Program-made: the position numbers and the translations under genes | Notes under the pieces: model-generated | What the model saw: the letters and a program-made list of their open reading frames with translations, nothing else | Told to the model about the DNA's origin: nothing | The model's database searches: none | Shown: in pieces, positions 1 to 64,000 of the stretch | Numbering within the stretch: the first letter of the stretch is position 1 | Layout of the letters: the number at the start of each line of letters is the position of its first letter | Source: a virus | Taxonomy: Duplodnaviria; Caudoviricetes | Strand: one strand, 5' to 3' | Virus record (IMG/VR): IMGVR_UViG_3300012203_000001 | Coordinates: 1,085 to 65,084 of that record | Length of the DNA: 64,000 bases

Positions 1-8
1 TTCGAGCT

Positions 9-185
9 TTAGCGAAGGCTGCGAGCGTAGGTCCGCGCGGCTTTCAATGTTTGGAACGACTTGCCGCCCAACTGAACAGTGTAGGCAATAAATTTGCCGT
101 TCTGTTCGTTAAATACGCGGAGAATCGCGGAACCGGAAACGAATTCAACAACCGAGTAAGGAGCGGGAGAAAAGAAGTTTGTCAT
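9..185 (-). CDS. Small hypothetical protein (58 aa, MTNFFSPAPY...)
   Basis: Read manually: ATG at 185 to TAA at 9; below the ORF-track cutoff. Confidence 0.45.
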   Translation of the reverse strand: MTNFFSPAPYSVVEFVSGSAILRVFNEQNGKFIAYTVQLGGKSFQTLKAARTYARSLR

Positions 186-474
186 GTCTCTAAGCTACGT
201 TACAATTTGATTTAAATCAACAACTATTTCAAATTATGTTCAAATAATTTCTTGGAACGCAGCGTTTCGGTACTCTGGATGGCGTGGATGCCCAGATCCC
301 GAGACTTCACCTTGAGGGTGAACAGGTGAATAGCCAATATTTAGCCTACCGTAACCTTCTAACCCTTCCTTGCAGGAAGGGCGCGCTTCTTAGCGCGGGA
401 TGGAGTATTCCGCTTCTTTTTCGGTGTTGGCGGCCAACCACTTTTGCCGATAACATCGCCATAAAGCTTTTGCA

Positions 475-678
475 TCATTTGATTCGGTGTTTTCGCGCGA
501 ACTTCTGCAGCGATAGCCAGTGGTAGAGCTCGGGCGTCTTGCGCCGATGTATCCAGTTTGAGACGACTTGTTCAGCGACACCAATCTCTTGCGCGATTTC
601 TCGCGCCCTCCCCCGTTCTTCCTTGCACCAACGCAACAGTTTTTGCATAAACTGATCAACCTCGTCTTGTGGGGGCAT
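475..678 (-). CDS. Cro/XRE-like HTH transcriptional regulator, divergent from the tra operon
   Basis: AREIAQEIGVAEQVVSNWIHRRKTP is a Cro-type HTH; probable ATG at 678. Confidence 0.75.
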   Translation of the reverse strand: MPPQDEVDQFMQKLLRWCKEERGRAREIAQEIGVAEQVVSNWIHRRKTPELYHWLSLQKFARKHRIK

Positions 679-716
679 CGGGGCGAGCGTAGAAAACTTT
701 AGAGTCACGTTGCAAG

Positions 717-778
717 TTTTCCCACAGAATAAAATAAATTCAATCTTTTGTGCTTGCGTAAACGTTTCTTATGGAATA
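717..778. promoter_or_regulatory. Divergent tra promoter region with two TTC-N5-GAATA operator-like sites
   Basis: TTTTC-CCACA-GAATA (717-731) and GTTTC-TTATG-GAATA (764-778) in an AT-rich intergenic region; the motif recurs at 8513 and 17332. Confidence 0.55.
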
Positions 779-784
779 ATTCTC

Positions 785-1141
785 ATGTCGAATCGAATCA
801 GGAAAACAATGAAAGAACCAGATCCAAAGAAAGCTGTTGTAAAGAAACCGTTTAAATCGCGTAACACCGCGCCAGCGTTTACATCGATCGAGAACGCCAG
901 CGATGACGAGGTTAACGTTGCTGTGAGCCAGGCAACCTATCGCAACGCGTTCGTGCAGGCGTTAGCCGCGCTGGAAACTGGAAAAGGGTTGAAAGTCGAG
1001 GGCGATTTCAATCGGCTGCGTGCGGCCGCATCTGGATTTTCCAAAAAGTCTGGAAAACAGTTTTTAGTGCGCAAAAGTAAAGAGAACGGGCTTGTGATTG
1101 TTGTGCGAACCGAGGACGTGATTGTTCCGGCCGCACCGTAA
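785..1141 (+). CDS. Hypothetical basic protein, possibly DNA-binding; first gene of the tra operon
   Basis: ORF 710..1141, likely ATG at 785 or 809; Lys/Arg-rich. Confidence 0.55.
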   Translation: MSNRIRKTMKEPDPKKAVVKKPFKSRNTAPAFTSIENASDDEVNVAVSQATYRNAFVQALAALETGKGLKVEGDFNRLRAAASGFSKKSGKQFLVRKSKENGLVIVVRTEDVIVPAAP

Positions 1142-1152
1142 GAGGAAACGTT

Positions 1153-1338
1153 ATGGAGCCAACTATTTATCAGGTCACGAAACTTGCCCGGACACCGGAG
1201 GAACGCGACCTAATCATCGCGATGACCTCCAAAACATCGATGCAAAAGCTGATCGCTAAATTGTCGGAGCAATACCTCGGCGATCGGTATCGCGTGCCGG
1301 CGTTTCAACACAAAATTTTACCGGGATTTGAGAGATGA
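1153..1338 (+). CDS. Hypothetical protein
   Basis: RBS GAGGA upstream; stop overlaps the pilin start (ATGA). Confidence 0.55.
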   Translation: MEPTIYQVTKLARTPEERDLIIAMTSKTSMQKLIAKLSEQYLGDRYRVPAFQHKILPGFER

Positions 1339-1601
1339 ACTACGAATTTACCTTATTCATGGCGGCTGGGCTCGGCCAAGCGTTAGGTGCTGCGGGCGGG
1401 ATTATTCAAGGCATTGGTCTGATCGCCGTGTTTGGAGGCCTTATCAGTGCTGCGGTGAGTGCGTTAAGCGAACGCCATTTGGCCGGTGTAAAGACTTCGC
1501 TTGTGATCGCTGCGATTGGCGGGATGGCGTGGTTGATTGCTACTGCGTTCTTTACTGCTGGAGGGGCGAACGTCAACATCACGTTGGGCGGCGTCAACTA
1601 A
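1335..1601 (+). CDS. VirB2/TrbC-like conjugal pilin
   Basis: 88 aa, Gly/Ala-rich, two hydrophobic helices, upstream of VirB3/VirB4. Confidence 0.7.
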   Translation: MNYEFTLFMAAGLGQALGAAGGIIQGIGLIAVFGGLISAAVSALSERHLAGVKTSLVIAAIGGMAWLIATAFFTAGGANVNITLGGVN

Positions 1602-1963
1602 TGTCGCTGGAGATGCACGCCAACGACAATTCGCGCGAAGGTCGTCCAGGTATTTGGATTTTCCAAGGGCGCGCCATTGTGTTTCTTGTCATCGGCGTTG
1701 GCGTGTTCGTCGCGCTCTTTCGAATTCTCGCATCGATTGATGTCGATTGGCCGGTGAATATCGGCGTTAGCCTTTTGCCGTTGGCCGGAATTACTTTGAT
1801 CATCCACTTGTTCGTGAACGGCAAGCCGCCGAGTTACGCCGGCGATCAACTTCTGTTTTTGTTATGGCGTTTCCGTACTCGGATGTATCTGGCCGGCGCT
1901 CTAGAACGGCCACCGGAGCTGTGGGTTAGAGATCGCAAACCAACGCACCCGAAAGAATTATGA
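1601..1963 (+). CDS. VirB3-like inner membrane protein
   Basis: True start is the ATG at 1601 (TAATG overlap); two TM segments followed by NGKPPSY; position between pilin and VirB4. Confidence 0.65.
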   Translation: MSLEMHANDNSREGRPGIWIFQGRAIVFLVIGVGVFVALFRILASIDVDWPVNIGVSLLPLAGITLIIHLFVNGKPPSYAGDQLLFLLWRFRTRMYLAGALERPPELWVRDRKPTHPKEL

Positions 1964-2148
1964 AATCAAAACCAATTACACAATCTAGATCGCAAATAAT
2001 GGCGGCGGAGTTGCGCCACGAGGCCGCGAATCTTGAGCAGGAAATCAAGGCGTTGCTCAAAGCTGCCGAAATTTTAGATAAGGCCGGCCAGAAGGATGCG
2101 ACTGAACAAGTTGAACAAAAGACGTCAGTTTTGAAAAATGTAGCCTGA
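1960..2148 (+). CDS. Hypothetical coiled-coil protein
   Basis: ATGA overlap with the upstream gene. Confidence 0.5.
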   Translation: MKSKPITQSRSQIMAAELRHEAANLEQEIKALLKAAEILDKAGQKDATEQVEQKTSVLKNVA

Positions 2149-2149
2149 T

Positions 2150-2647
2150 GTGCCGAAGATGATAACACAGGAACGTTTAAAGGAATTGTTTAATTTAGAT
2201 CCTGAAACAGGGGTTATGTATTGGAATGTACGGCCCGGAAGCCGCGGCGGACCAAAAATAGGTGATGTTGCAGGCTGTTTAAGTAGGGGTTATTGGAGAA
2301 TTAAAATAGGAACAAAACTGTATCAGCGCAGCCACCTAGTCTTTCTGTTTTATACAGGAATAGCAGCGAAACAACTGGATCACAGAAACAGAATCAAGAT
2401 AGACGATAGGCCAGATAATCTTCGTACGGCGACAACTACGGAGAACGCCAGGAATGCCATATGGTCTAAAGCTTCGTGTCTTCCTAAAGGGGTGACTTGG
2501 CGTGATAGACTTAATCCTTTTCGGGCGGATATCCAAGTTAATGGGTGTCCGATTTATCTAGGTTCGTTCCCTGCGGCCGAATTAGCTCATGCTGCCTACT
2601 GCGCTGCTGCTGAAAGGCACTTTGGAGAATTCGCTCGTTTTGCTTAA
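2150..2647 (+). CDS. HNH homing endonuclease with C-terminal AP2-like domain
   Basis: ITQERLKELF..DPETG N-terminus, LDHRNRIKIDDRPDNLR..T..EN HNH motif, KGV...YLGSF...AHAAY....HFGEFA AP2 domain. Confidence 0.9.
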   Translation: MPKMITQERLKELFNLDPETGVMYWNVRPGSRGGPKIGDVAGCLSRGYWRIKIGTKLYQRSHLVFLFYTGIAAKQLDHRNRIKIDDRPDNLRTATTTENARNAIWSKASCLPKGVTWRDRLNPFRADIQVNGCPIYLGSFPAAELAHAAYCAAAERHFGEFARFA

Positions 2648-2656
2648 TTTACTGTC

Positions 2657-5227
2657 ATGAGTTTAATTATTCCAGACGGTTATTTTTTCCAAGACCACCT
2701 TATATGGGGCGATTTAGGAAAAGGTGGAATTTTATCAAGGGGATATGAAGTCCAGTTTCCAGATTTAAGCGCTAGCGACGATGATGTTTATACTTCTCTT
2801 GAAACTGATATCCGACTGATGCTCGGGAGCCTTAGGGCTGATGAACAACTTCAGTTAATATACTTTACATCGAGTGATTTTAGCGAGCCACTAAACCGCT
2901 ACGAATCGGAGACAGTTAAGTCACTGATTGCGATTTGCAGCGACGTTCGTGCCGAGTTAGTCCAGCGGTTCAGGCAACGGATGGCTACCGAGACGTTGAT
3001 TCAAGGCGAAACGCGACTTTGGGTTTCCAGTAAGCTTCCAGGTTTTGCGAAGGAGGATGGGAGAACGGTCCGCGGATTTGACCAGGTTTCTAAGGTTGTA
3101 TCACGATCATTTGAACAGCGCTCATTGTTCTGGAATCTTCTTCTAAGTAGTTACGGTGGCAGCGTTAAAGCGCTGGACAATATCGGGCACTACGATGAGC
3201 TTTTAAAGTTCTGGTCTCCGGGGCAATCACGTTACCCACGGTGCGGCGATTTGGATTGGTTACGTCCAGTGTCAGATCTTTGTCGCTTTAGTGACATTGC
3301 ACCGCGGATGGCGCCTGAGTGCGGCTTTTATTTGGATGGCCAAGTTGTCGGCGTAATGGTCTTTAAGACGATGCCTCGATCGACGTGGATGAAGACGATG
3401 GAGGTGTTCTCATCACTGACTATTCCAGGGCTGCGTGTGATCGTGAACATGCAACCTCTACCAATCGATAATGAGATAAGGTATGAGGAGGAACGTTTCT
3501 CGAAACTCGTCAGTAATATAGATCCAAAGTCTCCAAATCTTCAGTCGGAAGTAGGATTAGATAAGCATAGAGATCGTATGCGCCGCCTGCTGAGCAATCA
3601 AACCGTTCCTTTTATGGCGCAAATTATTGTAATTGCGCATGATCGGACGAGGGATGGTCTCGATGGAAAAATGGAAGCGATTCGCGCGGCGATCGGGAAA
3701 AGTGGATGCGAAACGTATCAACCTTTGGTTCCGACTTCGGTTATTGCGTTTTTTAACTGTGCAGCCATGGGCTTCGGTCCGTGGGTTAGATATCGTGATT
3801 TTTATCACAAGATAGATGACCTCAACCTTGCAAACATGTGGTTAGCGGCTGGGTCGACGCCTCGAGCAGATCTCGAAGATGCAACTTGGATCACTGACGG
3901 ACACCTCAACAACCTTATAGGTGGCCGTTGTTTCATCGGGGCGCAGCCGCTCCACATGCTTGTCGCGGCGACAACCGGGGCTGGTAAGAGTGTGCTCTTG
4001 CAAACGTTGGTGCTACAGACGGCGCCACAATTCAAGTTTATCGTCGTGATCGATGATGGGCTTAGCTGGATGACGACTTGTCAAAAGCTCGACCCAACGC
4101 GCCAGCCTATCATCGTGCGCTCGAACGGCGACCAAACATTCAACGTGTTCGATACTAGGCGTCAACCCCTATCGAATGAGCACTTGGCGAGCGCAACGGC
4201 GCTCGTGCATTTGCTCGTGGGCCAACACGCAGATGGCGACAAGGACAAGCTTAGGCACGCGGTGATCGCGGAGACGATTTCTGATGTTTATCGGTCGGCA
4301 TTCAGGCGGTGGCGCAAGAATAATCCGCAAGCGCACTATGATCTGTGCGTTAAGTATGGTGAAGAACAGGAAGGCGAAGATCTAGTGATGGACAATTCGT
4401 TTGCGCAATGGACGCCGGATATGTTCCCTACCCTGTTTGATCTGCAGGATGAGTTGCACGCGGAGGCAACCCAAAAAGGGCCACACCAAGATTTGTGCGC
4501 GACGCTTGCCAGTCTGTTGCGGCCGTGGCTTAGGGACGGGATTTATGGTCCGATCGTTGATGGCGCGAGCAACGTTGATCTCGGTAGTACGGATATCTCG
4601 GAATCCGATCCGCTCAAAGTCGTTCACTTCGAGCTTGGTGAGATGGGTGAGAGCGAATCCGAGCTCCGCGCTGTGGTCGGCTTTTTGATCACTAATGAGG
4701 TGCGTAACCATATCCAGGGAATGCCGCGCGGATTGCGCAAACAAGTGGTGATCGAGGAAATGGTGTCCTTCCTTAAAATTCCAAACGCCGAGGAGATCAT
4801 TGTCGATTACTGGCAGAAGATGCGCAAATATAATGCGCAGATGGTTGCCGTATTCCAGAACTATTTAACGCTTTTGGAAGCGAGCCCGAAAGTAGCCAAG
4901 GCGATCGTTTCGAATTCATCGGCCATGTTGCTGTTGCGTAATCATAACAGACAAGACTTGGAGGCATTAAGCGAATTTTTGGCACGTCCTTTGCCGGAAG
5001 TGATCAAAGATCACATCACGCGGTTCCCGAAACCGAATGAGTTCACAAATCGGGACGAAGCGTATGCCGGCTTTGTGTATGTGCAGCTCGGTAACGAGGA
5101 GCCTCGATATACGGTCGGGCGCAATTACATAAGCCAACTAGTCGAGGATATTACCAGTTCTTCCGGCGATGATTTTGAGCGGAAAAAACAGGAGTTAAAT
5201 AAAATAGTCAGGATGGACGCGGCATGA
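2657..5227 (+). CDS. virB4: VirB4-family T4SS ATPase
   Basis: 856 aa; Walker A ATTGAGKS, VIDDGLSW, Walker B VVIEEM, MRKYN..Q, AIVSNS motifs. Confidence 0.9.
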   Translation: MSLIIPDGYFFQDHLIWGDLGKGGILSRGYEVQFPDLSASDDDVYTSLETDIRLMLGSLRADEQLQLIYFTSSDFSEPLNRYESETVKSLIAICSDVRAELVQRFRQRMATETLIQGETRLWVSSKLPGFAKEDGRTVRGFDQVSKVVSRSFEQRSLFWNLLLSSYGGSVKALDNIGHYDELLKFWSPGQSRYPRCGDLDWLRPVSDLCRFSDIAPRMAPECGFYLDGQVVGVMVFKTMPRSTWMKTMEVFSSLTIPGLRVIVNMQPLPIDNEIRYEEERFSKLVSNIDPKSPNLQSEVGLDKHRDRMRRLLSNQTVPFMAQIIVIAHDRTRDGLDGKMEAIRAAIGKSGCETYQPLVPTSVIAFFNCAAMGFGPWVRYRDFYHKIDDLNLANMWLAAGSTPRADLEDATWITDGHLNNLIGGRCFIGAQPLHMLVAATTGAGKSVLLQTLVLQTAPQFKFIVVIDDGLSWMTTCQKLDPTRQPIIVRSNGDQTFNVFDTRRQPLSNEHLASATALVHLLVGQHADGDKDKLRHAVIAETISDVYRSAFRRWRKNNPQAHYDLCVKYGEEQEGEDLVMDNSFAQWTPDMFPTLFDLQDELHAEATQKGPHQDLCATLASLLRPWLRDGIYGPIVDGASNVDLGSTDISESDPLKVVHFELGEMGESESELRAVVGFLITNEVRNHIQGMPRGLRKQVVIEEMVSFLKIPNAEEIIVDYWQKMRKYNAQMVAVFQNYLTLLEASPKVAKAIVSNSSAMLLLRNHNRQDLEALSEFLARPLPEVIKDHITRFPKPNEFTNRDEAYAGFVYVQLGNEEPRYTVGRNYISQLVEDITSSSGDDFERKKQELNKIVRMDAA

Positions 5228-5239
5228 AGGACTAATTAG

Positions 5240-5596
5240 ATGAACGTTAACGATGTCAAAGTGGTAGGCAACCTTGTAACAAAGCCCGAGGTGCAGTTTA
5301 CGCCTAAGGGCGTGCCGGTGACGACTGTTGCCGTAGGCGTAAATGAGACGATGCCAGGTCAAGAAAAGAAGCAAGTAACGACATTTTTGGATGTTCGTGT
5401 CTGGGGCCAGAGTGCCGAGAACCTGGCTAGGCTTGCAGCTAAAGGTCAAGAGATTTTTGTCGAGGGAGCGTTGCGCCAGGAGCAATGGCAAGACAAAGAG
5501 ACTGGTAAACCGCGCTCAAAGCTTTTTTTGAATGCCAGTAGTTGGCAGTTTACGCAACGCAAACCGGCGACGCCGAATCAAGGGATGGAACGATGA
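5240..5596 (+). CDS. ssb: Single-stranded DNA-binding protein
   Basis: N.V.VVGNL..PE..FTP.G..V, VWG..AEN, KG..IFVEG.L....W.DK.TG..RS OB-fold pattern. Confidence 0.93.
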   Translation: MNVNDVKVVGNLVTKPEVQFTPKGVPVTTVAVGVNETMPGQEKKQVTTFLDVRVWGQSAENLARLAAKGQEIFVEGALRQEQWQDKETGKPRSKLFLNASSWQFTQRKPATPNQGMER

Positions 5597-5973
5597 AAGC
5601 GACATTGCTCATCGTTGTGGTTGCGGTTGCCGGGTGCGCAAATCATCCGTTGCCGAACAGCCAAACCGCAAGTGAACGCTTTTCAACGCTGGGCGGTGGT
5701 GAACGCCGAATTGCTCGCGAGTTCTACGATTTTGGATCTGGCGATGCCATTAAGCGGCTTTTTTGGGCACAGCGCAGGATGCAAGAACAGGTCCACGGCG
5801 ACACCTCGGACGCGCAACCGACACGATTGCAGCGGAAGTACGTGGTGTTACCGGTGCCGGAACACATTGAGCCTGATGGCACGATTAAGGAAGCAAACAA
5901 CCAAGTGGTTGAGGTTGTGCAACTCTGGTCGGTTACGCGGAGTCATGGTCGAAACCTTTTTATTGTAAAATGA
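5593..5973 (+). CDS. Conjugation-associated lipoprotein
   Basis: MKATLLIVVVAVAGC lipobox; ATGA overlap with ssb. Confidence 0.7.
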   Translation: MKATLLIVVVAVAGCANHPLPNSQTASERFSTLGGGERRIAREFYDFGSGDAIKRLFWAQRRMQEQVHGDTSDAQPTRLQRKYVVLPVPEHIEPDGTIKEANNQVVEVVQLWSVTRSHGRNLFIVK

Positions 5974-6791
5974 AAACACAAATCATAGCGGTGAGCATTT
6001 TGGCTGGGCTGGTGTTTAGCGCTCGTGCCACGATCATAACTCATGACCCGTATAGCATGGCGCAGAACGCCGTCCATGAAGTGATCAACATCGTGAAGTA
6101 TGCAGGGACGCAAATCAAAACAACCGAGACGGCGCTCAACACTCTCAGGACATACGAGCAGCAAGTTGTACAACTTGCGCGGCTCGGCAACCCGGCTGCG
6201 CTACGTGCGCTTCCAGGTGTTAGCACGGTGGCTGAACTTTACGGTACTGGCCAACAACTCATGTACAATTACCAGAGTTGGCAGCAGTACCTAAACCCGC
6301 AACGATACCAGGGCGACATGAACTACATTTTAAGTTCATACCGGCAACCGAACTGGCAAGGATATAGCACATATTCCGGCTACAATGTTGCACCAAGCCA
6401 AGGTCTTTACCAGTTTGACACAGCGCGGTACAACATCGCGCAGGCCGGGAGCGATGAGCTGAAACAACTAGAACAGCAACGGCAACGACTTGAACAACAA
6501 CGGGACGTAGCGATGCAATCATTGCAATCGGCATCAACTGATGCGCAGGTCAAAAAGTATCATGGCGTTTTGGACGGGTTAAATGGCGCTCTTGCCGAGA
6601 TTGGTGCCCGGGCAAACGAGGTGGCGCACCGCGTGGCGATCAAAGCGCAGCAGATTAATGCCGGACAACAAGTTTATAGCGCTTCGCAGGCTGAGCAACG
6701 CGCGGCTGCGGCTTATAAAGGTATTGACACCGATCTTCAAGCGTTGCCGGCCGACAATTTCAGAGAAATGCATTTATGGAGCGGTAGATAA
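5970..6791 (+). CDS. VirB5/TrbJ-like minor pilin
   Basis: Signal peptide, IITHDP motif, Gln-rich coiled coils, upstream of VirB6. Confidence 0.7.
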   Translation: MKTQIIAVSILAGLVFSARATIITHDPYSMAQNAVHEVINIVKYAGTQIKTTETALNTLRTYEQQVVQLARLGNPAALRALPGVSTVAELYGTGQQLMYNYQSWQQYLNPQRYQGDMNYILSSYRQPNWQGYSTYSGYNVAPSQGLYQFDTARYNIAQAGSDELKQLEQQRQRLEQQRDVAMQSLQSASTDAQVKKYHGVLDGLNGALAEIGARANEVAHRVAIKAQQINAGQQVYSASQAEQRAAAAYKGIDTDLQALPADNFREMHLWSGR

Positions 6792-7090
6792 TGAAAATAC
6801 ACATGTTTACGTTGTATGGTTTGCTTTTTGTGGCGTTAGTCGCCGAGATCGAACTGCGCAGCGAACTCAAATCAGTTAAAGCGCAACTTATTGCGTACAA
6901 GTCTGATGCCGATTCGTCTGCTGCGGCTGCCGTTAAACAATTCGAAAAGGATGTATTCGCGCGGATTAACGGTGAAGAGGCCGCGTTAAAGCAACGCGCA
7001 GCACAAGAGGCATCAGCCGCAAGTAATGACTTGCGAGCGTTGCCGACAGATAATTTCCGATCCGGACCGAAGCCGTGGAAGGATAACTAA
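6791..7090 (+). CDS. Small membrane-anchored protein sharing a C-terminal motif with the VirB5-like protein
   Basis: N-terminal TM; DLRALPTDNFR vs DLQALPADNFR. Confidence 0.6.
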   Translation: MKIHMFTLYGLLFVALVAEIELRSELKSVKAQLIAYKSDADSSAAAAVKQFEKDVFARINGEEAALKQRAAQEASAASNDLRALPTDNFRSGPKPWKDN

Positions 7091-8491
7091 ATGCTAGCGG
7101 TCGATTTCTTGCAATTGATGCCAGGGTTCGAGACTGGGGCGAGTACACTCCATAATATTCTGATCGGGGTAACGCTCGTGCTGTCGTTCTGCGGACTGCT
7201 TTTGCTGGTCAGTCAGGGATTACGCGAGAAATCTACGCATAACATTTTACCGACTCTGGTGCGTTTGGCTGTGATCGTCATCATGGTTGGCAGTCTTGGC
7301 GCTTGGGGGAATCTGTTAGTAGATGGCGTCAACGATGTTGTGGCGCAGATGGGGTTAAATGGCATTGGTGGCGGAATCTTCGCGGCCTATCGAAACGCGG
7401 TAGCTCGCAAGTTTGGCAGTGACGGCGCAGCGCAGCAAGGCGGCCAACAGCAACAAGCGCCACAACGAAGCTTGTATTCAAATGGCGGATTAACGCCGTC
7501 AGCGAGCGGAATTCAATTGAACCATTACGGGTATGAGCAACCGGGCTCACCAAATTACGACAAGGCTTCAGCTGATGGCCGTGGCGCGTTTACGTTTGAT
7601 ACCGAGCAAGGAAGCTTGGTGCCGCTACAATCAGCGGCGCTTTCGAGCGATGTCGTTCAGGCGTACAACTTGCAACCAGGCCAAGCGTTTACGGTTAGCG
7701 CCGGCGGCCAGACCTATAATTTGATTTATGCGGACAAGACGGCCGATTATATTCAAGGCTCGGTTGATATTTATGATCCGCACCAGCAATTAGGCAGCAA
7801 TCAGCTTGTAGGCCTAACATCAATGCAAGACGGCCCTGTGGAGCAAGGCGGCGACGGGGGTCCGCTCGGCGGCTGGATTTCCAAGCTTGGCGACTCGCTC
7901 ACGGTCGGGTTGTTGTACCCGCTTGTGCATCTCCTAAGTTTGATCGCGCTCGGAATCATGTACTTGATGCAAGCAGTTCAGCAAATTTTGTATACAGTCG
8001 AAATTGCCGTTTCCCCGATTTTTATCGGGATGATGATGATCCCGCGATTGGTCGGGATCGCTACTCGGTTCTTTTGCAGTCTTGTGTCGATCTGTTTATG
8101 GGCGCTCGGGTGGGCGATATGCGATTTACTGACGCGTGCATTGATCGGGTTCGCCATTAACCCGACAAACAATCTCGCATTGAGCGCGTTCTCTGGGGCT
8201 TCAATGATGCTTGGGTACTGGGTGTTGCTCGCGGTCTGGGTGATTGGGAGCTCGTTCGTTGCGCCTCTTATTATTTCTGGTCTTATCGTTGGTGGTGGTG
8301 CCGGGGTATTGGCACCTGTATTCGGTGCGACGGTTGGTGCAATGGCCGGGATGGCGGCAGGAGGTGGTCGGCAAGCTGCGAGTGCAGCGGTCGGGGTTGC
8401 TGCGGCTCCAATATCGGTAGCGTCATCGAGCGCAATGAATGCGTTTCAAAGTTTTGCCAGGAGGCCGAAAAGTAATACGATCGGAAAATAG
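7091..8491 (+). CDS. virB6: VirB6/TrbL-like polytopic membrane protein with an inserted soluble domain
   Basis: Multiple TM helices, VSPIFIG motif, Gly/Ala-rich C-tail typical of TrbL. Confidence 0.8.
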   Translation: MLAVDFLQLMPGFETGASTLHNILIGVTLVLSFCGLLLLVSQGLREKSTHNILPTLVRLAVIVIMVGSLGAWGNLLVDGVNDVVAQMGLNGIGGGIFAAYRNAVARKFGSDGAAQQGGQQQQAPQRSLYSNGGLTPSASGIQLNHYGYEQPGSPNYDKASADGRGAFTFDTEQGSLVPLQSAALSSDVVQAYNLQPGQAFTVSAGGQTYNLIYADKTADYIQGSVDIYDPHQQLGSNQLVGLTSMQDGPVEQGGDGGPLGGWISKLGDSLTVGLLYPLVHLLSLIALGIMYLMQAVQQILYTVEIAVSPIFIGMMMIPRLVGIATRFFCSLVSICLWALGWAICDLLTRALIGFAINPTNNLALSAFSGASMMLGYWVLLAVWVIGSSFVAPLIISGLIVGGGAGVLAPVFGATVGAMAGMAAGGGRQAASAAVGVAAAPISVASSSAMNAFQSFARRPKSNTIGK

Positions 8492-8503
8492 CGCCTTTTT
8501 TTG

Positions 8504-8538
8504 TTGTAAAACGTTTCCTCTAGAATACTCTCACGCTT
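8504..8538 (+). promoter_or_regulatory. Internal tra promoter with operator GTTTC-CTCTA-GAATA
   Basis: TTGTAA-16 nt-TACTCT; shares AAACGTTTC..GAATA with the 760-778 site. Confidence 0.5.
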
Positions 8539-8832
8539 ATGGACCACGCGCATCAATTTCACCGAGCTGGCGACGAGCACATATGGCTTAACCCGGATGG
8601 CTTGTTTTTCGCGGCCTTATTTGTGTGGTCAATGCTTGGGCTGTGGCTCTATTTGGATCTTCGCCATAAGGAGCAAGTTTGCGGTGTGGTTCTATTATTC
8701 ATCGCAGGGCCGGCTGCGTGGCTAACGGCTATTTGGAATGCAGTTCACCGACATGTCGTTGAGCAACGGTTAGCGCGTAAACGGGCCATCATACGGCGCC
8801 GTGAACATCGGGAGCACTGGGGAAGGAATTGA
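8539..8832 (+). CDS. Hypothetical membrane protein
   Basis: Two TM segments, basic C-terminus; stop overlaps the next start. Confidence 0.55.
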   Translation: MDHAHQFHRAGDEHIWLNPDGLFFAALFVWSMLGLWLYLDLRHKEQVCGVVLLFIAGPAAWLTAIWNAVHRHVVEQRLARKRAIIRRREHREHWGRN

Positions 8833-9422
8833 GCGCGCTTGTTTCCATGTTGAAAAGACGACTGGCAATCACTTGGCTAGGTTGGGTGGTTGCTGGTCTG
8901 GCGTTGATTGCGATCCCGGTGAGCAATCACCTCACGTTGATGGCCGCTATGTCGCAGATGCGCTTTGTCGCGATGGATTCAAGGGATACTTTTTATCTTG
9001 GAAACATGGGCAGTTTCGAGACGGCGCAGCACATCCACGCGGAGCTTGCCAGGATGGCGGCGGAAACAATTTTCAGCCGGAACCCGGACGGATACGATGA
9101 TCCGGAACGGCTTGAGCGGCTTTTCAACCCGGCAACGGCGGCGGCTTTAAATAAGGACGCGGCTCGTGATGCCGACGTTTTTAGGGCGCAACAGGTACAC
9201 CAGAAGGTCGAGACCGGCCAGATTCGAGAGCTGAGTGTCGATAGCAACACGGCGCTCGTGTCAATTGAGGGTCAGGTTTTAAAGACCGGCATTTTTAATG
9301 GTCGCATAGTGAATGACGCGAAGAAGGTGACAGTGTTCCTACGGCTGACGATCAATGGAGATATGGCACACAACGGCCGGTATCCGTTGGTAGTGACAAA
9401 TTACGAGGAACGGTTCGAATGA
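8829..9422 (+). CDS. VirB8/TrbF-like protein
   Basis: Single N-terminal TM followed by an NTF2-like periplasmic pattern ending NGRYPLVVTNY; upstream of VirB9/VirB10. Confidence 0.7.
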   Translation: MSALVSMLKRRLAITWLGWVVAGLALIAIPVSNHLTLMAAMSQMRFVAMDSRDTFYLGNMGSFETAQHIHAELARMAAETIFSRNPDGYDDPERLERLFNPATAAALNKDAARDADVFRAQQVHQKVETGQIRELSVDSNTALVSIEGQVLKTGIFNGRIVNDAKKVTVFLRLTINGDMAHNGRYPLVVTNYEERFE

Positions 9423-9523
9423 TGCGTGGTGTTATTATCCTGTTTCTTTGTGCGGCTGCGGCCATTGCGAGTGCGCTCTGGTTTTGGATTCCTCTATTCA
9501 AGATGCTTTACCACTTTTAAAAA

Positions 9524-10480
9524 ATGAGAGCTATAGCGATTCTATTTTTAACCGTGTCGCTTACTAGTGGCCAGACGATCGCCACGAAGGTGCTCTCGCC
9601 AAGCGTGCCGATCAGAATTGCGCTCTCGCCTGCTTTAACAACTACACTCTTGTTTCCGGGCCCGTTATCAGGAACGTTTGGCCTCGGGTTGGTAGCCGGA
9701 ACCAACCCGCAGGCCGCTGGGGGAACCGTACAGGTTGACCATCCGGACGGATCGAATGTTCTCGTGCTTCACGCTTTGACCGAAACTGCCCACGTTCTGG
9801 CGACTGTACTTTTAGACGGTAAGCTCTATGTTTTGGATTGTTTAGCGACCGGTGGGCAGCCTGACGTTGCTGTTACGTTTATTGGCAGCGATCAGGCTGT
9901 TCCGCGTGCAGTTGCGGTCACGCCAGAAGAAATCGCAGCCGCGCGACCGAAGTACGAACCAGAACTACTCGTCGGTTTTCTTCGCCGTGCGCACGATGCG
10001 CCTTTATTGAGCAAGCTTTACCCGGATCTTTATAATGCCTACACGTCACGCACGGCGCAATACACGAGTGACTCAGGCGCCGTAAAAACGATCGTGACCC
10101 AGATTCACCGGTTCTCAAAGGACGACGTGATTGTCTTGCAAGGCACCGTCCAGAACGAAACCGCGCAGCCATTCCAGTTCGACGGGCGATCGGCTACGGT
10201 GGAAGTCGCGAACGAGATCCACCCCATAAAACTTCTCGACTGCTTGAGGCCAATCCCACCGGGCGCGACTGTCCCGATCGATGTCGTGATCCAGGGCGAC
10301 GTGGACGGTGGCCGGGCAAACCTTAGCGCGGACAATGAGTTTAGAATCATTCTTCCTGGCGGGATTTGGGGTCTAAAGAACGGCAACGGTTCATCGAAAG
10401 GCGGGTTTAAGGTGCCTGCGCCAGTGTCGCCGGGCTCGATTCCGTTGACTCAGACTAAAGCAAAGAGAGATGTACAATGA
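9524..10480 (+). CDS. VirB9/TraK-like outer membrane core complex protein
   Basis: Signal peptide, TTTLLFP motif, beta-rich; directly precedes VirB10. Confidence 0.65.
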   Translation: MRAIAILFLTVSLTSGQTIATKVLSPSVPIRIALSPALTTTLLFPGPLSGTFGLGLVAGTNPQAAGGTVQVDHPDGSNVLVLHALTETAHVLATVLLDGKLYVLDCLATGGQPDVAVTFIGSDQAVPRAVAVTPEEIAAARPKYEPELLVGFLRRAHDAPLLSKLYPDLYNAYTSRTAQYTSDSGAVKTIVTQIHRFSKDDVIVLQGTVQNETAQPFQFDGRSATVEVANEIHPIKLLDCLRPIPPGATVPIDVVIQGDVDGGRANLSADNEFRIILPGGIWGLKNGNGSSKGGFKVPAPVSPGSIPLTQTKAKRDVQ

Positions 10481-11616
10481 CTAGGCTGATCAGATTCTTT
10501 ATTCGTGGCCCTGGCGCGATTCTCGTTGTCATTATAATCGCGCTCGGCGTTGTCGGCATCATTAAACACGGCCAGGACAAAGAGCGCGCGGAGGCCGATA
10601 AACGACAAACTCAACGGGAATTAGGGAAGGTTAATCCGCAAACCGATGTTGATAAATCGAAAGCCTCCAAGGAAGTCATTCTTTCGGATCGCAGATTGAA
10701 TCCAGGCAATAAGACAGCGCAACCTGAACCAGCACCGGCCTATAGCACTCAATTGTCAACGGCTCAGCAACGCACTGCGCTTCCGACACTCGTCTCGTTT
10801 TACACGCAAATCGCGCCTACGCCATCCCCTACCCCGGTACCGGAGGCCAAGCCGAAAGAGGCGCAAATTTGGCTACCACGCGGGATCTTTATTCCATGTG
10901 CGTTAGTCAATACGGTCGAGTCCTCACACATCAATACGCCGGTGGTCGGCGAAGTTATCCGCGACGTGTATCAGAATGGTCACCTGATCATTCCAGCCGG
11001 CGCGATTTGCACCTGCTTCGCACAAGCTGGTGCAGTTAGGGACCGGATCGAGGTTGCCGGTAAATGGTCGCTTGTGTACCCGGACGGCAAAGAGTTTGAG
11101 TTGGAAGGGATCGCTTGCGATCGCGAGGCGGACACGAGTAACCAGCAGTTCGGGATTGAGGACGGTTCTGCCGGCCTCCAAGGCGAATTAATCGAGTCTG
11201 ATCACTGGGCGAACGCCAAGGCGTTCATTGCGTTATTGATGACCTCGGCAGTTCAGGCCGGTACAGCTGCGGCAGGGTCAGCGCTGCAGGCACAGCACGG
11301 CAGCAGCTTTACGAGTTTGCCTGATACGACGCCAATCCTTTCGAAGTACCTGGATCAATTGCTCAACGGCGAGACCGGCGACGGCCGGTTTGTTCGGGTG
11401 CGGGCTTCTCGTGAGTTTTATATTTTTCCGACGGAAGTGACTTTTCCAACTCGTAGAAGTGTAGGTGGAAAGCGTCAAGAGTCAGAAGAAGCTAAAGAAC
11501 AATCAGTTTCAAAAGCGCCATCAGATCCGGTGCAAGCGGCTATTCAAGCGGAACGCGAGATCCTTCGTACAAGCCAACCAGATTCATCGCCAACTCCTGA
11601 AAGGATGCATTACTAG
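10477..11616 (+). CDS. virB10: VirB10/TrbI core complex protein
   Basis: N-terminal TM, Pro-rich linker, LP.G.FIPC.LVNTV.S...TPVVG.V..DV, IIPAG, DGSAGL.G motifs. Confidence 0.9.
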   Translation: MTRLIRFFIRGPGAILVVIIIALGVVGIIKHGQDKERAEADKRQTQRELGKVNPQTDVDKSKASKEVILSDRRLNPGNKTAQPEPAPAYSTQLSTAQQRTALPTLVSFYTQIAPTPSPTPVPEAKPKEAQIWLPRGIFIPCALVNTVESSHINTPVVGEVIRDVYQNGHLIIPAGAICTCFAQAGAVRDRIEVAGKWSLVYPDGKEFELEGIACDREADTSNQQFGIEDGSAGLQGELIESDHWANAKAFIALLMTSAVQAGTAAAGSALQAQHGSSFTSLPDTTPILSKYLDQLLNGETGDGRFVRVRASREFYIFPTEVTFPTRRSVGGKRQESEEAKEQSVSKAPSDPVQAAIQAEREILRTSQPDSSPTPERMHY

Positions 11617-11617
11617 C

Positions 11618-12305
11618 ATGGATGGCAAGCGTTGCACGAAGTGCGGAATAATTATGACCATAGACTGTTTTACAAAAAATAAAACAGCGTCAGATGGATT
11701 GAACTGGCAATGCAAAATCTGTTACCGCGAGTATTACGAAGCGAACAAGGAAACGTACTTTATTCGTTCTGATGAATTTTATAAGCGAAACAGGCTTACT
11801 AAATTAGCTAGACAGAGGGAGCGACGCGAGGCCGATGGTCGCCGCATTCGCATTAGAGCATAAAGCCTACATGGCGATATGGAATAAAGAAAATCGACAA
11901 TTAAGATTAAACTGGAACAAGGACAACCGTAAGTACTTGCGGGATTATTATCAGGAGCGTTTAAAGAATAATCCAGCTTACAAAGTGAGAGTGAGATTGG
12001 CCATAAGGCTAAATAAGTGTCTCACTAGACGAGGTACGGTAAAGGCTGCTACCACAATGAAATTAGTTGGGTGCGCTATCGATGAGTTAATGCTTCACCT
12101 TCAAAACCAGTTCCGAGAAGGCATGTCTTGGAACAATTATGGGCCGATTTGGCATATTGACCATATTCGTCCATGTGCGTCATTCGATCTCACTGATCCA
12201 GAACAACAAAAAGTGTGTTTTCATTTCAGTAATCTTCAGCCGCTTTTCGGGGAAGAGAATCTTAAAAAAGGAAAGAAATATGTTGAAAATAATATCGGTG
12301 GTTAG
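11618..12305 (+). pseudogene. Endonuclease VII/HNH-like homing endonuclease split by a 1-nt frameshift near 11837
   Basis: N-part KRCTKC...DGLNWQCKIC (11618..11863) and C-part WHIDHIRPCASFDL...CFHFSNLQPL...NLKKG (11835..12305) lie in adjacent frames. Confidence 0.7.
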
Positions 12306-12933
12306 CTTGACAGCAGTCGCCTTCTCAGGCTGTGCGACAAAGGAGACCACATACTGGGAACACGGGAAGAAAGGCACTGTCATCGTGCATCACGTGCGGA
12401 AAACCCAAAATGGAACAAGCGATCGAACGGAGAAGTTGACAACGAAAGTAATCGAGCCAGGCCAGATCCACGTCTATGATTTAGGACGACTTCCGGACGG
12501 AAATGGCGGCATGGCGGAAGCTCACCGCTACTACCGCGTAGAGCAATCCGAGACGCTCGATTTGCGTCTTACGCCAGCCAACAAGCTAAAGCCAACGGGT
12601 CCACGCACCGTGTTTACTCCACCAACCTATTCGCCGTTGCCGAAAGATCAGCGGATCAACGATGCGGTGGCCGATGCGAACCAGGCCAAGGAGAAACTCG
12701 ACGAGGCGCGCGGGAAGATCGAGCAGCAGTTGGCAAGCGATAATAACCTCCGCGGTGAGCTTCAGACGGCGATTGATGATAACCAAAAACTTCACGATCA
12801 ACTCTCGGCCGCCATGTCCACTCCTCAACGTTCACCATCGAATGGTCCCGCGCAATCGGATGCGTCCAAGGCTGGGCAAGCTGCCGGTTCAGATCCTCTT
12901 GCACAGTGGGGCGATAAGGTTCAGCCAAAATGA
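12280..12933 (+). CDS. Lipoprotein (TraV/VirB7-like role possible) with coiled coil
   Basis: MLKIISVVSLTAVAFSGC lipobox; strong RBS AAGGAAAG. Confidence 0.7.
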   Translation: MLKIISVVSLTAVAFSGCATKETTYWEHGKKGTVIVHHVRKTQNGTSDRTEKLTTKVIEPGQIHVYDLGRLPDGNGGMAEAHRYYRVEQSETLDLRLTPANKLKPTGPRTVFTPPTYSPLPKDQRINDAVADANQAKEKLDEARGKIEQQLASDNNLRGELQTAIDDNQKLHDQLSAAMSTPQRSPSNGPAQSDASKAGQAAGSDPLAQWGDKVQPK

Positions 12934-13166
12934 AAGACTACGAGAAATACGAGCAGGAACTTCGTGCGGAGTTTGTTTCCAAACATCCGAATGCTACGCC
13001 TGAACAGTTAATAGAGAACTATCGCGAAAATACCGGATTGGTAATGGCTTTCATCGCACAGAAGAACGTGGACGCGATTGATCGCGATAGGATTGAGCGG
13101 ATCAATGATTGGTTGGGTAGCGCTTGGCGCGGTAGCCGTGGCGTGGTGGAGGAAATTGAGCGATGA
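12930..13166 (+). CDS. Hypothetical protein
   Basis: ATGA-coupled on both sides. Confidence 0.55.
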   Translation: MKDYEKYEQELRAEFVSKHPNATPEQLIENYRENTGLVMAFIAQKNVDAIDRDRIERINDWLGSAWRGSRGVVEEIER

Positions 13167-13447
13167 CTGGAGCAGAATTTCACGGATATACACGCGCCAT
13201 AGGAGCACCAGAGAACTGGAAAGAAAATAGGGATGCAGATTGCGTTCCTTTGTTCGTTCGAGATGGAGAGATGGCGGGGCATCATTCGATGGAATCAGTA
13301 TGGGTTTTGTCAGATGCAGAGCGTGAAGAAATAGTACGCGGCGCAAATATTTCTCTAATGATTCTGGGTACCGTTCATCCACCGGTCACGTTGACCGTTA
13401 CTAGGGTTAAAATATTGGATAATGACCCGCATTTAATGCAGCGATGA
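13163..13447 (+). CDS. Phage-type hypothetical protein
   Basis: GAP.NW....C..L......S.W..S..E...I..GA.I.L.I.G..HPPV pattern recalled from phage accessory genes; ATGA-coupled. Confidence 0.6.
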   Translation: MTGAEFHGYTRAIGAPENWKENRDADCVPLFVRDGEMAGHHSMESVWVLSDAEREEIVRGANISLMILGTVHPPVTLTVTRVKILDNDPHLMQR

Positions 13448-14367
13448 TGCCTCTTCTTTCTCCCGAGTTGCTGTTGCGGCTCAACACGATTGGAGATTTC
13501 CTTGGAGAAAATATTCTAGGCCAGCACGAGGTATTGGCTGATATCGTCGCGTTGTTGCAACGTTCCTTTCTAGGCATCCGCTTCCGGAATCGTCCAGTTG
13601 CCTCGATGCTTTTTCTGGGGCCAACCGGCGTGGGCAAGACCGAGACGGTGAATTTGTTCACGCGTCATTTGTTTGGCGATGATGGTGGTAAACTCGTTAG
13701 GCTCGACATGAGCGAGTACATGACGGTGGACTCGATCGGAATCTTGCGCGGCCAAGATACACAGGATTGCGGGTTGCTAGGACTTTATACGAGACGGACC
13801 GGAGATCATGGTACGTTGCTTTTCGATGAGATCGAAAAGGCACACCCGCTCATTATGGACGTATTCTTGCAGATCTTATCCGCCGGCAGGTTTACGCTGG
13901 CGACTGGTGAGACTCTCGACTTGAGCAACTACGTCGTTGTGGCGACGTCTAACATAGGCTCGCGGGTTTTAATGGAAAGCAGGTCAACCGATCGGGAAAC
14001 GATTGTGCGGCGAACGACGCAGGCCGGCACGACCGAGATGCGGCCCGAAACTTTTCGCCGGTTCGATCTTCATTGCGTTTTTAACAAGCTTGATTTCCTG
14101 ACGCTGAAGGCGATTGGCCAACTGCACGTAAACAAGTGTTTGGAGATCATCAACGCGCAAGGTCATTGCGTTAATGTGGAACCGAGCGTGGTCGAGTATA
14201 TCCAGCGCGAAGGTTACTCGGAAAAGTTCGGGGCCGCCTGGATGCAGACTGCGGCGATGCGGATTCTCGGGGATGTTGTCGCTGCGGAGATGCTCAAGAA
14301 CGGGGGAGAGCCGGTAACGGGGACGATTGTGTATGATAGGCGGACGAACCGGTACTTTCTTCAATGA
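13444..14367 (+). CDS. ClpB/ClpA second-domain-like AAA+ ATPase (stand-alone)
   Basis: RPVASMLFLGPTGVGKTE, RLDMSEY, LLFDEIEKAHP, TSNIGS, GYS.KFGA motifs; only 307 aa. Confidence 0.9.
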   Translation: MMPLLSPELLLRLNTIGDFLGENILGQHEVLADIVALLQRSFLGIRFRNRPVASMLFLGPTGVGKTETVNLFTRHLFGDDGGKLVRLDMSEYMTVDSIGILRGQDTQDCGLLGLYTRRTGDHGTLLFDEIEKAHPLIMDVFLQILSAGRFTLATGETLDLSNYVVVATSNIGSRVLMESRSTDRETIVRRTTQAGTTEMRPETFRRFDLHCVFNKLDFLTLKAIGQLHVNKCLEIINAQGHCVNVEPSVVEYIQREGYSEKFGAAWMQTAAMRILGDVVAAEMLKNGGEPVTGTIVYDRRTNRYFLQ

Positions 14368-14576
14368 AGGATAATTTCAAACCGTGTCCGTTCTGTGGTT
14401 CAAGTTATCTAGGCATACAGCCGACTGAAGATTTAGGGGTGTCATCGTCTGGTACGCATAGTTGGCAGCTTGCACGAGTTTATTGCCAGAACTGTTCGGC
14501 TGGTGGAGCGCAGGTTGATACAGAAGAAGAGGCTATCGCAGCTTGGAACACTCGAGCAGATACGAAAATTCAATGA
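14364..14576 (+). CDS. Lar-family restriction alleviation protein
   Basis: KPCPFCG...C..C.A.G.....EEAIAAWNTR signature. Confidence 0.85.
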   Translation: MKDNFKPCPFCGSSYLGIQPTEDLGVSSSGTHSWQLARVYCQNCSAGGAQVDTEEEAIAAWNTRADTKIQ

Positions 14577-16024
14577 GCTTTTTATCATGGCCGCGTCGTC
14601 GGGAAGTGTCCGCACCGGTACCAACTGGGAAGTGGCCGCTCGAATTCCCCCTGGTCCGTTTCGGTGAACACTATGCGGATATCTGGACGCTGGCCGACGC
14701 CGCGCAAGGTGTCGTGATCCTCGGCGAGAATGGCAGTGGCAAAACGTCCGGGTCTGGTGCGCTCCTAGCCCGCAAATATCTAAAAGCTGGGTTTGGTGGC
14801 CTTGTCCTATGCTTTAAAACAGACGAGGCGGATCTATGGCGCTCATACTTGAAAGCAACGGGCCGCGAATCCGATGGCCGGTTCTTTAGCGTCGACAACG
14901 GGTTCACGTTCAACTTCCTTGATTACGAGGCGCAAACCAGCGGAATCGATTTCGCGGAGAACATCGTGACCCTACTCGTCGACGTCGCCAGCATTCATAT
15001 GCGGGCCGAGGTCGGCGGTGCTGAAGCACACTTCTGGTTGCCGCAAAAAAAGAAACTCTTACGGAACGCAATCACACTTCTTCTTCTGGCGTCTGAACCT
15101 ATCCAGTTGCGCTCGCTTTACGAAATGATCGTGTCGGCACCGAAGGATGCGCAGCAAGCCGCGTCAGACGATTGGCAAAATTCCAGCTTTCTATTCAAGC
15201 TTCTTGAACGAGGTAACCAAGCGGCTAGTAATCATCCGGAATGGAAACTGATCACGAACTACTGGATGCTAGAGCGGCCGTCGCTCGCGCCCAAGACTCG
15301 GGAAACGATTGACGCGGATTTTACCGGGATGTTCGATCCGCTCACCCGCGGCAAGATCGGGCAGTTATTCGGGACCGGGACCAACCTGACGCCGCAGGAC
15401 ATTCTTGATGGCAAGGTTGCGGTGATCGATATCCCGGTTGCTAAGTATCGGGAGGTCGGCCAGTACGCGGCGCTAATCTGGGCGCAACTCTTCCAACGCG
15501 CGGTTGATCGCCGGGATTACACGGCACCGGATAGTCGGCCAGTTTTTTTGTGGGAAGACGAGGCGCACTACTTTACCATCGATCAAGATGCGCTATTCCA
15601 AACTACTGCACGGTCGAAAGGGATCTCAGTGGTTCGGCTCACCCAGAACTTGCCGAACTTTCTGGACGCTTACGGACGCGATGGCCGGCACAAGGTTGAT
15701 ACGCTTCTTGGCAATCACGCCACAAAGATCTTTCACCGGAACGGTGACCCGACCACGAACGAATGGGCGGCAAAGGTGATCGCGAAAGAGACCGGGTACA
15801 AACATTCGTTGTCAGCAAGTGGGTCGATTCAATCGGCCAGTGGGTTTAATGCATCGACGAGTGTGTCCGAAGTGGAAGAGGATTCGTGTCCTCCGAAAGA
15901 ATTTATCGGGCTCAAGAACGGCGGTAAAAAGAATCAGAATGTCGTGGAAGGTATCCTGTTTCAATCCGGCCGGCTATGGAATCGGGATCAGCGTTGGGCG
16001 GTAAGGCGATTTAAACAGGCATGA
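14573..16024 (+). CDS. virD4: VirD4/TraD-type coupling protein (no obvious TM anchor)
   Basis: Walker A GENGSGKTSG, FNFLDYE, WEDEAH, ARS.G....TQNLP, LLGN..TKIF motifs. Confidence 0.85.
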   Translation: MSFLSWPRRREVSAPVPTGKWPLEFPLVRFGEHYADIWTLADAAQGVVILGENGSGKTSGSGALLARKYLKAGFGGLVLCFKTDEADLWRSYLKATGRESDGRFFSVDNGFTFNFLDYEAQTSGIDFAENIVTLLVDVASIHMRAEVGGAEAHFWLPQKKKLLRNAITLLLLASEPIQLRSLYEMIVSAPKDAQQAASDDWQNSSFLFKLLERGNQAASNHPEWKLITNYWMLERPSLAPKTRETIDADFTGMFDPLTRGKIGQLFGTGTNLTPQDILDGKVAVIDIPVAKYREVGQYAALIWAQLFQRAVDRRDYTAPDSRPVFLWEDEAHYFTIDQDALFQTTARSKGISVVRLTQNLPNFLDAYGRDGRHKVDTLLGNHATKIFHRNGDPTTNEWAAKVIAKETGYKHSLSASGSIQSASGFNASTSVSEVEEDSCPPKEFIGLKNGGKKNQNVVEGILFQSGRLWNRDQRWAVRRFKQA

Positions 16025-16266
16025 GTGACAATGCTCGCATTAAGGTTGGTTCTTCTATGTGGATGGATTTCCGATGGTGGCGATGGCCTGATGTGCCACA
16101 AACGACACCAACACTCATCGATGAGCAATTAGTGTTTTCCGTGACCAAGGATAGAATGAAACCGGGCTGGTCTGAGCTTCGAGCTGATGGGTTCGGAGGA
16201 AAACCCTACGGAAATGGTTCGATTTTTATAGAAGATAAATATCTTGAACCATTAGTGGAGTTATGA
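16021..16266 (+). CDS. Hypothetical protein
   Basis: ATGA-coupled. Confidence 0.5.
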   Translation: MSDNARIKVGSSMWMDFRWWRWPDVPQTTPTLIDEQLVFSVTKDRMKPGWSELRADGFGGKPYGNGSIFIEDKYLEPLVEL

Positions 16267-16577
16267 TCGAACGCGAAAAACCTAGAATCAAAAAGCGCCG
16301 CCCTGGCATGTGCTCATGGTGCGGCGAGGCTATCACGGTCGGAAGTGAGTTTGATTGGTGGCCATCCGTGAATGACGACGGTGTACCAAACGGAAGTTGC
16401 TCAATGCACCCGGAGTGCGATGACGCCTATCGACTGTCGTACCGCGAAACGTTTCCTAAGTTCGAGTTTGTTCGTGGCGGCAAAGAGAAAAAACCGGAGA
16501 TCATCGATGCAGAAGAAAAAGCCGATCAGATAGAGGCGCTCAAATGGGCGTGGGATAACGGGAAGATTGCCAAGTGA
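16263..16577 (+). CDS. Phage-type Zn-binding hypothetical protein
   Basis: CSWCGE.I..G...MHPEC motif. Confidence 0.6.
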   Translation: MIEREKPRIKKRRPGMCSWCGEAITVGSEFDWWPSVNDDGVPNGSCSMHPECDDAYRLSYRETFPKFEFVRGGKEKKPEIIDAEEKADQIEALKWAWDNGKIAK

Positions 16578-16960
16578 TGAACAATCCCAATCAAACTCCG
16601 ATCCAAGAAGCGGTCAGCCTAATCACGATCGCCGCGCTCTTGATCGCGGTCGCCTGCTACCTGGCCGCGATGAACAACGTGCCTTTCCTCGCGCCGTGTC
16701 TTTTCTGGGTCGCCACGCAAGCGTACCATTTCTTTCCGGCCTTGAACTATCTGCGGTCGCCGCAGGTCCCGATGGTGGTCAGCGCGGCTGCGGTGGGTTG
16801 CAGTGTTTGGCTGGTGGGTATTCCCTTCGCTAGCATCTTGGCCGCCTGGTTCAATCAATCGCAAATGGCCGGCCTTGAGCGTCAAACCGTGCGGCTCAAG
16901 CGCAACAGAGCGCGAATAGTGAAACGTCGCCGGGATAAAGATGGATTCGACGTGGTGTGA
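16574..16960 (+). CDS. Hypothetical membrane protein
   Basis: Two to three TM segments, basic C-terminus. Confidence 0.6.
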   Translation: MMNNPNQTPIQEAVSLITIAALLIAVACYLAAMNNVPFLAPCLFWVATQAYHFFPALNYLRSPQVPMVVSAAAVGCSVWLVGIPFASILAAWFNQSQMAGLERQTVRLKRNRARIVKRRRDKDGFDVV

Positions 16961-16963
16961 ATA

Positions 16964-17317
16964 TTACCAAAGTCCTGAGTTAAACTCTTGAGATTTCAAT
17001 GTGTCGAGCTCGATCTCGTTAGTATTGATATCCATCTGGTTCATCTGGTTTTGGAACTCCAGATTATTAAGCTTCTCCTGATACGTGAGCCGATGATGGC
17101 TCGGCAAGGCAATAAAATTCCGCCTGTATCCTGCTGCGTACTCTGCTTTTGTCGGCACCCGGCAAATGTACGTGTACGGTCCCACCTTGTAGTCAACGCC
17201 GTATGTTGCTGCTTCGGTGAAGCTCCTGGGTGTGATCTTTGGTCGTGGGGAATTACTCGTCATCGGGCCTACGCAGCCAGCTAAGATGATCGGAACAAAG
17301 AGAATTGCGTATTTCAT
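16964..17317 (-). CDS. Lipoprotein, divergent from the relaxase
   Basis: MKYAILFVPIILAGC lipobox. Confidence 0.7.
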   Translation of the reverse strand: MKYAILFVPIILAGCVGPMTSNSPRPKITPRSFTEAATYGVDYKVGPYTYICRVPTKAEYAAGYRRNFIALPSHHRLTYQEKLNNLEFQNQMNQMDINTNEIELDTLKSQEFNSGLW

Positions 17318-17450
17318 GCTTGCACGAATACTATTCTATAGGAATAATGCAAGTGGCATTTCTTGAACCTTACGCGAAGCGCGAGGGGAGATTTGAGTCA
17401 TGACTTTTAGTCCGAAAAGGTGGAAGAAGTTTTAGGGATAATCGAAGGAA
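17318..17450. promoter_or_regulatory. Divergent promoter / candidate oriT region
   Basis: Intergenic region upstream of the relaxase with CTTGCA..TATTC-TATAG-GAATA..TGCAAG inverted repeat and AGTCATGACT palindrome; nic site not recognised. Confidence 0.45.
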
Positions 17451-20252
17451 ATGGTCCGACACAAACAGTTTAATAACGGTTCTGGAAAGTCTAGTGCTTC
17501 TAAGTATTATACTGAACACATGGGGGTGTCGTGTTACTACTGGCAAGGGGTTGGATTGCTCCAGGGGCGGACGTTCAATCATATGGGGTTATCAAAGCGG
17601 GAGATGAACTTGGGTGTGTTCACGTCGCTTGAGAACAATGTAAATCCTGAGACTGGCGAACGGATCACGTTACAGACAAATACGACTCGGCAAGAGTGGG
17701 TGGTGAATTCCAAAACGGGAAAGCGTGAGTTGGAGACTGTAGGGGATCGACGCACAGGCATGGATCTGCCATGCATCGTTCCAAAAACAGTTTCGGAAGT
17801 AATGGCGGAAAATCCTGGCGAGTTCGCGGATGCTATCGAGCGAGTTTGCGTTGCGGCGAACACTAAGGCGATGCAGTTGGCCGAGTCGCTTGCTAAGACG
17901 CGGATACGAATCGGCGGGGCGCAGGATGATCGTGTTACCGGTAACCTTTTGTACTTGAGCGTGATTCACCGGGACGCTCGGCCAGTGGGCTCGCACGTCC
18001 CCGATCCGATGTGGCATGCGCATAACTACGTTTTTAATACCACGTTCGACGGCGAGGAAAAGCGGCTTAAAGCGGTGCAGCTCCATGACGTAATTAAACA
18101 TTTGGATACGGTAGACGCGGTGTTTCTTTCTGAGATTGATCGGGGCCTGATCAATCTCGGCGTTGGTACTGAGCGCACACCGGACGGCCGAAGTTTTGAG
18201 ATCACGAGCGTGAAAGGCAAAGAGATCTTTTGCAAACGGCGCAACGAAATCTTGAAAGAGGAACTCGGGAACCGAGACAGGATTGAGACATTGACGATGT
18301 ACCGGATGCGGGCTGCGGCCAAGGTTGGGAAGTTTCTGGACTACGACAAGGTGAAGACTGAGGTGCGCAACGAGCTAGGCAAACAGATGGCTAAACGCAA
18401 GGTGGTCGTCAGCATGGAAGAGAAACTTGCGAAACTTCGTGAGCAGATGACACCGGAGATCCGCGCATCCCTTCAACGAGACGCGGTGACAACGGCACCC
18501 CGAACGAATTGGCGTACACCGGATGAAGCCAAGTCCGAGGTGCTTCATTCAGCGTTTAAACAGCAGTCAGTCGTTCACGAGTTGGATATTGCCGGCCAAC
18601 TTTTGCGGGCAACGGGCGGGTCAATGACGTTTGATGAAGCGCTCAAGTTCGCCAAAGGCGTAGCATTTATTCACTTGGACAAGGAGGGACACTTAACGAC
18701 AGAGGAAGTGAAAAGGGAAGAGGCGTTGATGCTGAAGACGGTGAGAACTGGATGGGATAGCGAGTCTGCGATGGTGGCGGATCCAAATTATCCGATCGTG
18801 GATCCAAAGATAATCCTGGCCGCCGATCAACTTAAGGCTACCCGATTCGTTTGGAATTCGCGGGATCTGGTCACCGATGTGAGCGGGATTGCCGGTGCCG
18901 GCAAGACAACGCTGCTCAAGGAAGTCGTGGCCGGGCTGCGGGAAAATAGCAGGTTGGTCATCCTTCTCGCACCGACCTCGGCGAGCGAGAAAAACCTCCA
19001 CAAAGATTTTAGGGACGCGATCACCCTTCAGAAGTTCGAAAAAGATTTGGAATTGCAGCACGCTTTGTCGCCCGGGTCCGTGCTGATTCTGGACGAGGTG
19101 TCGATGGTGTCGGTGCCGCAGATGTGTCGGTTGGTTGCGTTAGTGAAAGAAAAAAGGTGTCGGCTGGTGACGTGCGGCGACTCGGATCAGCATGTTAGTC
19201 CGGAGCGCGGCGACGCTATCCGGATCTTGCAAGACTCGGGCTCGGTCCGGTCCGTTGAGTTGACCGCTACCTACAGGGCTCAAGTCGCGTATTTGAAAGA
19301 GACGGTGTTGGATCTGAAAGCGGGCGGCGATCGGCGTGCGATTGGGTACGCGCGGCTCGATAAGCACGGCGATATCCGCGAGGTAGTATCGCAATCGGAT
19401 CTTCGCCAGCAAGCGGTTGACGCACACCTAGAGGCGGTGCGGTCCGGTCACCTCGCGATTCTTGCGAGCCCGGTTCATGCGGAAGCGCGGGAAGCGACGG
19501 CGATTGTTCGCGAGACTTTGAAGGCGGAAGGAAAGATCGAACGGCAAGATCACACGGTTACCATGTTGGCGCGTGTCAATGTCAACGGCCCTGAACTGAA
19601 AGATCCGCTTCATTATCAGGTTGGCCGCGTGGTGTCGTTTCACACGAAGGTTTCCGGTGGGTTCAAAGCGGGCGAGAAATGGCAGGTGATCGGGAAGCCG
19701 TTGGGCGATGGACGATTCAGTTTGTACCGGGATGGCGTATCGAAATTGTTTAGCCCGAAATCTAAAGGGAAGTGGAACGTTTATGAGTCGGACGACATGG
19801 CGATCAGTGTTGGCGACCAGGTACGAATCACCGAGGGATTTAAAGAGCGTGGGGTAGCTTTCAAGAATAACGATATCGCCAAGGTGGCGGCAATCGAGCC
19901 CGACCGCGTGACCCTTGACGACGGCCGCTCGATGCGCCGTGACTTTATGCATCTGGACCAGGGCGTCTGTATCACATCCTACGCCACGCAATGCCGCACT
20001 GTGCGGCAGGTTGTTGCGATCGCTCCCCTTTCCTCGTTTGCGGAATTGGATGCGAAAACTTTCTATGTCCTCGCGTCGCGGGCCACGCACCGGGCGATTT
20101 TCTTCACGGATTGCCGCGATGCGTTCAAAGAAGCCGTACTTCGTCCCGGTGATCGGAAATCAGTTTGGGAATATCTAGCCGGGAAACTTGATCGGTTACC
20201 TGAACGTATTCAGCGAAAATCGAGAGAACAGGAGATGGGTTATGAGCGATAA
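17451..20252 (+). CDS. MOB-F relaxase-helicase (TrwC/TraI type)
   Basis: YY..YY tyrosines, N.NP.TGE, D...VPKTVS, H..ARP...DP.WHAH.YVFN HUH motif, helicase GIAGAGKTT, ILDEVSM, GDSDQH, TSYATQ..TV, YV..SR. Confidence 0.93.
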   Translation: MVRHKQFNNGSGKSSASKYYTEHMGVSCYYWQGVGLLQGRTFNHMGLSKREMNLGVFTSLENNVNPETGERITLQTNTTRQEWVVNSKTGKRELETVGDRRTGMDLPCIVPKTVSEVMAENPGEFADAIERVCVAANTKAMQLAESLAKTRIRIGGAQDDRVTGNLLYLSVIHRDARPVGSHVPDPMWHAHNYVFNTTFDGEEKRLKAVQLHDVIKHLDTVDAVFLSEIDRGLINLGVGTERTPDGRSFEITSVKGKEIFCKRRNEILKEELGNRDRIETLTMYRMRAAAKVGKFLDYDKVKTEVRNELGKQMAKRKVVVSMEEKLAKLREQMTPEIRASLQRDAVTTAPRTNWRTPDEAKSEVLHSAFKQQSVVHELDIAGQLLRATGGSMTFDEALKFAKGVAFIHLDKEGHLTTEEVKREEALMLKTVRTGWDSESAMVADPNYPIVDPKIILAADQLKATRFVWNSRDLVTDVSGIAGAGKTTLLKEVVAGLRENSRLVILLAPTSASEKNLHKDFRDAITLQKFEKDLELQHALSPGSVLILDEVSMVSVPQMCRLVALVKEKRCRLVTCGDSDQHVSPERGDAIRILQDSGSVRSVELTATYRAQVAYLKETVLDLKAGGDRRAIGYARLDKHGDIREVVSQSDLRQQAVDAHLEAVRSGHLAILASPVHAEAREATAIVRETLKAEGKIERQDHTVTMLARVNVNGPELKDPLHYQVGRVVSFHTKVSGGFKAGEKWQVIGKPLGDGRFSLYRDGVSKLFSPKSKGKWNVYESDDMAISVGDQVRITEGFKERGVAFKNNDIAKVAAIEPDRVTLDDGRSMRRDFMHLDQGVCITSYATQCRTVRQVVAIAPLSSFAELDAKTFYVLASRATHRAIFFTDCRDAFKEAVLRPGDRKSVWEYLAGKLDRLPERIQRKSREQEMGYER

Positions 20253-20574
20253 CGGTGTCCGATCACTTCGTGAGCAGTACGCTGCTCCGCGCCGGTCATT
20301 GGCATGGGAGATAGGTAACGCTGACATCGTTCGGTTCTGGGCCGAGGACGGCAACTGTTATGGATTCCTGTTTCATCACGTCATGTCGACGGTATACCTA
20401 GCGCAACCAAACCGGCTATTCATTCAATGCCCGCTCGGTGCGTTGGTCATATCCGGCCCGAAAGTGTTAGAGTTCCTGGATGACTTTTCCAATCGGAAAG
20501 TTGCGGTTCTGAAAGCGGATGGGACCGATATTACGTCGGTCGAAATGTTGCCGCGAACAGAAAAAGAAGAGTAG
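20242..20574 (+). CDS. Hypothetical protein downstream of the relaxase
   Basis: Probable ATG at 20242 overlapping the relaxase end. Confidence 0.55.
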   Translation: MSDNGVRSLREQYAAPRRSLAWEIGNADIVRFWAEDGNCYGFLFHHVMSTVYLAQPNRLFIQCPLGALVISGPKVLEFLDDFSNRKVAVLKADGTDITSVEMLPRTEKEE

Positions 20575-20897
20575 TTGGCAGAATGTTATTGTGTAATTCT
20601 GTACTTTAAAGTATAGCGCCGTTATGGTTTAGCGCCCTAGCGGCATGGATTATCGAGGTCGGGCGCGGCCATCTTTTGCAAAAAGATGAGTAATCTGCGC
20701 GACCTACAAGTCGGCGAAAAACGCCACGCGACGTTTTTTCTCAATCACGGTAAGCAGCCGCAGACCGTCAATTGCCTAGGGTTAAGTGAGGTACGTGTGT
20801 TCGTTTACGAAGTTCCTGAACGGATCACGTTTAAGAATTTTCGTGAAGTTTTTCACCTGTCTTTGTGGTTTAAAGACGTTTCGGATCTGGCGATCGA

Positions 20898-22292
20898 ATG
20901 CAAATAGAAGCGTCACCACCCGTTTCTATCGTTGTTCAACGTCCGAAACCGCGTGTGCCCTTCTGCCTATTCGCCCGCGCCTATCTCGGGTTGCACCTTT
21001 ATGACTGGCAGATGCGAATTTTAATTGCACTCGAACGCAAGCATGTGTCAGGGGTAATTTGTAATGGAGGCGGCAAATCGAGTGTGGTTATTGCATCAGC
21101 TGTATTGGCATTTCTCTATAACTGGCCAACTGGACGGTGTGCGCTCACAAGTGGTTCATACCTTCAGCTCGAATCAATCCTCTGGCCGGCGATCGAGCAA
21201 TACCGGCCACTACCGTACTTCCGAGGGTGGACATGGAACCAAGTCGAGATAAAAACGCCGCAAGGCGGGTTTGCTCAAGGGTTTTCCACAGATCGGCCGG
21301 AAGCACTTGAGGGTTGGCACCAGTCGGTTGAATCGCCGCTTCTCTATATCGTCGATGAAGCGAAAGCGATCAGTGACGAGAAATTCCAGGGGATCGGGCG
21401 GTGTACCCCCACCTTTTACGGCCAGTTTTCCTCCGCGGGCGCCGCTCAAGGCGATTTCTATCATTCGTTCAACAAACTGAAAGCGTTCTTTTGGACTTGT
21501 AAGGTAACGAGTCGCGATTGTCCGCACATCAGCGATGAGCAGCGGGCGTTCGATAAAGCTAAGCTCGACCGGGCCGTGTACGCGTCCAAGCATGACTCGG
21601 AATTTGACAGTGATCTGTCCGGGTCGGCGATCAAGCTTGGTGTAATTAACACGGCGCTCGAACGCCAGGTGTGTCTCAGTCATAATCCGGGGCAACGCGC
21701 GGCTTTCTGCGATTTTGCGGCGGGCGGCGCTGAGAATGTGATTGCGCTACGCGACGGTAACAAGGTCACGCTCATTGCTGCGTGGCGCAATCCCGACCCT
21801 ACCCAGGCGTGCCGGGAATTCATCGAACACTTTAAGCGGTTGCGTCTGCATGCTTCTGAGATCTTTGCTGACGTAGGTGGCCTAGGGGTGGTGATGTGCT
21901 CGAATTTAAAAGCCGCCGGATGGCCGGTGGTCGAGGTCAATAACGGGTTGCCGGCCGAGGACGCGGAGCATTACGCGAACCGCGGGTCGGAGATCTGGTT
22001 CAAGGCGGCGCAAATAATCGAGTTCGGGCTCGGGAACGGTAAGCACATGATCATTCCGGAAGACAAGTTGTTCATCGAACAGGCGACTAGCCGGAAACGC
22101 GAGTACGACCAGAAACAACGACTCAAGATCGAAAGCAAAAAAGATTTAGTAGGGCGCGGCATTCCCTCCCCTGACCGCGCGGATGCTGTGCTTGGAGCGA
22201 TGATTTGTCGACCGTCACAATGGAACGCGCAATTAGTTGCGCAGGTGCATCTGCCTGAAAACATGTTCGCACCGTCGTTTATGAGGTTCTGA
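20898..22292 (+). CDS. terL: Terminase large subunit
   Basis: LYDWQ, Walker A CNGGGKSS, IVDEAK Walker B, nuclease CDFAAGG, D.GGLG, N.GSE.W, IESK......SPDRADA. Confidence 0.9.
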   Translation: MQIEASPPVSIVVQRPKPRVPFCLFARAYLGLHLYDWQMRILIALERKHVSGVICNGGGKSSVVIASAVLAFLYNWPTGRCALTSGSYLQLESILWPAIEQYRPLPYFRGWTWNQVEIKTPQGGFAQGFSTDRPEALEGWHQSVESPLLYIVDEAKAISDEKFQGIGRCTPTFYGQFSSAGAAQGDFYHSFNKLKAFFWTCKVTSRDCPHISDEQRAFDKAKLDRAVYASKHDSEFDSDLSGSAIKLGVINTALERQVCLSHNPGQRAAFCDFAAGGAENVIALRDGNKVTLIAAWRNPDPTQACREFIEHFKRLRLHASEIFADVGGLGVVMCSNLKAAGWPVVEVNNGLPAEDAEHYANRGSEIWFKAAQIIEFGLGNGKHMIIPEDKLFIEQATSRKREYDQKQRLKIESKKDLVGRGIPSPDRADAVLGAMICRPSQWNAQLVAQVHLPENMFAPSFMRF

Positions 22293-22542
22293 CCCTATGG
22301 AAGAAATCATTCCTACCTCTAACCCGACCGTATTCGTCAAAGACGGCAAACTATTCGTCTTAGAGCAGACCGGCCCAATCAATTTCGTTCTCAAACCGTT
22401 CAAGTACTCAGATCAAAAGCTATGGAAGAAATAATTCATACCTCGGGGTTACCTGCTCCAGCGCCAAATCCATTAGGACATTTCACCGACGTTAGGGTTG
22501 TCGATGTCCCGGTTGAACCAGAGCCAGCAAAAGAGGAAACGC

Positions 22543-22809
22543 ATGGGAATCCTTGAGACGATTCAGAAAAATCCTCAAGCGTCGGTTGCGGCGTTGATAT
22601 CAGCAGCAACGGGTGTTGTGACATGTTACTTCACTATTGTCGGGCATCCGGAGCGGGGCGACTCCATCGCTAAACAGTTGAGCGATATGGCGGTACCTAT
22701 CGGGACTGCAGTGACGATTGTAATGGCGCTTAAAAGCGGGATTCACTTTAGTCGCGGGCCAGCGCCGTTGCCAGCCGAACAACCGCAACCGTTGACACCG
22801 AAGGCGTAG
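22543..22809 (+). CDS. Putative holin
   Basis: Two hydrophobic segments, directly upstream of the lysin; RBS GAGGA. Confidence 0.5.
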   Translation: MGILETIQKNPQASVAALISAATGVVTCYFTIVGHPERGDSIAKQLSDMAVPIGTAVTIVMALKSGIHFSRGPAPLPAEQPQPLTPKA

Positions 22810-22816
22810 CCAAGCG

Positions 22817-23518
22817 ATGAATGCCGATTTTGTCCCATTCGATCTTTCAAGAGTGGCATTGATCCGGCGCGTTTTATCGGTAGCAGAGACTGATGAACCT
22901 CAATGGAATCCGGCAAGCGTATACATCTACCGTGACGGAAACGAGGGTCGTAAGCAATGTACGCTTTCGATCGGGTTTACGGCTGATGGCGGTAACCTTC
23001 TCAAGGTGTTGGAAAGATACATTGATCAGCATGGTGCATTCGCAATCCAAATGGCGCCCTATATCATGGCGCTCCGTAATGGCGATCCAGGTATTGAGCC
23101 TAATTTCGTAGGGCTCTTAAAAACAGCCGGCCGGCAAGATCCTCTTTTTGGTCAGGTGCAGCTAGAAGCGTTTGACGACATTTATTTAGGGCCGGCGTTC
23201 CAGTGGGCCAAAGAACATGGCTTTACGCTCCCCTTATCGTTCCTCGTGATCGCCGATTCGTTCCTTCATTCCGGATCTGTGCTTGTATCGATCCGCAATT
23301 TGTTCACTGAAAAGGTTCCAAAGGATGGCGGGAACGAAAAGGCGTGGGTAAGCAAATACACGGCCAAACGGCGGAATTGGTTAGCGACGAGCGCGCGCAC
23401 GATTCTGCACAGCACAGTTTATCGGTGCGACTGCTTTACTCGGGAGATATTGAGCAATAATTGGGAACTGTTAAATGAGCCAATAGCGATGAATGGGGTT
23501 CACGTTTATGCGGCGTGA
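22817..23518 (+). CDS. GH46 chitosanase-like endolysin
   Basis: SVAET, VYIY.DG...Q.T..IGFT..GGNL..VL..Y, LS.LVIADS.LHSGS, GGNEKAWV..Y...R..WL lysozyme-fold/GH46 pattern. Confidence 0.75.
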   Translation: MNADFVPFDLSRVALIRRVLSVAETDEPQWNPASVYIYRDGNEGRKQCTLSIGFTADGGNLLKVLERYIDQHGAFAIQMAPYIMALRNGDPGIEPNFVGLLKTAGRQDPLFGQVQLEAFDDIYLGPAFQWAKEHGFTLPLSFLVIADSFLHSGSVLVSIRNLFTEKVPKDGGNEKAWVSKYTAKRRNWLATSARTILHSTVYRCDCFTREILSNNWELLNEPIAMNGVHVYAA

Positions 23519-23725
23519 ATTAACCAAATAGAAAGGAAACAAATGCCAGACGATACCGATCAACCAAAGCAATCGATAGAAGAAGCGCCACCGGCAACAC
23601 CGTCTCAAGAGGCATCAAGCGATCCTCTTCATACGCCTGGAGTTGGCCCTGTTATCCTTCATGGGGCGCGCTCGCTCACGATCGAGTTTACGGACGGTCA
23701 CACAATTCAGGTCAGTTTTTAAGTT

Positions 23726-23914
23726 ATGCTTGGATCACTAATTTATTGGCTGATTTTGGTGATTGTCGTTTGCCTGTTGTACTGGGTTTTGTCGCAATTT
23801 GCACCCGCACCGATTATGAAGGTGGTGCTGGTGGTTTGTGTGGTGATTGTCGTTTTATCACTGATTTTTATGTTCCTTCCACTCGCTGGAATTCACTTTG
23901 GCGCGATGCACTAA
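23726..23914 (+). CDS. Small two-TM membrane protein (holin-like)
   Basis: 62 aa, nearly all hydrophobic, two helices separated by APAP. Confidence 0.6.
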   Translation: MLGSLIYWLILVIVVCLLYWVLSQFAPAPIMKVVLVVCVVIVVLSLIFMFLPLAGIHFGAMH

Positions 23915-23915
23915 A

Positions 23916-25673
23916 ATGCTGCGTAAAACTAAAACTAGTTTGATCGAGTCGCGGGCTCCGATGGAGGTCCCGACACCTAACGGCAATACGACGCCGAGTG
24001 GAAAACTCGTGGCGTCTGCCGATACGCGCGGCATGGTCGATATCACGAATCGCGACCGAATGCTGTACCAGCTCTGGGGAGAGCTGAAACCTGACCAACT
24101 GGCGAGTATTCTCAAACAGGCGGTTATAGGGAACTTGGTTTGGCAAGAGCGTTTGTTCCAAAAAATGGTGGACGAATGGCCACGGCTCCAAAAGAACATC
24201 CTAAGCCTGAAACGCGATGTAGCGAACCTTGACTGGAGCATCGAGCCGTTTTCAGGGCGCGGGTCTGATGCTTCAGGTTTAGCACAAGAAAAAGCGGATT
24301 TGGTCGAGCGCGCGCTATTCAACATGGAGGGCGATCCTAAGAAGGACGAATCGGATTTCTCGGGGATGATCAAAGATCTCGTGGACGCTATTCCGTGTTG
24401 TTTCTCGATTTCAGAGGTTTATTGGACACAGTGCGACGGTGACGTGGTGCCGCAGTGTACCCGCAAGCTTCCAGCAAGGTTTTACGGGTACGGGCTCGCT
24501 CCTGACAAGCCTGATGAACTGATGTTGAATCCGCGCGGGAACCTGGCGTTTACCTGGGAATCGTTGCAGCCGTTTCCGGATAACAAATTTCTCGTAGGGA
24601 TCTTCAAGGGATACAATAACCACCCGACTTTGGCGGCCATGTTACGCTCGCTGACTCCACATTGGTTTGCGCAAAAGTACGGGCTCAAATGGTTCATGAC
24701 GTTTTGTCAGATGTTCGGGTCGCCGACACGGATGGCCGAGTACACGCCTGGCGATATGACGACGTTTAACTCGTTGTGTTCGATGCTTGAACAGATGGGC
24801 TACGCCAATTGGGGCGTGTTCCCGGCTGGTGCGAAAGTGTCGCTCTTAGAGGCGAAAGGAACAGGCGGAACGATGTTGCCGCAGCGTGTGCTTGCTGCTG
24901 ATGCCGATGAACAATGCGACATAATGGTTCTTGGTCAGACACTGACAAGCGCGGTTCGATCGAGTGGCGGCAACCGCGCACTTGGCCAGGTCCATGCTGA
25001 CACAGAGCGCAAGGTGCTCAACGGAGTCGCGGATTTTGTCAAGACCGTGATTAATAATCAGTTGATCCCGGCCATTCTGTTTCTGAACTATGGCGAGACC
25101 ACTGAACGGCCGCAGCTTCAGGGAACGCTCGAGGAACCAACCGATGAGTTGGCGCTTGCGCAACGGGACCAGGTATTGTTTCAGCAAATGCAGGTACCGG
25201 TGGCGAAAGACTTTCTTTATCCGCGTCACTCCATTCCCGAGCCAGGTGACGAAGACGATTTATACACGCCGCCCGGGATAGGATCAGACCAGAAGTTTAA
25301 AGATGCATCATTAGGCGGTGGAGGTGGCGGGATGCCTGGAGGAGACGGACAACCGGAATCGACTGAAGGCGGTACGGCGAGCGCAGGAGAGGTGACCGTG
25401 CGACCTCCAAAGCATGTTGTGGCCAGCATGAAGCGTGGGATGAAACTAAGGGAAAAGTACGGTCACGGCGGCTCGATTATGGCGGTTATGCGAGCTCGCG
25501 ATATATCCGAGTCCAAGGCGCTGAGCGTTAACTCCGTGCGTCTGATGCGGATGTATTTCGATGCGCACCCAGAAGACGCTCAAGCGTCGCCCGAGAGTGC
25601 GGGAGGTATCGCGTATTTACTGCACGGCGGGACATCCGGCCAAAGTTGGTGTGAATCAATTACGAAAGGATAA
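23916..25673 (+). CDS. Portal protein, Mu gp29/DUF935-like, with an extra C-terminal domain
   Basis: DA...FS.SEV.W, W..F...FG.P.R...Y, LGQTLTS....G.RALGQVH, INNQLIP...LNYG motifs. Confidence 0.9.
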   Translation: MLRKTKTSLIESRAPMEVPTPNGNTTPSGKLVASADTRGMVDITNRDRMLYQLWGELKPDQLASILKQAVIGNLVWQERLFQKMVDEWPRLQKNILSLKRDVANLDWSIEPFSGRGSDASGLAQEKADLVERALFNMEGDPKKDESDFSGMIKDLVDAIPCCFSISEVYWTQCDGDVVPQCTRKLPARFYGYGLAPDKPDELMLNPRGNLAFTWESLQPFPDNKFLVGIFKGYNNHPTLAAMLRSLTPHWFAQKYGLKWFMTFCQMFGSPTRMAEYTPGDMTTFNSLCSMLEQMGYANWGVFPAGAKVSLLEAKGTGGTMLPQRVLAADADEQCDIMVLGQTLTSAVRSSGGNRALGQVHADTERKVLNGVADFVKTVINNQLIPAILFLNYGETTERPQLQGTLEEPTDELALAQRDQVLFQQMQVPVAKDFLYPRHSIPEPGDEDDLYTPPGIGSDQKFKDASLGGGGGGMPGGDGQPESTEGGTASAGEVTVRPPKHVVASMKRGMKLREKYGHGGSIMAVMRARDISESKALSVNSVRLMRMYFDAHPEDAQASPESAGGIAYLLHGGTSGQSWCESITKG

Positions 25674-25675
25674 AA

Positions 25676-25918
25676 GTGGAAGTAAGCAATACTAAAATGA
25701 TTGATGATTTGGCTAAGTCCGGCCTCGGCCTTGAACAGGCTTGTGACCAATTAATTATCGAGGCCAGCCGACTGAAAAAGAAGGTTAAATCGATGGTGGA
25801 GACGCGACGTGCTGATTATATCGATTGGTTAAAGGATGAGATTGAGCACATGACTTATGAGCTGCGCCAGGACAACACTTTAGTGAAGTCGGCACCTATG
25901 GCAGGAGGTAACCCCTAA
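25676..25918 (+). CDS. Hypothetical protein
   Basis: ORF between portal and gpF. Confidence 0.45.
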   Translation: MEVSNTKMIDDLAKSGLGLEQACDQLIIEASRLKKKVKSMVETRRADYIDWLKDEIEHMTYELRQDNTLVKSAPMAGGNP

Positions 25919-25959
25919 CCCACGGTTGCCGCTGGTCGGTTCGATTCCGACTGCCGACG
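25888..25959 (+). ncRNA. Non-canonical tRNA-like cloverleaf
   Basis: Acceptor GTCGGCA/TGCCGAC, T-arm GTCGG-TTCGATT-CCGAC, 7-bp anticodon-like stem GGTAACC/GGTTGCC with 10-nt loop, minimal D arm CCT/AGG. Confidence 0.55.
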
Positions 25960-25977
25960 CCCCGAAAAGGAAACGGG

Positions 25978-26232
25978 ATGAGCGAACATCAAGCAATGGC
26001 AGAAATGCCTAGATACAAGTGCCACAAGGAAGTTTGGGCACTTAGAATTAAAGAAGTGTCAGGGAATACGCTATCTTTCTTCGAACCGTTATTCGCACCG
26101 ATAGAAGTAGATCCTAAGTTATTCTCTCGGTACATGCCAACGACTGGAGACTTTTATGTTGTTTACGCCGATGGATACAAATCAATTTCGCCTGAAAAAG
26201 CATTCAAGGATGGGTACTCGCCAATAGAATAA
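25978..26232 (+). CDS. Conserved phage hypothetical protein
   Basis: MPRYKCHKEVWAL.I...YVVY.DGYKS.SP..AF..GY pattern. Confidence 0.7.
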   Translation: MSEHQAMAEMPRYKCHKEVWALRIKEVSGNTLSFFEPLFAPIEVDPKLFSRYMPTTGDFYVVYADGYKSISPEKAFKDGYSPIE

Positions 26233-27015
26233 TTGGAAATGAAGCGATACCGCAAAGCTCACAAAGATCCCCATCCAGGCCTTAAAGCTGCTCTTGCGGC
26301 ATTGCTTGTAACGGCGTTATCCGAGAAAAAGCGGTTACTATTAACCTACGTGGCCGAGAATGGCAATGAAGGGTTACTGGATTACGGGAACGCAATCCTT
26401 GAGCGCGGGTTAGATAAGTACTTCGACAGTGCGTCGTTTATTCTAAACGAGAGCGTGGTTGATTCGTCAATTGAGACAATGCAAGCATCCGGGTTGGATT
26501 TAACAAGTAATTTTCTGCGTAACGTCGAACAGCACAATAGACAGATCGCCCGCGATGAATCGGCAAGATTGCTAGGTGCTCATTACGATCAGGGACACGG
26601 TGTTGCCGTAGCAACCGTTGCTGGGTTCACGATCGGGCATGTGTTGATAGCGCAACTCGAAGATCTGTTAAGCGAAGCGAAAGCCGATCAGTGGTCTATC
26701 AATAAAATCGAGAAAGGTATCTCGGAATTGAGCGGATTTAGCGCGAAGCGTGCTGATGCGATCGCGCATAATTCGCTGGCATTCGTGTCTGGTCGATCAG
26801 CGCGCAACGTCGCGGCGATGACGGGTGCAATGGAAAAGATGAGCGAGACGGTTGGCGACGATCGTGTGTGCGATGAGTGCGATCAGAACGCGGCGGACGG
26901 GTGGATTGGGATAAATGATCGGTTCTCTGGGAGCGATACGGAAGACGTGCCGCATCATCCGGCGTGCCGTTGCGATTGTATCTATCAATGGCAGGAGGCG
27001 TTAGTACCTGCATGA
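26233..27015 (+). CDS. Minor head protein, Mu gpF/SPP1 gp7-like
   Basis: GDDRVC..C..N...G.I....F......P.HP.CRC C-terminal motif. Confidence 0.85.
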   Translation: MEMKRYRKAHKDPHPGLKAALAALLVTALSEKKRLLLTYVAENGNEGLLDYGNAILERGLDKYFDSASFILNESVVDSSIETMQASGLDLTSNFLRNVEQHNRQIARDESARLLGAHYDQGHGVAVATVAGFTIGHVLIAQLEDLLSEAKADQWSINKIEKGISELSGFSAKRADAIAHNSLAFVSGRSARNVAAMTGAMEKMSETVGDDRVCDECDQNAADGWIGINDRFSGSDTEDVPHHPACRCDCIYQWQEALVPA

Positions 27016-27250
27016 TCGGCACTTCTTACGGATCAATTGTTGGCGGGTGCAGATGGATAATTGGCGATCTGCATGTCGTTGGTCTTTGTATCATATTAAC
27101 GAATGGACGCGTGATCCGGTTATTCGTTCCGGCGAGTAACTACATGTTCCGAGTCAACCAAGCTGTTAGCTGGAATGATGTCGAGCTTTATTGGCACCCT
27201 ACAACGAGCAAGTGTGTCAAGTTCTCGATTATCCAAGAGGGAGTGAACGT

Positions 27251-27862
27251 ATGAGCCTCACGATCGATATCTCGATTGAGCAGGATACGGCAACCAGCCG
27301 ATTGGATGCGCTCGGGGCGATTTGCGAGAATCCAGGTGAGCAGTTGCGAGCTGCGGCAACAGCCGTATACGAATTCGTTAAAGAGTACCATATCCAGTTC
27401 GGTAACCGGTGGCGTGGCGATCATTACATGTCGGGGTCGAAGTCAGGTGAATGGCAACAGGCGGTTGCAGATGCGTGGCAGCCGCCCATCCTGATTTCAG
27501 ATGTCGACGGGGCATCGGCGATTGTCGAGAACACGCACCCGCACCTTGCGTTCAAGATCGAAGGCGGAACGATCGTGCCGGTCAGCGCCGGGGCGCTCAC
27601 GATTCCGCTGGTGCCGGAAGCCAAAGGCGTATCGGCCAGGGATTATGCAGCAAGCCAAGGTGTGGAGCTATTTGCGGTCAAAGGCGTGTTGGCTATCAAG
27701 GGTGCGGCACCCGGTGAGATTGTCCCGATCTACGCTTTGAAACAGAGCGTAACGCAAGAGCCGTGGCCGGGTGCTATGCCTCCCGATGAGGAGATTCGCG
27801 ACGTGTTCGCTGCGGCCTTTCAATTGCAGTTAGAACCAGTTTTAGAAGGATTATCGGCATGA
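27251..27862 (+). CDS. Virion morphogenesis protein (Mu gpG-like)
   Basis: GGTI.P..A.ALTIPL, P.Y.LK.SV motifs; position after gpF. Confidence 0.6.
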   Translation: MSLTIDISIEQDTATSRLDALGAICENPGEQLRAAATAVYEFVKEYHIQFGNRWRGDHYMSGSKSGEWQQAVADAWQPPILISDVDGASAIVENTHPHLAFKIEGGTIVPVSAGALTIPLVPEAKGVSARDYAASQGVELFAVKGVLAIKGAAPGEIVPIYALKQSVTQEPWPGAMPPDEEIRDVFAAAFQLQLEPVLEGLSA

Positions 27863-27992
27863 CGAACATGGAAGTTCTGCAACGCGAATTGATCGAACAA
27901 GATCAGGCAAATTGGAGAGTAAAAGCTCAACTTATCAAGCAAGAAGAAGATTTGGAGTTACCTCCTGAAACTTGGCGCAATGTGAGAACAGT

Positions 27993-29282
27993 ATGAATGT
28001 AAAAGCAATTTCAAAGCGGCAAGATGTTAATCCGAAACAAGGAGTATCGGATTACGGCAGTGTTAAATTCGCTGACGCTAAGAACCACAAATATCCAATT
28101 GACACCGAGGCTCACGCTCGCGCGGCTTTGTCATATTTCAGTATGCCAAAGAATCGCGCCAAGTATTCATCAGGTGATGCGGCGACGATCATGGGCCGGA
28201 TTCGCGCGGCGTGCAAGCGATTCGGGATAACGATGGCGAGCCAGATCCTTGTTACGTCGGAATATGCGGTTGCGTTGGACGGTGAACTGCCAGCTGAGGT
28301 CATGTTTATGCCGGCCGGTAAAAGCACGATTAACCCGTCCGTAAACGGTGAAGCGAAACAGATCAGCGTGACGGTCGATCAACGGACGGCGGACGTATTA
28401 CAGGCCGAGCTTGACCAATTGCTAGTCGCCAATGTGCGGCCGTACATCGATTTCGATCACAAGTCTGGAGCTGCCGCAGCCATCCCGAAGAAGTTCGCGT
28501 GGAAAGAAGGCGAAGGCGTAATGCTCGAGCTTGATTGGACCGGGGCCGGCAAGTCTGCTGTCGGTGGCCGGGATTACAGCTATTTTTCGCCTACCTTTTT
28601 ATTGAATGATTCAGGCGACCCGGCCGGATTGCCAAAGAGCGGCGCGATTGGCGCCCTGACAAACAACCCGGCGTTTCGCGAGATCAAACGAATTGCAGCA
28701 ACATACGGTGCTGGGTACACCGACAACCTAGGAGAGAACCAAATGACAGAGGAAGAAGCGGCTGCGCTCAGGACCGAATTGGAGACTGTACGCGCAGAAA
28801 ACCAGACGCTGAAAGAGGCGGCTGACAAGCAAGTGTCAGATAACGAGCTTGAGGTGCTCAAAGCGGAGAATAAAGCACTCCGTGAAGCGGCGGAAGCGCA
28901 ACGCGTTGAGAGCGTTAATCGCGAGGCGGATCAATTGATTCAAGGCGCAATCAAAGACGGCAAGATTGCTCCCAAAAATGAGACGGTAAAAGCCAGTCTC
29001 AAGAAGTGGATCTTGGCGGATTACGACGGCGCGAAAGCGCACATGGAATCGTTGCCTCCGAATCCCGCATTTAAAACGGTGGTTACGGTTACAGGGGCGC
29101 ATAAGGACGTTGGGAGGCCCGCTCCCGTTAAGGACACGACATTATCCAGTACGAACAGCGGCAAGCTTTGCAAGGCTGCAGTGCTCGAATATCAGGCAGC
29201 TCACAAAGGGGTAAGCTGGGAAAGCGCGTGGGAAATATGCGCAGCTCGGCAACCTGAAATCTTCGCGGCAGCAAACAATTAA
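27993..29282 (+). CDS. Mu gpI-like prohead protease/scaffold with an extra N-terminal domain
   Basis: IDFDH....AA, WT..G...V....Y.YFSPTF, GALTNNPAF motifs, then a coiled-coil scaffold and AIKDGKI.P. Confidence 0.88.
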   Translation: MNVKAISKRQDVNPKQGVSDYGSVKFADAKNHKYPIDTEAHARAALSYFSMPKNRAKYSSGDAATIMGRIRAACKRFGITMASQILVTSEYAVALDGELPAEVMFMPAGKSTINPSVNGEAKQISVTVDQRTADVLQAELDQLLVANVRPYIDFDHKSGAAAAIPKKFAWKEGEGVMLELDWTGAGKSAVGGRDYSYFSPTFLLNDSGDPAGLPKSGAIGALTNNPAFREIKRIAATYGAGYTDNLGENQMTEEEAAALRTELETVRAENQTLKEAADKQVSDNELEVLKAENKALREAAEAQRVESVNREADQLIQGAIKDGKIAPKNETVKASLKKWILADYDGAKAHMESLPPNPAFKTVVTVTGAHKDVGRPAPVKDTTLSSTNSGKLCKAAVLEYQAAHKGVSWESAWEICAARQPEIFAAANN

Positions 29283-29300
29283 CCAAGGAGGAAAATTATC

Positions 29301-29669
29301 ATGTTAACTTATGGCGGTGTATTTCGCGAGGTGCCTGTGGTGCCGTTCGCGGTCGCGTCCGGGTCGACGCTTGTTCGTGGGATGGTGGTTGAATGGAATG
29401 CCGGCGTTGTTCAGCCGTGGTCAGTAGGCACAAACGTGCCTTTCGGCGTGTGCATCGGTGACGCTAACTTATTAACGTTAACGGCTGATGTTTATTGCGC
29501 CAAGGGGGCGAGCGTACTTATCAAGTGCGCATCTGGCATTATCCCAGTGCCGTCTCAATTGTTGTACTGGGCGGCAAGCGGTGTTGTGAACGTTACCGTG
29601 CTTAATACGGCTGTCGCAAAAGCGATCGGAACGGGATTTAACGGATTTGTTGAGGCGATCCTACTCTAA
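29301..29669 (+). CDS. Capsid decoration/cement protein
   Basis: ~120 aa beta-rich protein between protease and MCP; strong RBS AAGGAGG. Confidence 0.65.
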   Translation: MLTYGGVFREVPVVPFAVASGSTLVRGMVVEWNAGVVQPWSVGTNVPFGVCIGDANLLTLTADVYCAKGASVLIKCASGIIPVPSQLLYWAASGVVNVTVLNTAVAKAIGTGFNGFVEAILL

Positions 29670-29692
29670 AAAAGGAAAGGAGAAAACATTTT

Positions 29693-30580
29693 ATGGCTTA
29701 TGATATTAGTCAACTGTTAACGTATGCTCAAGGGATCGTAGGTGATTGGGCGCAAAAGAACAATATTGCGGCATGGCTCGCACCCGAGGTTCCGGTCGTA
29801 ACCGAAAGATTCTTTTATAAGAACTACGGATCTGGAAACGCGTTTCTAGCGATTGATACCAGACGATCGCTTGGTGGCGGTGCGGCGCGTCTAGCTTATA
29901 CAGTTACGGATTCGCAGGGAGTCTTAACCGAGAACTCGCTTGAAACCACTATCGACGATATTGAGCGGCGCGAGAATCCTGATACCGAATCGACCTTGGA
30001 AATGATCAAGGTTCGTGACTTGACACTCTCGATTCTGAACAACTACCTCAAATCGTTGTTCGTCTTCATGAAGGCGAACGTCTCTGTTACGGGTACTTAC
30101 GGCGTATGGTCCGGAACATCGACCATTGATCCGGTATCCGAGATTGACACGATTGTTAAGGCCACCACGGACGCAACCGGTGTGGTTCCGAACCGGATCT
30201 TTTTCGATCTGACATCCTGGTTGATGTTTAAAAATAACAAGCAGGTGCTCGACAGGATTCGTTTCACGCGGCTTGGGACGACAACGATCGATACCGCGCA
30301 ACAGTTATTTGCGGTGCCATTGGAAATCAAGATCGGCGGTGGTGCGCTCTACACCGATGTTGGCGGTTCGGCAAACAACGTGTTTGTGTTCTACGGCCAG
30401 GATAGTCCAGGGATTCAAGATCCATCGTTTATGAAGGTGTTTGTGCGCGCGTCCAATCGGTTTACGGCGATGCGTCAGTATCGCGAAGAAAAGATTCGCT
30501 CTGATGTGTACTATCTGGATTGGCAACAGATGTTCGCCATTACCGGGGCAGGAATCGCAACCAGGATTCAAACTTCCTAA
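29693..30580 (+). CDS. Major capsid protein
   Basis: LT.YAQG, IA..LAP.VPV, WS.....DP..EID, TG..PNRI, DPSFMK motifs; strong RBS; canonical position. Confidence 0.85.
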   Translation: MAYDISQLLTYAQGIVGDWAQKNNIAAWLAPEVPVVTERFFYKNYGSGNAFLAIDTRRSLGGGAARLAYTVTDSQGVLTENSLETTIDDIERRENPDTESTLEMIKVRDLTLSILNNYLKSLFVFMKANVSVTGTYGVWSGTSTIDPVSEIDTIVKATTDATGVVPNRIFFDLTSWLMFKNNKQVLDRIRFTRLGTTTIDTAQQLFAVPLEIKIGGGALYTDVGGSANNVFVFYGQDSPGIQDPSFMKVFVRASNRFTAMRQYREEKIRSDVYYLDWQQMFAITGAGIATRIQTS

Positions 30581-30607
30581 AGTCACACTGTCAAAGAACA
30601 TTAGGCT

Positions 30608-31051
30608 ATGTGGACGCAATTTGATCCGGACGATATGCTGAGCGCTCTTAGTCAACCAGAACGTGATTTGTTCGGGGAAGGGAGCTTGGAAGAAAATCAG
30701 CCGGATCGGTTGCAGCGTATTCTTGATTGGGTGGTAAGTTTAGTGCGCGGCAAGGTGGCCGCGTGGTCACAGAATCGGTCGAGGATGGGTGAAGGCGACA
30801 CGATCCCAGAAGAGCTCTACGGCGATGCAGTTGAGATTGCGCGATACAAGTTTTTGTCGTCGTTCCCTGGGGGAAAAGCGTTTTTGGACGATTCACGCAC
30901 CGCGCTCTACAAAGACGCGGTTAAGCATCTCGATGACGCGGCGGCCGGAAAACTCGTGATCGAGCCGCCGGCAAGTATGGTGTTTGATCAGAATGCGTCA
31001 GCATTCGGGTCAAAAGATAATTGCCTCGGTGATCTAGGTTTCTGGCGATGA
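30608..31051 (+). CDS. Head-tail adaptor (Mu gp36/DUF1320-like)
   Basis: IP.EL...A..IARY.....R...Y.DA...L...A.G motif. Confidence 0.75.
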   Translation: MWTQFDPDDMLSALSQPERDLFGEGSLEENQPDRLQRILDWVVSLVRGKVAAWSQNRSRMGEGDTIPEELYGDAVEIARYKFLSSFPGGKAFLDDSRTALYKDAVKHLDDAAAGKLVIEPPASMVFDQNASAFGSKDNCLGDLGFWR

Positions 31052-31545
31052 GTGTCACTAATAGTTTAATCCAGTTGCAGACTGCGATTGCAGCAATATT
31101 GATTGCTGACCCAGTATTTAGCGGGGCGCAATCCGCGAATGGTAAAGCTGTTCCTGTGATCACTCAGAAGGTCGGTGATATCATCAGTTACACTCAAGAG
31201 ATGATCGCAAAGATGGGTGTAGCTGTGATCATCTTCGTTACCGGTTGGAAACCGAAAAAGCCGAAGATTTTACCACTCGTCGGCGAAGTAAATATTCAGA
31301 TCCAGGTATCCGAGTTTGTAGCCATCAACCAATCATTGACCGGTACATGTCTTGATGCGTTGACGCTGTGTGCTCGGATTCTTGAACTCCTTAATTACAA
31401 GCCGCACGGTGTGCCTCCTGGGATTGATCCGAATTTGCAATTGCTTTATTGGGCAAATGCACGACTCGAGCCTGTGCCAGACGTTCGCCGACCGATCAGT
31501 TACAGCCTGGTGTTTACGACAGAAATAATAGTTAAAACGATATGA
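31048..31545 (+). CDS. Putative tail completion protein
   Basis: Size and position between adaptor and tail tube. Confidence 0.5.
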   Translation: MSVTNSLIQLQTAIAAILIADPVFSGAQSANGKAVPVITQKVGDIISYTQEMIAKMGVAVIIFVTGWKPKKPKILPLVGEVNIQIQVSEFVAINQSLTGTCLDALTLCARILELLNYKPHGVPPGIDPNLQLLYWANARLEPVPDVRRPISYSLVFTTEIIVKTI

Positions 31546-32309
31546 GTGCGAATTTTGGTGACTCAAACAACATTATTAATGTTTCGGCAATTGTAATCTT
31601 TCAGATTGCCGGCGTGACGGATCGGTACATCGATTTTGGTAATTTAGTCGATGTAACCGGAAATCTCGGGATTACCAAGAAGGAGGCGGAATGGTCGATT
31701 AACGGGTTTTTGCAGCCCGCCAAAAGCGTGGTGACAACGGTTAAACCTGTGTTCACGTTGCAATGTAACGAGTTTCCGATTGCCAACCTCTATCAACTTT
31801 ACGGATCGACAGCGAAAGCGGCGTTCCTTCAGACGGCGGCAACTGCGTCAACGTTGAGTTGCGCGAACGTGGCTCCCGGCGACGTGTTCAGGGTTCCGGG
31901 CGAGAACCCGACAATCACGACCATTAAGCAGGGTGCGACAGTGCTTGTCCAGGGCGTGGATTACGATCTAATTGGTGGTGGCGTAAAAGCTAGCGCGGTT
32001 CGGTTCCGGTACGGCTCGACATACGTTGACGGCACTCAAACGATCGTGATCACGTACAATCTGCCAGCAATTACGGCGAGCGCATTCCCGCGGATATGGA
32101 AAGCGGACACGTTCAATCTGTTGAATAAGAGTGGATATGTCGAGATTACATTCACAGATCAATACTCGACTTGGTTCAATCACCGGCTCACCGGTAACTG
32201 TTTTCTTTCCCCGAGCAAATTGCCTAACTACAAGCCGGACGATTTTGCGTCATGCACGTTCGACGTGTCGATGGTTGGATCTGGCAACCTGTACAAGGTC
32301 GAAACTTAA
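31542..32309 (+). CDS. Major tail tube protein (non-contractile)
   Basis: YIDFGN, beta-rich with an Ig-like insert (LVQGVDY); no sheath gene nearby. Confidence 0.7.
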   Translation: MSANFGDSNNIINVSAIVIFQIAGVTDRYIDFGNLVDVTGNLGITKKEAEWSINGFLQPAKSVVTTVKPVFTLQCNEFPIANLYQLYGSTAKAAFLQTAATASTLSCANVAPGDVFRVPGENPTITTIKQGATVLVQGVDYDLIGGGVKASAVRFRYGSTYVDGTQTIVITYNLPAITASAFPRIWKADTFNLLNKSGYVEITFTDQYSTWFNHRLTGNCFLSPSKLPNYKPDDFASCTFDVSMVGSGNLYKVET

Positions 32310-32431
32310 TCATAAGTGCGTGGAATCAGAATATGAAGTTGTGGGAGGATTTACTGTTCGAGAATCCTGAGGCGTTCACATTAGATAACAAAAAAGGCGA
32401 GGATGCGGCCGCCGATAGCTAAGCCGCTTCA

Positions 32432-32869
32432 ATGGTTGATGCGAGAACTGATTTAGAAAATATCCAAGGTTATCGCGCTCTGAGCGTGATGAATGCTCAG
32501 GGTCAACCCGAAGAGATTCGGGTGAAAAAGCTCAACGTCTACGAACTGCAAGCCTACGCTACGGCGTACGGCGACCAGGGAAAAATGGTTGAGCTTTTTA
32601 CTGGTAAAATTAAAGAGTGGGTGGCGACGTTGTCGTATGAGGTCGTTGACGAAATCCTGACGGTCGGCGAGGAAATCAATGACCCTATCTTGACCCGGTT
32701 TCTGGCGAGGGACGGGCTGGCAATCGACAAAATGGCCAAAGTCCTCGCCAGCCAAATAAGCAAGCGGCAGGAGCTAGCCTCACTTTTGGCCGGATCTGTT
32801 TCGAGGTCGCCATCATCACCGGAACCAACCCGGCCGAAGTCGTTGAATGGCCTATTGCAAGAGTTGTGA
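32432..32869 (+). CDS. Tail assembly chaperone (gpG-like)
   Basis: Position between tube and tape measure; overlapping -1 frame open to 33021. Confidence 0.7.
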   Translation: MVDARTDLENIQGYRALSVMNAQGQPEEIRVKKLNVYELQAYATAYGDQGKMVELFTGKIKEWVATLSYEVVDEILTVGEEINDPILTRFLARDGLAIDKMAKVLASQISKRQELASLLAGSVSRSPSSPEPTRPKSLNGLLQEL

Positions 32870-33013
32870 GAACCCACCAGATCGCCGCACAAATGAAACA
32901 GGCCGATAACCGGGATCAGATGTATCTGACGGCGGTATCAATCGCGGCGGTGCTATGCAAGGAAGGCGGCGCGCAATACAAGGATGCCAATAACCGAATG
33001 ACTAGGGCGTACT

Positions 33014-35551
33014 ATGGCTGAAAGTACAGTTCAGATACTCTTGCAAATCCAGGCGAAAAAAGCGGAGCTCGAGGCGGTACGCGCTGAGCTTAAGGGGCTT
33101 AACACTGACATTGCTACGAGTCAGGGAACGACAGCCGCATGGAACGCTAGCCAGGTCGCCTTTCGTGCTGAACAACAAAAGTTGATCGATACGCTTACCG
33201 GAGTGCGCAGCACGGTTGGCAAGACTGCGGCGGATTTCGCGCCGGCCACATCCGCCATGCGTGCTGCATCGGTGGCCACCAAAGACACTGCCATTAACAC
33301 GGCACAGCTTGAGCGCAACCTGACGCTGATGACGGCAGGTGTTACCAGGGCGATCCCGGGGACCGGGGCGCTCGGGAGCGAGATTAACCTGCTAGGGCGC
33401 GGGATAACGGGTGTGAGCGGTCAGCTAGGGATTTTCAACACGCTTTTGATCGGTACCGGGATAGGTGCAGCGCTCGCGTTCGCGGCCGCGTTAGCTAAGC
33501 TTGTTTCGACAGGTGTAGAGCTCCAAAAAACGTTGCAGGGTGTTGGGGAAGGAGTGGCCGGTACGCTTGGTACAGAGTCAACGAAGTTTGGCGGTGGCGA
33601 TGCGCAGAAGGCCGGTGTTGCAGCGATGCAGAAGCTTGTGGAGGTGGCGCGCCAGGCGCAGGTGCCGATCAGCGAGTTAGCCAAGGCGTTCGATCAAGTT
33701 AATCCTGCTGCGACCAGGGCGAACGCTTCAATAGACCAGCAGATCCAGCTCGTGGCGCAGTTGACGGCGCAATCAGGTGCTTTGCATATCCCGCAACAGC
33801 GATTAATCACGGACCTTGAACAGATTTTCAACGGCAACGTTCGGAACACGAATCAGTTGGTGCAACGGTTGGGGTTGGATAAGCAACAGGTGGTCCAGGC
33901 GCGTGAGAACGGTACCATCACGGATCTGTTGATCCAGAAGGAACAGGAGTATGCCAAGGCGCACGAGGACGGCAGCACAACGATTGAGCGTGCACAACAG
34001 AAGGTCCAGGCCGCATGGGAGCAATTAGCGCTTGCAGCGACTAAACCGATCGTGCAGCCGGTCACGGAGGCGCTTACCGCGATGGCGGCGGCGCTCAACG
34101 ACCCAGCAATTGCGGCTGGGGCCTCGTATATAATCGCGCAATTTGAGGCGATTATTAAAGAGATCGTGGCGGTAATATCGTGGTGTCAGCAAGTCGGGCA
34201 CGCGATTGTTAACGCGTTACAGGCTGCTTCAAATTTTGCAGTAAAATCAGCCGGCGCTCTGCCGCTTGGTGAAGGCGAAGGCAGCCAGGGCGGACCACCT
34301 GTTGGCGTAACCGGACCGGAGACATCAGCGGGTGGCGGTGATATCCCGCTAGCCGGGATTACGGTTACAGGCCGCGCACCTGGCCTGCGTGCGCCGCCAG
34401 GCGGATATCCGAAGGGCGGTGGTGGGCGTGGCGGCGGAAAGGGGCCGAGTCAGGATGTTCAGGATCAGCAGCAAATATCGGTGATTCAGAGCGAGATAAA
34501 TGAGAAGGAGCAGGCCTACCGCACGTTGATTGAGCAGAACAACGCAGCGCATCAGCTTGGCCAAGCGACACTCGGGCAAATGAATGCGGCCAATTTAAAG
34601 GCTGGGCAAGTGTTCTTGGACTCGCTTGATCAGGAACGGGAAAAGCTCGCGCAGATGAAGGCGCAAGTGGAAGATGTAGGAAAGTCTCAAGGCGGTCTGA
34701 ACGACAAGGAACAGACGCAGGTTAACAATTTGCAAAAGGCAATTGATAAACTTGATTTGCTCAAAGCCAAGACCCAGATTCAGTTGCAAGGCGAAAGTTG
34801 GACCGGACAGTTTCAGCAAGGGTTAATTAAACTCGGTGACCAATTGCAGCTTACAGGGGCCAAGGCTTCGCAGTTTTTCGGACAATCGCTCCAGACCGGA
34901 ATTAGCGCGACATCGACCGCGTTGACCGGCCTCATATTTCAGACCAAGAACTGGCAACAAGCGTTTATATCGGCCGGTACTTCGATTGTAGATCAGTTGA
35001 TCCACATTTCGTTACAAGCTGTGGTAGGCGCCGCGCTTGGAAGTACACTCCATAAAGGCGAACAACTGGCTGCCGCTAAATCGGCTGCAGCCGGCGCGTG
35101 GAGCTCGGCGGCGCAGATACCTTATATCGGGTGGATAATCGCGCCCATCGCCGCCGCAGCGGCCTACGCGGGCGCTATAGCGTTCGAAGAGGGCGGCATA
35201 GTGCCTGGGGGCTACAGTAACACGGACAACAGGATCGCCCTGGTGCGGTCCGGTGAAGGAATTTTAACCCCGAGCGCTGTGTCTGCTATAGGCGGCCCGA
35301 GCGTCATTCATTCACTCAATCAGGCGTCGCCGCGGTTCGCCGATGGCGGCATGGTTGGCGGTGGCAGAATCCCAAACATCAATCTGCAATCAATCGCGGC
35401 TCAACAAAGCCAGCAGGCTTTGCATTTTGGTTTTTTTGACGACAGGCAATCGCTCGCCAATTGGATGCGAGGTCGGGATGGCCGGAAAATCGTAATCGAT
35501 CACGCAAGAAGCGCCGCAAATGAAATCGGGATTCCCCAAACCATCGGATGA
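33014..35551 (+). CDS. Tape measure protein
   Basis: 845 aa Ala/Gln-rich helical protein; IPYIGW..AP.AAA, F..GG.VPG, GEG.L, FADGG.VG C-terminal motifs. Confidence 0.9.
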   Translation: MAESTVQILLQIQAKKAELEAVRAELKGLNTDIATSQGTTAAWNASQVAFRAEQQKLIDTLTGVRSTVGKTAADFAPATSAMRAASVATKDTAINTAQLERNLTLMTAGVTRAIPGTGALGSEINLLGRGITGVSGQLGIFNTLLIGTGIGAALAFAAALAKLVSTGVELQKTLQGVGEGVAGTLGTESTKFGGGDAQKAGVAAMQKLVEVARQAQVPISELAKAFDQVNPAATRANASIDQQIQLVAQLTAQSGALHIPQQRLITDLEQIFNGNVRNTNQLVQRLGLDKQQVVQARENGTITDLLIQKEQEYAKAHEDGSTTIERAQQKVQAAWEQLALAATKPIVQPVTEALTAMAAALNDPAIAAGASYIIAQFEAIIKEIVAVISWCQQVGHAIVNALQAASNFAVKSAGALPLGEGEGSQGGPPVGVTGPETSAGGGDIPLAGITVTGRAPGLRAPPGGYPKGGGGRGGGKGPSQDVQDQQQISVIQSEINEKEQAYRTLIEQNNAAHQLGQATLGQMNAANLKAGQVFLDSLDQEREKLAQMKAQVEDVGKSQGGLNDKEQTQVNNLQKAIDKLDLLKAKTQIQLQGESWTGQFQQGLIKLGDQLQLTGAKASQFFGQSLQTGISATSTALTGLIFQTKNWQQAFISAGTSIVDQLIHISLQAVVGAALGSTLHKGEQLAAAKSAAAGAWSSAAQIPYIGWIIAPIAAAAAYAGAIAFEEGGIVPGGYSNTDNRIALVRSGEGILTPSAVSAIGGPSVIHSLNQASPRFADGGMVGGGRIPNINLQSIAAQQSQQALHFGFFDDRQSLANWMRGRDGRKIVIDHARSAANEIGIPQTIG

Positions 35552-37686
35552 AGTTTTTTACCCTCAACTCTCTACCGTGCGCCATTTGGTTGTTCCCGCC
35601 TAACTATTCTGCCAAAGCGCCGATCCTTACGCCGTCGTTTGTTGCCACCAAAAACACGACACTGCGCAATAACCAAACCCGGATGTTGTTTACCAGCGCG
35701 TTACGCTGGAAGTTCGATTTTACTGCGTTAGTTAGTTCACAGATTGAGGCGTCGGAATTGAGAGAGGGCCTTGGCCGTTTAAAGAACGAGCAGGTGTTTA
35801 TGCCGGTCTGGGTCGATGAAACTGGAATTACTTCAGATATTGCTGCTGCTTCAAACATAATCAATATCAAGCTGCCGCCGATTAGATATTCTCAGTATTT
35901 CGTGATCCTTGATTCGAATAGAAATTATGAAATTATTCATGTTTATTCAATTGGACCTAATACAATAACGTTGTACGCAGGTACATATACATTAAACAGT
36001 TGGTCGAAAAATGATTGTATGATTTGTCCGCTGATTGCTGGCCGGTTCGATCCGCGGCCGGTTGTATCGGACGACAGTGATATCGTATCAGAACCGCAGG
36101 TCACCTTCATTGAAGACTGCGATGTGTTTTACTCGCTGACTCCGCTTGGGCAAAATTTGGCGGCGGTGGGTTCAACCATTTCGGCGTTTGCGAGTTATCC
36201 GATTTGGGATGTGCGTCCGACGTTCGTTGCACAAACCGATTCGACAGAGGTCGATATTTCAATTGATCCTATTGGATTTTATCGGCGCCCGCAAAAAACT
36301 GTTTATCCGCAAGCTGTCAGACGCGTACTCGATTTCACGTTTGTTTGTACGGAGCGGCAGACAATTCAAAGAATAGAAAATCTGTTCTCGTCAATTACAA
36401 CGGCCGGGGTGACTAGTACGGTTGGATCTGTTGTGCCGTTTATGACTCCGACATGGCGCGGTGATCTTACGCTGATCGGTAATTTGCCTGGATCACCCGC
36501 GAACCAGATTGTTGTGCAAGTATCGACCTATTCCGATCCGGCGTTTAACGTAACGCCTGGTAAAGGGTATCTAGCGCTTTCGGATGCAACGCGGTTGCAG
36601 CCGGTGCATGCCACATTAATCGTTGGTGGCACATTGACATGTGAAGCGAATGTGACCGGAACATGGAAAGTGGGTCAAACCCAGATTAGTAATCTTGTTT
36701 TGGTAACGCTGCATGATGATTCGATTGCGTGGACATACGAGTCTGGTCAAGTTGCGACCGTAAAAATCAAGATGGTCGAAGTTACCGAGGAATATTCAAC
36801 CCCGGCAACGTACGGAAGTCCGATTTATTTGTATCGGTTTACGCACAAGGTGCCTACAGCGCAGGTGTACAGGTTCACGAGTAACGAGGCGGCTGTTACC
36901 ATGTCAGGCGATGGAACCTATCAGCCTGGACCGTTCAACCATAAGAACATCAAACTCTCGCTCGATCCGACCAGTGATGAAGCGCAAATTGAATCGTACG
37001 ATTTTACAGGCAACCCGCTCTCGTTGATAACGCAAAATGGTAATTATGGTCTCAACGGTAAATTGATCTGCGAAATAATTGAGACAAACCGGTTTAATCT
37101 TGCCGCTAGGCTTCAAACATTTTGGGGTATGGCTGTCCAGTCCGATCCGGAAGGAAACAAATTTACCGTTACGTTCAGGCCGATTGATTCTGCGCTTGAC
37201 CAAAAATCGCGCATGATGTTTCAACGCGCGTGCGTCTGGGATCTATACGGGATGGGGTGTGGCGTGCCTCTATCTCAGTACAGAATTGGAATGACTGTTA
37301 CGGCTTTCGGCGGGAATATAGTTACTATAGTAGGAAGCGTAGCGTTTACTTTGCCTGCTCAATATTTGGTGTGGGGTTATATCGAAACACCAACAAAAAC
37401 CGATCTGTACGAAGTTAGGTCAATCAATTATGCGCAGGTGTGTTATTCCGGTGTTCCATTTCAAATCAATGTAACGCGGCCATTTATGCATTTGGCTGTT
37501 GGCGATACCGTTTATGTTTATCCTGGGTGCGGCAAACGGTTTGTTGAAGATTGTATCGGTAAATTTAATAACAGCATCAATTTTGGTGGTAACCCATGGA
37601 TACCAATCGACCCGCCAAACATCATAGGGGTATCGACTAAAAGTGGGTCGGGCGGTGGCGGTAAAGGTGGGGGAGGCGGCAAATGA
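35548..37686 (+). CDS. Tail hub/distal tail protein with C-terminal BR0599/DUF2163-like domain
   Basis: C.W.LY..GCGV and YPGC.K....C..KFNN..NFGG.PWIP. Confidence 0.8.
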   Translation: MKFFTLNSLPCAIWLFPPNYSAKAPILTPSFVATKNTTLRNNQTRMLFTSALRWKFDFTALVSSQIEASELREGLGRLKNEQVFMPVWVDETGITSDIAAASNIINIKLPPIRYSQYFVILDSNRNYEIIHVYSIGPNTITLYAGTYTLNSWSKNDCMICPLIAGRFDPRPVVSDDSDIVSEPQVTFIEDCDVFYSLTPLGQNLAAVGSTISAFASYPIWDVRPTFVAQTDSTEVDISIDPIGFYRRPQKTVYPQAVRRVLDFTFVCTERQTIQRIENLFSSITTAGVTSTVGSVVPFMTPTWRGDLTLIGNLPGSPANQIVVQVSTYSDPAFNVTPGKGYLALSDATRLQPVHATLIVGGTLTCEANVTGTWKVGQTQISNLVLVTLHDDSIAWTYESGQVATVKIKMVEVTEEYSTPATYGSPIYLYRFTHKVPTAQVYRFTSNEAAVTMSGDGTYQPGPFNHKNIKLSLDPTSDEAQIESYDFTGNPLSLITQNGNYGLNGKLICEIIETNRFNLAARLQTFWGMAVQSDPEGNKFTVTFRPIDSALDQKSRMMFQRACVWDLYGMGCGVPLSQYRIGMTVTAFGGNIVTIVGSVAFTLPAQYLVWGYIETPTKTDLYEVRSINYAQVCYSGVPFQINVTRPFMHLAVGDTVYVYPGCGKRFVEDCIGKFNNSINFGGNPWIPIDPPNIIGVSTKSGSGGGGKGGGGGK

Positions 37687-38171
37687 CAATCGAGCAATTG
37701 CGACAGACGATTGTGGCTGAAGCCTTGTCATGGGAAGGCACGCCATTTCATGTAGCTAGCTCAGCTAAGGGCCTAGGAGGCGGCGTTGATTGCGGCGGCC
37801 TTGTTATGGCGGTGTTTGCTTCAGTCAACATGGTTATGCCTGAACCGTTGCCATATATTGATCCTCGACACGCTTCGCACAACAAAAGGTCGTTTATTCT
37901 GGAATGGTTGGAACGTCATCCGGAACTGTGTCGAGACGTTTCTAGCGAAGTAACAATCGATGATCGCATTGGTCAAAAGGGAATACTTGCTGGTGACGTT
38001 GTTTGTTATAGGTACGGTCTTTGTGTGCATCATTGCGGGATCGCGATCAGTTCAGTGTACACGGTGCAGTCCGTGTATCCATACGGGGTTACAAAGTTCG
38101 ATATGACTGGGCCGATTTTTCGAAAACAATATCAAGCCACGTTTCGCGCTCTTCCGTTATGTCATCAGTAA
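37683..38171 (+). CDS. NlpC/P60 tail-associated peptidase
   Basis: IV.EA.SW.GTPF......G.GVDC.GL, GDV......HHCGI. Confidence 0.9.
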   Translation: MTIEQLRQTIVAEALSWEGTPFHVASSAKGLGGGVDCGGLVMAVFASVNMVMPEPLPYIDPRHASHNKRSFILEWLERHPELCRDVSSEVTIDDRIGQKGILAGDVVCYRYGLCVHHCGIAISSVYTVQSVYPYGVTKFDMTGPIFRKQYQATFRALPLCHQ

Positions 38172-41100
38172 GCACGGCTACAAATAAGACAACCAAGCAG
38201 CGTGATCCGTACGGGATAAAGATACCGCAAACGAACACGAATCAGGAAGTTATCCAGATTCCATACGTGGCAGGTCTCGTGAAGTTACCGGTGATGTGGT
38301 GTGGTGGTCCGTATGGATTGCGTGTTGTCGATATCACGCAAAAGCAGGGATCTGGCAAAGGTGCAACGACATCGACGGTAGGTCACAAGTACTACGCTAA
38401 TTTGATTGGTATATTATGTATCGGTCCAGTGGATCGGATTCGAGAGATAATTATAAATAATTCGCTTGTTTGGGTTGGAAGTATTTATAGGTCAGAGAGC
38501 CCTAGTTATGCGCAAATTGGGTTACCTAGTGACGATGGACAGATCCGCATTTATTGGGGAGCGTCAACTGATCCTGCGCCTAGTTGGTTTGGAACAAGTG
38601 AACCTTACGGACATCCTGGGTATCGGTGGCGTTGTCGAATTGAGTTCTTGCAACTCCTTTACGGCGCCAGCGACACGACGCAGGTACCGAACGTAGAGGT
38701 TGTTTTAGAGAGGCATCCATCTTGTGCACAGTTTGATCAGTACTTTGGTCCAGGTAATCACGCGCTTTACATTGAGGAACTAGGAGTCAGCCCGTTTGGT
38801 TGTATTTACGAATGGATGTTCCATCCTGTCTACGGTGCCGGGATACCGGATAATACGGATTTTACCAATTGGAGGAATGCAATTGCCGATACTCATCTCA
38901 ATTATATAATGATTAACCCGAAGGTTGATGCGGCTGAGACCTTCAAAAGCTTGATTCAAAAAGCGCTCCAATATTTTGATGGTTGGATCAGGATGTCGCC
39001 AACTGGACAGTTGCAGATTGGCCGGTTTGCGCATGTGAATGCTGTTCCTGTCACGACATTGAACGATCATGATTTTCTTGGTGAGCCGAAGATTACAACC
39101 AAGATGCTCGATGACACGCTTAATCAGGCGATCGTCAAGTTCGTAAATCAGTACAACTATTTTAAAGATGACGCCGCGATTTATAATGACTTCGGCAACC
39201 AGTTAGTCACTGGCTACATTAAGTTTGTCAATTACGATCGACCGTGGATCTGTAATCCTGATTTAGCGTTTCAAGCCGCTTCGGTGCTCGGGATGCTTTA
39301 CGCTAACCCGATCATTTCCGGCACGATAACGGTTTCGAAGGAGTACGTAGCAGGAGTTAATCCTGGCGATCTTATCCAGATCGATTCGGATACGTACAAT
39401 CTAGCTGGCCTATTCCGAGTCAAAACGATGACCTTATCGGAAGCTACTAAATGGACATGCGAAGTCGAGATAGAACAGGAACGCGGTACGTTTCCGACGC
39501 TTTACGCAGATACTGCCGCGCCATACCCAACAAAACCAGAGATTGAAGCGCTTGATATAACGTTGGCGCGTATAGTGGAACTTCCGCCTGGGCTCGGAAA
39601 ATCTGTTTACAGTTTAATGGTAACGATTTTAGCGGAACGCGAAGATCCATTAATGCAAGGGTTTATTCCCTGGTTTACCCAAGATCCGATCGGAAGCCAG
39701 GTGTACGATGATACGAATATTTCGTGTCGATTCGCAGTTGGAGCGAAACTAATGGCCGAGACGGGGATCACAGGTGAAATAGATACAGCAGTTGGGTTTT
39801 GGCTTAAGGCTAATAATTTTGACGGGGCGCTGATTCAATCGCAACCGGATCTAGCGAGAGATAATTTTGAGTGGTTGATCTTTATCGGGAACGAGATCAT
39901 GTCACTTGGCCAAGTGGTCGCTTACGGCGCAAATCTTTACCACGTATTTACACGCCGTGGCTGTTTCGGAACAACGATTGTTGAGCATTACACCAACGAG
40001 CAAGTGTGGTTTGTTCAACGCGCGAATATGCCTATGGTTACGCATTCAACATGGAAAAATGGCGATACATGGTATTTCAAGCTGCAAGGGTTTAATCAAA
40101 CCCACATTTACGATCTCAGTTTGTCATCGATTTTTTCCTATACGTTTCGTGGTGATGCTGGGTCAAGCGGGTTGCTAGGGCCAAGTAATTTCATTGTTGG
40201 CACATCTGGAAACGCCGTCTTATTCAACTGGAAAGATGATCCGTCGCCAGGCGTCGTCGGCTACGAGATCAGGTACGGAGCTGTGAATGGCGTTTGGTCA
40301 AACGCTCGGGTGTCAGTCACTAAGGTGACAAATAGCCGGAACGTGCAGCTTACCAATATCCCGCCCAACGTCTGGAAATTTTACTTAGCGTCAATGGATA
40401 TGTTCGGATCGTACTCGATCCCGGTAACGTATATCCTGACGATCCCTGCGTTTACTTACATTCTGGCGGAAAAGAATTATGGGCCGGTTCAGCACGGTCT
40501 TGATACCGGAATTGAGCCTACCCTGGATTGGGACGTGGGAGCCGGTACGATTCTCACAAATTGCCTAGTGCATCCGACATCGTACGGGTTATTGCCGCAA
40601 GATACGCATATGGCTAGTTATGTGCCGCCGGGCGGCACCGGGTTTGAGCTCTTTGACAATTTTGTTAATGGATGGCCTGCTGTATGCACTGCTGAGTTTC
40701 CTGTGATCGATTCGTTGGGGAGCGGTTCAAGTATTCGCAACTCAGAGATCGTGAACGAATATTTGATAGGTCTGTTAAATCAAGGGATCGCCGGCGAAGA
40801 TTTCTTGATCTCGTTAAACCCGACCTGGGCGCAAGCAACGATTGTTAACGGCGTCGTGCATCCGACTTGTTACTGCGTGATTCCGACAACAATTCATAAT
40901 GCGAGCTATGTGCCAACAGGCGGCACCGGGTTTGAACTCTTTGACAATTTCATTTTCGATGTTAAACCAACGACATCGATCAGCTATATACAGGATGTAA
41001 ACGAACCGTATCCGTGGGATGCAACACTGAACGCTGTCTGCAAATTTGGGTACTCGAACGGGTCTGTTTCCCAAACGCTCTCAATCAGTTGGTCGAGCGA

Positions 41101-41662
41101 TCGTATTACTTGGAATCAATTGACAAGTGGCCCGGGATCGTTGGCGGCGAGTTACATCGCGCGCTACGTAAAGTTTAATCTTTCGCTCGATAACACGCAT
41201 CCGGTCGGGTTCGTGGATGCGATGAGCGGCGAAATCATTGCTGGATCATCCAAATATTGGACATCGATCCTGGCGCAGATAAAGACGAGCTCGGACAATA
41301 TCACGTTTGGTAATTGGATCGAGGTATCATCTAACTTTGTTTCTGACGAGTACATTAAGCCGCGTGTTACATGGAACCCGACTAGCGGAAAATGGCCGGT
41401 CTCAGTGTCGTCCCTTTGGCTCTTGCTTGATTCAGTCCAGAATACGCAATCGGATTTCAGTGTATCGGTTCCGTCCGGTGGCGTAACGATCACTTTCCCG
41501 ATTCCGTTCCGCCAAAAAGTGAGTGTGACGGTGACCACAGTATCCGGGTCATCTGGGTACGCTGTAGTTACCAGTTATACGCTGACGGGGTTTACGGTTC
41601 AGGTGTTTAATGCCGGGTCGCCTATCGCCGGAACAATTAATTGGCACGCAATAGGAATTTAA
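38159..41662 (+). CDS. Central tail tip/host-specificity protein
   Basis: IPYV.G, LC.GPVD, PNVEV, PGD.I, RG.FGT, FN3-like YEIRYG; follows NlpC/P60. Confidence 0.8.
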   Translation: MSSVSTATNKTTKQRDPYGIKIPQTNTNQEVIQIPYVAGLVKLPVMWCGGPYGLRVVDITQKQGSGKGATTSTVGHKYYANLIGILCIGPVDRIREIIINNSLVWVGSIYRSESPSYAQIGLPSDDGQIRIYWGASTDPAPSWFGTSEPYGHPGYRWRCRIEFLQLLYGASDTTQVPNVEVVLERHPSCAQFDQYFGPGNHALYIEELGVSPFGCIYEWMFHPVYGAGIPDNTDFTNWRNAIADTHLNYIMINPKVDAAETFKSLIQKALQYFDGWIRMSPTGQLQIGRFAHVNAVPVTTLNDHDFLGEPKITTKMLDDTLNQAIVKFVNQYNYFKDDAAIYNDFGNQLVTGYIKFVNYDRPWICNPDLAFQAASVLGMLYANPIISGTITVSKEYVAGVNPGDLIQIDSDTYNLAGLFRVKTMTLSEATKWTCEVEIEQERGTFPTLYADTAAPYPTKPEIEALDITLARIVELPPGLGKSVYSLMVTILAEREDPLMQGFIPWFTQDPIGSQVYDDTNISCRFAVGAKLMAETGITGEIDTAVGFWLKANNFDGALIQSQPDLARDNFEWLIFIGNEIMSLGQVVAYGANLYHVFTRRGCFGTTIVEHYTNEQVWFVQRANMPMVTHSTWKNGDTWYFKLQGFNQTHIYDLSLSSIFSYTFRGDAGSSGLLGPSNFIVGTSGNAVLFNWKDDPSPGVVGYEIRYGAVNGVWSNARVSVTKVTNSRNVQLTNIPPNVWKFYLASMDMFGSYSIPVTYILTIPAFTYILAEKNYGPVQHGLDTGIEPTLDWDVGAGTILTNCLVHPTSYGLLPQDTHMASYVPPGGTGFELFDNFVNGWPAVCTAEFPVIDSLGSGSSIRNSEIVNEYLIGLLNQGIAGEDFLISLNPTWAQATIVNGVVHPTCYCVIPTTIHNASYVPTGGTGFELFDNFIFDVKPTTSISYIQDVNEPYPWDATLNAVCKFGYSNGSVSQTLSISWSSDRITWNQLTSGPGSLAASYIARYVKFNLSLDNTHPVGFVDAMSGEIIAGSSKYWTSILAQIKTSSDNITFGNWIEVSSNFVSDEYIKPRVTWNPTSGKWPVSVSSLWLLLDSVQNTQSDFSVSVPSGGVTITFPIPFRQKVSVTVTTVSGSSGYAVVTSYTLTGFTVQVFNAGSPIAGTINWHAIGI
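40549..40953 (+). repeat. Internal duplication in the tail tip gene (two ~39-codon copies, 288 bp apart)
   Basis: VHPTSYGLLPQDTHMASYVPPGGTGFELFDNF vs VHPTCYCVIPTTIHNASYVPTGGTGFELFDNF. Confidence 0.85.
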
Positions 41663-41663
41663 T

Positions 41664-42491
41664 ATGCCAGCAGTCAATCAATCGCTTGTCCCTTATAATC
41701 CTCTTGGTCGCCCTAATTATGGTGACGGAACGTCGTATACAAACTCAGTTGATGCATGCTTAGCGATTTCGGGTCAGCTCGCCGGTGCGCTTGCGGTGGT
41801 GCCGAACTCGCCGGCGGCGATGTCTGTGTTGGTAGATATCGGGTACACTATTCCTAGGCCAGGGCAAACCGTACCGGCGTGGTTGAATAATGGCGCTGCA
41901 CCGCAAACGGTATCGTTAGCTGCGCCTGGATCAAATTCGTATTACGCGACGATCTATTGGAATCTGTTGACGGCAACGGCAGGTGCTATATACGGTGCGC
42001 CGGCAACAAGCCCGACTCCGATAATACCTGATGGCAGTTACCAAGTTCCGTTAGCTTTTGTTTTAATAGCTAGCACGGATACTACAATAATTGCAAGTAA
42101 AATTGTAGATGCTCGGTTCGTGATACCAGATAAACCTCTGACGGCGTCTCTTGGGCTCGTTACAACAAATCAGATAGTGAATTGTCAGGGTGCAAGCATT
42201 GTCCATGTAAACATGGTATTAAACGCTTATGTGACGTTGACCTTAAATAATTTACGATACGGTGTCCCGATATTTATTACTGCAACAAATGTAAATGCCG
42301 CTTCTGTGGTTTTAAAGTTAGGAGCAACTACGCCAAGTGGTTTAACGTATGCAATTAACGGTAAAATCGCCGGGACAAACGCAACACCAACAGATATGGC
42401 TGCAACTGGCGCAACCCTAACAACTGGCGATGTAATTTTACTTATTGGAAGTATAGTGCCAGGTCAGGCGATAATGTTTGCAATTTGTTAG
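41664..42491 (+). CDS. Tail fibre-associated protein
   Basis: P.P........PLA.V.I......I....I.DAR motif typical of fibre N-termini. Confidence 0.6.
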   Translation: MPAVNQSLVPYNPLGRPNYGDGTSYTNSVDACLAISGQLAGALAVVPNSPAAMSVLVDIGYTIPRPGQTVPAWLNNGAAPQTVSLAAPGSNSYYATIYWNLLTATAGAIYGAPATSPTPIIPDGSYQVPLAFVLIASTDTTIIASKIVDARFVIPDKPLTASLGLVTTNQIVNCQGASIVHVNMVLNAYVTLTLNNLRYGVPIFITATNVNAASVVLKLGATTPSGLTYAINGKIAGTNATPTDMAATGATLTTGDVILLIGSIVPGQAIMFAIC

Positions 42492-42502
42492 TGAATAACT
42501 CA

Positions 42503-42799
42503 ATGGCTGCAATAGTCCAAATCGATTCGGATCTTGCCAATGCAATCGCGGGAATTGTTTTAGCGGCTGCAAACACCGGTCTCATTGATGCGGTCACCAG
42601 TGATCAATATCGTGCGGCGTTAATGCCTGCATCGCAGACGATCGTGCGCAAGTTCACCTGGATCATTCCGGCCGTAACCCAGACCGCGCAGACGCCCGGT
42701 GTCGTGGCGCTCTGCGATGACGGCAACATTTACGAGACGACCGATGTCACCGCGACGCCGGTCGTGTGGGTCGCGAAAGGAGGGGCGCCGCAAACATGA
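42503..42799 (+). CDS. Hypothetical virion protein
   Basis: ORF in the tail cluster, ATGA-coupled to the next gene. Confidence 0.5.
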   Translation: MAAIVQIDSDLANAIAGIVLAAANTGLIDAVTSDQYRAALMPASQTIVRKFTWIIPAVTQTAQTPGVVALCDDGNIYETTDVTATPVVWVAKGGAPQT

Positions 42800-43155
42800 A
42801 ACTCGTTATCTACCGCGATAACAATAACACGTTGCAAGTCCAGGTGTTTCATGCGGATGGGTCACCTTGTAATCTTTTCGGGTGCCAAATCCTGATGGCG
42901 TTTAAGAGCGATCAATCGTTACCGAATTCTGCTGCGTTGATCATTAAAGGAACAACGCCGCCTTATTCAGGAATAACGATTAGTAATGTACCAAACAACA
43001 CATTTAATGCGGCAATCCTGACGGCAGATACTCAAGGGTTACCGGACACCATCGAGGTGTTTACTGATATTTTAATAGTCGATCCGATCGGTAACGCGTT
43101 TACGGTCGCGAACCCAACAACCGTGGAAATCAAAGCTAATATAACAAGGAGATAA
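42796..43155 (+). CDS. BppU N-terminal-like baseplate/fibre adaptor
   Basis: I.R.....L.V......G.P.NL.G...L..ADT..L beta-sandwich pattern. Confidence 0.55.
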   Translation: MKLVIYRDNNNTLQVQVFHADGSPCNLFGCQILMAFKSDQSLPNSAALIIKGTTPPYSGITISNVPNNTFNAAILTADTQGLPDTIEVFTDILIVDPIGNAFTVANPTTVEIKANITRR

Positions 43156-43161
43156 TGTTTT

Positions 43162-43590
43162 ATGCCTAGTCAAGAATCTACTTATTTTGTGAACCTGCAT
43201 GAAGATGTTTGGTTCGGTAAAAATCAAACGATGCCTACGATCCCAGCTAACTGGTACGTGTGCATGTTCTCGACCACGCCAGGGTTAGGCGATTTGGGCG
43301 GTGTTGAACTTACTGGATCTGGGTACGTTCGTCTTGTGATCCCGAATACAACATCCTATTTTTCGGCTGCTTCCGCGCGTGTAAAAGTCGGGGCCGGCGG
43401 CTCGTATCCTCTCGCTTGGTTTACGGCTAGCGGTACACTTGGGCCGGTTGTGGCTACCGGACTAAGGGACGCGAGCTCTGGTGGCAACCTGATCTTGCTC
43501 AACGATTATGCATCTGGCAATCAGCAGACGATCTATTCCGGTAACGTGATAACGTTCAATGCGGCGGATTTCTCGTTAACGATTAATTAA
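43162..43590 (+). CDS. Phage tail fibre-associated structural protein
   Basis: Y...F.T.P...G..E.TG.GY.R......GL.DA.SGGNL motif. Confidence 0.7.
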   Translation: MPSQESTYFVNLHEDVWFGKNQTMPTIPANWYVCMFSTTPGLGDLGGVELTGSGYVRLVIPNTTSYFSAASARVKVGAGGSYPLAWFTASGTLGPVVATGLRDASSGGNLILLNDYASGNQQTIYSGNVITFNAADFSLTIN

Positions 43591-43618
43591 TAAGTATGCC
43601 AGGATGTAGTTAGACGTT

Positions 43619-46600
43619 ATGATTGCAATCCAAGCCAAGGCTCCCGGTAGCGCTAACACGGCAACGCCGAATGCAACGTTCGGCGCTGCCGTAACTACTG
43701 GCAACGCCATTATTGTTTGGGTTAGCTGGTTTACGGCCTCAGGATCGGTAACCAGCGTTACAGACAACTTAGGAAACACCTATACGTCAATGGGGGCCCG
43801 AGTTCAGAGCGGTAATACGGGCGAACTTTGGGCTGCATTCAATGTCACCGGGGGAACAATTACCGTTACAGGCCATCTATCGTCATCGCAGACTTCGGCT
43901 CTTTGCGTGATATTGGAGGTTACAGGTATTTCGTCATCACAAGACGGATATGCAACTGCACATGCAAGCTCAAATTTAGTTAATGCCGGCAGCATAACTA
44001 CCACAAACGCAAACGATTTCCTTGTGCAATTCATGCGAGGTGGGACTCTCGCTAATATTGACCCTGGATGGTCAAACCAACCTTCTGATGGCAACGGCAT
44101 GTTCGGCCAATACAAAGTCGTTGGCGCTACCGGCACTTATTCAGGCAAAATTAATCTTGCTGCATCTACAACCTGGGTATCTGCAATAGCCGCATTCAAG
44201 GCCAATCTGCCAACGGCATCGGTGCAGGCCGCAACATCGGTAACATCCAACTCAGCGACTCTGAATGGAACAATCGTGTCCTCGGCTGCGGGCAATTGCG
44301 TTATTGCGGGATTCAATTTCGGGCTGACAACGTCGTATGGAGCTACCGTTCAAAACACTGGAAGCTTTGGCACCGGAACGTTCTCTGTGGCTATCACTGG
44401 TTTACAGCCAAATACCACGTATCACGTCCAGGCATTTGCTGAAAATGTCGGAGGATACGGCCTTTCTGCCGATACCACGTTCACCACGACTGCCGGCTCT
44501 GGGCCGCCATCCCCTCCTACATACAGCAAGGGAGAAGTTCTATTTAACAGTACGCAGCTAGGGACCGCGGGACAAGACGTAACCGGAACCAAGGCCAGCC
44601 TTATAGATGCCGATAAATCCACCTATTGGCAAACAACCATAACCGATAATTTTGATTGGGTCGGCGTAGATTGTGGAACGGCCACAAATCTAACTAGGGT
44701 TAGAATTTCCCCCATGAACGAATGCCTTGGGATACAAGTTCAAGGGAGCAATGATTCTACATTTGCAACTGGCGCTGCGGTTCTGGCTACGATTACATCC
44801 CCTCCACCACCCGGACAATTGCAGAAGGAATACGCCATCAGCATACCGTACAACTGGACGTTTCGATACTACCGAATATGGTGCAACTATGCGCGCATGT
44901 TTTTGGCCGATCTAGACTTTATCGGCAATTACACCTCCGGTGTCACAGCGGCAGCGGTTCAACCTGACATGACCCCACCAGGAGGATACTACGATAAGCC
45001 GATCCGGGTAAGGCTATCTTGCTTGACGACCGACGCTAATATCTATTACACAACGGACAACTCGACTCCAACCACAAGCTCAACACTATATACGGTTCCG
45101 TTTGTGGCGCCAGCTAGCGCCAACACCAACGTTAGGGCGATAGCCACCAGCGCAAGTTTAACAAATAGCAGGGTGTCTCCAAATATCGAAGGTGGACTAA
45201 CGGCCGACTACAAGCCGCCTTGGACATTCTTTATACCTTCTCAATCTATCCCCGGTAAAAATATTTTTGACGTTAATCGAGGATACAGGCTCAATAGACT
45301 CGAAGGGTCAATTTTGAAAGATCCGGTAAGCGGTTATTGGTACGCTTATGGAACATGTGCAGACGGAGGGCCAGGCAGCCCATTTACAGGGGAATCAGTC
45401 TACAGATCAGCGGACCTGATAAACTGGGAATGGAGAGGCATGATTATGGGTCCCGCGTCATTAGGTTATGATAGCAGTCTGATTCATCAGGATTTTCCTA
45501 ACCTAACTCTGCACAGGACGCAGGTGCTCTATAATGCCGCTAATAATAATTATGTAGCATGGACGGCAGATTATCAAAGTGGCGCAATCTTAAGATATCA
45601 TCGGTCCTGGACATCTAGTAGCCCGGATGGTCCATTCACTCTTGTTACCACGTTTAATAGCGGTGTTGGTGGTCGCGCGGGAACAGGATTGGATTTTGGC
45701 AGTTTTGTTGATCCAACTAACGGCCAGCCATACTTAATATGGGTAAATAATGGCAGTGGCAGTGGAACTAGTATGTCGTTCGCAAAGCTGAACGCTGCGT
45801 ACACGGATGTCCAGACCGGCGCGGGGAACATGTACACTATTGATTATGGCGTAAATCAACGGGAAGCGCCTACTATGTTTTACCGGAACGGTACGTATTT
45901 TCTGATGTTTACTGACCAAACTGGCGGCGCTTACACTCATGGTTATTATACAACGGCATCTTCTCCTCTAGGGCCGTGGGATGGAACACAAACAAATCCG
46001 TTTCAAACATCCACTGTTGAAGATAAAACTTTAGGATACCATTCCCAATGTAGCCAAGTTATAAAGATTCCCGGCCGAGACGACGGAACCGGAAAAGGCG
46101 CTTTTCTTTATGACGGATCGGGCCATTCAATTCCGACAGCTACAGGACTGAACACCCACCTTTGGCTCCCTATCGTGTTTCCAACCGATAGCACGATGAC
46201 GATTTCGTGGGATACATATCTCCCTAACTGGACATTGGACGGCATTTTCCCAACCGTGAGCGGCGCACCCTTAGCGGCAACAGGACTATCGGCATCGTGG
46301 TCAGGACTAAATGCGTCAATTGCCTGGGCAAATAATGAGACAGCTCCTAAAAAGATCTATATAGATCGAGCTGATGATTCTGCTTTTACAATAGACGTTG
46401 AATCAGAAGTATTGGCTGACGGAACCACATCATTTATCGACACAATGGTTGGGTTCCACGCCACTTTATACTATCGGATTAGAACCGTAAATTCCAGTGG
46501 GACAACGAATAGCGCATCCGTATCCTTATCACCGCCAATGACGTTGTTATCGATTACGGATGCAACTATTGCAGCGATAGGCTTAGAAGATAATCGGCAT

Positions 46601-47113
46601 TTGCCGGTTATTATTTCAGATACAAGCATGGTGGTGCTAGGTGTAGAAAACAAGCGGCGTATGGGATTGTCGATCTTGGGTACCAGTGCTGTTGTTTTGC
46701 ATGCCGAGATTAATCCACATTTCGCTGTGATGGTCGCGGATGGTAGCGTAGTGTTTCTAGGATTAGAAGACAACCGACATTTACCATTAGGTATTACGGA
46801 TTCAAGCAGTGTCGTTCTTGGTATAAGAGACAATCGCCATCTACCTGTTATTATTTCGGACACTAGCTCGGTTGTGTTAGGTAGAGAAATCAATCAACAT
46901 TTCGCATTTACGGTAGTTGACGGAAGCGTTGTGCTTCTAGGCTTGGAAGACAATAGGAGGTTTCCTTTAGCTATGTCTGACGCGAGCATTGTTCTACTCC
47001 ATCCCGAGATCGTTGTGCGTACGCCATTAACGATTGTGGATACTACCATTGTCGGCCTTTGGCTAAACGGGCCGCGCGCCGGAATGAAGGCGGCGATAAA
47101 GCTTTTGACGTAA
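43619..47113 (+). CDS. Multidomain tail fibre/depolymerase: FN3, discoidin/CBM32-like, CHB_HEX_C-like, GH43-like propeller, FN3, 20-aa repeats
   Basis: GLQPNTTYHV.AFA.N, D.D..TYW...WVGVD, PPGG.Y...IYYTTD.S.PT..S.LY..PF, Y.S.DL.NW..G, S.SP.GPF, REAP.MF...GTY.L, SPLGPW, SQ. Confidence 0.75.
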   Translation: MIAIQAKAPGSANTATPNATFGAAVTTGNAIIVWVSWFTASGSVTSVTDNLGNTYTSMGARVQSGNTGELWAAFNVTGGTITVTGHLSSSQTSALCVILEVTGISSSQDGYATAHASSNLVNAGSITTTNANDFLVQFMRGGTLANIDPGWSNQPSDGNGMFGQYKVVGATGTYSGKINLAASTTWVSAIAAFKANLPTASVQAATSVTSNSATLNGTIVSSAAGNCVIAGFNFGLTTSYGATVQNTGSFGTGTFSVAITGLQPNTTYHVQAFAENVGGYGLSADTTFTTTAGSGPPSPPTYSKGEVLFNSTQLGTAGQDVTGTKASLIDADKSTYWQTTITDNFDWVGVDCGTATNLTRVRISPMNECLGIQVQGSNDSTFATGAAVLATITSPPPPGQLQKEYAISIPYNWTFRYYRIWCNYARMFLADLDFIGNYTSGVTAAAVQPDMTPPGGYYDKPIRVRLSCLTTDANIYYTTDNSTPTTSSTLYTVPFVAPASANTNVRAIATSASLTNSRVSPNIEGGLTADYKPPWTFFIPSQSIPGKNIFDVNRGYRLNRLEGSILKDPVSGYWYAYGTCADGGPGSPFTGESVYRSADLINWEWRGMIMGPASLGYDSSLIHQDFPNLTLHRTQVLYNAANNNYVAWTADYQSGAILRYHRSWTSSSPDGPFTLVTTFNSGVGGRAGTGLDFGSFVDPTNGQPYLIWVNNGSGSGTSMSFAKLNAAYTDVQTGAGNMYTIDYGVNQREAPTMFYRNGTYFLMFTDQTGGAYTHGYYTTASSPLGPWDGTQTNPFQTSTVEDKTLGYHSQCSQVIKIPGRDDGTGKGAFLYDGSGHSIPTATGLNTHLWLPIVFPTDSTMTISWDTYLPNWTLDGIFPTVSGAPLAATGLSASWSGLNASIAWANNETAPKKIYIDRADDSAFTIDVESEVLADGTTSFIDTMVGFHATLYYRIRTVNSSGTTNSASVSLSPPMTLLSITDATIAAIGLEDNRHLPVIISDTSMVVLGVENKRRMGLSILGTSAVVLHAEINPHFAVMVADGSVVFLGLEDNRHLPLGITDSSSVVLGIRDNRHLPVIISDTSSVVLGREINQHFAFTVVDGSVVLLGLEDNRRFPLAMSDASIVLLHPEIVVRTPLTIVDTTIVGLWLNGPRAGMKAAIKLLT
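46553..47065 (+). repeat. Degenerate 60-bp (20-aa) tandem repeats, about 8.5 units
   Basis: Units like ISDTSSVVLGLEDNRHLPVI repeated in register. Confidence 0.85.
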
Positions 47114-47121
47114 AAAACTGT

Positions 47122-47583
47122 ATGAGCAATCTATTTTCTGATTCTGGGTTCATGCCGCACTCATATTGTTTGCAGGCCGATCCGGCAATCATCTGGCTCA
47201 TGGTAATCTCGAACGGATTGGTCGCCGCAGCTTATTACGCGATACCTGTGATGCTGGTGTATCTCACCAAAAAGAAAACGCACTTGCTCTTTAACTGGTT
47301 CTCGACGGCGTTCGCGATCTTCATCTTCGCGTGCGGCACCGGGCATGTGATGGATATCATTGTCTTGTTCCGACCGATGTACTGGCTACAGGGCTTCGTC
47401 AACTGCGTGACTGCCATCGCAAGCATCTATACCGCTATTTTCCTGGCTTATTATCTGCCGATCGTCTCGGCGGCGCTAAATGACCCTGAAGCGCTCCAAA
47501 AGCTTAAAGAGATTCAGGTGCAACTACGCGATCTACTGCAATCGGTATCCAAGAATGTGCAGCCCCATGTGGGTAATCGGTGA
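47122..47583 (+). CDS. Stand-alone ethylene-receptor (ETR1)-like transmembrane sensor domain
   Basis: FMPH.YC, ISN..VA.AYY.IP..L, F..FI.ACG.GH, TA.AS..TA; no kinase or GAF domain. Confidence 0.8.
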   Translation: MSNLFSDSGFMPHSYCLQADPAIIWLMVISNGLVAAAYYAIPVMLVYLTKKKTHLLFNWFSTAFAIFIFACGTGHVMDIIVLFRPMYWLQGFVNCVTAIASIYTAIFLAYYLPIVSAALNDPEALQKLKEIQVQLRDLLQSVSKNVQPHVGNR

Positions 47584-48010
47584 GACGGTTACAGCGCTAG
47601 CCCAAGTACCGATCGTGGATCAAGCGATCGAGTTCGCTACCAAACACAAGGACGAATCGACGGCATTTTGGACATCACTGATCGCGTTCGGTGCGGTCGC
47701 CCTCCTGGTGTTTGTGGGCCGGTGGGGGTTTAAAAAGATCGAGCTTGTCATTTCAAATCACGAAGCGTTGCAGGCCGAATATATCGAGGCCCTGAAAACA
47801 AATCTGACTGCGACCCAGAAGATCGCATCCGGGTACGAATCGCAGAGCACGCAAACGGCAAATCTACTCAAGGAAGATATCGAGGCTACCAGGACACTGG
47901 CAGCCCGGGCATCGGAACAAGCGCGCGCATTGGAAAAGGTCGAGTCAGCGCTTGGCGAACTTCTTAGAAGCATACGGCCGAATATCACTAGAGGACGAAG
48001 ACCAGAATGA
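47567..48010 (+). CDS. Membrane-anchored coiled-coil protein (holin/spanin-like)
   Basis: One TM followed by a coiled coil; start uncertain. Confidence 0.5.
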   Translation: MWVIGETVTALAQVPIVDQAIEFATKHKDESTAFWTSLIAFGAVALLVFVGRWGFKKIELVISNHEALQAEYIEALKTNLTATQKIASGYESQSTQTANLLKEDIEATRTLAARASEQARALEKVESALGELLRSIRPNITRGRRPE

Positions 48011-48465
48011 GGAATGCAATCAGTAGCATAAAAAAGGGAGGGGAATGGTTTCTTGGAAATATCGGCCCGATCGGCCTGTGGCTTCTGATCTTTCTAGGGC
48101 TCGTGATTGTGTTCGCGCTTTTCAGTGTCAAGGATGTGGTAGACACCACGCGGGAACACGAGGAAACAATCGTGGGTGCGTACAACAAGCGGCTCGAGGA
48201 ACTTAAAATTATCCTCGGCGTTGTTGAGGAAGAAGAAAAAACACGGCTCAGTGGCGACTCGGACTTCACTAAGGCTTATGTAAAATACAAATTTGACACG
48301 AAACAGTGGCAGGAGCAAACCGAGAACACTTTGCAGGTGTTGCTCTTAAAGGTTCAACACGTTCTCGATGATCAGTTTACTGGCTCTGAGTATGATCAGA
48401 TGCAGAAAGACGCTAAAGCTAAAGGGATGACATTGCCTGATCGGCCGAAGAGGGCGACGCCATGA
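48007..48465 (+). CDS. Membrane-anchored coiled-coil protein
   Basis: One TM, ATGA-coupled. Confidence 0.55.
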   Translation: MRNAISSIKKGGEWFLGNIGPIGLWLLIFLGLVIVFALFSVKDVVDTTREHEETIVGAYNKRLEELKIILGVVEEEEKTRLSGDSDFTKAYVKYKFDTKQWQEQTENTLQVLLLKVQHVLDDQFTGSEYDQMQKDAKAKGMTLPDRPKRATP

Positions 48466-48983
48466 AGACAAATCTCATATCCGATGTGATTGGCTACTTT
48501 ATCGTAGTTGGGACGTTCGGCGCTGTTACGTGGATGATGCAGGTAGGGTTCAATAAGCAGAGCAAGCAGAATGAGGCAGTGCTCGCCGAGGTCCGGCTTT
48601 TCCACAACGATACGCGCGCGTTCCTTGACCGGAACGAAAAAGCGGTGGCGGACATTGGCCAGAACGTTGCGCACGTGGACCAGAACGTTTCTGCCGAGCT
48701 GGAAGCGAGCTCCAAGCTGGTGCAATCAATCAGTCAGCAGGTGACCACGACGGCCCAGAAGACTGAGCAGGCGGCTCAGGAGGCGGCTCTGAAGACCGTT
48801 GAGGTGGCTAAGGAAGCGAAAGAGAAAGCGCCTGTGGTTATTGAGAAACACACGATTGAGCATCACACAGAGGTTATCAGCGACAGCGAGCTGCGCCGGC
48901 GCGAGAAAGCCAAGGCGCAATGGGACAAATACCGGCAGGATAAAGTGGATTGGGATAAGAAATACGGTAAGAAGAAGCATTAA
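48462..48983 (+). CDS. Membrane-anchored coiled-coil protein (i-spanin-like)
   Basis: N-terminal TM, long Ala/Gln/Glu coiled coil. Confidence 0.55.
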   Translation: MKTNLISDVIGYFIVVGTFGAVTWMMQVGFNKQSKQNEAVLAEVRLFHNDTRAFLDRNEKAVADIGQNVAHVDQNVSAELEASSKLVQSISQQVTTTAQKTEQAAQEAALKTVEVAKEAKEKAPVVIEKHTIEHHTEVISDSELRRREKAKAQWDKYRQDKVDWDKKYGKKKH

Positions 48984-49237
48984 GGTTCGCGCTCTTTCCG
49001 CATCCATTCAATTGCGCCCAACGCCTGCTCGAGTGTTGGGAACCGTTTGCCGCCCCACCAGTTGTAGACAGCCGATGGCGGTACTCCGAGAAACTTGGCA
49101 AGGGCCGCACCGCGGCCGTCTACTGCCTGCACGAACGCTTTAAGTTCGCGCAGGAAACGTTTGGTCCGTGGCCCGAGGCCGCGTTTCACTGGAGACTTGC
49201 CTCTCCTGAAAACATGTTTTGATCGTTGAGTTGCCAC
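48980..49237 (-). CDS. Cro/XRE-like HTH regulator
   Basis: GAALAKFLGVPPSAVYNWWGGKRFPTLE; true start may be internal. Confidence 0.7.
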   Translation of the reverse strand: MATQRSKHVFRRGKSPVKRGLGPRTKRFLRELKAFVQAVDGRGAALAKFLGVPPSAVYNWWGGKRFPTLEQALGAIEWMRKEREP

Positions 49238-49536
49238 GAGGTAACCCGCTCATCCGCGCCGAACTTGACGACAAGCGGGTGGACGCGTGCCGTCATGCCG
49301 TAGAATGGTGCGGAAAATTTCCATTTGTCCGGCACCCAGAGCGCGGCGCTGGTGCCGTCGCTGTTGGCCCTGGTCCTGTCGGGCTTACCCCATAGGGCCT
49401 CAACGTGTTGCTTTGGTTCCCCGACGACCGGCATCGCGTGTCCGTCAAAGCTTGTCGGGTTGGCGGTGGGTTCCGGTCCAGAGGCGCACCCCGCGAACGC
49501 GAGAATGGCACCGGTTATGATCACAAATCGTCTCAT
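49186..49536 (-). CDS. SmpA/BamE-like lipoprotein
   Basis: LAFAGC lipobox; G..K..V..LWGKP......W.......L.VKF..D.RV pattern. Confidence 0.65.
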   Translation of the reverse strand: MRRFVIITGAILAFAGCASGPEPTANPTSFDGHAMPVVGEPKQHVEALWGKPDRTRANSDGTSAALWVPDKWKFSAPFYGMTARVHPLVVKFGADERVTSWQLNDQNMFSGEASLQ

Positions 49537-49724
49537 TGCGGTGGCGAACATACGGAAATATCTTTCTGCGGTCTACGAATTTCTGCGACTGCTTTGTCCA
49601 CGAGATCCATTAGCCGCATCTCTTTATTGGCGATGAAGCGCTCGCCGTCGTGGTCCGCGTCCGCGCGATCGTCGAAATACTCGCGGATCTCTTCAAGGAG
49701 TTCTATGAGTTCTTCCGTGGTCAT
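49533..49724 (-). CDS. Small hypothetical protein
   Basis: RBS AAGGAAG before MTTEELIELLEE; ATGA-coupled. Confidence 0.55.
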   Translation of the reverse strand: MTTEELIELLEEIREYFDDRADADHDGERFIANKEMRLMDLVDKAVAEIRRPQKDISVCSPPQ

Positions 49725-50092
49725 TTGGCTTCCTTTGAAAGAATAAAGTGTTTTAACGCTCGTTTTGCTCGGCCCTTGACTGTTGATAACCAAGCTTTGC
49801 TCTTGCGCGAGAGTTTCATGATTTTAATCCATTGACCCGTTTTGTAATCGTAGCGCCACCCTTTCATCGGTCGAATCCTTCCGAAGTCATTGGAGATTGC
49901 TCCAGTATGGCATCATAGGTGTCGCTGGCTAATTGTGCCTGAGTCCCTTTCGCGCGCTGCGACAGTAAGCAGAGAGAAAATAATATTACGTCGATTTGTT
50001 CGTCGTTAAGATTAATAATGGTCATGTGTTTGTTTTTCGGATTGAAGAACCGAGCCACCATTTACAGGGTGGCCCGGTTATCGTTTGTTTGT

Positions 50093-51406
50093 TTAGAAGT
50101 GTGCCGCAAGCCCGATATCGACTTGCTGCACGTTAGATTTCTGGCCGATCGCGATTGAATAGCTAGCGAAGCAATTCCAACGTTCGCTGATCGCGTAGTC
50201 CAGGCCGGCTGATACCCACGCAGCGTTGCGGTCAATGCCGGTCCAGGTGTCTCGTAACTGGTGTTGCCACGCGACTTGCACAAACGGCGTCAGGCGCGCG
50301 TGGTACGCTACCCTGGCCCCCACCCTGCTCGTGAGCTCGCGCAACGGGCGGAACCCGTCGGCATAATCGTACTCGAGCGATGCAACTGGACCGAATTCGA
50401 ACGATCCAGCGTGGAACATGTAACCCGTCCCGGCGTAGAGGGTAAAGTCGTTGCCGGTCATGTGGCCTCGAGCGCTGTACTCCGTCACGCCAGCCAAGGC
50501 CGCTCCAGTCAGGTAAAACCCGCCGTGCCACCATGACGTGTAGAGGCCGCCCCGGAATGTGTTCGCGGTGAAATGCGATCCTCGGAACGTGCCTGTCGTG
50601 TAACCGTAATCGGCTAACACTCCGATGATCCAGGTTGGCGTGATGCGATAATCCGCGCCGATCGTGATTTGGCCAGTGTCAGCATTGCCAGATCCGTAAT
50701 GGCCGAATACGCCGGTGCCGATGGCCCAGATGTCCCAGCGCTTCGTAAGCTTGTGCTCAACGGCTGGAATTACGACGACATCCTTGCCGTCTTTCGAATA
50801 ATGCGCGGGCGTTTCCTCGGTCGTCTGCGCCCGCTGCTCAGCTAAATCCCGCAGCTCGGACGCACGTTGCTCGATCGAGTTAGTGATCACCGCTGCGCCA
50901 TCGATGGCGGGTTGTTGCACCGTGCCATCTAGCGGATGTACGGGTTTAGGCGTAGGTTCCGGTGTCGGGCTTGGGGCCGCTGTAGCAACTTTGAGTGACG
51001 GTGTAGCCGCAGACGCTTGGGTTGCTACCGGCGTAGGGTTCGGCTGCGATTTAGGTGTGGACGATGGAGCAGGCGTGCTGACCGGCGATGGCTGCGGCGT
51101 CGGTTGCGAAACCGGAGGTGCCGGCTTTGGCGTCGGCACTGGAATTGGTCGAGGCGTGGGTTTCGGGACCGGGCATGGTGTCGGTACAGGCTTTGGTGTA
51201 GGCGTAGGTTTTGGCTTGGGTGTTGGCTTGGGTGTTGGTCTTGGTACATCATCGCCATCATGGTCGTGATCTAAGCAGTGATCGTGATACGCTTCCTTGT
51301 CATGCCATAACCAGGGTTTATCGCACCAAGCATAGAGCGTTGGTGAAATGGCAAATAAAGATGCGGTGAGTACGGTGGTGAAGATAGTTTTGTGTATAAA
51401 TTTCAT
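50093..51406 (-). CDS. Autotransporter-like outer membrane beta-barrel protein with a Pro/Thr/Lys-rich stalk
   Basis: Signal peptide, His/Asp-rich head, (PTPK)n stalk, WDIW..G.G.FG, T.GADYR, GPVASL.Y, terminal Phe. Confidence 0.85.
50940..51250 (-). repeat. Low-complexity PTPK/PTP coding repeats
   Basis: GGTGTTGGCTTG-type 12-bp repeats. Confidence 0.8.
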
Positions 51407-51537
51407 TGTAATTCCTCGTCAAAAGTTTCGTCATAGTCAGAAGCATCTGTTAGCATCCAATAGTCCTCGTAGGACTCGCCAAAGAATGTAGCCTCGGCTT
51501 GGCGCAAGAAGAGCGCGTCATCAACGTCGTCAAACAT
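51403..51537 (-). CDS. Highly acidic 44-aa protein
   Basis: Manual translation [44 protein letters not shown]; ATGA-coupled to the autotransporter. Confidence 0.6.
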
Positions 51538-51751
51538 TGGTGGTGAGTTGGATTAAGGTTTTGTAGCCGCCGAGCTTCTGGTAAGCGCTGAATAGCGCGT
51601 CCCGGTCAGTGGTGGCCAATGCCGCCCAGGCTGTCGGCAACCTGGAAATATGTGATTCCTTCAGCGCGATAGAGTTTTCTAGGAGCTCTAACGTCCTGGC
51701 AAACTCGCGCGCTGTGAAGGTTGCGGTGATTTGAATGGTTTTCATCGCCAT
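51530..51751 (-). CDS. Hypothetical protein
   Basis: ORF in the leftward operon. Confidence 0.5.
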   Translation of the reverse strand: MAMKTIQITATFTAREFARTLELLENSIALKESHISRLPTAWAALATTDRDALFSAYQKLGGYKTLIQLTTNV

Positions 51752-51852
51752 TCAAGCGGTGCGCCGCTGGCGCAACCACAACCTGCGTTGGATCAGTTTA
51801 GTGTTTAGGATCATGCTTGCAAGGTAACGCCTGCGCAATCGTCGCGCAAGAG

Positions 51853-52329
51853 TTATTTTGCAAGCTGAGAAAATAATTCATTTTGCTCCATGTATTTTAC
51901 GATAGAGCGAGCAACATCAATGGACTCACATAGCCCTTCAACCTTGTTACATCGGTTGCAAATTATTCCTCGAACATGTTGTCCATTATCATGACAATGA
52001 TCGACAACGGCTCGATATTTGGATTCTTGAGTAAACCTTACGCCGCAACAATTACATCTTCCATGTTGCAACTGTATAAAATTATTGAATTGCTCCCTGG
52101 TTATTCCGTATTTTTGTACAAGAAGCCAATCCTTAAGTTTAGCGGTTTGTTTTTTGGATATGTCTGGATTCGCCTTCCAATAAGTCCTTTTCTGTTCGCA
52201 GTGACAAGATTTGCAATTGAGCGCTCTATTTCTCTTGTTACTTCTTAAATAAAAAGCGTCGATTGGTTTACGAACTCGGCAAACATTGCAAATGCGTTCT
52301 TCAACCACGGATATTAGTTCATCCATCAT
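51853..52329 (-). CDS. Endonuclease VII-family protein
   Basis: KYGIT......Q.GRC.CC......VDHCH..G..RGI.C..CN motif plus an N-terminal Zn finger. Confidence 0.88.
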   Translation of the reverse strand: MMDELISVVEERICNVCRVRKPIDAFYLRSNKRNRALNCKSCHCEQKRTYWKANPDISKKQTAKLKDWLLVQKYGITREQFNNFIQLQHGRCNCCGVRFTQESKYRAVVDHCHDNGQHVRGIICNRCNKVEGLCESIDVARSIVKYMEQNELFSQLAK

Positions 52330-52372
52330 CGTCTGCCACGGTCACGCAAGCGTTATCTGGAGAATTATTTAA

Positions 52373-52561
52373 TTATTTGTCTGCTGACAGCTCTTCGTCT
52401 GTTTTTAGATAGCTCGGGTGTTCGAGCCGTAGCGGTACGAGCTTTTTGCGCGTGATTTGCAGGATGCCGGCGTACCGCGCGTCCTCGCACATGAAAATGC
52501 CTTGCCAGCACGAGGCTTGTACACAGGCCGAACAAACGGTGATTAGGTCGTTGTCGCTCAT
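52373..52561 (-). CDS. Cys-rich phage hypothetical protein
   Basis: TVCSAC.QASCWQG.FMC....A......L..L.LEHPSY. Confidence 0.6.
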   Translation of the reverse strand: MSDNDLITVCSACVQASCWQGIFMCEDARYAGILQITRKKLVPLRLEHPSYLKTDEELSADK

Positions 52562-52788
52562 ACCACGATAACCTGTTTCGATCGGCGCACTAATTCCTCG
52601 CGCAAGAGTTGCATACCGTAGATCGGGAAACAGCCGGTGACTTGTTCAGGCTGGATCAATTGCATGGTGTGCGGGTTCGAAAATCTGATTCCGAATTTCC
52701 CTGTATCTAAATCAATCTCGAACGCCATAAGCCCTAGCGACAAGTCAGGCTTTTGTGGTGGTGGTGTGCTGTTATTTGGTTGTTCCAT
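52558..52788 (-). CDS. Hypothetical protein
   Basis: RBS AAGGAG; coupled to neighbours. Confidence 0.5.
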   Translation of the reverse strand: MEQPNNSTPPPQKPDLSLGLMAFEIDLDTGKFGIRFSNPHTMQLIQPEQVTGCFPIYGMQLLREELVRRSKQVIVV

Positions 52789-53284
52789 TGTTCTCTCCTT
52801 CCGATACTGCTGTTGTTTCCTGATCTTCCGATATCGGCAACCGCATTTGCATTTCCATTGAACTCATCATCGCGACATTCACAGCTTCGCCGGTATCGGT
52901 TCGGACGGTGGTTTTCTGCCCGGACTTAGGCCGATGAAACCAGACTTCGCACGGCACGTCACGGAGTTCGTAGCCGCTCGTGACAAGCTGGGACAACTTT
53001 GTGATCTCGCCACGCGCTTCCTTGATCTCGCTCCCGAAATGGCTGGAGGCGCGTTTCTTGTCCTCCTCCAACTGGTTCAACTTTGTGGCTTTGTCGGCCA
53101 ATGCTCGGCTCTTTTCTCTCACTTCGTCATCAGTCAGAACAACGCGCAGGATTTGCGAGCATTTCTGATCAGGTTTCGGCGCGGTCTCGCCGTTTAGTTC
53201 TTGCGGTGGTGCCGGTTCAGCGATCGTAATAACTTCAGGTTCTTTAGATTTCTTCTTTGGCATAGACTTTAATTTGTAGTTCAT
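52772..53284 (-). CDS. Conserved phage hypothetical protein
   Basis: LT..E.....LA...G.E.R.V.C......K...R.DTGE pattern. Confidence 0.65.
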   Translation of the reverse strand: MNYKLKSMPKKKSKEPEVITIAEPAPPQELNGETAPKPDQKCSQILRVVLTDDEVREKSRALADKATKLNQLEEDKKRASSHFGSEIKEARGEITKLSQLVTSGYELRDVPCEVWFHRPKSGQKTTVRTDTGEAVNVAMMSSMEMQMRLPISEDQETTAVSEGENNGTTK

Positions 53285-53294
53285 ATCGATTACT

Positions 53295-53615
53295 TTAATC
53301 GCATTGCTTTAATCGCATTGCTTTTTCCATACCTTCGACGTGTGGCTTCATCCATGCAGAATGTTCGAACAGCCATCCTTGATGCATATCTACACGCCCT
53401 TGAATCGTTAGGTGGCAACGCTGACAAAGCACGGCAAGATTCCATTCTTCACAGTTGGATTTGTTATTGTCTAGATGATGAATCGTTAGAGCGTATCCGT
53501 TCACCGGATCATGTGGATGGCAGCAGCGTTCACATTTATTACCGCGAGCAGCGCGGAACGCGTTTCGAAATTCTTTAGTCCAAGTAGGCGGATACGTGCC
53601 GGTAAACTTGCTCAT
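53295..53615 (-). CDS. HNH endonuclease
   Basis: YP..W......R.GNKCE.C.....LT.HHLD....N....NL..LCQRCH. Confidence 0.85.
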   Translation of the reverse strand: MSKFTGTYPPTWTKEFRNAFRAARGNKCERCCHPHDPVNGYALTIHHLDNNKSNCEEWNLAVLCQRCHLTIQGRVDMHQGWLFEHSAWMKPHVEGMEKAMRLKQCD

Positions 53616-53787
53616 TTCGCCGCGTCCCGAAGTCGCATAATTTCGGCACTCTGCCGTTGAACCTCGCAACTTAGCCGTTCAATCTCCGATTTGAGGTTAT
53701 CGATTTGTTGAAACGCCTTCTCTTTTTGGTTCTCTAGTTTCTCAATCTCGTCCATGGCCTCGCTGTAGGCGTCGTCTTGTATGTCGC

Positions 53788-54651
53788 TCATAGTTTATTC
53801 TCTGTTTTCAGCTTGCGCGATCGCTTCGAAGAACGGGTAGGCTTGAAAGGGGCATACGCTGTTGCCAAGGGCTTTAAGGCGGTGTGATCTGTTTGGAATC
53901 CTTGGTACTCCTCCACAAAGCGCGGGCTCAGCGTACCAGAAACCTCGGAGGCAGTGCTGCTTATCACCTGTTCGTTGAGTGGCCGGGAATTGCGCTCTAC
54001 AGTGTTCGATGAAGCTTTGCCGTTCTTCCAATACCGAGCCGAAGGCGTGGCCGTTAGTTTCGCAACTGCGTGCAAACTGTCCGGGTTCCCCCTGTGATTG
54101 TCGGCGTCGAATCCCTCCGTTCGCGGAGTCGGTGACAACTCCAACTTGATCGTGTGCCGTAGATCCATTTGAGCTTTGCTCCCATCCGGCTTCTTGCCCG
54201 TTGTCGACGTGCCCTCCGGATTCACGCGGCCACCGTTCGGCACTGTTATTGTAGGCAACAGTGAACACCCGGTATCGCTGATGTCCTGCTCCCAGCGCCG
54301 AAGCTGGAACGCGGAAAGCTCGAACCGCGTATCTAAGAGCTCCCAGACGTGACAGCACTCCAGCGAATTCCCCCAGGCTGAGGATTCCATCAGGATTTTC
54401 GAAAATGCACCAAGCGGGCTGGACTGATTCAACAACATCGCAAGTTGCCGGCCAGAGCCAACGGTCATCGCTCGCGCCTCTTCGCTTCCCGGCAAGACTC
54501 GCGGGCTGACAAGGGACACCGGCACTAAGAACGTCAACTCGTCCTCGAAGTAAGGAAAAATCGGCTCTTGTGATGTCTCCCCAATTTCTGATGTTGGTCC
54601 ATTTTTCATTGAGTAATTTGCAGCAGTAAGGATCGATTTCTGAAAATCCAA
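53788..54651 (-). CDS. Overlapping alternative-frame ORF carrying MTase motif IX (beta subunit)
   Basis: 287 codons open inside the MTase gene; LLPT/PTP repeats and LSPRFVEEYQGFQTDHT. Confidence 0.7.
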   Translation of the reverse strand: MDFQKSILTAANYSMKNGPTSEIGETSQEPIFPYFEDELTFLVPVSLVSPRVLPGSEEARAMTVGSGRQLAMLLNQSSPLGAFSKILMESSAWGNSLECCHVWELLDTRFELSAFQLRRWEQDISDTGCSLLPTITVPNGGRVNPEGTSTTGKKPDGSKAQMDLRHTIKLELSPTPRTEGFDADNHRGNPDSLHAVAKLTATPSARYWKNGKASSNTVERNSRPLNEQVISSTASEVSGTLSPRFVEEYQGFQTDHTALKPLATAYAPFKPTRSSKRSRKLKTENKL

Positions 54652-54727
54652 TTGTCTCGAACCCGGCCCATTCCGCAGCTATCCCAAAGCCGTTGATGCC
54701 GGTGAAAAGCGCTAGGTGAGTTAGCAT
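53795..54727 (-). CDS. DNA cytosine-5 methyltransferase, alpha frame (motifs I-VIII and X)
   Basis: LFTGINGF, EID, GDI, AGVPCQP.S.AGKR.G..D.R.LW, ENP, H.R.RVF, RLKALGNSV. Confidence 0.92.
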   Translation of the reverse strand: MLTHLALFTGINGFGIAAEWAGFETIGFSEIDPYCCKLLNEKWTNIRNWGDITRADFSLLRGRVDVLSAGVPCQPASLAGKRRGASDDRWLWPATCDVVESVQPAWCIFENPDGILSLGEFAGVLSRLGALRYAVRAFRVPASALGAGHQRYRVFTVAYNNSAERWPRESGGHVDNGQEAGWEQSSNGSTAHDQVGVVTDSANGGIRRRQSQGEPGQFARSCETNGHAFGSVLEERQSFIEHCRAQFPATQRTGDKQHCLRGFWYAEPALCGGVPRIPNRSHRLKALGNSVCPFQAYPFFEAIAQAENRE

Positions 54728-55176
54728 TAGAACAACCCAAAATGTTTGCCGGTTAGATCCCGCGCTTCCTCGTACGAGTGCGGGATATAGACCGTGTGGC
54801 CGAGGATCGCCAATGATTCCATCACATCGCGCTGATCTTCCGAGATTACGCCAGTCTCGGTCTTAAATTCGAGGAAGAGCACCTTGGCGATCGGTCCGAA
54901 GATTGTAAAGTCCGGCCAGCCTGGCGGCAGCGTAGATCGTTTGTTAGGGTTCGCGTAAATGTATCTCAAGCGCATCCTGTAGAGGAACCCCTTAAAAAGA
55001 TTATGCATATCGATCTCGGCCCGGTGATCCTGTTTGTGTGCCGATTCGGACGGCGTTAGACCAGCTTTACCGAACTGTTTCCGGTCTTGTTCTTGCATTA
55101 GCTTGAGAACATTGGAGCGAATAATTGGCATAGTGTCAGTAAGGATCGCAGAGAGTGATGTATAGGAAAACAGCAA
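54727..55176 (-). CDS. VRR-NUC domain nuclease
   Basis: PGWPDF.......FLEFK...G..S..Q; true start probably at 55130. Confidence 0.8.
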   Translation of the reverse strand: MLFSYTSLSAILTDTMPIIRSNVLKLMQEQDRKQFGKAGLTPSESAHKQDHRAEIDMHNLFKGFLYRMRLRYIYANPNKRSTLPPGWPDFTIFGPIAKVLFLEFKTETGVISEDQRDVMESLAILGHTVYIPHSYEEARDLTGKHFGLF

Positions 55177-55809
55177 CCAAATATAAGATCACCAGTACAG
55201 CAACAGCAACCAGTGTCATGGCAACGTTTTTCATAGCGCATGCAGAAAAATCATAATTGTCGCTATGAGCGCGAGAAACGCGGCAACGTACCCGAAATGT
55301 ACCCAAAGAAAGTCAAGGATGCGTTTCATTTGTGTAGCAACAGTTCTTTTTGTTTCAGTAGTAATAAGCACTGGTCGCAAATGCCGTGCGTAACATCCGT
55401 GCGCGATAAATCGTGTTCATGTGTAACCCTGATTACAGGCTGATTCCCTTTGTGTATCCCAGCCCAGTCAGCACAGCGAACGATGATCACCGGTCTCGCT
55501 TTCTACGATAGTACGGCGATCGTGAATGAAAGAGCAATCGTTGTGCTTCTCGGTCTTGTTTGTCGGCTTTCGCCATCTGAATGGCCGCGCCGGCCAGCAC
55601 GGCGAAGCCTGTCATAACGAGGATGATAAGGATGAAAAATATTTCCATAGCTAGTTTTGCGAGTGTTCGTAGTTGTGTTGTTTAGTTTTAACCTTGTTCA
55701 TGATCGGCACGGCGTTAAGCCAAAGTCGGCGTTCGACGAATCGGCCAAGGCGGTAGAAGAAATAGGCGCCGAAAAGGAACAGGAGAAATGAGATCAGGGG
55801 TTCCATTTG

Positions 55810-56976
55810 TCATTCGAGTTGTTTTACCGTTGCCGTTCCATTTACGCGCTTGAGCGATGGCTTGTTCTGCTTGGTTTCGATAAGGCCATCCATAAGTTTA
55901 TCGAACGCTTCACGCACCTCTTTCGGGTCGCGGTTAAAGTTTTGCGCATAAATCTTTTGGTATGCTGCCGGAGTATGGGTCTTCAATTTGTCGACCTCCG
56001 AATACCTGTCGGAACCGTCCATAATAAACAATTCACGCATTCGGGATTTTGCAGCCGCAACGTCCATAAACTTTCGGTTCTCCGCGCCCGGAACCATTGC
56101 GTACCCGGTGATCTTGAGCGTTGGCGGGTTGGCTAAGAGGCCGGCCTCGCAGTACGCTTTGAATTCGTCCAGGTAATCTCTGATTACGTCGATTGAGTCC
56201 AGACTTTCAGCTAGGCGACGCGGGTCATGTGAAATCGCGCTTGCCCGCGTCTTTGTGATGGGCGCCAGCAAGTCTTTGGCCGCCTGGCATATCAATAGTG
56301 CCGGACAATAGTTGCACGCGTCTGGGTGCGGTGTGAGCGCGGCGTTAGGCCGTTCCAATTGGACCAGCATATCAACGATCCAGTTGTAAATGTCGCGGAG
56401 CTCACCCCAGGAGAACTCAGTCTCGAAGACCCCGAAGGGGATCGTAACGAGTTGGACGATAAAGCGTTGTGGCCGGATACCTGCTTCCGCTAGCGCCATC
56501 GCTACCAATACCGCCTCGACTCTGGACTGGCTGTTTAGCCTTACAGGGTCCGGCTCGCGCCAGCCTGTTTTAAAATTGATCGTTAAGGCGGTATTATCGT
56601 TATAAACCGTGCGATCAAATCGGCAGGAAACCGAAAGGCTTGATTTCTTGGTATTAAACCACAGGCGGCGCTCGACCAAAACATTGCGCGCGGTTCCTTC
56701 GCCAAAGATGCGATCTTCCTGTTCGTCGGCTCGCGCCTTGAGTGCTTCGGCATCTGCAAGTGTGTCTGGCTCAAGCTCCACGCTTTCACCGGCTAACCAC
56801 GCATGGATCTTTGTGCCTCGATCCGCATCTTTCCCGCCAATGTGCGCCACCTGCCCGAGCCGGCGTGCCTCCTGTTCCATTTGAAACGAGCCCTTGCAAA
56901 GATCGTACCTCGGGAATGCGCTTGCCGATGGCATATTTCTCCGCTCATCAATAGGTTGTTCAATAACATCGCTCAT
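55810..56976 (-). CDS. PD-(D/E)xK Cas4-like exonuclease (DUF2800-like)
   Basis: SAS......C.GS, A..GT.IH, E.RL, FKTG, C.YCPA...C. Confidence 0.8.
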   Translation of the reverse strand: MSDVIEQPIDERRNMPSASAFPRYDLCKGSFQMEQEARRLGQVAHIGGKDADRGTKIHAWLAGESVELEPDTLADAEALKARADEQEDRIFGEGTARNVLVERRLWFNTKKSSLSVSCRFDRTVYNDNTALTINFKTGWREPDPVRLNSQSRVEAVLVAMALAEAGIRPQRFIVQLVTIPFGVFETEFSWGELRDIYNWIVDMLVQLERPNAALTPHPDACNYCPALLICQAAKDLLAPITKTRASAISHDPRRLAESLDSIDVIRDYLDEFKAYCEAGLLANPPTLKITGYAMVPGAENRKFMDVAAAKSRMRELFIMDGSDRYSEVDKLKTHTPAAYQKIYAQNFNRDPKEVREAFDKLMDGLIETKQNKPSLKRVNGTATVKQLE

Positions 56977-57045
56977 AAAAAGTGTGCGTCGCTGGTTGAT
57001 CAATCCTCTCGCCGGCGACGCTGCGGCGTGCTGGTCCCAGAAGGG

Positions 57046-57552
57046 CTAGAACGGAATGTTATCTGGTTCGAGGGAGTCCAGATCCGGGTCGTGCGGCCGG
57101 CTTGGCAATACTGACGCGCTCATCGCGTTGGGCCGGCGCGTAACTTCCTTGGTTGGCCGGATATCGGTCGCAAACACGTAATACCCGATCTTATTGACTT
57201 CCTTCCCGGCCAGCTTGCCTTGCTGTGCGATCTCAATCTTGATGCGCGCGCGGCCCTTGGCTCCGACGAGCTTATTCCATGCGGGTTCCTGGCCAATTGC
57301 CGGTGCGCGTCCGCATGCCTTAAGGAACTGCGCGATCTTGTCGAATGGTTCACCGTGCTTGTCGGTGCCTGCGGATGGATTATCATAGATGTGGGCTTTC
57401 TCAGGGCCTACTTGCAGTTTCAATGGCAGCACATCATTACCTTTGGTTGATTCGTACGGTTCACCGGCCTCGAGGACCGTGAAATCATAGGTGCCTTCAG
57501 GTATTGGTCCAAAGACGGGTGCTGGTGCTGGCTCGTTGTATTTATAGGACAT
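57046..57552 (-). CDS. Phage ssDNA-binding protein (DUF669-like)
   Basis: IPEG.Y......S.KGN..L.L and acidic C-terminus DNIPF. Confidence 0.75.
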   Translation of the reverse strand: MSYKYNEPAPAPVFGPIPEGTYDFTVLEAGEPYESTKGNDVLPLKLQVGPEKAHIYDNPSAGTDKHGEPFDKIAQFLKACGRAPAIGQEPAWNKLVGAKGRARIKIEIAQQGKLAGKEVNKIGYYVFATDIRPTKEVTRRPNAMSASVLPSRPHDPDLDSLEPDNIPF

Positions 57553-57589
57553 AGGTGTTGGTGGTTTTTAGAAGTGAATGCAGTTAGTG

Positions 57590-58438
57590 TTATTTGGCGT
57601 AAAACTCTCTTACGGCGTCCTCAAGTGCTTGCCATTCAAGTGGCATGCTGTCAGGGAGATTAAAGCGGTTTTTAGCCTCGTACCCTGTGGCTGGCGTGGT
57701 CCTGATAATGCGCTCACCGCTCATTACGCCCTTCCCCTTACGGTCCGCAGGGCGGTTTTTCTGGAGCTCGATATCCATCGAGGCGAACAGGATGTTGTCT
57801 ACCATTTCGCGCAGGACATCGGCCGACTTATCGTGCAGCTTGATTTTCCAGACATCGTAGGGTGCGGTTAGTGTCGGATCGGTGAAGGATTTAACATGTG
57901 CGTGCGCGAGGATAATAACGTTGAAACGTTCGCTCATGTCGGAGAGTTGGGTTAGTAACCCGCGCCATGTGCTTCGCGCCGCTGTGTACCCGTCGCCATA
58001 CTTAGGTTCCTCGATTGATTGCACCTTCTTTTTGGCGCATACCCGGGCCCACACGAGCGCCTCGAGGGCGTCGGCCGTATCGATTACGATTGTCTGGTAG
58101 GGATGATCCTCAGTGTCGAGCGTAAGGAGCTGTTTCCAGAACTCTTCGAACGTGCGCGGCGTCGGGAAGGATTCGACATCCAGTTGATCAATTGAGCGTT
58201 CAACCGGGATAAAGATTGGTCGTGGCGATTTACTGGCAAACGTTGATTTGCCGATTCCTGGCGCGCCGTAAAGCAGCGTCATAATCGGCCGGACACGTTT
58301 CCCGGTTCGAATATGGGAGAGCAGGCTTGGTTGCTCGGGTTTCCGTGTCTCCTCAGCCGCTTGCGCGGTAAACGGGTTCTCGTCGGTTTGAGTTTGGGAA
58401 TTGGTTGGCGGCTCGGCGACCGCAATAGGGTTACTCAT
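57590..58438 (-). CDS. Sak4-like AAA recombination ATPase
   Basis: LYGAPGIGKSTFA, TIVIDT.D.LE, YG.GY, AH, AKNR..LP. Confidence 0.9.
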   Translation of the reverse strand: MSNPIAVAEPPTNSQTQTDENPFTAQAAEETRKPEQPSLLSHIRTGKRVRPIMTLLYGAPGIGKSTFASKSPRPIFIPVERSIDQLDVESFPTPRTFEEFWKQLLTLDTEDHPYQTIVIDTADALEALVWARVCAKKKVQSIEEPKYGDGYTAARSTWRGLLTQLSDMSERFNVIILAHAHVKSFTDPTLTAPYDVWKIKLHDKSADVLREMVDNILFASMDIELQKNRPADRKGKGVMSGERIIRTTPATGYEAKNRFNLPDSMPLEWQALEDAVREFYAK

Positions 58439-58534
58439 TTTAATAAAGTTTATTGTTGTATGGTACGGCACAGTAAAGTACTTTGCGCCATGGTCAACGG
58501 AAAAGAAAAAAAATCTTTGAGAGAAAAGTTTTAC

Positions 58535-58747
58535 ATGCGTTCCGGCCTCGCTAAACAGCTCGGCATTCAGAATTCAGCCGTCGATCGGCTGATGCTTCGG
58601 GACATTATCGTGCCGGATGCGTGGGTGATCCTTACATCGTCACTGGAGCAACCGCTCTTTAATGCGGACCGGCTCGTAGAAATCAGAGCGGATGTTGAAA
58701 CCCACTATGCACACCTGGAAGCGGCTCGGCTGCAGTTTGCCAAGTAA
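58535..58747 (+). CDS. Small DNA-binding protein (excisionase/MerR-like)
   Basis: LAKQLGI...V.R......I.PD......PLF; first rightward gene after the divergent intergenic region. Confidence 0.5.
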   Translation: MRSGLAKQLGIQNSAVDRLMLRDIIVPDAWVILTSSLEQPLFNADRLVEIRADVETHYAHLEAARLQFAK

Positions 58748-58764
58748 AAATATGAAAGCTTGCC

Positions 58765-60186
58765 ATGAACAATGGAAACGAGCAGCCGACGCCGATGCCG
58801 TGCAGCGAAGATGGGGAACGCGGGTTGCTTTGTTCTTTGATTTTAGCGCCGGACAAAGTCCACAAGGCTTGTGCGGCCGTGTTACGGACTGAAGCGTTTT
58901 ACATTCCTGCGCACCGTTTGATTTACGAAGCGATCGCCGAGTGGACGCACCCGGAACGGGAGGTCGATTTTCTGTGGCTTATTGAGACGCTTCGAGGCCA
59001 AGGAAAACTAGAGGAGGCAGGTGGCAAAGTCTATTTAAGCGAGCTCTGGGACTTTGTAAAAACGGATGCGAACCACGAGTTTTATTTGGGCCGAGTACTG
59101 GACACTTACTACCGGCGGGAAGGCATTATAGCCGGCAAGGAATGGGTCAATAATCTGTATGACACAAAAACGGAGTGTAGCGCATCGATCCCTATTTTCG
59201 AACGGAAACTAGCAAGAGTTACTCAAGGGATAGCCAATGCGCGCAACGATTCGCTTTTGGAATGTCTCTGTGCTGGAACATGCACAAGTGATGCGCTGGT
59301 GGCGCTTGACCCGATCCCGCGTATTCCAGTGATAGACGACTGGTGTTGCGCCGCCGATCTCGGGTACATCTTCGCGGCCCGCGGATTGGGCAAGACATGG
59401 CTGGCGATGCACCTCGCACACGGCGTTGCCGTGAAGCAGAAAGTAGGTCCCTGGCCCATCCACAAGCAATTGAAGGTATTGTACCTGGATGGCGAGATGC
59501 CAGCGGCTGAGATCAAACGGCGCGATTACGCGCTTGGAGCACCAACGGACGCTTTAGCGTACATCAATCACGAGATTCTTTTCGAACGCACCGGAAAAGT
59601 CATGAATCTCGCTGACCCTGAGTTTCAGGAGGCAACCATTACCATGTGCCGTGTCAAAGGGTTCGAGATGCTCTGCATGGATAACCTTTCAACCTTGGCC
59701 AGCGGCATCGACGAAAACAAGACGATCGATTGGGAGCTCATCCAACCGTGGCTATTGCGGCTTCGTCGGGAACGAATCACGGTCATTTTCATTCATCACG
59801 CCGGCCGTAATAACGAGATGCGCGGGGTTTCCAAGCGCGAGGATCCGGCCAGTTGGATCTTGCGCCTTGACGAGCCAAACGACGCCAGTGACCAGAAAGG
59901 CGCCCATTTTATCAGCCGGTTCACGAAATGGCGCAACGCGATGCGCCAGCCGCGGACTTACGAATGGATCTATTCGCCAGGCGATAACGGGGAAACCCTT
60001 GTTGAAGTCAAAGAAGCGTCCTCAATCGAGATCTTTAAACGCCTGATAGAGAACGGGCTCGATACCTGCACAATGTTGGCCGACGAGATGAACGTTTCGG
60101 CTGGGTACGTCAGTCAGTTGGCTACGCAGGGCGAGAAAGAAGGGTGGCTGGCTAAAAAGTCGCGAAAGTACGTGATCACAAACTAA
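58765..60186 (+). CDS. Replicative helicase: DnaB N-terminal domain + RepA/AAA_25-type ATPase + C-terminal wHTH
   Basis: P.S.D.E..LL..L, FY..AH..IY.AI, L...G.LE..GG..YL; AARGLGKT, VLYLDGEM, DNLS.L, HHAG.....RG.S.RED. Confidence 0.85.
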   Translation: MNNGNEQPTPMPCSEDGERGLLCSLILAPDKVHKACAAVLRTEAFYIPAHRLIYEAIAEWTHPEREVDFLWLIETLRGQGKLEEAGGKVYLSELWDFVKTDANHEFYLGRVLDTYYRREGIIAGKEWVNNLYDTKTECSASIPIFERKLARVTQGIANARNDSLLECLCAGTCTSDALVALDPIPRIPVIDDWCCAADLGYIFAARGLGKTWLAMHLAHGVAVKQKVGPWPIHKQLKVLYLDGEMPAAEIKRRDYALGAPTDALAYINHEILFERTGKVMNLADPEFQEATITMCRVKGFEMLCMDNLSTLASGIDENKTIDWELIQPWLLRLRRERITVIFIHHAGRNNEMRGVSKREDPASWILRLDEPNDASDQKGAHFISRFTKWRNAMRQPRTYEWIYSPGDNGETLVEVKEASSIEIFKRLIENGLDTCTMLADEMNVSAGYVSQLATQGEKEGWLAKKSRKYVITN

Positions 60187-60224
60187 ATGGAAAACTAAAT
60201 AGTTGGTAAACGACAGAGGAAAGA

Positions 60225-60647
60225 ATGAGTAAACAAAGCAAAAACGAGCTTAAAATGAATTCAGATGACCAGTTAAAGTGCGCCTATTGCGGAGCGCGAA
60301 TTGTACCAAAAATACTTCCTTATCGAACAGATACGGGACTCAGGCCGATCGACATCTTTAAAGCCTTAGTAAGGGATGGAATGAATACTTGCTCAGAGAT
60401 CGCGGCCGCAATGAACGTGACAGGAGGGCGCGTAAGTCAGTTGGCGACTCGCGCTGAAAATGAAGGGTGGATTAAGAAAAAAAAGCGCAAATATTTATTT
60501 ACTGATTATCAACGACTTATAAAAGCTCGTTTGGTAGAGCAATCTCATCAAGTGGCTAAGAATCAAGGAGTTACAAAATGTGAAGACGAAGATTCGTTTG
60601 ATTATGAGGGTTGGTTAAGTAAGTTTTTTACTAGCGCAAGTGTCTAA
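60225..60647 (+). CDS. wHTH protein paralogous to the helicase C-terminus
   Basis: 28/49 identical residues to the end of 58765..60186. Confidence 0.65.
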   Translation: MSKQSKNELKMNSDDQLKCAYCGARIVPKILPYRTDTGLRPIDIFKALVRDGMNTCSEIAAAMNVTGGRVSQLATRAENEGWIKKKKRKYLFTDYQRLIKARLVEQSHQVAKNQGVTKCEDEDSFDYEGWLSKFFTSASV

Positions 60648-60687
60648 TATAAAGGTACTTACGCAAAAAAAATGGCCTAAAAACGCA

Positions 60688-60727
60688 CTCCTTTAGTAGT
60701 ATGCATGTAACAGCATACTAAAAGGAG
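60688..60727. repeat. Imperfect inverted repeat (origin element or terminator)
   Basis: CTCCTTTAGTAGTATGC-ATGTAACA-GCATACTAAAAGGAG. Confidence 0.6.
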
Positions 60728-60975
60728 CGATCGGGCCTTGCCGTTAAGCGAGGTTTTAAGAAGCTCATGAGCCGCTGGAAAAAATGCTCCGTCCAAACCT
60801 GTTTGCGCGTCGCTGAGGGTCGCTCCGGGTTATGCCAGCCGCATTATCGGCGCCTGAAACGCGGAAATGGCCTGCACCCGGAAATACCAATCAAAACTCG
60901 CGTAAAGAAAAGCGTAAAACATTATTCTTGATTATGAGAAAGTTTTCGCCGATATGTGGCCCATTACCATAATGT

Positions 60976-61137
60976 ATGGCACGCAGACGAACACTGGCGC
61001 AGCTCTCGGCTTATGTAGATCTGCCCACAAAAAAACAAATCGAGGCGATTGCCAACCGCGATCGCAGGAGTGTTTCGGTGACGTTACAAATGATTATCGA
61101 GAAATTCCTCAACGACGGCGACCGATCGCTCAATTGA
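60976..61137 (+). CDS. Ribbon-helix-helix (Arc/CopG-like) regulator
   Basis: Manual translation MARRRTLAQLSAYVDLPTKKQIEAIANRDRRSVSVTLQMIIEKFL. Confidence 0.7.
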   Translation: MARRRTLAQLSAYVDLPTKKQIEAIANRDRRSVSVTLQMIIEKFLNDGDRSLN

Positions 61138-61191
61138 AAATCGTAAGCTAAGCCTCTGGTGGTGCGTTTGACATGGAGAAAATAAATGGTT

Positions 61192-61243
61192 TGATCGGGC
61201 CGGCCGGATTTGAACCGGCGATCTCTTGAACCCCATTTAAGCG
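61192..61243 (-). other. attP core: 3' half of tRNA-Pro(GGG)
   Basis: Reverse strand CGCTTAAATGGGGTTCAAGAGATCGCCGGTTCAAATCCGGCCGGCCCGATCA = anticodon loop, T arm and 3' acceptor strand; no 5' half; ~60 bp upstream of int. Confidence 0.85.
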
Positions 61244-61302
61244 TTTTTAATGGTTTTTATGCTTGTCGCAAAAACGATAAGAACAATAGCATCTATAGCG
61301 TT

Positions 61303-62136
61303 ATGCAAGCACTGGATCGGTACTTGGATTTTAAATGCCAACGGCTCTCGCCCAACTATTTCCGTGACCTAGCCACAGTCCTCAATGCTTGGTCCCGCGA
61401 TTTTGTATCTCTAGACGTTGTTTCAACCGAATCTCTCCAAACTTGGGCCGATCACAAACGGGAATCCGTCAAGGTGTCTACCGTCGCCGCGTATCTCTTC
61501 TCGATCCGCAAGTTCTTTGACTGGCTGATCGCCGAAAAACTTGTTACCGGCAACAACCCGGCCGTTGGCGTCTTTCTCCCCCGTCACCGCAAACCGTTTC
61601 GGAAAGTCTTCGTCTCTTGCGCCACCGTTAAAATGCTGATCGGCGAGTGCCAGGACCAGGAACTCAAGTATTGCCTCTTCTGTGGATTTCACGCCGGTCT
61701 CCGCTTTAACGAGGTCGTGATGTCACGCCCAGAATGGTTTAGCCTGCCCGAGGCACTCCTCCACGTTACCCGTTCCGAGGACTGGGACACCAAAGATCAC
61801 GAGGATCGCACCATTCCAATCACCGATGATTTCCTCGCGTTCCTTCGCGTGTACGGTCTCCGTGTCCCTTGGATGATCGCGCCAGGGAAGAAGCCGGGCG
61901 GAAGGTCCCGCTACCGGTTCGATTTCGGTCGCCGTTTCGAGAATTACGTAGCCCGCAAAAACGTCCACATGTGCTTCCATGATTGCCGGCGCACATTCGC
62001 CAGTTTGCACGCCACAGCAGGCACGTCGCTACTGAAAATTGCTCATTGGCTCGGTGATGATTACGAGACCGTAGAGCGCCATTACGCCCATCTCGCGCCT
62101 GCGGATATGGAGATCAATCGCGCGTTTTCAGCGTAA
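61303..62136 (+). CDS. int: Tyrosine integrase
   Basis: SAM-like N-domain, HAGLR..E, TK...R.IP, FHDCRRTFAS, WLGD......HY.HL catalytic residues. Confidence 0.92.
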   Translation: MQALDRYLDFKCQRLSPNYFRDLATVLNAWSRDFVSLDVVSTESLQTWADHKRESVKVSTVAAYLFSIRKFFDWLIAEKLVTGNNPAVGVFLPRHRKPFRKVFVSCATVKMLIGECQDQELKYCLFCGFHAGLRFNEVVMSRPEWFSLPEALLHVTRSEDWDTKDHEDRTIPITDDFLAFLRVYGLRVPWMIAPGKKPGGRSRYRFDFGRRFENYVARKNVHMCFHDCRRTFASLHATAGTSLLKIAHWLGDDYETVERHYAHLAPADMEINRAFSA

Positions 62137-62214
62137 CACCTTATCAATGTGTTAAACTGTTTCACGCGAAACATTGTTGCGTTTTACGGCGCTTTGCGTT
62201 AAATCGCCTCTTTA

Positions 62215-63498
62215 GTGTCCACAGTTGTCCAAACGACCTTTCTAGAGCAAGTCCCAATCGCTCAACTGGTTCCGTGTGTTACCAATCCGCGGCTTCATCC
62301 GGAACCCAATGTTGCCAAGCTCATGCAATCGATCCAGGTGTACGGGTGGACCACGCCAATCCTGGTTACTGATGGACTCGAGGTGATCGCTGGCCACGGT
62401 CGGTTATTGGCCGCGCAAAAGCTCGGGATTGAGTTGGTGCCGTGTATCCGGCTTAAGCACCTGACGCCGGCGCTTGTGAAAGCTTATCGAATCGCCGATA
62501 ACCGGCTGACGCTGGATTCGGACTGGGACGATGAACTGCTGGCCAGCGTGATGGCCGATTTACACACTGACCAGGACTTTGATCTGGCGCTTACCGGGTT
62601 TGATCCGGAAGAGATCGGCGACTTTCTCGGGTTCAGCGACCCGCAAGCTGGTGAGGACGATACGCCGGCTATTCAGGAAATCGCGGTGTCGCGGCTGGGC
62701 GATGTCTGGGAGATGGACGGGCACCGGCTGATTTGCGGGGATTGTACGGATGGGGTGGTTGTGTCTGCGGTATTGAATGGCGTGAAACCACTTGTTTTAG
62801 TAAGTGATCCTCCGTATGGCGTGCGATATGATCCAAGTTGGCGCGAGGATTTACCATTTGGTGTAAAACGCGATCAATACATGAATCGTCAAGGCGATGA
62901 GATTAAAGGCGATGAAATAGCTGATTGGTCAGAAGCTTTTAAAATCGTTAGTGCTGACGTTATTTATATTTGGCACGCGCCTGGAGCTCTTTCCATGAAA
63001 GTGATGGCTGGGATTGAACGGATAGGCTACCAAATTCGAGCGACTTTAATTTGGGTTAAGGAGCACGCTGCGCTTTCGCAAGGACACTATAGCTACCAGC
63101 ATGAACCGTGTTGTTATGCCGTGCTTAAAGGAAAAATCGCCAATTGGCACGGTAACGCTTATGAATCATCAGTGATGCACATAAATATGGTGAAAGCGCA
63201 TTCTGGGGAAGATTTTGTTAGTGATCATGGATGCCAAAAGCCTATCGAATGTATGCGGCGCCCAATCGTGAACCACACGGTTCCTAGTGACGCTGTTTAC
63301 GATCCGTTCATGGGCTCTGGCACCACGCTAATTGCCGCCGAGTCAACGCACCGTGTGGCCTACGGCTGCGAGATTGAGCCGCTCTATGTCGATATGGCCG
63401 TCCGCCGCTGGCAAATGTTTACCGGCCACGCAGTGCGATTGTCTGGCGATGGCAGAACCTTCGAGGAGATTCAGGATGCCAGGGGCTCACAAACTTGA
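62215..63498 (+). CDS. ParB-like domain + N6/N4 DNA methyltransferase
   Basis: NPR.H....L..SI..YGW..PIL...AGHGRL.AA, IADNRL; SDPPY, H..QKP, DPFMGSGTT. Confidence 0.92.
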   Translation: MSTVVQTTFLEQVPIAQLVPCVTNPRLHPEPNVAKLMQSIQVYGWTTPILVTDGLEVIAGHGRLLAAQKLGIELVPCIRLKHLTPALVKAYRIADNRLTLDSDWDDELLASVMADLHTDQDFDLALTGFDPEEIGDFLGFSDPQAGEDDTPAIQEIAVSRLGDVWEMDGHRLICGDCTDGVVVSAVLNGVKPLVLVSDPPYGVRYDPSWREDLPFGVKRDQYMNRQGDEIKGDEIADWSEAFKIVSADVIYIWHAPGALSMKVMAGIERIGYQIRATLIWVKEHAALSQGHYSYQHEPCCYAVLKGKIANWHGNAYESSVMHINMVKAHSGEDFVSDHGCQKPIECMRRPIVNHTVPSDAVYDPFMGSGTTLIAAESTHRVAYGCEIEPLYVDMAVRRWQMFTGHAVRLSGDGRTFEEIQDARGSQT

Positions 63499-63973
63499 GC
63501 GAGTAGAACGGTCCCGGCGCATCCTGCAGCTTGAGCGTTTCATTTTCCTCGGGCTTTCGCGCCAGGAGATGGCCGAGCGCCTTGGTGTCAATGAGAAGAC
63601 GGTTCGGCGCGATCTCAAGCATCGCTTGGATCAACTAATCAATGAATCCGAGCGATCCACCGTTTCCTACCGTCAAGCGATTCTTCTTGAGCTCGGTCGC
63701 ACGTATGCCGAAGTGATGAAGGATATGGCTGCGGCCCGCACAAGTGGCCAACCCACGCATCCGTACGCCAATACGCGGGTGGATATTATTCGCGTGATTG
63801 CTAGGGTAACCGGGGCCGAACAACCGATTCAGATCGAACACTCAGGCAGCGTGGAACACCACGTCCATATGGTAACGGAGAGCGAGCTCGCGCGCATGGC
63901 GTCGCTTACCAGGGAGATCGAGTCAGAAGTGATTACTGGGAACGGCCAAGGAAATTCACTAGCGCGTTACTAA
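63476..63973 (+). CDS. Probable terminase small subunit
   Basis: HTH GLSRQEMAERLGVNEKTVRRDL, helical core, IEHSG.V..H...ELAR tail; follows ParB-MTase as terS usually does. Confidence 0.7.
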   Translation: MPGAHKLERVERSRRILQLERFIFLGLSRQEMAERLGVNEKTVRRDLKHRLDQLINESERSTVSYRQAILLELGRTYAEVMKDMAAARTSGQPTHPYANTRVDIIRVIARVTGAEQPIQIEHSGSVEHHVHMVTESELARMASLTREIESEVITGNGQGNSLARY

Positions 63974-64000
63974 CCACCGACGATCGCTTGCCGCGAGGGA

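Follow-up and report, generated by a model that had tools for sequence, protein, structure and literature searches.

An earlier note on this DNA, made from the sequence alone, had proposed that a full tailed-phage genome and a full conjugation system lie on one element, and had named the ends of the window and the junction between relaxase and terminase as points to be checked. The window (the whole stretch analysed) comprises 64,000 of the 65,084 bases of one IMG/VR virus record, the ends of which share an exact repeat of 123 bases, so that the record closes to a circle of 64,961 bp. It is nearly the whole 65-kb genome of a temperate tailed phage (a siphovirus) with a Mu-like head module. It has 82 ORFs of 60 aa or more, and a Pfam scan of the larger ones covered 70 proteins. 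A second record, G002 (66.5 kb), is collinear with it from the start of the tra genes to the integrase. A conjugation block of approximately 20 kb, with the early module (integrase, ParB-methylase) on one side and the packaging genes on the other, encodes a type IV secretion system (T4SS), a coupling protein (T4CP), a TrwC/MOBF relaxase, an SSB, a Lar anti-restriction protein, lipoproteins and an AAA+ ATPase (percentages are amino acid identities to G002):

475-708 (-): small CI/Cro-like HTH protein, weak HTH and Phage_CI_repr matches, divergent from the tra operon (67%)
1335-1601 (+): VirB2-like pilin candidate by topology, 88 aa, two TM segments, Gly/Ala-rich (67% over 57 aa)
1598-1963 (+): VirB3-like candidate, 121 aa, two TM segments, by topology and position before VirB4 (58%)
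2150-2647 (+): HNH_3/AP2 homing-endonuclease-like gene (Pfam) within the tra operon, absent from G002
2657-5227 (+): VirB4-family ATPase (PF19044, 47 bits), Walker A and B present (58%)
5240-5596 (+): SSB (PF00436, 84 bits)
5590-5973 (+): lipoprotein with lipobox VAGC, VirB7-like role possible (64%)
5970-6791 (+): VirB5/TrbJ-like candidate, signal peptide and coiled coil (69%)
7091-8491 (+): VirB6/TrbL-like polytopic membrane protein, seven TM segments by TM scan
8829-9422 (+): VirB8-like bitopic protein, by ESM Atlas structure match
9524-10480 (+): VirB9/TraK/CagX-family outer-membrane core subunit, by AF2/Foldseek and PF03524 homologues
10477-11616 (+): VirB10/TrbI (PF03743, 46.8 bits, above cut-off)
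11835-12305 (+): second HNH-motif gene within the tra block, motif read in the sequence, no Pfam match, absent from G002
13444-14367 (+): AAA_2 (ClpB-D2-like) ATPase (PF07724, 89 bits)
14364-14576 (+): Lar-type restriction alleviation protein (PF14354, 39.6 bits)
14543-16024 (+): T4CP, VirD4/TraG-D family (PF12696 and PF10412), Walker A present (79%)
17312-17418 (+): candidate oriT, conserved non-coding block upstream of the relaxase gene
17451-20252 (+): TrwC-type (MOBF) relaxase-helicase (PF08751, 108 bits; AAA_30, 119 bits)

The VirB2-, VirB3-, VirB5- and VirB6-like proteins were assigned by size, by TM/signal-peptide topology, by their place in the gene order, and by counterparts retained in G002 or at the T4SS loci of the Verrucomicrobiota chromosomes G497, G546 and G619. 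Neither the VirB2- nor the VirB3-like candidate matched an HMM; the VirB5/TrbJ-like protein has a 26% match at the same position in the G546 locus, and the VirB6/TrbL-like protein has homologues at three T4SS loci (G546, G619, TAV5 plasmid). VirB4 scored well under the cut-offs of the TraC/VirB4 NCBIfam models (TIGR02746 at 79 bits, far below cut-off). The VirB8-like protein matched (TM 0.73) an ESM Atlas cluster of which 99% is PF04335 VirB8; its AF2 model, of low quality (pLDDT 51), yielded no significant match in Foldseek. For the VirB9-like protein (AF2 pLDDT 70), the top ten Foldseek PDB matches were all T4SS core-complex subunits (best E 1.3e-10), and 12 of 15 homologues matched PF03524. 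No N-terminal TM segment was seen in the T4CP, and the relaxase carries the N-terminal YY, the HxD..HxH and the helicase Walker motifs. The non-coding block before it shows 78% nucleotide identity to G002, above most aligned coding stretches, and includes an imperfect inverted repeat at 17319-17353; it may represent the oriT. No VirB11 was found, and in its place stands the AAA_2 ATPase. As a gene adjacent to VirB4 in G497 and G546 shares 41-42% identity with it, this ATPase is judged a conserved part of this T4SS type. Two HNH genes interrupt the tra block. The T4SS is near-complete and, with its T4CP and relaxase, apparently intact.

Comparison with known systems establishes this T4SS as a real conjugation-type system, given its Verrucomicrobiota gene order and a VirB9 fold like that of solved core complexes. 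The order VirB2-3-4-5-6-8-9-10, T4CP and TrwC relaxase is shared with ICEs and conjugative plasmids that possess a VirB/Trw T4SS and MOBF relaxase (R388 Trw), and the VirB9-like model matches TrwF in 7o3t and 8rt6; relative to these systems, however, its sequences are very divergent and the block is embedded in a phage genome. VirB4 matched two of 72,556 plasmids, both from Opitutaceae (23-33% identity), and none of all 50,697 phage records. The same gene set and order, at 23-42% identity, was found in G497, G546 and G619 and on the Opitutaceae TAV5 plasmid CP007054, with the AAA_2 ATPase present in G497 and G546, but no phage gene of the window was matched within the 25-40 kb read around these T4SS loci. 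This T4SS type is common in Verrucomicrobiota chromosomes. The closest isolated phages by TerL (34-39% identity), Akkermansia phages Chambord, DTMo-2021a and Chantilly, have their host in Verrucomicrobiota; their genomes measure 31-37 kb as opposed to 65 kb here. The host is most likely a soil member of this phylum.

Downstream of the relaxase gene, the following packaging, lysis and virion genes were identified:

20898-22292 (+): large terminase TerL, by homologues and conserved motif columns
22498-22809 (+): candidate holin, two TM segments, directly before the hydrolase gene
22817-23518 (+): GH46-like hydrolase, candidate endolysin
23898-30580 (+): head module, comprising the next four genes
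23898-25673 (+): Mu-type portal (PF06074, 220 bits)
26233-27015 (+): MuF, no counterpart found in G002
27972-29282 (+): Mu-I protease/scaffold
29693-30580 (+): major head protein (MCP)
30608-47113 (+): block of connector, tail, fibre and GH43/CHB_HEX proteins
31542-32309 (+): major tail protein
33014-35551 (+): tape measure
35548-37686 (+): hub, with BR0599 and phiJL001-gp84 domains
38021-41662 (+): fibre

TerL has no Pfam match of its own; among its 704 homologues, many are named 'phage terminase large subunit' at source and two carry PF03237, the Walker A/B and nuclease Asp columns are conserved, and it is 39% identical to the annotated TerL of phage Chambord. Portal, protease and MCP show 73-77% identity to G002. 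The virion set that had been described as intact-looking was recovered from TerL, portal, protease and capsid to tail, while the lysis cassette, a pair absent from G002, is a candidate only. Similarly, the view that no host genes are present is borne out in that no flanks occur, but cargo is carried, namely an autotransporter, a GH43 protein and an ETR1_N protein.

The remaining features lie at the far end of the window:

51853-60647: early/replication-recombination module (EndoVII, C5 MTase, VRR-NUC, PDDEXK/DUF2800, AAA_24, DnaB-like helicase, wHTH)
61190-61245 (-): candidate attP core, an approximately 55-nt 3' fragment of tRNA-Pro(GGG)
61210-62136 (+): tyrosine integrase (PF02899 above and PF00589 below cut-off; probable ATG start at 61303)
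62215-63498 (+): ParB_N-N6/N4 DNA methylase

The early module is common to the T4SS-less relatives L003 and L098, and a ParB-methylase homologue lies directly upstream of TerL in L086, L087 and L095. The integrase is 65% identical to that of G002, where it adjoins the same tRNA-Pro(GGG) fragment, and 57% identical to that of L083. The fragment matches 198 of 401 genomes, falling in tRNA-Pro(GGG) in all six loci checked, and its position beside the integrase makes it likely to be attP, in agreement with the assignment in the earlier note. The statement that the element has a single integrase and no Rep or transposase also stands, as no second integrase, plasmid Rep, ParA or transposase was found among the 70 scanned proteins. 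An integrated copy was looked for and none was found; as the record is a closed circle, we infer the term prophage from integrase and attP.

A short-read metagenome assembly of low depth (approximately 5x in run X1) could in principle have joined a plasmid or ICE to a phage, but such a chimera is extremely improbable. Logan contigs from two soil runs of different studies cover 30/30 and 29/30 bins of positions 10001-30000; depth in run X1 is flat at 4.5-6.8 apart from a single bin of 9.4, and both modules are present at 99% identity or more in the run of the second study. The window's own VirB8-like protein is recorded on five contigs, the longest of 65,102 bases. Additionally, the independent record G002 keeps the gene order throughout and is collinear over its full length at only 64-77% nucleotide identity (two short matches excepted), which argues against a chimera; its ends fall within the integrase-tra junction, which consequently rests on the closure of the window itself. 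By these comparisons, phage and conjugation genes form one replicon. G002 matches 48 of the 82 ORFs (36-79% amino acid identity). In 39 ortholog pairs dN was 0.15-0.67, with dS above 0.88 or too saturated to compute, and in both modules every gene compared has kept an open reading frame and a low dN: T4CP 0.16, VirB8-like 0.22, relaxase 0.22 and VirB4 0.33, similar to TerL 0.15, portal 0.17 and MCP 0.17. This pattern indicates purifying selection on both modules; the arrangement of phage and tra genes is old and maintained by selection.

The conjugation block is an insertion. Within the sequence covered at each locus, no tra homologues were detected in any of the loci whose TerL is 36-58% identical (0/79 IMG/VR, 0/79 metagenome and 0/80 GTDB), early genes abut TerL in relatives (an integrase, methylase or DnaB homologue 0.5-1.4 kb upstream in L083, L086, L087, L095 and L098), and VirB4 is absent from three IMG/VR relatives that are 97-100% complete (34.0, 41.3 and 43.7 kb). 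The search for relatives joining tra and virion genes yielded the same synteny in G002 but not in these more distant relatives. Linkage was read in two sequences (window and G002) and by fingerprint in a third, a contig of 63,851 bases (TerL 89%; VirB8-like 75% by BLASTP, 79% in the MAFFT alignment), for which co-location was deduced from the equal length of single-contig clusters. At 71% identity or above, at least 120 clusters of the VirB8-like gene were counted, against 13 of TerL (at least 70%) and 19 of MCP (at least 69%), and VirB8-like contigs of 114.5, 87.7, 43.4, 36.3 and 27.2 kb are missing from the lists for TerL and MCP; probably, therefore, most T4SS relatives are not linked to this phage, and the T4SS appears more widespread than this phage.

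This excess of T4SS relatives would suit two independent elements, an ICE or IME nested in or in tandem with a prophage and travelling together, an arrangement with a described parallel in Streptococcus phage-ICE tandems (PMC13651849, abstract). This is very unlikely, however, as a single integrase and a single attP were found among the proteins scanned, the tra block occupies the same place in G002 despite the divergence of the DNA, and composition is uniform (GC 0.50-0.52 in all three modules; tetranucleotide r 0.85-0.93).

Genome size bears on a further alternative, a conjugative ICE or plasmid in which the phage genes have ceased to move the element as a whole: if the head holds approximately 40 kb, GTA-like particles with random or incomplete DNA would result, or the phage genes would have some other use. 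The size of related phages at least 97% complete (34-44 kb, against 65 kb) and of the contigs bearing MCP relatives (42-45 kb; 53-66% identity) is consistent with this, as are the unconserved candidate lysis cassette and the two hub domains, which also occur in RcGTA. Conversely, TerL, replication-recombination genes, integrase and methylases are retained beyond the structural genes, most phage genes are conserved with free phage relatives, and the CheckV estimate for G002 in IMG/VR is 100%. Furthermore, the four records taken as tra-bearing, of which that of 68.5 kb was assigned by length and MCP alone, differ in cargo yet fall within a narrow 63.9-68.5 kb, as expected under a capsid limit. 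We consider this alternative unlikely.

T4SSs with non-conjugative roles exist, and 6gyb, a bacteria-killing T4SS, is among the VirB9 fold matches. The T4SS might accordingly serve the lysogen or phage in effector or toxin delivery, adhesion or mobilisation of other DNA, while the relaxase would have its role in phage replication, and both the candidate status of the oriT and the autotransporter in the cargo leave room for this. On the other hand, a relaxase with intact motifs, T4CP, SSB and Lar are kept together and all conserved in G002, the relaxase gene is immediately preceded by the conserved non-coding block, and the phage has its own DnaB-type replication module, which makes such a role distinctly unlikely.

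Passages of a 2025 review (PMC12282955) state that no conjugative phage-plasmid or prophage is known, and by that account the present combination is unreported. The phage-plasmids of the P1, N15 and SSU5 groups are likewise temperate tailed phages with functions of another class of mobile element, yet they carry plasmid replication and partition genes and, in the same passages, none is conjugative; the window instead has integrase, attP, T4SS, T4CP and relaxase, with no Rep or ParA found. Escherichia coli p1002-1, termed a 'conjugative phage-plasmid' in the SegMantX preprint, also unites phage-plasmid and conjugation genes on one replicon, but is described there as two fused plasmids, both known from E. 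coli isolates that are closely related, whereas the lineage of the window and G002 has diverged to synonymous saturation while keeping its arrangement. Phage DNA moving by conjugation is known from the Streptococcus tandems and the 'conjugative prophage' Phi1207.3 (PMC13651849, PMC4260502); by their abstracts, these are two-element tandems or a prophage seen transferring conjugally, with no mention of a phage genome that has a T4SS and relaxase of its own.

The best reading, and one that we regard as probable, is a temperate siphovirus with an inserted Verrucomicrobiota-type conjugation block that transfers both as a virion and by conjugation. The element would integrate at tRNA-Pro(GGG) and excise as a circle, which would either be replicated and packaged into virions or be nicked at an oriT just upstream of the relaxase gene, with single-stranded DNA sent through the element's own T4SS. 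Of the phage-ICE hybrid first proposed, the single replicon, the single integrase and attP and the selection on both modules are upheld, and dual transfer is what they would best fit. If true, the element would be both a phage and an ICE, and one element would spread as a virus and by cell-to-cell mating.

On the sequence evidence, the best-supported model is that of an integrative temperate phage that would have taken up a conjugation system, complete in appearance, and retained it. The window is bases 1085–65084 of a single IMG/VR virus record with 65,084 bases, and comparison of the two ends of the record revealed 123 identical bases, giving a circle of 64,961 bp without host flanks. A search of IMG/VR with the relaxase yielded a single relative, G002 (66,519 bases, CheckV 100%), which, compared at full length after reverse complementation, runs collinear with the window, starting at the first tra genes and reaching the integrase; 48 of the 82 ORFs of the window have a match in G002 and, two short hits excepted, DNA identity is 64–77% over the 29 kb that could be aligned. 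Figures equal to those of G002 were obtained for a metagenome contig in GenBank (66,833 bases), which is probably the same element. Additionally, a contig of 63,851 bases appears to carry both a TerL (89% identity) and a VirB8-like protein (75% by BLASTP, 79% over the MAFFT alignment), this linkage being judged only from the same size shown for two single-contig clusters, one for each protein. In two soil runs from different studies, contigs cover both modules of positions 10001–30000, and depth in the better-covered run, which may be the source sample, is even save for one bin at 9.4; no piece bridging 20252–20271 was present among the Logan pieces listed, the contigs being short. Composition is uniform across the modules of the window, and the junction between the integrase and the tra genes, in which the ends of G002 fall, depends on the closure of the window itself. 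The collinearity of G002 at this level of identity and the even depth of the soil run mark the element as a single molecule and not a mis-join, and the relative sharing tra and virion synteny that had been sought in IMG/VR was found in G002. Megablast searches of window positions 1–24000 against the plasmid collection and of 20000–44000 against the phage collection returned no matches, and neither a tRNA gene nor an Rfam family was found in the window. As a separate observation, the assembly ends of the window's record and of G002 both lie in the integrase-to-tra region; record bases 56–1034, before the window start, hold three short minus-strand ORFs starting with MKPP(K/R)(A/T)E, and MKPPKA lies inside a fourth, longer ORF of this region, the repeated block around the start codon being common to them.

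Principal features of the window
2150-2647, HNH-type gene
8829-9422, VirB8-like protein (197 aa, bitopic)
9524-10480, VirB9-like protein (318 aa, secreted)
11835-12305, HNH-type gene
13444-14367, AAA_2 ATPase (ClpB-D2-like, single-module)
17312-17418, conserved non-coding block of ~110 nt
17451-20252, TrwC-type relaxase
20898-22292, TerL
61210-62136, tyrosine recombinase (integrase)

The conjugation half of the element is real, though divergent. Direct HMM matches were obtained for VirB4, VirB10/TrbI, the coupling protein and the TrwC relaxase-helicase, and Walker motifs are intact in VirB4, the coupling protein and the relaxase-helicase; the relaxase (PF08751, 108 bits) retains its catalytic Tyr and His-triad motifs. 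VirB4 scores far under the NCBIfam equivalog cut-offs and is thus a divergent family member. The VirB8-like protein reached a TM score of 0.73 to VirB8 models in the ESM Atlas; its AF2 model has a pLDDT of 50.7 and found no Foldseek match at E ≤ 0.001, with IcmL, TcpC and VirB8 entries appearing only in weak rows. In the alignment of the VirB9-like protein (15 sequences, with homologues from Verrucomicrobiota genomes), 12 sequences match PF03524 (CagX), and the ten best Foldseek matches of its AF2 model (pLDDT 70) are all T4SS outer-membrane core subunits (F TraK, DotH, VirB9, TrwF and CagX; best E 1.3e-10); its profile found nothing relevant among PDB sequences. The envelope-spanning core of VirB8, VirB9 and VirB10 is therefore present in the window. 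The pilin-, VirB3-, VirB5- and VirB6-like candidates are proposed on topology, gene order and conservation, and the small T4SS proteins gave no useful match to NCBIfam. No VirB11-type ATPase was detected among the window proteins scanned; to our knowledge, VirB11 is not universal across MPF types. The AAA_2 ATPase has its place in the operon and is also conserved beside VirB4 at chromosomal loci of the phylum, where no VirB11 was seen; it may be the second motor of the T4SS. The tra block also contains an SSB and a Lar anti-restriction gene, and the non-coding block, which holds an imperfect inverted repeat, is proposed as a candidate oriT. A less probable rival explanation, in which the T4SS serves another use, is to be weighed against the intact relaxase motifs and this candidate oriT. 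Both HNH-type genes lie within the tra operon, are missing in G002 and look like homing endonucleases that invaded conjugation genes.

The virion half of the window is equally real. It encodes a Mu-type portal (PF06074, 220 bits), a Mu-I protease/scaffold and major head protein (PF10123, phrog_1005) and, by Pfam and PHROGs, MuF, a major tail protein, a tape measure, fibres and a hub carrying BR0599 and gp84 domains. TerL had no Pfam match, and in a phmmer search against the PDB its best terminase match reached only E 0.11. The earlier note's call of this gene nevertheless holds, as many of the 704 homologues are named terminase large subunit in their sources and both Walker A/B and the nuclease aspartates fall in conserved alignment columns. 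The nearest isolated phages by TerL infect Akkermansia, the terminases of three such phages being 34–39% identical to that of the window, and Verrucomicrobiota names, read by eye, stand on 70 of 80 GTDB TerL loci. The PLSDB plasmid NZ_AP021899.1 (Akkermansia muciniphila, 32.8 kb), with a TerL 37% identical to that of the window and a resemblance to phage DTMo-2021a, probably represents the circular genome of a phage that was entered as a plasmid. The lysis candidate is a protein with two transmembrane segments followed by a GH46-like hydrolase, and no holin or spanin family was matched in the window proteins searched. The early genes (DnaB-like helicase, AAA_24, PDDEXK nuclease, VRR-NUC, EndoVII and two methylases) form an ordinary set for a temperate phage. 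A promoter/terminator scan of 16800–24000 returned fewer sites than in shuffled sequence and is thus uninformative, and no RNA run with 15500–25400 was among the runs listed. Three genes were recorded as possible cargo or as unexpected in a phage:

43619-47113 (+), large GH43/CHB_HEX/F5_F8 protein after the fibres
47059-47583 (+), 174 aa with three transmembrane segments and an ethylene-receptor-like N-terminal domain (PF25487 ETR1_N, 95 bits)
50093-51406 (-), autotransporter beta-domain with a long Pro/Thr-rich passenger

The homologue of the GH43 protein in G002 is 36% identical and lies between TerL and portal (25682–27118 of reverse-complemented G002), a different place that points to moved cargo or a depolymerase module. 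The ETR1_N domain is of a sensor type unexpected in a phage, and the autotransporter gene is cargo missing in G002.

The relation of the two modules was examined at 240 loci around TerL relatives (80 each from IMG/VR, metagenomes and GTDB, many of them short contigs). Homologues of the tra genes occurred only at the two loci that are G002 itself, and the remaining 79, 79 and 80 loci (TerL identity 36–58%) had no tra homologue in the DNA compared. At five of these loci (L083, with 58% TerL identity, L086 and L087, each with 50%, and L095 and L098), a homologue of the integrase, the ParB-methylase or DnaB lies 0.5–1.4 kb upstream of TerL. Furthermore, VirB4 was absent from all five related IMG/VR records searched whole, three of which are 97–100% complete at 34.0, 41.3 and 43.7 kb; subtraction of the tra block (~20.5 kb) from 65 kb leaves about 44.5 kb. 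The tra block is thus an insertion into a phage backbone. Such an arrangement might also be read as nested elements, a less probable rival to be set beside the shared layout of the window and G002. Selection was assessed on 39 pairs of orthologs that the window shares with G002, leaving out pairs with less than 70% cover and four further pairs in which the aligned stretch contained a stop owing to a wrongly placed ORF start. Values of dN ranged from 0.15 to 0.67; dS was 0.88–4.6 in 20 pairs (omega 0.04–0.39) and saturated, and so uncomputable, in 19. The tra and virion genes are alike in this respect, with low dN and purifying selection in both modules, and since genes without use would not stay open at this divergence, both modules appear to have been kept in use. 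A rival and less probable view takes the phage part as GTA-like or defective.

An attP candidate was identified next to the integrase. When the 621 bases upstream of this gene were compared with 401 genomes of one Verrucomicrobiota class, a stretch of ~50 nt was matched in 198 of them at about 75–94% identity, and at each of six loci inspected this stretch corresponds to the 3' part of tRNA-Pro(GGG). The fragment in the window extends from the anticodon stem through the acceptor end, its T stem carrying a compensatory exchange, and the same fragment adjoins the integrase of G002. Phage and ICE attP sites usually take this form, a tRNA fragment beside an integrase, so that the element can very probably integrate. 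An integrated copy with attL and attR was not found, and GTDB gave no close relative: in the GTDB TerL scan, identity was at most 42% over full-length matches, a relaxase-pattern scan of genome contigs was empty, the 52 relaxase matches in 401 Verrucomicrobiota genomes were all at or below 35% identity, and no close relative turned up in either of two 401-genome samples. Assignment to the phage-plasmid class is not supported: neither a plasmid Rep nor a ParA occurs among the 70 proteins scanned with Pfam, and ParB_N occurs only once, as a fusion with a methylase.

Relatives of the T4SS are distributed differently from those of the phage genes. VirB4 matched two of 72,556 plasmids, both of Opitutaceae, and none of 50,697 phage records, while the VirB8-like profile found a match in 65 of 401 genomes of one Verrucomicrobiota class. 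Three such loci have a gene order equal to that of the window at 25–42% identity, and none of the phage genes of the window was matched there. Relatives of the VirB8-like protein form at least 120 clusters at ≥ 71% identity (499 hits), as against 13 for TerL at ≥ 70% and 19 for the capsid protein at ≥ 69% (28 hits), a gap of which gene length and short contigs explain a part, but not all. Additionally, five long contigs that carry the VirB8-like gene (114,520, 87,656, 43,441, 36,273 and 27,188 bases) do not occur in the lists for TerL and the capsid protein. The far greater number of T4SS relatives and these five contigs indicate that the block is found outside this phage too, presumably on ICEs or plasmids in the same hosts, and the phage lineage either captured it from such elements or exchanged it with them.

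Under the model of an integrative phage with a conjugation system, the excised circle would be packaged into a capsid or, alternatively, nicked at the proposed oriT and transferred. The 'conjugative prophage' of the earlier note, a single element with two routes of transfer, thus stands as to the linkage of both modules and the integrase/attP, while the routes themselves are predicted from gene content. The size of 65 kb contrasts with the 34.0–43.7 kb of the 97–100% complete relatives; by arithmetic only, 43 kb × (9/7)^1.5 gives about 63 kb, so that a step from T=7 to T=9 would fit an enlarged capsid. The fullest version of the proposal, to which we give slightly less than an even chance, is a stable natural lineage of 'conjugative phages': temperate tailed phages of Verrucomicrobiota that would also be ICEs, leaving from one int/attP circle by capsid or by their own T4SS, with a capsid enlarged for the extra ~21 kb.

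Streptomyces pZL12 is reportedly a plasmid-phage with conjugal transfer. Phage-ICE tandems and one 'conjugative prophage' are reported from streptococci, and a preprint describes a fusion-derived plasmid of E. coli, termed there a conjugative phage-plasmid. In the literature searched, no description of a tailed phage lineage encoding its own T4SS and relaxase was found, although a single-cell preprint, whose supplementary tables list 'potential phage-plasmid genomes', may bear on this point.

Phages and conjugative elements are usually regarded as separate routes of gene flow, with different costs, host ranges and limits on cargo. If an element keeps the two machineries under selection, it would offer a test of why these routes are normally not combined, of how a capsid size limit is borne alongside a 20-kb transfer module, and of the choice between lysis and mating. 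Furthermore, binary virus/plasmid classifiers will place elements of this kind among the viruses, as was the case here, and a route of conjugation in soil bacteria is then overlooked.

Follow-up and report, generated by a model that had tools for sequence, protein, structure and literature searches.

A conjugation module between terS and terL in a soil phage genome and the genes interspersed among its conjugation genes

Introduction

How a set of conjugation genes came to lie within a phage genome, and how phage-type genes came to lie between these conjugation genes, is the question raised by the 64,000-nt stretch of viral DNA analysed here (the window), which is most of a circular virus record of approximately 65 kb (G000). 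An initial annotation had taken the interleaved genes as a sign that the T4SS operon had long exchanged genes with a phage gene pool. We compared the module by tblastn with the genomes G001 and G002, the phage-free element G003:C38 and the MAG contigs L006, L007 and L009. In addition, a total of 81 loci was surveyed, comprising 80 VirD4-anchored metagenome loci, most of them too short for a phage or ICE context to be read, and the G001 locus L111.

Results

Phage genome and borders of the conjugation module

The ends of the record share a 123-bp terminal repeat, and CheckV completeness was 100%. The genome is that of a complete, circular, siphophage-like tailed phage of approximately 65 kb from soil, and its host is probably a soil member of the Verrucomicrobiota. 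The phage gene set is full, with TerL, a Mu-like portal, MuF, protease, MCP, tail proteins and TMP, fibres, and replication and recombination genes. Wedged between terS and terL is a conjugation module of approximately 21 kb (VirB4, VirB6-, VirB8-, VirB9- and VirB10-like proteins, a ClpB-like AAA+ ATPase, VirD4 and a MOBF relaxase), which spans 710–20574, with the mating-pore and coupling-protein part at 1960–16960. A regulatory block is followed by the T4SS core, SSB, ClpB-like AAA+ ATPase and VirD4, and then by the MOBF relaxase. No pilin or VirB11 was recognised among the module genes. A search for oriT found none and no inverted repeat, and the promoter and terminator scans scored below the shuffle means.

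The downstream border is TerL (20898–22292, plus strand, as are all features below unless stated), which gave PDB profile matches to 8dkr (4.4e-7) and Sf6 gp2 (3.6e-6); its predicted structure (pLDDT 77) matched Sf6 gp2 at 5.6e-20, as well as T4 gp17 and HK97 TerL. The upstream border is a TerS-like HTH protein (63449–63973, start uncertain), the C-terminal 35 aa of which are 71% identical to G001 TerS. The latter matched phrog_4102 (4.3e-10), whereas the window ORF matched phrog_664 and phrog_645, but not phrog_4102.

Native conjugation genes

The module starts with a conserved ORF of 143 aa (710–1141), found in syntenic place in G001 and G002 (39% identity to each by tblastn) and without a match in Pfam or PHROG, followed by a conserved ORF of 61 aa (1153–1338; 56% to G001, 44% to L047 and L053). 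The next gene (1328–1963) encodes two TM segments (residues 116–134 and 145–163), and its topology and position suggest a VirB2/VirB3-like protein. Its conservation is confined to the C-terminal approximately 120 aa, and the true start may be further in. The homologue lies directly 5' of VirB4 in G001, G002, G003, L006, L007 and L009. The VirB4-type T4SS ATPase itself (2657–5227) was identified with PF19044 (1.5e-12), while the TraC/VirB4 models of NCBIfam all remained below cut-off; every NCBIfam match to a T4SS model in this module was far under the curated cut-off. Its relatives at E≤0.001 formed at least 120 clusters among the matches listed, 116 of these at 42–75% identity.

Downstream of VirB4, an SSB gene (5240–5596; PF00436, 9.6e-24) occupies the same place in G001 (63%), G003 (61%) and L006 (50%), and SSB is native to this T4SS family. 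A weakly conserved ORF of 117 aa follows (5615–5968; 30% to G001 by tblastn), at the place of which the ORFs of G001 and G002 are 57% alike. The next gene (5970–6791) encodes a secreted protein of 273 aa with an N-terminal hydrophobic segment, conserved in G001 (69%), G002 (52%), G003 (52%), L006 (46%) and L007 (41%), and may be VirB5-like as judged from its position. After a membrane-anchored ORF of 99 aa with one TM segment (6791–7090; 47% to G001, 32% to L006) lies a polytopic membrane protein (7091–8491; 60% to G001, 42% to G003, 44% to L006) with nine hydrophobic segments, some overlapping, a topology that suggests VirB6/TrbL. An ORF of 97 aa (8539–8832; 43% to G001), with two TM segments in the TM scan, precedes a VirB8-like bitopic protein (8829–9422), which is approximately 72–74% identical to its counterparts in G001, G003 and L006. 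Its structure matched an Atlas cluster, 99% of which is PF04335 VirB8, at TM 0.73, and the best named Atlas matches all belonged to one clan (10/10). The secreted protein at 9524–10480 is well conserved (63–71% in relatives) and overlaps VirB10 by ATGA; an Atlas lead tentatively points to VirB9/CagX (13% of the top cluster carries CagX, and the match to a TrbG/VirB9 cluster has a TM of 0.33). VirB10/TrbI (10477–11616) matched PF03743 at 4e-12 and is 59–62% conserved.

Further downstream, a protein with a lipobox-like N-terminus, read by eye and presumably that of a lipoprotein (12283–12933; G001 65%, G003 52%, L006 44%), may have a VirB7-like role. A single-module ClpB-D2-like AAA+ ATPase (13444–14367) matched PF07724 (3.5e-25), ClpB_D2-small and, below cut-off, TIGR03346 (1.8e-50). 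It is 75%, 74% and 69% identical to its counterparts in G001, G003 and L006, respectively, occurs in 15 of the 81 surveyed loci (L111 included), and is native to this T4SS family. The VirD4-type coupling protein (14573–16024; PF12696, 8.8e-10, and PF10412) has the Walker A sequence GENGSGKT and 1166 relatives at E≤1e-30; the TM scan predicted no N-terminal TM segment. A conserved protein with two TM segments (16574–16960; G001 65%, G003 60%), the next conserved gene 3' of VirD4, was recovered from 29 of the 81 surveyed loci (28 metagenome loci and L111). On the opposite strand, an ORF at 16964–17317 has an N-terminal signal ending in Cys, which we take to be lipoprotein-like, and no homologue among the compared relatives. 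The MOBF (TrwC/TraI-type) relaxase-helicase (17451–20252) matched PF08751 (7e-31), PF13604 (1.9e-34) and the MobF model NF041492 (2.3e-23; 83 bits, cut-off 100); it is 72% identical to that of G001 and 33–36% to that of G003. We take the His-rich stretch at residues 173–191 and the Walker A sequence at 479 to be its relaxase and helicase motifs. The last module gene (20188–20574) also lies 3' of the relaxase in G001 (55%), G003 (40%), L040 and L041.

Genes inserted between the conjugation genes

Eight genes lie between these native genes. The first, an ORF of 62 aa (1960–2148), overlaps the gene upstream by ATGA. It had been called VirB3, an assignment that we rejected: it lacks a TM segment, none of the relatives has a homologue, and the conserved two-TM gene before VirB4 is the C-terminal part of 1328–1963. 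The HNH-AP2 endonuclease placed between VirB3 and VirB4 by the same annotation is indeed present directly 5' of VirB4 (2150–2647; phrog_99, 1.3e-49), as a free-standing homing-type enzyme with HNH_3 (PF13392; 27.0 bits, cut-off 24.8; 3.5e-6) and an AP2 match below cut-off (20.1 bits, 7.7e-4). It is strongly phage-biased, with relatives in 1088 phage records vs 18 plasmid records.

The reported endonuclease VII-like gene after VirB10 was recovered as one HNH-type gene (11618–12305), frameshifted in this assembly near 11847 into 11618–11863 and 11835–12305, both halves of which matched phrog_1035 (2.4e-9 and 8e-10). Reading in three frames gave an N-terminal part with a CxxC zinc finger and a C-terminal part resembling HNH, and by frame arithmetic the second soil run X2, with one base fewer at 11847, has an intact ORF of 228 aa. 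The gene is absent from all relatives, and VirB10 of G001 is directly followed by the lipoprotein gene.

Four small ORFs had been described as phage hypotheticals, a description that fits one of them: the 94-aa ORF at 13163–13447 matched phrog_34105 (4.8e-8) and nine phage records (best 45%), and is lacking in the compared relatives. The other three had no PHROG match. The ORFs of 78 aa (12930–13166; ATGA overlaps at both ends) and 81 aa (16021–16266; ATGA overlaps) matched nothing in Pfam, PHROGs or NCBIfam and were absent from the compared relatives, the latter also from the 81 loci; for these two and the ORF at 1960, the support is an open frame and tight coupling. The Cys-rich ORF of 104 aa (16263–16577) belongs to a rare family, with 31 of 1.84 billion representatives matching at E≤0.001; the phage-record search was also empty, and a G001 ORF at another junction is 40% identical to it over 40 aa.

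The Lar-family restriction-alleviation gene (14364–14576) lies between the AAA+ ATPase and VirD4, as had been noted, and scored above cut-off (PF14354, 39.6 bits, cut-off 28.6, 6.2e-10; phrog_599, 2.4e-12). It is not phage-specific and is commoner on plasmids (101 records) than in phages (five records).

As originally listed, eight consecutive junctions (12930, 13163, 13444, 14364, 14573, 16021, 16263 and 16574) are 4-nt start/stop overlaps, ATGA at seven and GTGA at 16574, given our choice of start at 14573, where TTG at 14543 is an alternative, and at 16574, where ATG at 16577 is one. Such overlaps occur at 11 of 27 junctions in the T4SS module vs five of 28 in the structural module. By our own arithmetic, a run of eight at the base rate of 29% has a probability of approximately 0.002 over the block.

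The same junctions in relatives

G001 (66.5 kb) is a diverged sister, syntenic with the window over both modules, with terS 5' of the module as in the window, the same relaxase-to-terL junction and both module junctions visible (identities: VirB4 58%, relaxase 72%, TerL 79–80%, portal 77%, MCP 75%). G002, a fragment, shows the upstream junction only, where the T4SS start is linked to phage genes, namely the replication module and a tail gene. Matching sizes suggest that nine more contigs carry T4SS proteins and TerL together (63851, 36273, 21321, 22320, 68547, 22996, 30824, 32017 and 66817/66833 bp). Between the window genome and G001, dS was saturated in both modules, dN was in the same range for T4SS genes (0.16–0.34) and phage genes (0.15–0.19), and omega was 0.05–0.19 where computable. 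Empty sites were found in two incomplete records lacking VirB4 and VirD4: terS is followed by a homing endonuclease and then terL in G006, and overlaps terL in G007. G003:C38, a chromosomal phage-free element of a Verrucomicrobiae MAG flanked by housekeeping genes, shares the T4SS core, SSB and AAA+ ATPase included, and carries none of the interleaved genes.

All eight inserted genes gave zero tblastn matches in G001, G002, G003:C38, L006, L007 and L009, and zero across the 81 loci. A search of phage-free ICEs for these genes at the corresponding junctions was negative, with one partial exception, L037, itself not placed as phage or ICE, in which a Lar-like gene (34.5% over 55 aa) lies at the AAA|VirD4 junction. 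Other genes occupy the same junctions elsewhere. Between the VirB3-like gene and VirB4, where the window has the ORF at 1960 and HNH-AP2, G001 encodes an HNH-like Zn finger of 54 aa (phrog_5351, 9e-7) and G002 an ORF of 68 aa, while the gap is 7–35 nt in L006, L007 and L009 and about 165 nt in G003. This contrast (occupied in 3/3 vs 0/4) rests on few loci, partly unclassified as phage or ICE, since most loci are short. The AAA|VirD4 junction holds inserts of 0.44–2.1 kb in five of the 15 surveyed loci with both genes (L111 among them), one with a Lar-like gene and a PAPS reductase. Between VirD4 and the two-TM gene, inserts of >1.3 kb were found in four of the 29 loci with both genes, one holding an HNH gene (phrog_1571, 1.1e-21). 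G001 also has an endonuclease VII gene 5' of its relaxase (PF02945, 4.9e-15). Contigs of X1 span the inserts without differences, but X1 may be the source sample of the window, and these contigs are therefore not independent.

Discussion

We consider it likely that a conjugation module resident in this phage lineage had its gene boundaries colonised separately in each lineage by phage-style genes. The module appears to be old in the phage lineage, because G001 and G002 show its junctions, sister phages have terS by terL, and G003 has the T4SS core. The interleaved genes themselves are lineage-specific, reflecting recent phage-style traffic rather than ancient weaving, because they are matchless in relatives, which hold other genes at the same junctions. 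The reading of long exchange with a phage pool is therefore not upheld, for Lar also by its plasmid records. The accompanying claim that the locus is neither a recent ICE insertion nor a chimera is supported.

It is unlikely that we are dealing with what is primarily a conjugative plasmid or ICE, by which a phage structural module was captured or is being domesticated, and the virions of which either are not its transfer route or act as a GTA or tailocin. The Mpf, T4CP and relaxase form a complete set and evolve under purifying selection, 21 kb separates terS from terL, and the TerS-like ORF does not match the TerS family of G001, all in agreement with such a reading. However, relatives that lack the T4SS but share the head genes have adjacent terS and terL, so the simplest polarity is module into phage. 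Moreover, structural, lysis-like and replication genes are all intact in both the window genome and G001, and genome sizes bunch at 64–69 kb, as a packaging limit predicts.

A recent nested or tandem composite, that is, an ICE integrated into a prophage (ICE::Phage) or a phage–ICE tandem with two still separable elements, is quite improbable. Precedents are reported, namely 612 phage–ICE tandems, nested ICE::Phage forms included (PMC13651849), and p1002-1, described as a 'conjugative phage-plasmid' from plasmid fusion (bioRxiv 10.1101/2025.03.14.643293); the T4SS core here is also close to that of the chromosomal element G003. However, a six-frame search detected exactly one tyrosine recombinase each in the window genome and G001, and the module borders share no direct repeat of ≥11 bp. 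Both junctions are kept in G001 at 58–80% protein identity with saturated dS, and the module has the orientation of the late genes and is packed closely with them.

It is very unlikely that the interleaved genes represent ancestral parts of the T4SS operon, lost by the relatives. Their tight 4-nt coupling to core genes and the Lar-like gene of L037 agree with this, but they are absent from all six compared relatives and the 81 loci, the two-TM gene lies within 58 nt of VirD4 in 16 of the 29 loci with both, occupants differ from lineage to lineage, and HNH genes are classic mobile insertions. Finally, a chimera, in which the assembler joined a phage to a conjugative element covered to a similar depth, is conceivable for a metagenome assembly with X2 contigs too short to bridge the junctions, but is extremely unlikely: G001, from a different metagenome, shares the relaxase-to-terL junction and G002 the one from phage to T4SS, G001-type elements occur on five to six contigs of approximately 66.8 kb from several sources, the window's own proteins are also found on a 65,102-bp ENA contig, an X1 contig (20271–21900) connects the last module gene with terL, and GC content and skew are uniform along the window.

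For the resident module, we propose that it arose from, or is shared with, one family of integrated conjugative elements within the same phylum, Verrucomicrobiota, and would have entered the phage lineage before the split between the window genome and G001. A single old capture is not proven, because several T4SS proteins of G003 are as close to those of the window as are those of G001 (VirD4 82% vs 79%; VirB8-like 73% vs 72%), and exchange with ICEs may have taken place repeatedly. Within the phage genome, promoter-less phage-style genes, namely free-standing HNH endonucleases (HNH-AP2 and HNH/endonuclease VII-like), the anti-restriction gene Lar and small ORFs, would then have colonised the gene boundaries lineage by lineage, and may be expressed through translational coupling via the 4-nt stop/start overlaps. 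Most likely, the element would have two routes of transfer, by virion and by conjugation.

Phage genome and terminase

The conjugation module (710-20574) sits inside a phage genome. The record bears a 123-bp direct terminal repeat, leaving 64,961 unique bases, and was therefore taken as a circular assembly; its completeness was given as 100% by CheckV, and GC content and skew were uniform across the window. In its gene content, the record is a complete siphophage-like genome, as the large terminase (TerL), portal, HK97-type major capsid protein (MCP) and tail genes that characterize Caudoviricetes are all encoded. A Mu-like portal (PF06074, 4.7e-65), the MCP (phrog_1005, 2.2e-21), a MuF protein and a head protease were recognized. 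An adaptor, the major tail protein, the tape measure, several distal tail proteins and a fibre bearing GH43 are encoded as well. Genes for endoVII, HNH, C5-methylase, VRR-NUC, exonuclease and Sak4 lie in a block that runs leftward, and genes were also recognized for DnaB, for a tyrosine recombinase and for a ParB-methylase. No Pfam match was obtained for the protein of 464 aa encoded at 20898-22292, which was assigned as TerL from profile matches and from its fold: the profile, built from 11 relatives, matched the PDB entries 8dkr (4.4e-7) and Sf6 gp2 (3.6e-6), and the structural model (pLDDT 77) matched Sf6 gp2 at 5.6e-20, followed by the T4 gp17, D6E and HK97 terminases.

Several phage genes differed between the window and two phage-borne relatives of the same module, G001 and G002. 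The interval between terL and the portal gene (22498-23518) holds an ORF of 103 aa with two TM segments and a gene for a lysozyme-like protein of the GH46 family, a pair that could represent holin/endolysin or a VirB1-like wall hydrolase; neither gene is kept in G001, where about 7 kb is found instead, including 720-aa and 923-aa (GH30-like) proteins. The 1164-aa fibre-like protein at 43619-47113, with GH43, CHB_HEX_C and F5/8-type-C domains, was 36% similar to large proteins located elsewhere in G001 and G002, and the autotransporter beta-domain protein at 50093-51406 on the minus strand (PF03797, 2.1e-22) is matched by a homologue (48%) that lies on the opposite strand in the G001 map. Genes for endoVII, HNH and homing endonucleases were dispersed over the phage backbone and its relatives (window 51853-52329 and 53295-53669, both minus strand; locus L113 4973-5584 and 9381-10013; locus L021 1189-1545).

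Components of the conjugation module

A VirB4-family ATPase, a coupling protein (T4CP) and a relaxase, as in conjugative T4SSs, are all encoded in the module. VirB4 (2657-5227) matched PF19044 (1.5e-12), TIGR02746, TIGR00929 and NF045971, VirB10/TrbI (10477-11616) matched PF03743 (4e-12), and VirD4 (14573-16024), with a Walker A motif, matched PF12696 (8.8e-10) and PF10412 (4.1e-5). The TrwC/MOBF relaxase-helicase (17451-20252) was recognized by PF08751 TrwC (7e-31) and by the MobF model NF041492 at 2.3e-23 (83 bits, under the cut-off of 100), and retains both the helicase Walker A and a His-rich motif, which we take to be the relaxase motif. These four were the only T4SS structural proteins that received NCBIfam names. 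All NCBIfam scores for the T4SS proteins were far under the curated cut-offs, and VirB4 is therefore a distant member of its family. The VirB6-like polytopic protein (7091-8491) was assigned by topology alone, the VirB8-like protein (8829-9422) by an Atlas structure match (TM 0.73 to the PF04335 cluster), and the VirB9/CagX lead at 9524-10480, also from the Atlas, is weak. The operon further includes genes for an SSB (5240-5596), a predicted lipoprotein (12283-12933, start about 12283) and a ClpB-D2-like AAA+ protein (13444-14367). Because the SSB and AAA+ genes hold the same positions in G001, in the phage-free chromosomal element G003:C38 and in the MAG contig L006, both are considered native to the T4SS family.

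Searches of Pfam, NCBIfam and PHROGs gave no match for the pilin (VirB2) or VirB11; a 2-TM candidate (1328-1963) and the ClpB-like AAA+ protein are present where these two were unrecognized. VirB11 is missing from some MPF types. The family keeps a single-module ClpB-D2-like AAA+ protein at the place where VirB11 might be expected. VirD4 has no N-terminal TM helices, and a conserved two-TM protein is encoded 3' of it (16574-16960); together, they possibly form a split membrane anchor. This T4SS family is very divergent, having a ClpB-like AAA+ protein where VirB11 would be expected, a T4CP that lacks TM helices and is followed by a 2-TM protein, and an SSB encoded within the operon; it is common among soil Verrucomicrobiota.

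For oriT/nic, no inverted repeat of at least 8 bp was found in 16900-17470. Counts of promoter-like sites (10 versus 16.6 in shuffles) and terminator-like sites (20 versus 22.6) were uninformative. The 490-bp gap 5' of the relaxase gene contains, in the reverse orientation, an ORF for a lipoprotein-like product (16964-17317, minus), which is not conserved in the relatives; a role in surface or entry exclusion is our guess.

Position of the module between terS and terL

G006 and G007 are sister phages in which VirB4 and VirD4 are absent throughout the records. G006 (44.6 kb) shares TerL (79%), portal (60%) and MCP (58%) with the window, and G007 (33 kb) shares TerL (58%). In G007, terS (phrog_4102, 2.3e-12) overlaps terL, and the order in G006 is terS, homing endonuclease (phrog_314, 7.5e-17) and terL. 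The terS homologue of G001 (66% to that of G006; phrog_4102, 4.3e-10) lies at the far contig end, immediately before the module. The window has a TerS-like HTH ORF at 63449-63973 (plus strand), past the ParB-methylase gene, the C-terminal 35 aa of which are 71% identical to G001 TerS; 3' of this ORF, across the circular junction, there are six small ORFs directed leftward, followed by the module. From these positions, terS and terL enclose a segment of approximately 21 kb (710-20574 and a short regulatory block), and the homing endonuclease gene of G006 occupies the very junction that holds the conjugation module in the window. Two other ORFs, 20188-20574 and 20686-20907, were rejected as TerS because the TerS homologue is upstream of the module; the former also accompanies the relaxase in phage-free relatives.

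The leftward block of six ORFs is about 2 kb long and extends over bases 124-1084 of the whole record (961 bases outside the window) and window 1-708; one of the ORFs (475-708, minus strand) has an HTH-like sequence. Facing the rightward conjugation operon, this block could be its switch.

Relatives with and without phage genes

The 66,519-bp G001 (IMG/VR; CheckV 100%) is syntenic with the window over both the phage and the conjugation modules, with identities of 58% for VirB4, 79% for VirD4, 72% for the relaxase, 79-80% for TerL, 77% for the portal and 75% for the MCP. G002 (36.6 kb; VirB4 62%) links the start of the T4SS to a tail gene, to the replication block and to a gene for a fibre-like protein of 1518 aa. 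In G003:C38, a contig of 346 kb from a Verrucomicrobiae MAG, the same T4SS core was found at about 32-51.6 kb, flanked on one side by a P-type ATPase and VIT gene and on the other by CCA enzyme, amylase and IleRS genes; portal, TerL and MCP had no match in this contig. The T4SS core is common to the window phage and this phage-free element. The TrwC relaxase gene of G003:C38 is split by an IS with a DDE transposase (35323-36901, or L028 15323-16901), and its VirB4 and AAA+ genes are each in two ORFs, which may reflect decay or long-read errors; the extra ORFs particular to this element had no Pfam or PHROG match.

Among the 120 related VirB4 clusters listed at E<=0.001, 116 had 42-75% identity, and all came from metagenomes or MAGs, the sole names given being Verrucomicrobia; VirD4 had 1166 relatives at E<=1e-30, one named Chthoniobacterales. 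Window 1-20000 had no megablast match in phages or plasmids, and tblastn of VirB4 detected none in phages and only a 23% match, in an Opitutaceae plasmid. A single-protein search of IMG/VR with VirB4 also gave no match; alignment-based searches were needed.

Genes interleaved in the tra operon

The initial annotation named a set of accessory genes woven into the tra operon, and all were present. The HNH-AP2 gene (2150-2647; PF13392 above cut-off, phrog_99 1.3e-49) is a small ORF with an HNH domain and conserved neighbours, polymorphic among relatives, and is thus a predicted free-standing homing endonuclease gene; the ORF is missing at the same junction in G001, G002, G003 and the related MAG contigs L006, L007 and L009. 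Its homologues were found in 1088 phage versus 18 plasmid records, 17 of these plasmids being non-mobilizable. The Lar gene (14364-14576) encodes a member of the Lar restriction-alleviation family, with PF14354 matching the whole small protein (residues 4-65; 39.6 bits versus a cut-off of 28.6; phrog_599, 2.4e-12), and its homologues were distributed among 5 phage and 101 plasmid records.

Two of the original gene assignments were altered. The ORF 1960-2148, named VirB3, is not VirB3: it lacks TM helices and is without a homologue among the relatives; the conserved VirB3-like gene with two TM segments, abutting VirB4 in relatives, corresponds to the C-terminal part of 1328-1963. An endoVII-like gene does follow VirB10, but as a single HNH-type gene, 11618-12305, fitting exactly between the VirB10 stop (11616) and the lipoprotein start (about 12283). 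It is disrupted by a frameshift near 11847, where a contig from X2, a soil sequencing run, is one base shorter; by frame arithmetic, the X2 allele would give an uninterrupted ORF of 228 codons. Four small ORFs had been described as phage hypotheticals, a description that holds for 13163-13447, the only one with phage relatives, and not for 12930-13166, 16021-16266 and 16263-16577, which had no PHROG match. The last had no match among phage records either and belongs to a rare family (31 representatives in 1.84 billion proteins), for which the search gave no context. This Cys-rich ORF, 3' of VirD4, is 40% identical over 40 aa to a G001 ORF (11953-12165, reverse-complement map) flanked by the VirB9-like gene and VirB10; members of this small gene family may move from one junction to another.

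The inserts are lineage-specific. By tblastn, the eight inserts (1960-2148, HNH-AP2, HNH/endoVII-like, 12930-13166, 13163-13447, Lar, 16021-16266 and 16263-16577) and 16964-17317 (minus) had no match in G001, G002, G003, L006, L007 or L009, and all nine ORFs were unmatched in 81 loci, namely, 80 VirD4-anchored metagenome loci and the G001 locus (L111). The interleaved genes had been read as a sign of long exchange between the operon and a phage gene pool, a meaning they do not bear since none had a tblastn match in the relatives.

Occupancy of gene junctions

These genes lie at gene boundaries with 4-nt overlaps. The eight junctions originally listed as overlapping (12930, 13163, 13444, 14364, 14573, 16021, 16263 and 16574) are consecutive and all of this kind, seven ATGA and one GTGA; by eye, few of the eight overlapped starts have a Shine-Dalgarno-like motif upstream. 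In the conjugation module such overlaps make up 11 of the 27 junctions; the structural module has them at 5 of 28.

Junctions between T4SS genes are hot spots with differing occupants. Between the VirB3-like gene and VirB4, G001 has a 54-aa zinc finger resembling an HNH endonuclease N-terminus (phrog_5351, 9e-7) and a 79-aa ORF, and G002 has a 68-aa ORF; L006, L007 and L009 have gaps of only 7-35 nt at this place, and G003 has one of about 165 nt. Between the AAA+ gene and VirD4, inserts of 0.44-2.1 kb were present in 5 of the 15 loci holding both genes (G001 among the 5) within the set of 81. The insert of locus L037 carries a Lar-like gene (phrog_599, 4.4e-7; 34.5% to the window Lar) and a PAPS reductase gene (phrog_424, 2.5e-31), and that of G001, by eye, a small HTH-like ORF. 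Between VirD4 and the two-TM gene, the gap in the 29 loci holding both was <=58 nt in 16, about 160-280 nt in 9 and >1.3 kb in 4; the insert of locus L077 begins with an HNH gene (phrog_1571, 1.1e-21). An endoVII gene (PF02945, 4.9e-15) is located 5' of the G001 relaxase gene.

Age of the phage-T4SS combination

A chimeric assembly or a recent insertion is very unlikely, as the initial annotation had held, given the divergence between the window record and G001, the size-matched contigs and the contigs of two soil sequencing runs. Between the record and G001, dS was saturated in both the phage and the T4SS modules, and dN was 0.16-0.34 for T4SS genes and 0.15-0.19 for TerL, MCP and protease; omega was 0.05-0.19 in the 7 of 14 genes with computable dS, the other 7 being omitted because their dS was undefined (saturated). 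Clusters of T4SS proteins and of TerL were recorded on contigs of equal size (63,851, 36,273, 21,321, 22,320, 68,547, 22,996, 30,824, 32,017 and 66,817/66,833 bp), the matching sizes being indirect evidence for nine more phage-plus-T4SS contigs, with TerL 65-89% to that of the window. Contigs of the run X1, possibly the source sample, were identical to the window and bridged 1901-3546, 9431-12515, 12495-14472 and 20271-21900. X2, from another study, gave near-identical short contigs of T4SS and terL parts, too short for the module/phage junctions; the missing X2 cover at 3902-4568 and 19243-19909 was uninformative.

Extra depth and loose ends, with one 187-base joint (13637>13825), were observed at 13610-13848 in the AAA+ Walker region. 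The joint and the loose ends, located in the conserved AAA+ core, were rejected as a variant of the element and probably stem from Clp-like contigs of other organisms.

Several G003 proteins equalled those of G001 in closeness to the window (VirD4, 82% versus 79%; VirB8-like, 73% versus 72%), and for the VirB6-like protein, lipoprotein and relaxase the window was closer to G001. Exchange between phage-borne and chromosomal T4SS copies may therefore have continued.

Comparison with known systems

Phage-ICE tandems, including nested ICE::Phage forms, have been catalogued in RefSeq genomes (Huang et al., Sci Adv 2026, PMC13651849). Like the window element, they physically join a prophage and a conjugation machine that are potentially co-transferred, and ICEs nested in phage genomes are listed. 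Two separable elements would each be expected to have their own integrase and att borders; a single tyrosine recombinase gene (PF00589) was found in the window record, as in G001, and no direct repeat of at least 11 bp was found between the module borders. The module of the window, located between terS and terL, is conserved over diverged genomes of 64-69 kb. In the accessible text, the authors describe the interplay of two elements 'rather than a hybrid element'; the window element looks fused and co-evolving.

Phage-plasmids (P-Ps) are likewise circular elements that combine phage and plasmid-type functions. As to a plasmid-type replication initiator and partition system, neither ParA nor Rep was recognized among the genes of the window, which encodes just a methylase carrying a fused ParB-N domain, a helicase of DnaB type and an integrase. 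Phi1207.3 has reportedly been called a 'conjugative prophage'. The element p1002-1, termed a 'conjugative phage-plasmid', is described as having formed by fusion of two known plasmids of E. coli, one conjugative and the other a P-P (SegMantX, 10.1101/2025.03.14.643293), and the term is also used in passing in 10.64898/2025.12.20.690322. Gain of mob/oriT is reported mainly in P1-like derivatives after loss of phage genes (Pfeifer & Rocha 2024, PMC10879196), and virion transfer and conjugation are viewed as alternative strategies with opposite trade-offs (PMC12282955; Pfeifer et al. 2021, PMC7969092; PMC10879196). Unlike the phage-plasmids as these sources present them, the window element has no recognized plasmid replication/partition set, has an integrase, and carries phage and T4SS genes that are both intact and old together.

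The T4SS resembles VirB/Trb systems with MOBF relaxases (R388 TrwC-like) in having VirB4, VirB6-, B8-, B9- and B10-like proteins, T4CP and TrwC-family relaxase-helicase in one operon order. It differs in HMM matches far below all curated cut-offs, in a conserved ClpB-D2-like AAA+ protein instead of VirB11, in a T4CP without N-terminal TM helices that is followed by a conserved 2-TM protein, and in the SSB gene after VirB4. The HNH genes resemble free-standing phage endonucleases (HNH_3-AP2 type) and 'morons' as small, promoter-less genes between conserved genes with presence/absence polymorphism; the junctions they occupy lie between conjugation genes (VirB3-like/VirB4 and VirB10/lipoprotein) and not between phage replication or structural genes. 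In the accessible literature, no description of such a phage-conjugation family was found; the supplementary lists of PMC7969092 and PMC13651849 may hold similar cases.

Proposed mechanism and implications

We regard the element as an old phage-conjugative hybrid that is fused and has diversified, whose T4SS is very divergent and whose tra operon shows phage-type gene traffic. The HNH genes may have arrived by homing or by illegitimate recombination in co-infection, as phage free-standing endonucleases do, and Lar and the small ORFs would be moron-like cargo. The 4-nt overlaps would allow expression through translational coupling, without separate promoters. The element could be transferred by the virion as well as by conjugation, and Lar, by its predicted activity, may shield the incoming DNA against restriction on either route. 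A further, tentative reading, which we hold as somewhat short of probable, is the following: diversified soil Verrucomicrobiota tailed phages of approximately 64-69 kb would have a full T4SS, coupling protein and MOBF relaxase fixed in the late region between terS and terL and would spread by virion or conjugation, and the tra operon, because it now resides in a phage, would evolve like phage DNA, its boundaries being invaded by homing endonucleases and anti-restriction morons.

As presented in the sources cited here, the known phage-conjugation combinations are recent fusions or tandems, and the window element seems unlike these in that its two machineries are intact, share one orientation, evolve under purifying selection and are conserved in strongly diverged genomes. 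If this reading is true, the family would provide a natural system for studying how one element chooses between the virion and conjugation routes, how the capsid limit accommodates a 21-kb addition, and whether conjugation bypasses phage receptor specificity, and a tra operon, once in a phage, would become colonized by homing endonucleases and anti-restriction genes.

Follow-up and report, generated by a model that had tools for sequence, protein, structure and literature searches.

Phages and conjugative elements are usually treated as two separate routes of gene movement. In Streptomyces, pZL12 is a plasmid-phage that carries a Tra gene, and the streptococcal 'conjugative prophage' Phi1207.3 encodes, to our knowledge, no T4SS. 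Phi1207.3 is a prophage reported to move by a mating-like route (PMC4260502). According to a 2025 review, no phage-plasmid is conjugative. A conjugation-related element is carried by six E. coli phage-plasmids only. Phage-ICE tandems consist of two elements placed side by side via site-specific accretion, and their authors stress that they are non-hybrid (PMC13651849). The literature on conjugative tailed phages yielded only cases of the kind represented by these tandems, by p1002-1 and by Phi1207.3. The locus described here lies on a 64,000-nucleotide stretch of viral DNA (the window), where a complete-looking conjugation set forms part of a phage genome and has been retained across deep divergence. 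It was compared with a second IMG/VR genome from another sample (G001; 66,519 bp) and with relatives in which the conjugation genes are absent (among them L139 and L141).

Molecule and gene content

The window corresponds to bases 1085-65084 of the 65,084-bp virus record IMGVR_UViG_3300012203_000001. Bases 1-123 of the record are identical to 64962-65084, giving a circle of 64,961 bp; in another assembly an identical terS protein lies on a contig of 65,102 bp (64,961 + 141), and since the overlap measures 141 bp in one assembly and 123 bp in the other, its length looks assembler-dependent. The first-pass annotation had raised circularity as the point on which its gene order would depend, and had named a separate terL or other DNA past position 64000 as the outcome that would overturn it. 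The 123-bp end repeat closes the molecule, and no second terL lies in the 961 bp beyond the window, where all ORFs are small and on the minus strand. Around the circle, terS (63476-63973) is followed by approximately 1.5 kb of small minus-strand ORFs, the divergent HTH gene, the conjugation (tra) block (710-20574) and terL (20898-22292), and the proposal that conjugation genes separate the two terminase genes thus holds, with a module of roughly 20 kb lying between them. The features are collected in Table 1.

As a single sequence terL has no Pfam match, and it was identified through a profile that matches the PDB large terminases 8dkr (4.3e-8) and Sf6 gp2 4idh (6.5e-6); many of its homologues are named 'phage terminase large subunit' by JGI. 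The virion module matches Pfam Portal_Mu (4.7e-65) and Mu-like_Pro, phrog_1005 major head (2.2e-21), phrog_328 protease (2.7e-23) and PHROG families for head-tail adaptor, major tail, tape measure, tail assembly and tail proteins, and all of its genes have homologues in G001. The predicted proteins include several that are typical of the Caudoviricetes (terL, portal, HK97-type major head, maturation protease and tail proteins) together with three of those expected in a conjugative element (relaxase, T4CP and VirB4). A DnaB-type helicase and an integrase are encoded, the latter with homologues 65% identical in G001 and 57% identical in L139, and the ParB-N domain forms part of a methyltransferase fusion. 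Among the 80 ORFs scanned, many of them without a family, there was no Rep or ParA match; a tRNA scan of the window returned zero tRNAs, and no RNA data set is listed as carrying the stretch. On our reading, the window takes in almost all of the genome of a temperate element of siphovirus type, 65 kb in size. The host is probably a soil member of the Verrucomicrobiota, as 46 of the 55 genome loci of terL relatives lie in MAGs titled as lineages of that phylum.

Four proteins of the tra module, namely VirB4, VirB10/TrbI, the T4CP and the relaxase, pass family cut-offs, and the equivalents of VirB2, 3, 5, 6, 8 and 9 were named from topology and synteny alone. VirB11 was not found among the tra-module ORFs by family searches or topology. 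The relaxase scores 83.2 against NCBIfam MobF, under the cut-off of 100, is 26-28% identical to annotated plasmid MobF relaxases over 94-96% of its length, and shows what we take to be the H-x-D..H-x-H motif and N-terminal Tyr pairs of this class. Of the 5,000 plasmids that match it best, 4,798 are typed conjugative. Identity to G001 is 72% for the relaxase and 79% for the T4CP. The order of the MPF genes agrees with that of T4SS clusters in Verrucomicrobiota MAG chromosomes: VirB4 homologues (27-30% identical) occur in three of the five such MAGs searched, the VirB8/9/10-like order is common to the VirB4 clusters of MAGs G002 and G003, and the VirB6-like protein has a homologue at the matching position in the T4SS cluster of G002. 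The block also encodes an SSB and an anti-restriction gene; the single integrase of the genome lies outside it, and it includes no gene for replication. Tra-module genes were present in none of 215 loci of more distant terL relatives, within the DNA examined there; of the 23 plasmids with a terL of this family, not one is typed conjugative; and among 50,697 deposited phage records VirB4 matched none and the relaxase one, partially. IMG/VR scans with the relaxase and VirB4 returned G001 only, or nothing.

Table 1. Positions of the features in the window, with the basis of each assignment
Feature	Position	Strand	Basis
HTH regulator, transcribed away from tra	475-708	-	Weak match to phrog_35 transcriptional repressor, E 3.9e-4
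Conjugation (tra) module: MPF genes, T4CP, relaxase, accessory genes	710-20574	+	Family matches, topology, synteny
VirB4/TraC-type ATPase	2657-5227	+	Pfam P-loop_TraG 47.3 bits (cut-off 25.8); TIGR02746 TraC E 1.6e-22, below cut-off
Polytopic membrane protein, VirB6-like by position and topology	7091-8491	+	7 hydrophobic segments; no family match
VirB8-like	8829-9422	+	Named from topology
VirB9-like	9524-10480	+	Named from topology
VirB10/TrbI	10477-11616	+	Pfam TrbI 46.8 bits (cut-off 35)
Type IV coupling protein (T4CP)	14543-16024	+	Pfam TraG-D_C 39 bits (cut-off 22); TrwB_AAD_bind 23.1 bits (cut-off 20.5)
Conserved non-coding block, candidate relaxase promoter/operator and oriT	17312-17445	+	78% nucleotide identity to G001 over 109 bp
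MOBF (TrwC-type) relaxase fused to SF1B helicase	17451-20252	+	Pfam TrwC 7e-31 (108.3 bits, cut-off 25); AAA_30 1.9e-34
110-aa protein, last gene of the tra block	20242-20574	+	55% identical homologue directly 3' of the G001 relaxase
Spacer with blocks conserved in G001	20575-20685	+	Alignment to G001
Hairpin with 8-bp stem	20670-20688	+	CATCTTTT-GCA-AAAAGATG; 3' arm contains the ATG of the 73-aa ORF
73-aa ORF	20686-20907	+	Overlaps terL start by 10 nt; close relatives only
Large terminase subunit (terL)	20898-22292	+	Profile of 37 homologues against PDB
Virion module: Mu-like portal, MuF, protease/scaffold, major head, adaptor, major tail, tape measure, tail-tip	23898-43155	+	Pfam and PHROG
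Tyrosine recombinase/integrase	61210-62136	+	phrog_1 integrase E 1.3e-32; Pfam Phage_int_SAM_1
ParB-N fused to N6/N4 DNA methyltransferase	62215-63498	+	Pfam N6_N4_Mtase 2e-18, ParB_N; phrog_498 E 1e-115
Small terminase subunit (terS), N-terminal HTH	63476-63973	+	Orthology through G001 and L139
123-bp terminal repeat copy (circular join)	63878-64000	.	Record 1-123 = 64962-65084

Interruption of the terS-terL pair and its age

The gene order depends on the identity of the gene at 63476-63973, which, as had been noted from the outset, follows the ParB-methyltransferase gene (62215-63498) and ends 27 bp short of the window end. Taken alone, its product matches HTH and sigma-70 region 4 families only; its AlphaFold model is poor (pLDDT 66.5), the best Foldseek row being the small terminase 4xvn_E at a non-significant E of 0.46, and JGI names an 84% homologue a CsgD-family regulator. 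These matches, together with the translational coupling of the 73-aa ORF to terL, would suit a transcription regulator, with the true terS being either the 73-aa ORF or missing. However, the G001 orthologue, at the equal map position, matches phrog_4102 'terminase small subunit' (E 4e-10; the L139 gene does so at E 2e-12) and is homologous over its full length to the terS of L139 and L141 (38% identity over 132 aa, E 1e-36), the C-terminal 35 aa of the window protein are 71% identical to those of the G001 protein, and G001 lacks the 73-aa ORF, which matches no HTH, family or fold and was on these grounds rejected as a terS. A regulator at this position is thus very unlikely. Because its G001 orthologue matches the terS PHROG and is 38% identical to the terL-abutting gene of a tra-less relative, 63476-63973 is, on the grounds of orthology, the terS, as first suspected. 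In L139 and L141 the terS gene overlaps the terL start, which supplies the intact junction that the first-pass annotation had proposed to look for in tra-less relatives; the tra-less call for L139 refers to 13.4 kb examined and to the 40,995-bp size of its contig. In more distant relatives an HTH terS abuts terL downstream of a ParB-domain gene, and in 11 distant relatives terL follows a ParB-domain gene at a distance of 1.4-2 kb. In a further relative, L140 (74% identity in terL), the 640 bp that precede terL on a short contig are unrelated DNA with neither terS nor tra.

G001 shares the layout of the window, including both tra borders; its closure is assumed, as the record is classed 'linear'. 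Protein identity across the layout is 55-79%, and a homologue of the HTH regulator lies at the equivalent position (68% over 65 aa, tblastx). Homologues were found for 50 of the 80 listed window ORFs, including 19 of 30 in the tra region, and are collinear except for the matches of 43619-47113, 51853-52329 and 62215-63498; cargo differs between the two genomes. By the Nei-Gojobori method (NG86), dS is at least 0.84 or undefined in all 46 gene pairs (undefined in 22), and the median dN is 0.29 for 18 tra genes against 0.32 for 18 packaging, head and tail genes. The same layout, saturated synonymous sites and equal divergence of tra and phage genes together indicate an old insertion that has been kept by selection, and not an assembly chimera. 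It is true that the record derives from a metagenome assembly with little coverage, some 5x in the run that is its likely source, which speaks for an assembler's fusion of phage and plasmid. Yet G001 is an independent record with the same order across both borders, one Logan contig spans 20271-22508 (the spacer and all of terL) without any difference, and a second soil study holds near-identical (>=99%) tra, terL and portal pieces at similar low depth, which leaves a chimera with a practically negligible probability. The X2 contigs listed do not bridge 20341-20752, which is a gap in cover only.

A recent origin of the layout, through integration of a plasmid or ICE into a prophage or through formation of a cointegrate or phage-ICE tandem, has precedent in the described tandems and in the fused conjugative phage-plasmid p1002-1. 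However, there is one integrase in the genome and none in the tra block, the block sits between genes that overlap in relatives, its borders recur in G001, its genes are as diverged as those of the phage, and GC content is even across the borders. No direct repeats flank it, as the first-pass annotation had observed: the longest word shared between the borders is 10 nt, or 9 nt in direct orientation. A recent origin is accordingly most improbable, and the 'old, fixed insertion' of that annotation is borne out by the common layout, the 55-79% identity and the saturated dS. This comparative evidence shows that a block of approximately 20 kb entered an ancestor exactly at the normally overlapping terS-terL junction and has been inherited with the phage since then under purifying selection.

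Relaxase-terL junction and candidate oriT

The tra block ends with the 110-aa gene, which overlaps the stop of the relaxase gene (20252). Its product has homologues in 165 representative clusters at E <= 0.001 and gives a confident model (pLDDT 89.6), with a PH-like resemblance that is weak (Z 5.1) and within noise; it has no match in Pfam, PHROG, NCBIfam or PADLOC and no Foldseek match. The earlier statement that terL begins approximately 320 bp past the last tra gene with no terS before it is correct in distance (323 bp past 20574) and in the lack of a recognisable terS, but the gap is not empty, as the 73-aa ORF lies there. This ORF has two homologues (80-81% identity), one of them on a 5,746-bp contig equal in size to the contig of an 88%-identical terL. 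A consensus promoter and terminator scan of 16500-23000 returned fewer sites than shuffled sequence, and the spacer was empty but for a weak terminator-like stem at 20657-20670, which overlaps the hairpin flank.

The hairpin and a 12-bp palindrome (TACTTTAAAGTA, 20602-20613) are both present as first reported. By themselves neither can be regarded as a special signal: perfect hairpins (stem >= 8 bp, loop 3-8 nt) number 8 in the window against a mean of 7.0 expected (first-order Markov simulations, 30 runs, range 2-15), the palindrome is likewise no more frequent than chance predicts, and the folding z-scores of the junction motifs are unremarkable (-1.2 to -1.6). Nor are they insertion scars: the junction is made up of the end of the tra operon, a spacer that is conserved in part, and a stem-loop that is conserved. 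The palindrome is not conserved in G001. The hairpin gains weight only because G001 conserves it, that is, in two genomes, there as CATCTTTCTT-CTG-AAGAAAGATG after a matching CGGGCGCGG(A)CC flank, where a compensatory change turns one T-A pair into C-G, the stem gains two pairs, and the ATG is the terL start. The z-score of its RNA fold is -3.1 in G001 versus -1.2 in the window. A pattern scan of IMG/VR for the conserved flank returned 22 loci, of which the G001 locus was the only relative.

It is probable, from the conserved position of the start codon, that this hairpin controls terL translation. It could instead act as DNA, as the nick hairpin of an oriT, a pac site or a recombinase site. 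MOBF relaxases recognise a hairpin adjoining nic, the stem-loop lies approximately 420 bp downstream of the relaxase gene, and its upstream flank is conserved, all of which would suit such a role. However, the 3' arm ends exactly in the start codon in both genomes, a register that favours a role in RNA, and directly upstream of the relaxase gene lies a non-coding block that is conserved over a greater length and contains two inverted repeats. The absence of an Rfam family match, with zero matches at E <= 1 over 16900-21100, was also counted against the DNA role, which we consider improbable. The upstream block (17312-17445) stays conserved in G001 although the flanking genes differ. At 17319-17353 it contains an imperfect 16-bp inverted repeat in which the differences from G001 are paired, and it also contains a second hairpin (CTTACGC-GAA-GCG..) that is perfect in G001. 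Our guess, drawn from this conservation and these inverted repeats only, is that 17312-17445 would be a better oriT candidate than the hairpin at 20670-20688.

Proposed routes of transfer and comparison with described systems

Taken together, the data allow the construction of a model that we regard, as a whole, as the likely explanation: an ancestral insertion of tra at the terS-terL junction, two exits from the cell, and control of packaging by a stem-loop at a start codon. By the first exit, the terminase would package the element into virions. By the second, the relaxase would nick oriT, most likely within 17312-17445, immediately 5' of the relaxase gene, after which the single strand would pass through the T4CP and T4SS into a neighbouring cell. 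The conserved stem-loop would bury the first start codon of the packaging operon, which is that of terL in G001 and, in the window, that of the small ORF whose translation is coupled to terL. It would probably hold terL translation low until late-phase conditions open it, and its opening may thereby uncouple packaging from tra read-through.

A stronger form of this model is put forward tentatively, as a possibility that we do not expect to hold in every part. It proposes a stable lineage of true 'conjugative phages', in which one 65-kb element of soil Verrucomicrobiota may leave either in a siphovirus particle or through its own T4SS, with a capsid enlarged to take a further 20-25 kb and a stem-loop switch that keeps packaging off during mating. 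The complete tra-less relatives (n=4) measure 34.5-40 kb, and since the window genome is approximately 25 kb larger, an unchanged capsid could not hold it. The same difference in size would be expected if a single route worked, whether in a conjugative element whose phage part cannot package 65 kb (or forms GTA-like particles with fragments) or in a working phage whose T4SS serves something other than self-transfer. The 2025 review argues that gene gain by phage-plasmids is limited by capsid volume and states that no conjugative phage is known, and several MPF parts of the window are unrecognisable by family search. However, both modules are intact, with long open frames and equal dN, in two lineages with saturated synonymous sites, and five assemblies or contigs fall at 63.9-66.8 kb despite differing cargo (the genomes of 64,961 and 66,519 bp and, in close terL clusters, longest contigs of 63,851 bp at 89% and 66,833 bp at 79% terL identity among them), a clustering that would be expected from a capsid size limit. 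A single working route is therefore rather unlikely. It is possible that the element spreads in both ways, in viral form and through mating between cells. Should both routes work, current views of phage host range, of what transfer costs and of how phages gain genes would need to be revised, and the lineage would offer a natural test of how capsid capacity adapts when a genome is 60% larger; should only one work, the element still stands as a clear example of a hybrid that has lasted.

Among described systems, phage-plasmids of the P1, N15 and SSU5 types resemble the window in combining, on one replicon, a full tailed-phage set with plasmid-typical genes. However, they carry plasmid replication and partition genes without conjugation, whereas the window encodes a full MOBF/T4CP/VirB4 set together with an integrase, and neither Rep nor ParA was recognised in it. 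ICEs and MOBF conjugative plasmids share with it the TrwC-type relaxase-helicase, T4CP, VirB4, VirB10 and SSB, and differ in that the module of the window is nested in a phage packaging operon and is without its own integrase or replication gene. In the phage-ICE tandems (Sci Adv 2026, PMC13651849), phage and conjugation genes move as one unit, as in the window. A tandem consists of two adjacent elements, each with an integrase and attachment sites; the window lacks this arrangement, its tra genes being nested between terS and terL, without att-like repeats, and having diverged together with the phage. The E. coli 'conjugative phage-plasmid' p1002-1, formed by plasmid fusion (SegMantX preprint), likewise holds both gene sets on a single molecule; it is a cointegrate whose parents are recognisable in related isolates, whereas no separate parents are known for the lineage of the window, which is conserved even though its synonymous sites are saturated.

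Circularity and the separation of terS from terL

The source record, an IMG/VR entry of 65,084 bp in which the window spans 1085-65084 (class direct terminal repeats, CheckV completeness 100%), closes on itself, as its bases 1-123 are identical to bases 64962-65084, giving a unique circle of 64,961 bp. The circularity on which the first-pass annotation had made its reading depend is thus borne out, and no second terminase is present in the 961 bp of record beyond the window, which hold only small minus-strand ORFs, so that position 64000 is not followed by another terL. An identical terS protein is also encoded on a 65,102-bp assembly (64,961 + 141), and the length of the terminal repeat therefore looks assembler-dependent, as would fit a molecule that is circular or permuted. 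Three successive small ORFs of 77, 79 and 73 aa (minus strand, L002:363-1034, L002 being the record bases outside the window) lie in the interval from terS to the tra regulator, the first two of which start MKPP(K/R)xEKE and are apparently tandem paralogues; G001, a second IMG/VR genome of the same layout, has other small minus-strand ORFs there. A 183-aa terS variant, P0126, is the same as the window terS to about residue 112, past which its frame matches the sequence immediately beyond the circular join; either a deletion or a gene called over another assembly break could account for it.

The single terL sequence gave no match in Pfam; a profile of 37 terL homologues matches solved large terminases (8dkr, 4.3e-8; Sf6 gp2, 6.5e-6), and many of these homologues carry the JGI name terL. 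The gene near the window end that had been called terS-like matches only HTH families in family searches, and is called terS because of its relatives. In two tra-less contigs, L139 (terL 58% identical) and L141 (57%), the start of terL is overlapped by the gene of a 147-aa HTH protein, with which the G001 protein at the equivalent map position aligns at 38% over 132 aa (E 1e-36); both proteins match the PHROG terS family phrog_4102, and the last 35 residues of the window terS are 71% identical to the G001 protein. Structure prediction for the window terS gave a poor model (pLDDT 66.5), whose top match, to a small terminase, falls short of significance. In distant relatives (terL at most 42% identical), a phrog_309-type HTH terS abuts terL, with a ParB-domain gene 1.4-2 kb upstream. 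The adjacency of terS and terL is therefore ancestral, and it is broken in the window, where the two genes lie 21.9 kb apart round the circle.

The conjugation module and its junction with terL

Proteins with a signal peptide, or with one or seven transmembrane segments, occupy the interval between VirB4 and VirB10 and, by position and topology, putatively fill the slots expected for VirB5/6/8/9; two Verrucomicrobiota MAGs have homologues (25-38% identity) in the same order next to a chromosomal VirB4. The ClpB-D2-like AAA protein, which also matches the PADLOC models PDC-M37B and DolB, is kept in the window and G001 modules (75% identity). Two Verrucomicrobiota MAG clusters have homologues of it (44% and 39%) next to VirB4, encoded on the opposite strand, and it may be a fixed component of this T4SS type.

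Features of the window, in map order
Feature	Position	Strand
Conjugation genes as a block	710-20574	+
HNH/AP2 gene	2150-2647	
VirB4/TraC ATPase	2657-5227	+
SSB	5240-5596	+
TrbI/VirB10	10477-11616	+
ClpB-like AAA protein	13444-14367	+
Lar restriction-alleviation protein	14364-14576	+
T4CP	14543-16024	+
Conserved block (candidate oriT)	17312-17445	
TrwC/MOBF relaxase-helicase	17451-20252	+
110-aa gene	20242-20574	
Hairpin	20670-20688	
terL	20898-22292	+
After terL, in order: GH46-like enzyme, Mu-type portal, MuF, protease/scaffold, major head protein		
Then adaptor, major tail protein, tape measure, tail-tip proteins		
GH43/fn3 protein	43619-47113	
ETR1_N-like membrane protein	47059-47583	+
Recombination and replication genes	49-58 kb	-
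Autotransporter beta-domain protein	50093-51406	-
Endonuclease VII homologue	51853-52329	-
After minus block: DnaB-type helicase, HTH protein		+
Integrase	61210-62136	+
ParB-MTase	62215-63498	+
HTH gene (terS by orthology)	63476-63973	+

Ahead of the relaxase, bases 17312-17418 are 78% identical to G001 over 109 bp despite differing flanking genes on both sides, and the alignment carries the conserved block to about 17445. Within the block are promoter-like hexamers, an imperfect inverted repeat of 16 bp showing paired changes, and a GAA-loop hairpin of 7 bp, which G001 has in perfect form. The usual MOBF layout is a hairpin followed by the nick site. This block, rather than the junction, is the best candidate for oriT. 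Free-standing nuclease genes sit at differing sites in the two modules, the HNH/AP2 gene ahead of VirB4 being found in the window only, and an endonuclease VII gene inserted between the conserved block and the relaxase (L218:9468-9926, in the G001 locus) in G001 only; its window homologue lies outside the module.

At the junction, the 110-aa gene, whose family numbers 165 representative clusters, overlaps the relaxase stop; its product is modelled confidently (pLDDT 89.6), with a PH-like fold resemblance that is within noise. Next comes a spacer of 111 bp that is conserved in G001 in blocks. Both small motifs picked out here at first pass are present, but the meaning given to them is not confirmed. 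The 12-bp palindrome in the spacer is not kept in G001, and the hairpin is one of eight comparable perfect hairpins in the window (expected 7.0). Nevertheless, the hairpin flank CGGGCGCGG(A)CC is common to both genomes, and the G001 stem, which differs by one T-A to C-G change and two additional pairs, holds the ATG start codon of terL within its 3' arm (RNA fold z = -3.1). In the window, the same ATG is the start of an ORF of 73 aa, which runs 10 nt into terL; this ORF is 80-81% identical in two close relatives and is not found in G001. From these two genomes, the stem-loop is probably an RNA element that masks the packaging operon's first start codon. In the contig of a 74% terL relative (L140), the hairpin is absent and the DNA upstream of terL is unrelated to the window, which suggests that this junction takes up cargo repeatedly. 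This stretch (L140:1-675), unrelated also to G001 and all other loci, has a minus-strand ORF and lacks both terS and hairpin, which would give the junction a third state.

The terL-portal interval is a cargo site of variable size, at 1.6 kb with the GH46-like enzyme in the window (22293-23897), ~7 kb in G001 (23090-30155, reverse-complement coordinates) and 6.8 kb in L139:3433-10271; that of G001 carries a 36% homologue of the window GH43/fn3 protein. The autotransporter beta-domain and ETR1_N-like proteins, both among phage genes and without G001 homologues, are possibly lysogenic-conversion cargo.

Age of the arrangement

A relaxase scan of IMG/VR returned one relative, G001 (66,519 bp, from a different sample, classed 'linear', 100% complete), in which terS is at the far end, ~740 bp from the contig end. 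Homologues of 50 of the 80 listed window ORFs (19 of 30 in the tra region) occur in the whole G001 record, in the same order save three matches (43619-47113, 51853-52329 and 62215-63498), with identities of 72% for the relaxase, 55% for the 110-aa gene, 79% for terL and 65% for the integrase. Synonymous divergence is saturated: of 46 pairs, 22 have no defined Nei-Gojobori (NG86) dS, and the others have values of at least 0.84. The 18 tra genes have a median dN of 0.29, against 0.32 for 18 packaging and virion genes; with dS saturated and the two dN values so similar, the tra block has diverged together with the phage genes under purifying selection. The layout might instead stem from a chimeric assembly or a recent insertion. 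However, pieces of tra, terL and portal recur in a second soil study at identities of at least 99% and similar low depth, and one contig of the likely source run spans 20271-22508 with no differences from the window; with the shared G001 layout and co-divergence, these make either origin very unlikely, alongside a single integrase, even GC content and no flanking repeats longer than 10 nt at the block borders. The first-pass reading of an old, fixed insertion lacking flanking direct repeats thus stands, as does its layout as a whole, the meaning of the two motifs excepted. Tra genes were found at none of 215 loci with more distant terL relatives, in the DNA examined at each locus, and the same number of IMG/VR relatives as five, including four 100% complete genomes of 34.5-40 kb, lack the relaxase. 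The element exceeds its complete tra-less relatives by ~25 kb, which implies either an enlarged capsid or incomplete packaging; that five assemblies or contigs fall within a narrow 63.9-66.8 kb, though cargo differs, is a hint, not proof, of a capsid limit. More broadly, the finding is a conserved phage genome of which conjugation genes form an integral module, its particles and mating being predicted from gene content.

Host and relation to known systems

The runs carrying the element are soil metagenomes. Among genome loci with terL relatives, 46 of 55 are in MAGs titled as Verrucomicrobiota lineages, a phylum to which we take several of the genus and order names in those titles to belong, and three of five such MAGs have VirB4 homologues in clusters of conserved order. 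A 32,814-bp Akkermansia muciniphila sequence deposited as 'plasmid' (NZ_AP021899.1) encodes, under the annotation hypothetical, a terL of this family (36.8% identity) and is possibly an unrecognised phage-plasmid or Verrucomicrobiota phage genome.

Annotated MobF relaxases of plasmids align with the window relaxase along its whole length (26-28% identity), and 4,798 of the best 5,000 plasmids matching it are typed conjugative; none of 23 plasmids carrying this terL family is so typed. Across 50,697 deposited phage records, the relaxase has one partial match and VirB4 none. The nearest reports are phage-ICE tandems, which their authors describe as not hybrids (Sci Adv 2026, PMC13651849), the E. 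coli fused plasmid p1002-1 (SegMantX preprint), Phi1207.3 (PMC4260502), and 'conjugative phage-plasmids' mentioned in passing in a single-cell preprint. Unlike all four, the present lineage has a conjugation block without integration parts of its own, nested in the packaging operon and long inherited with the phage.
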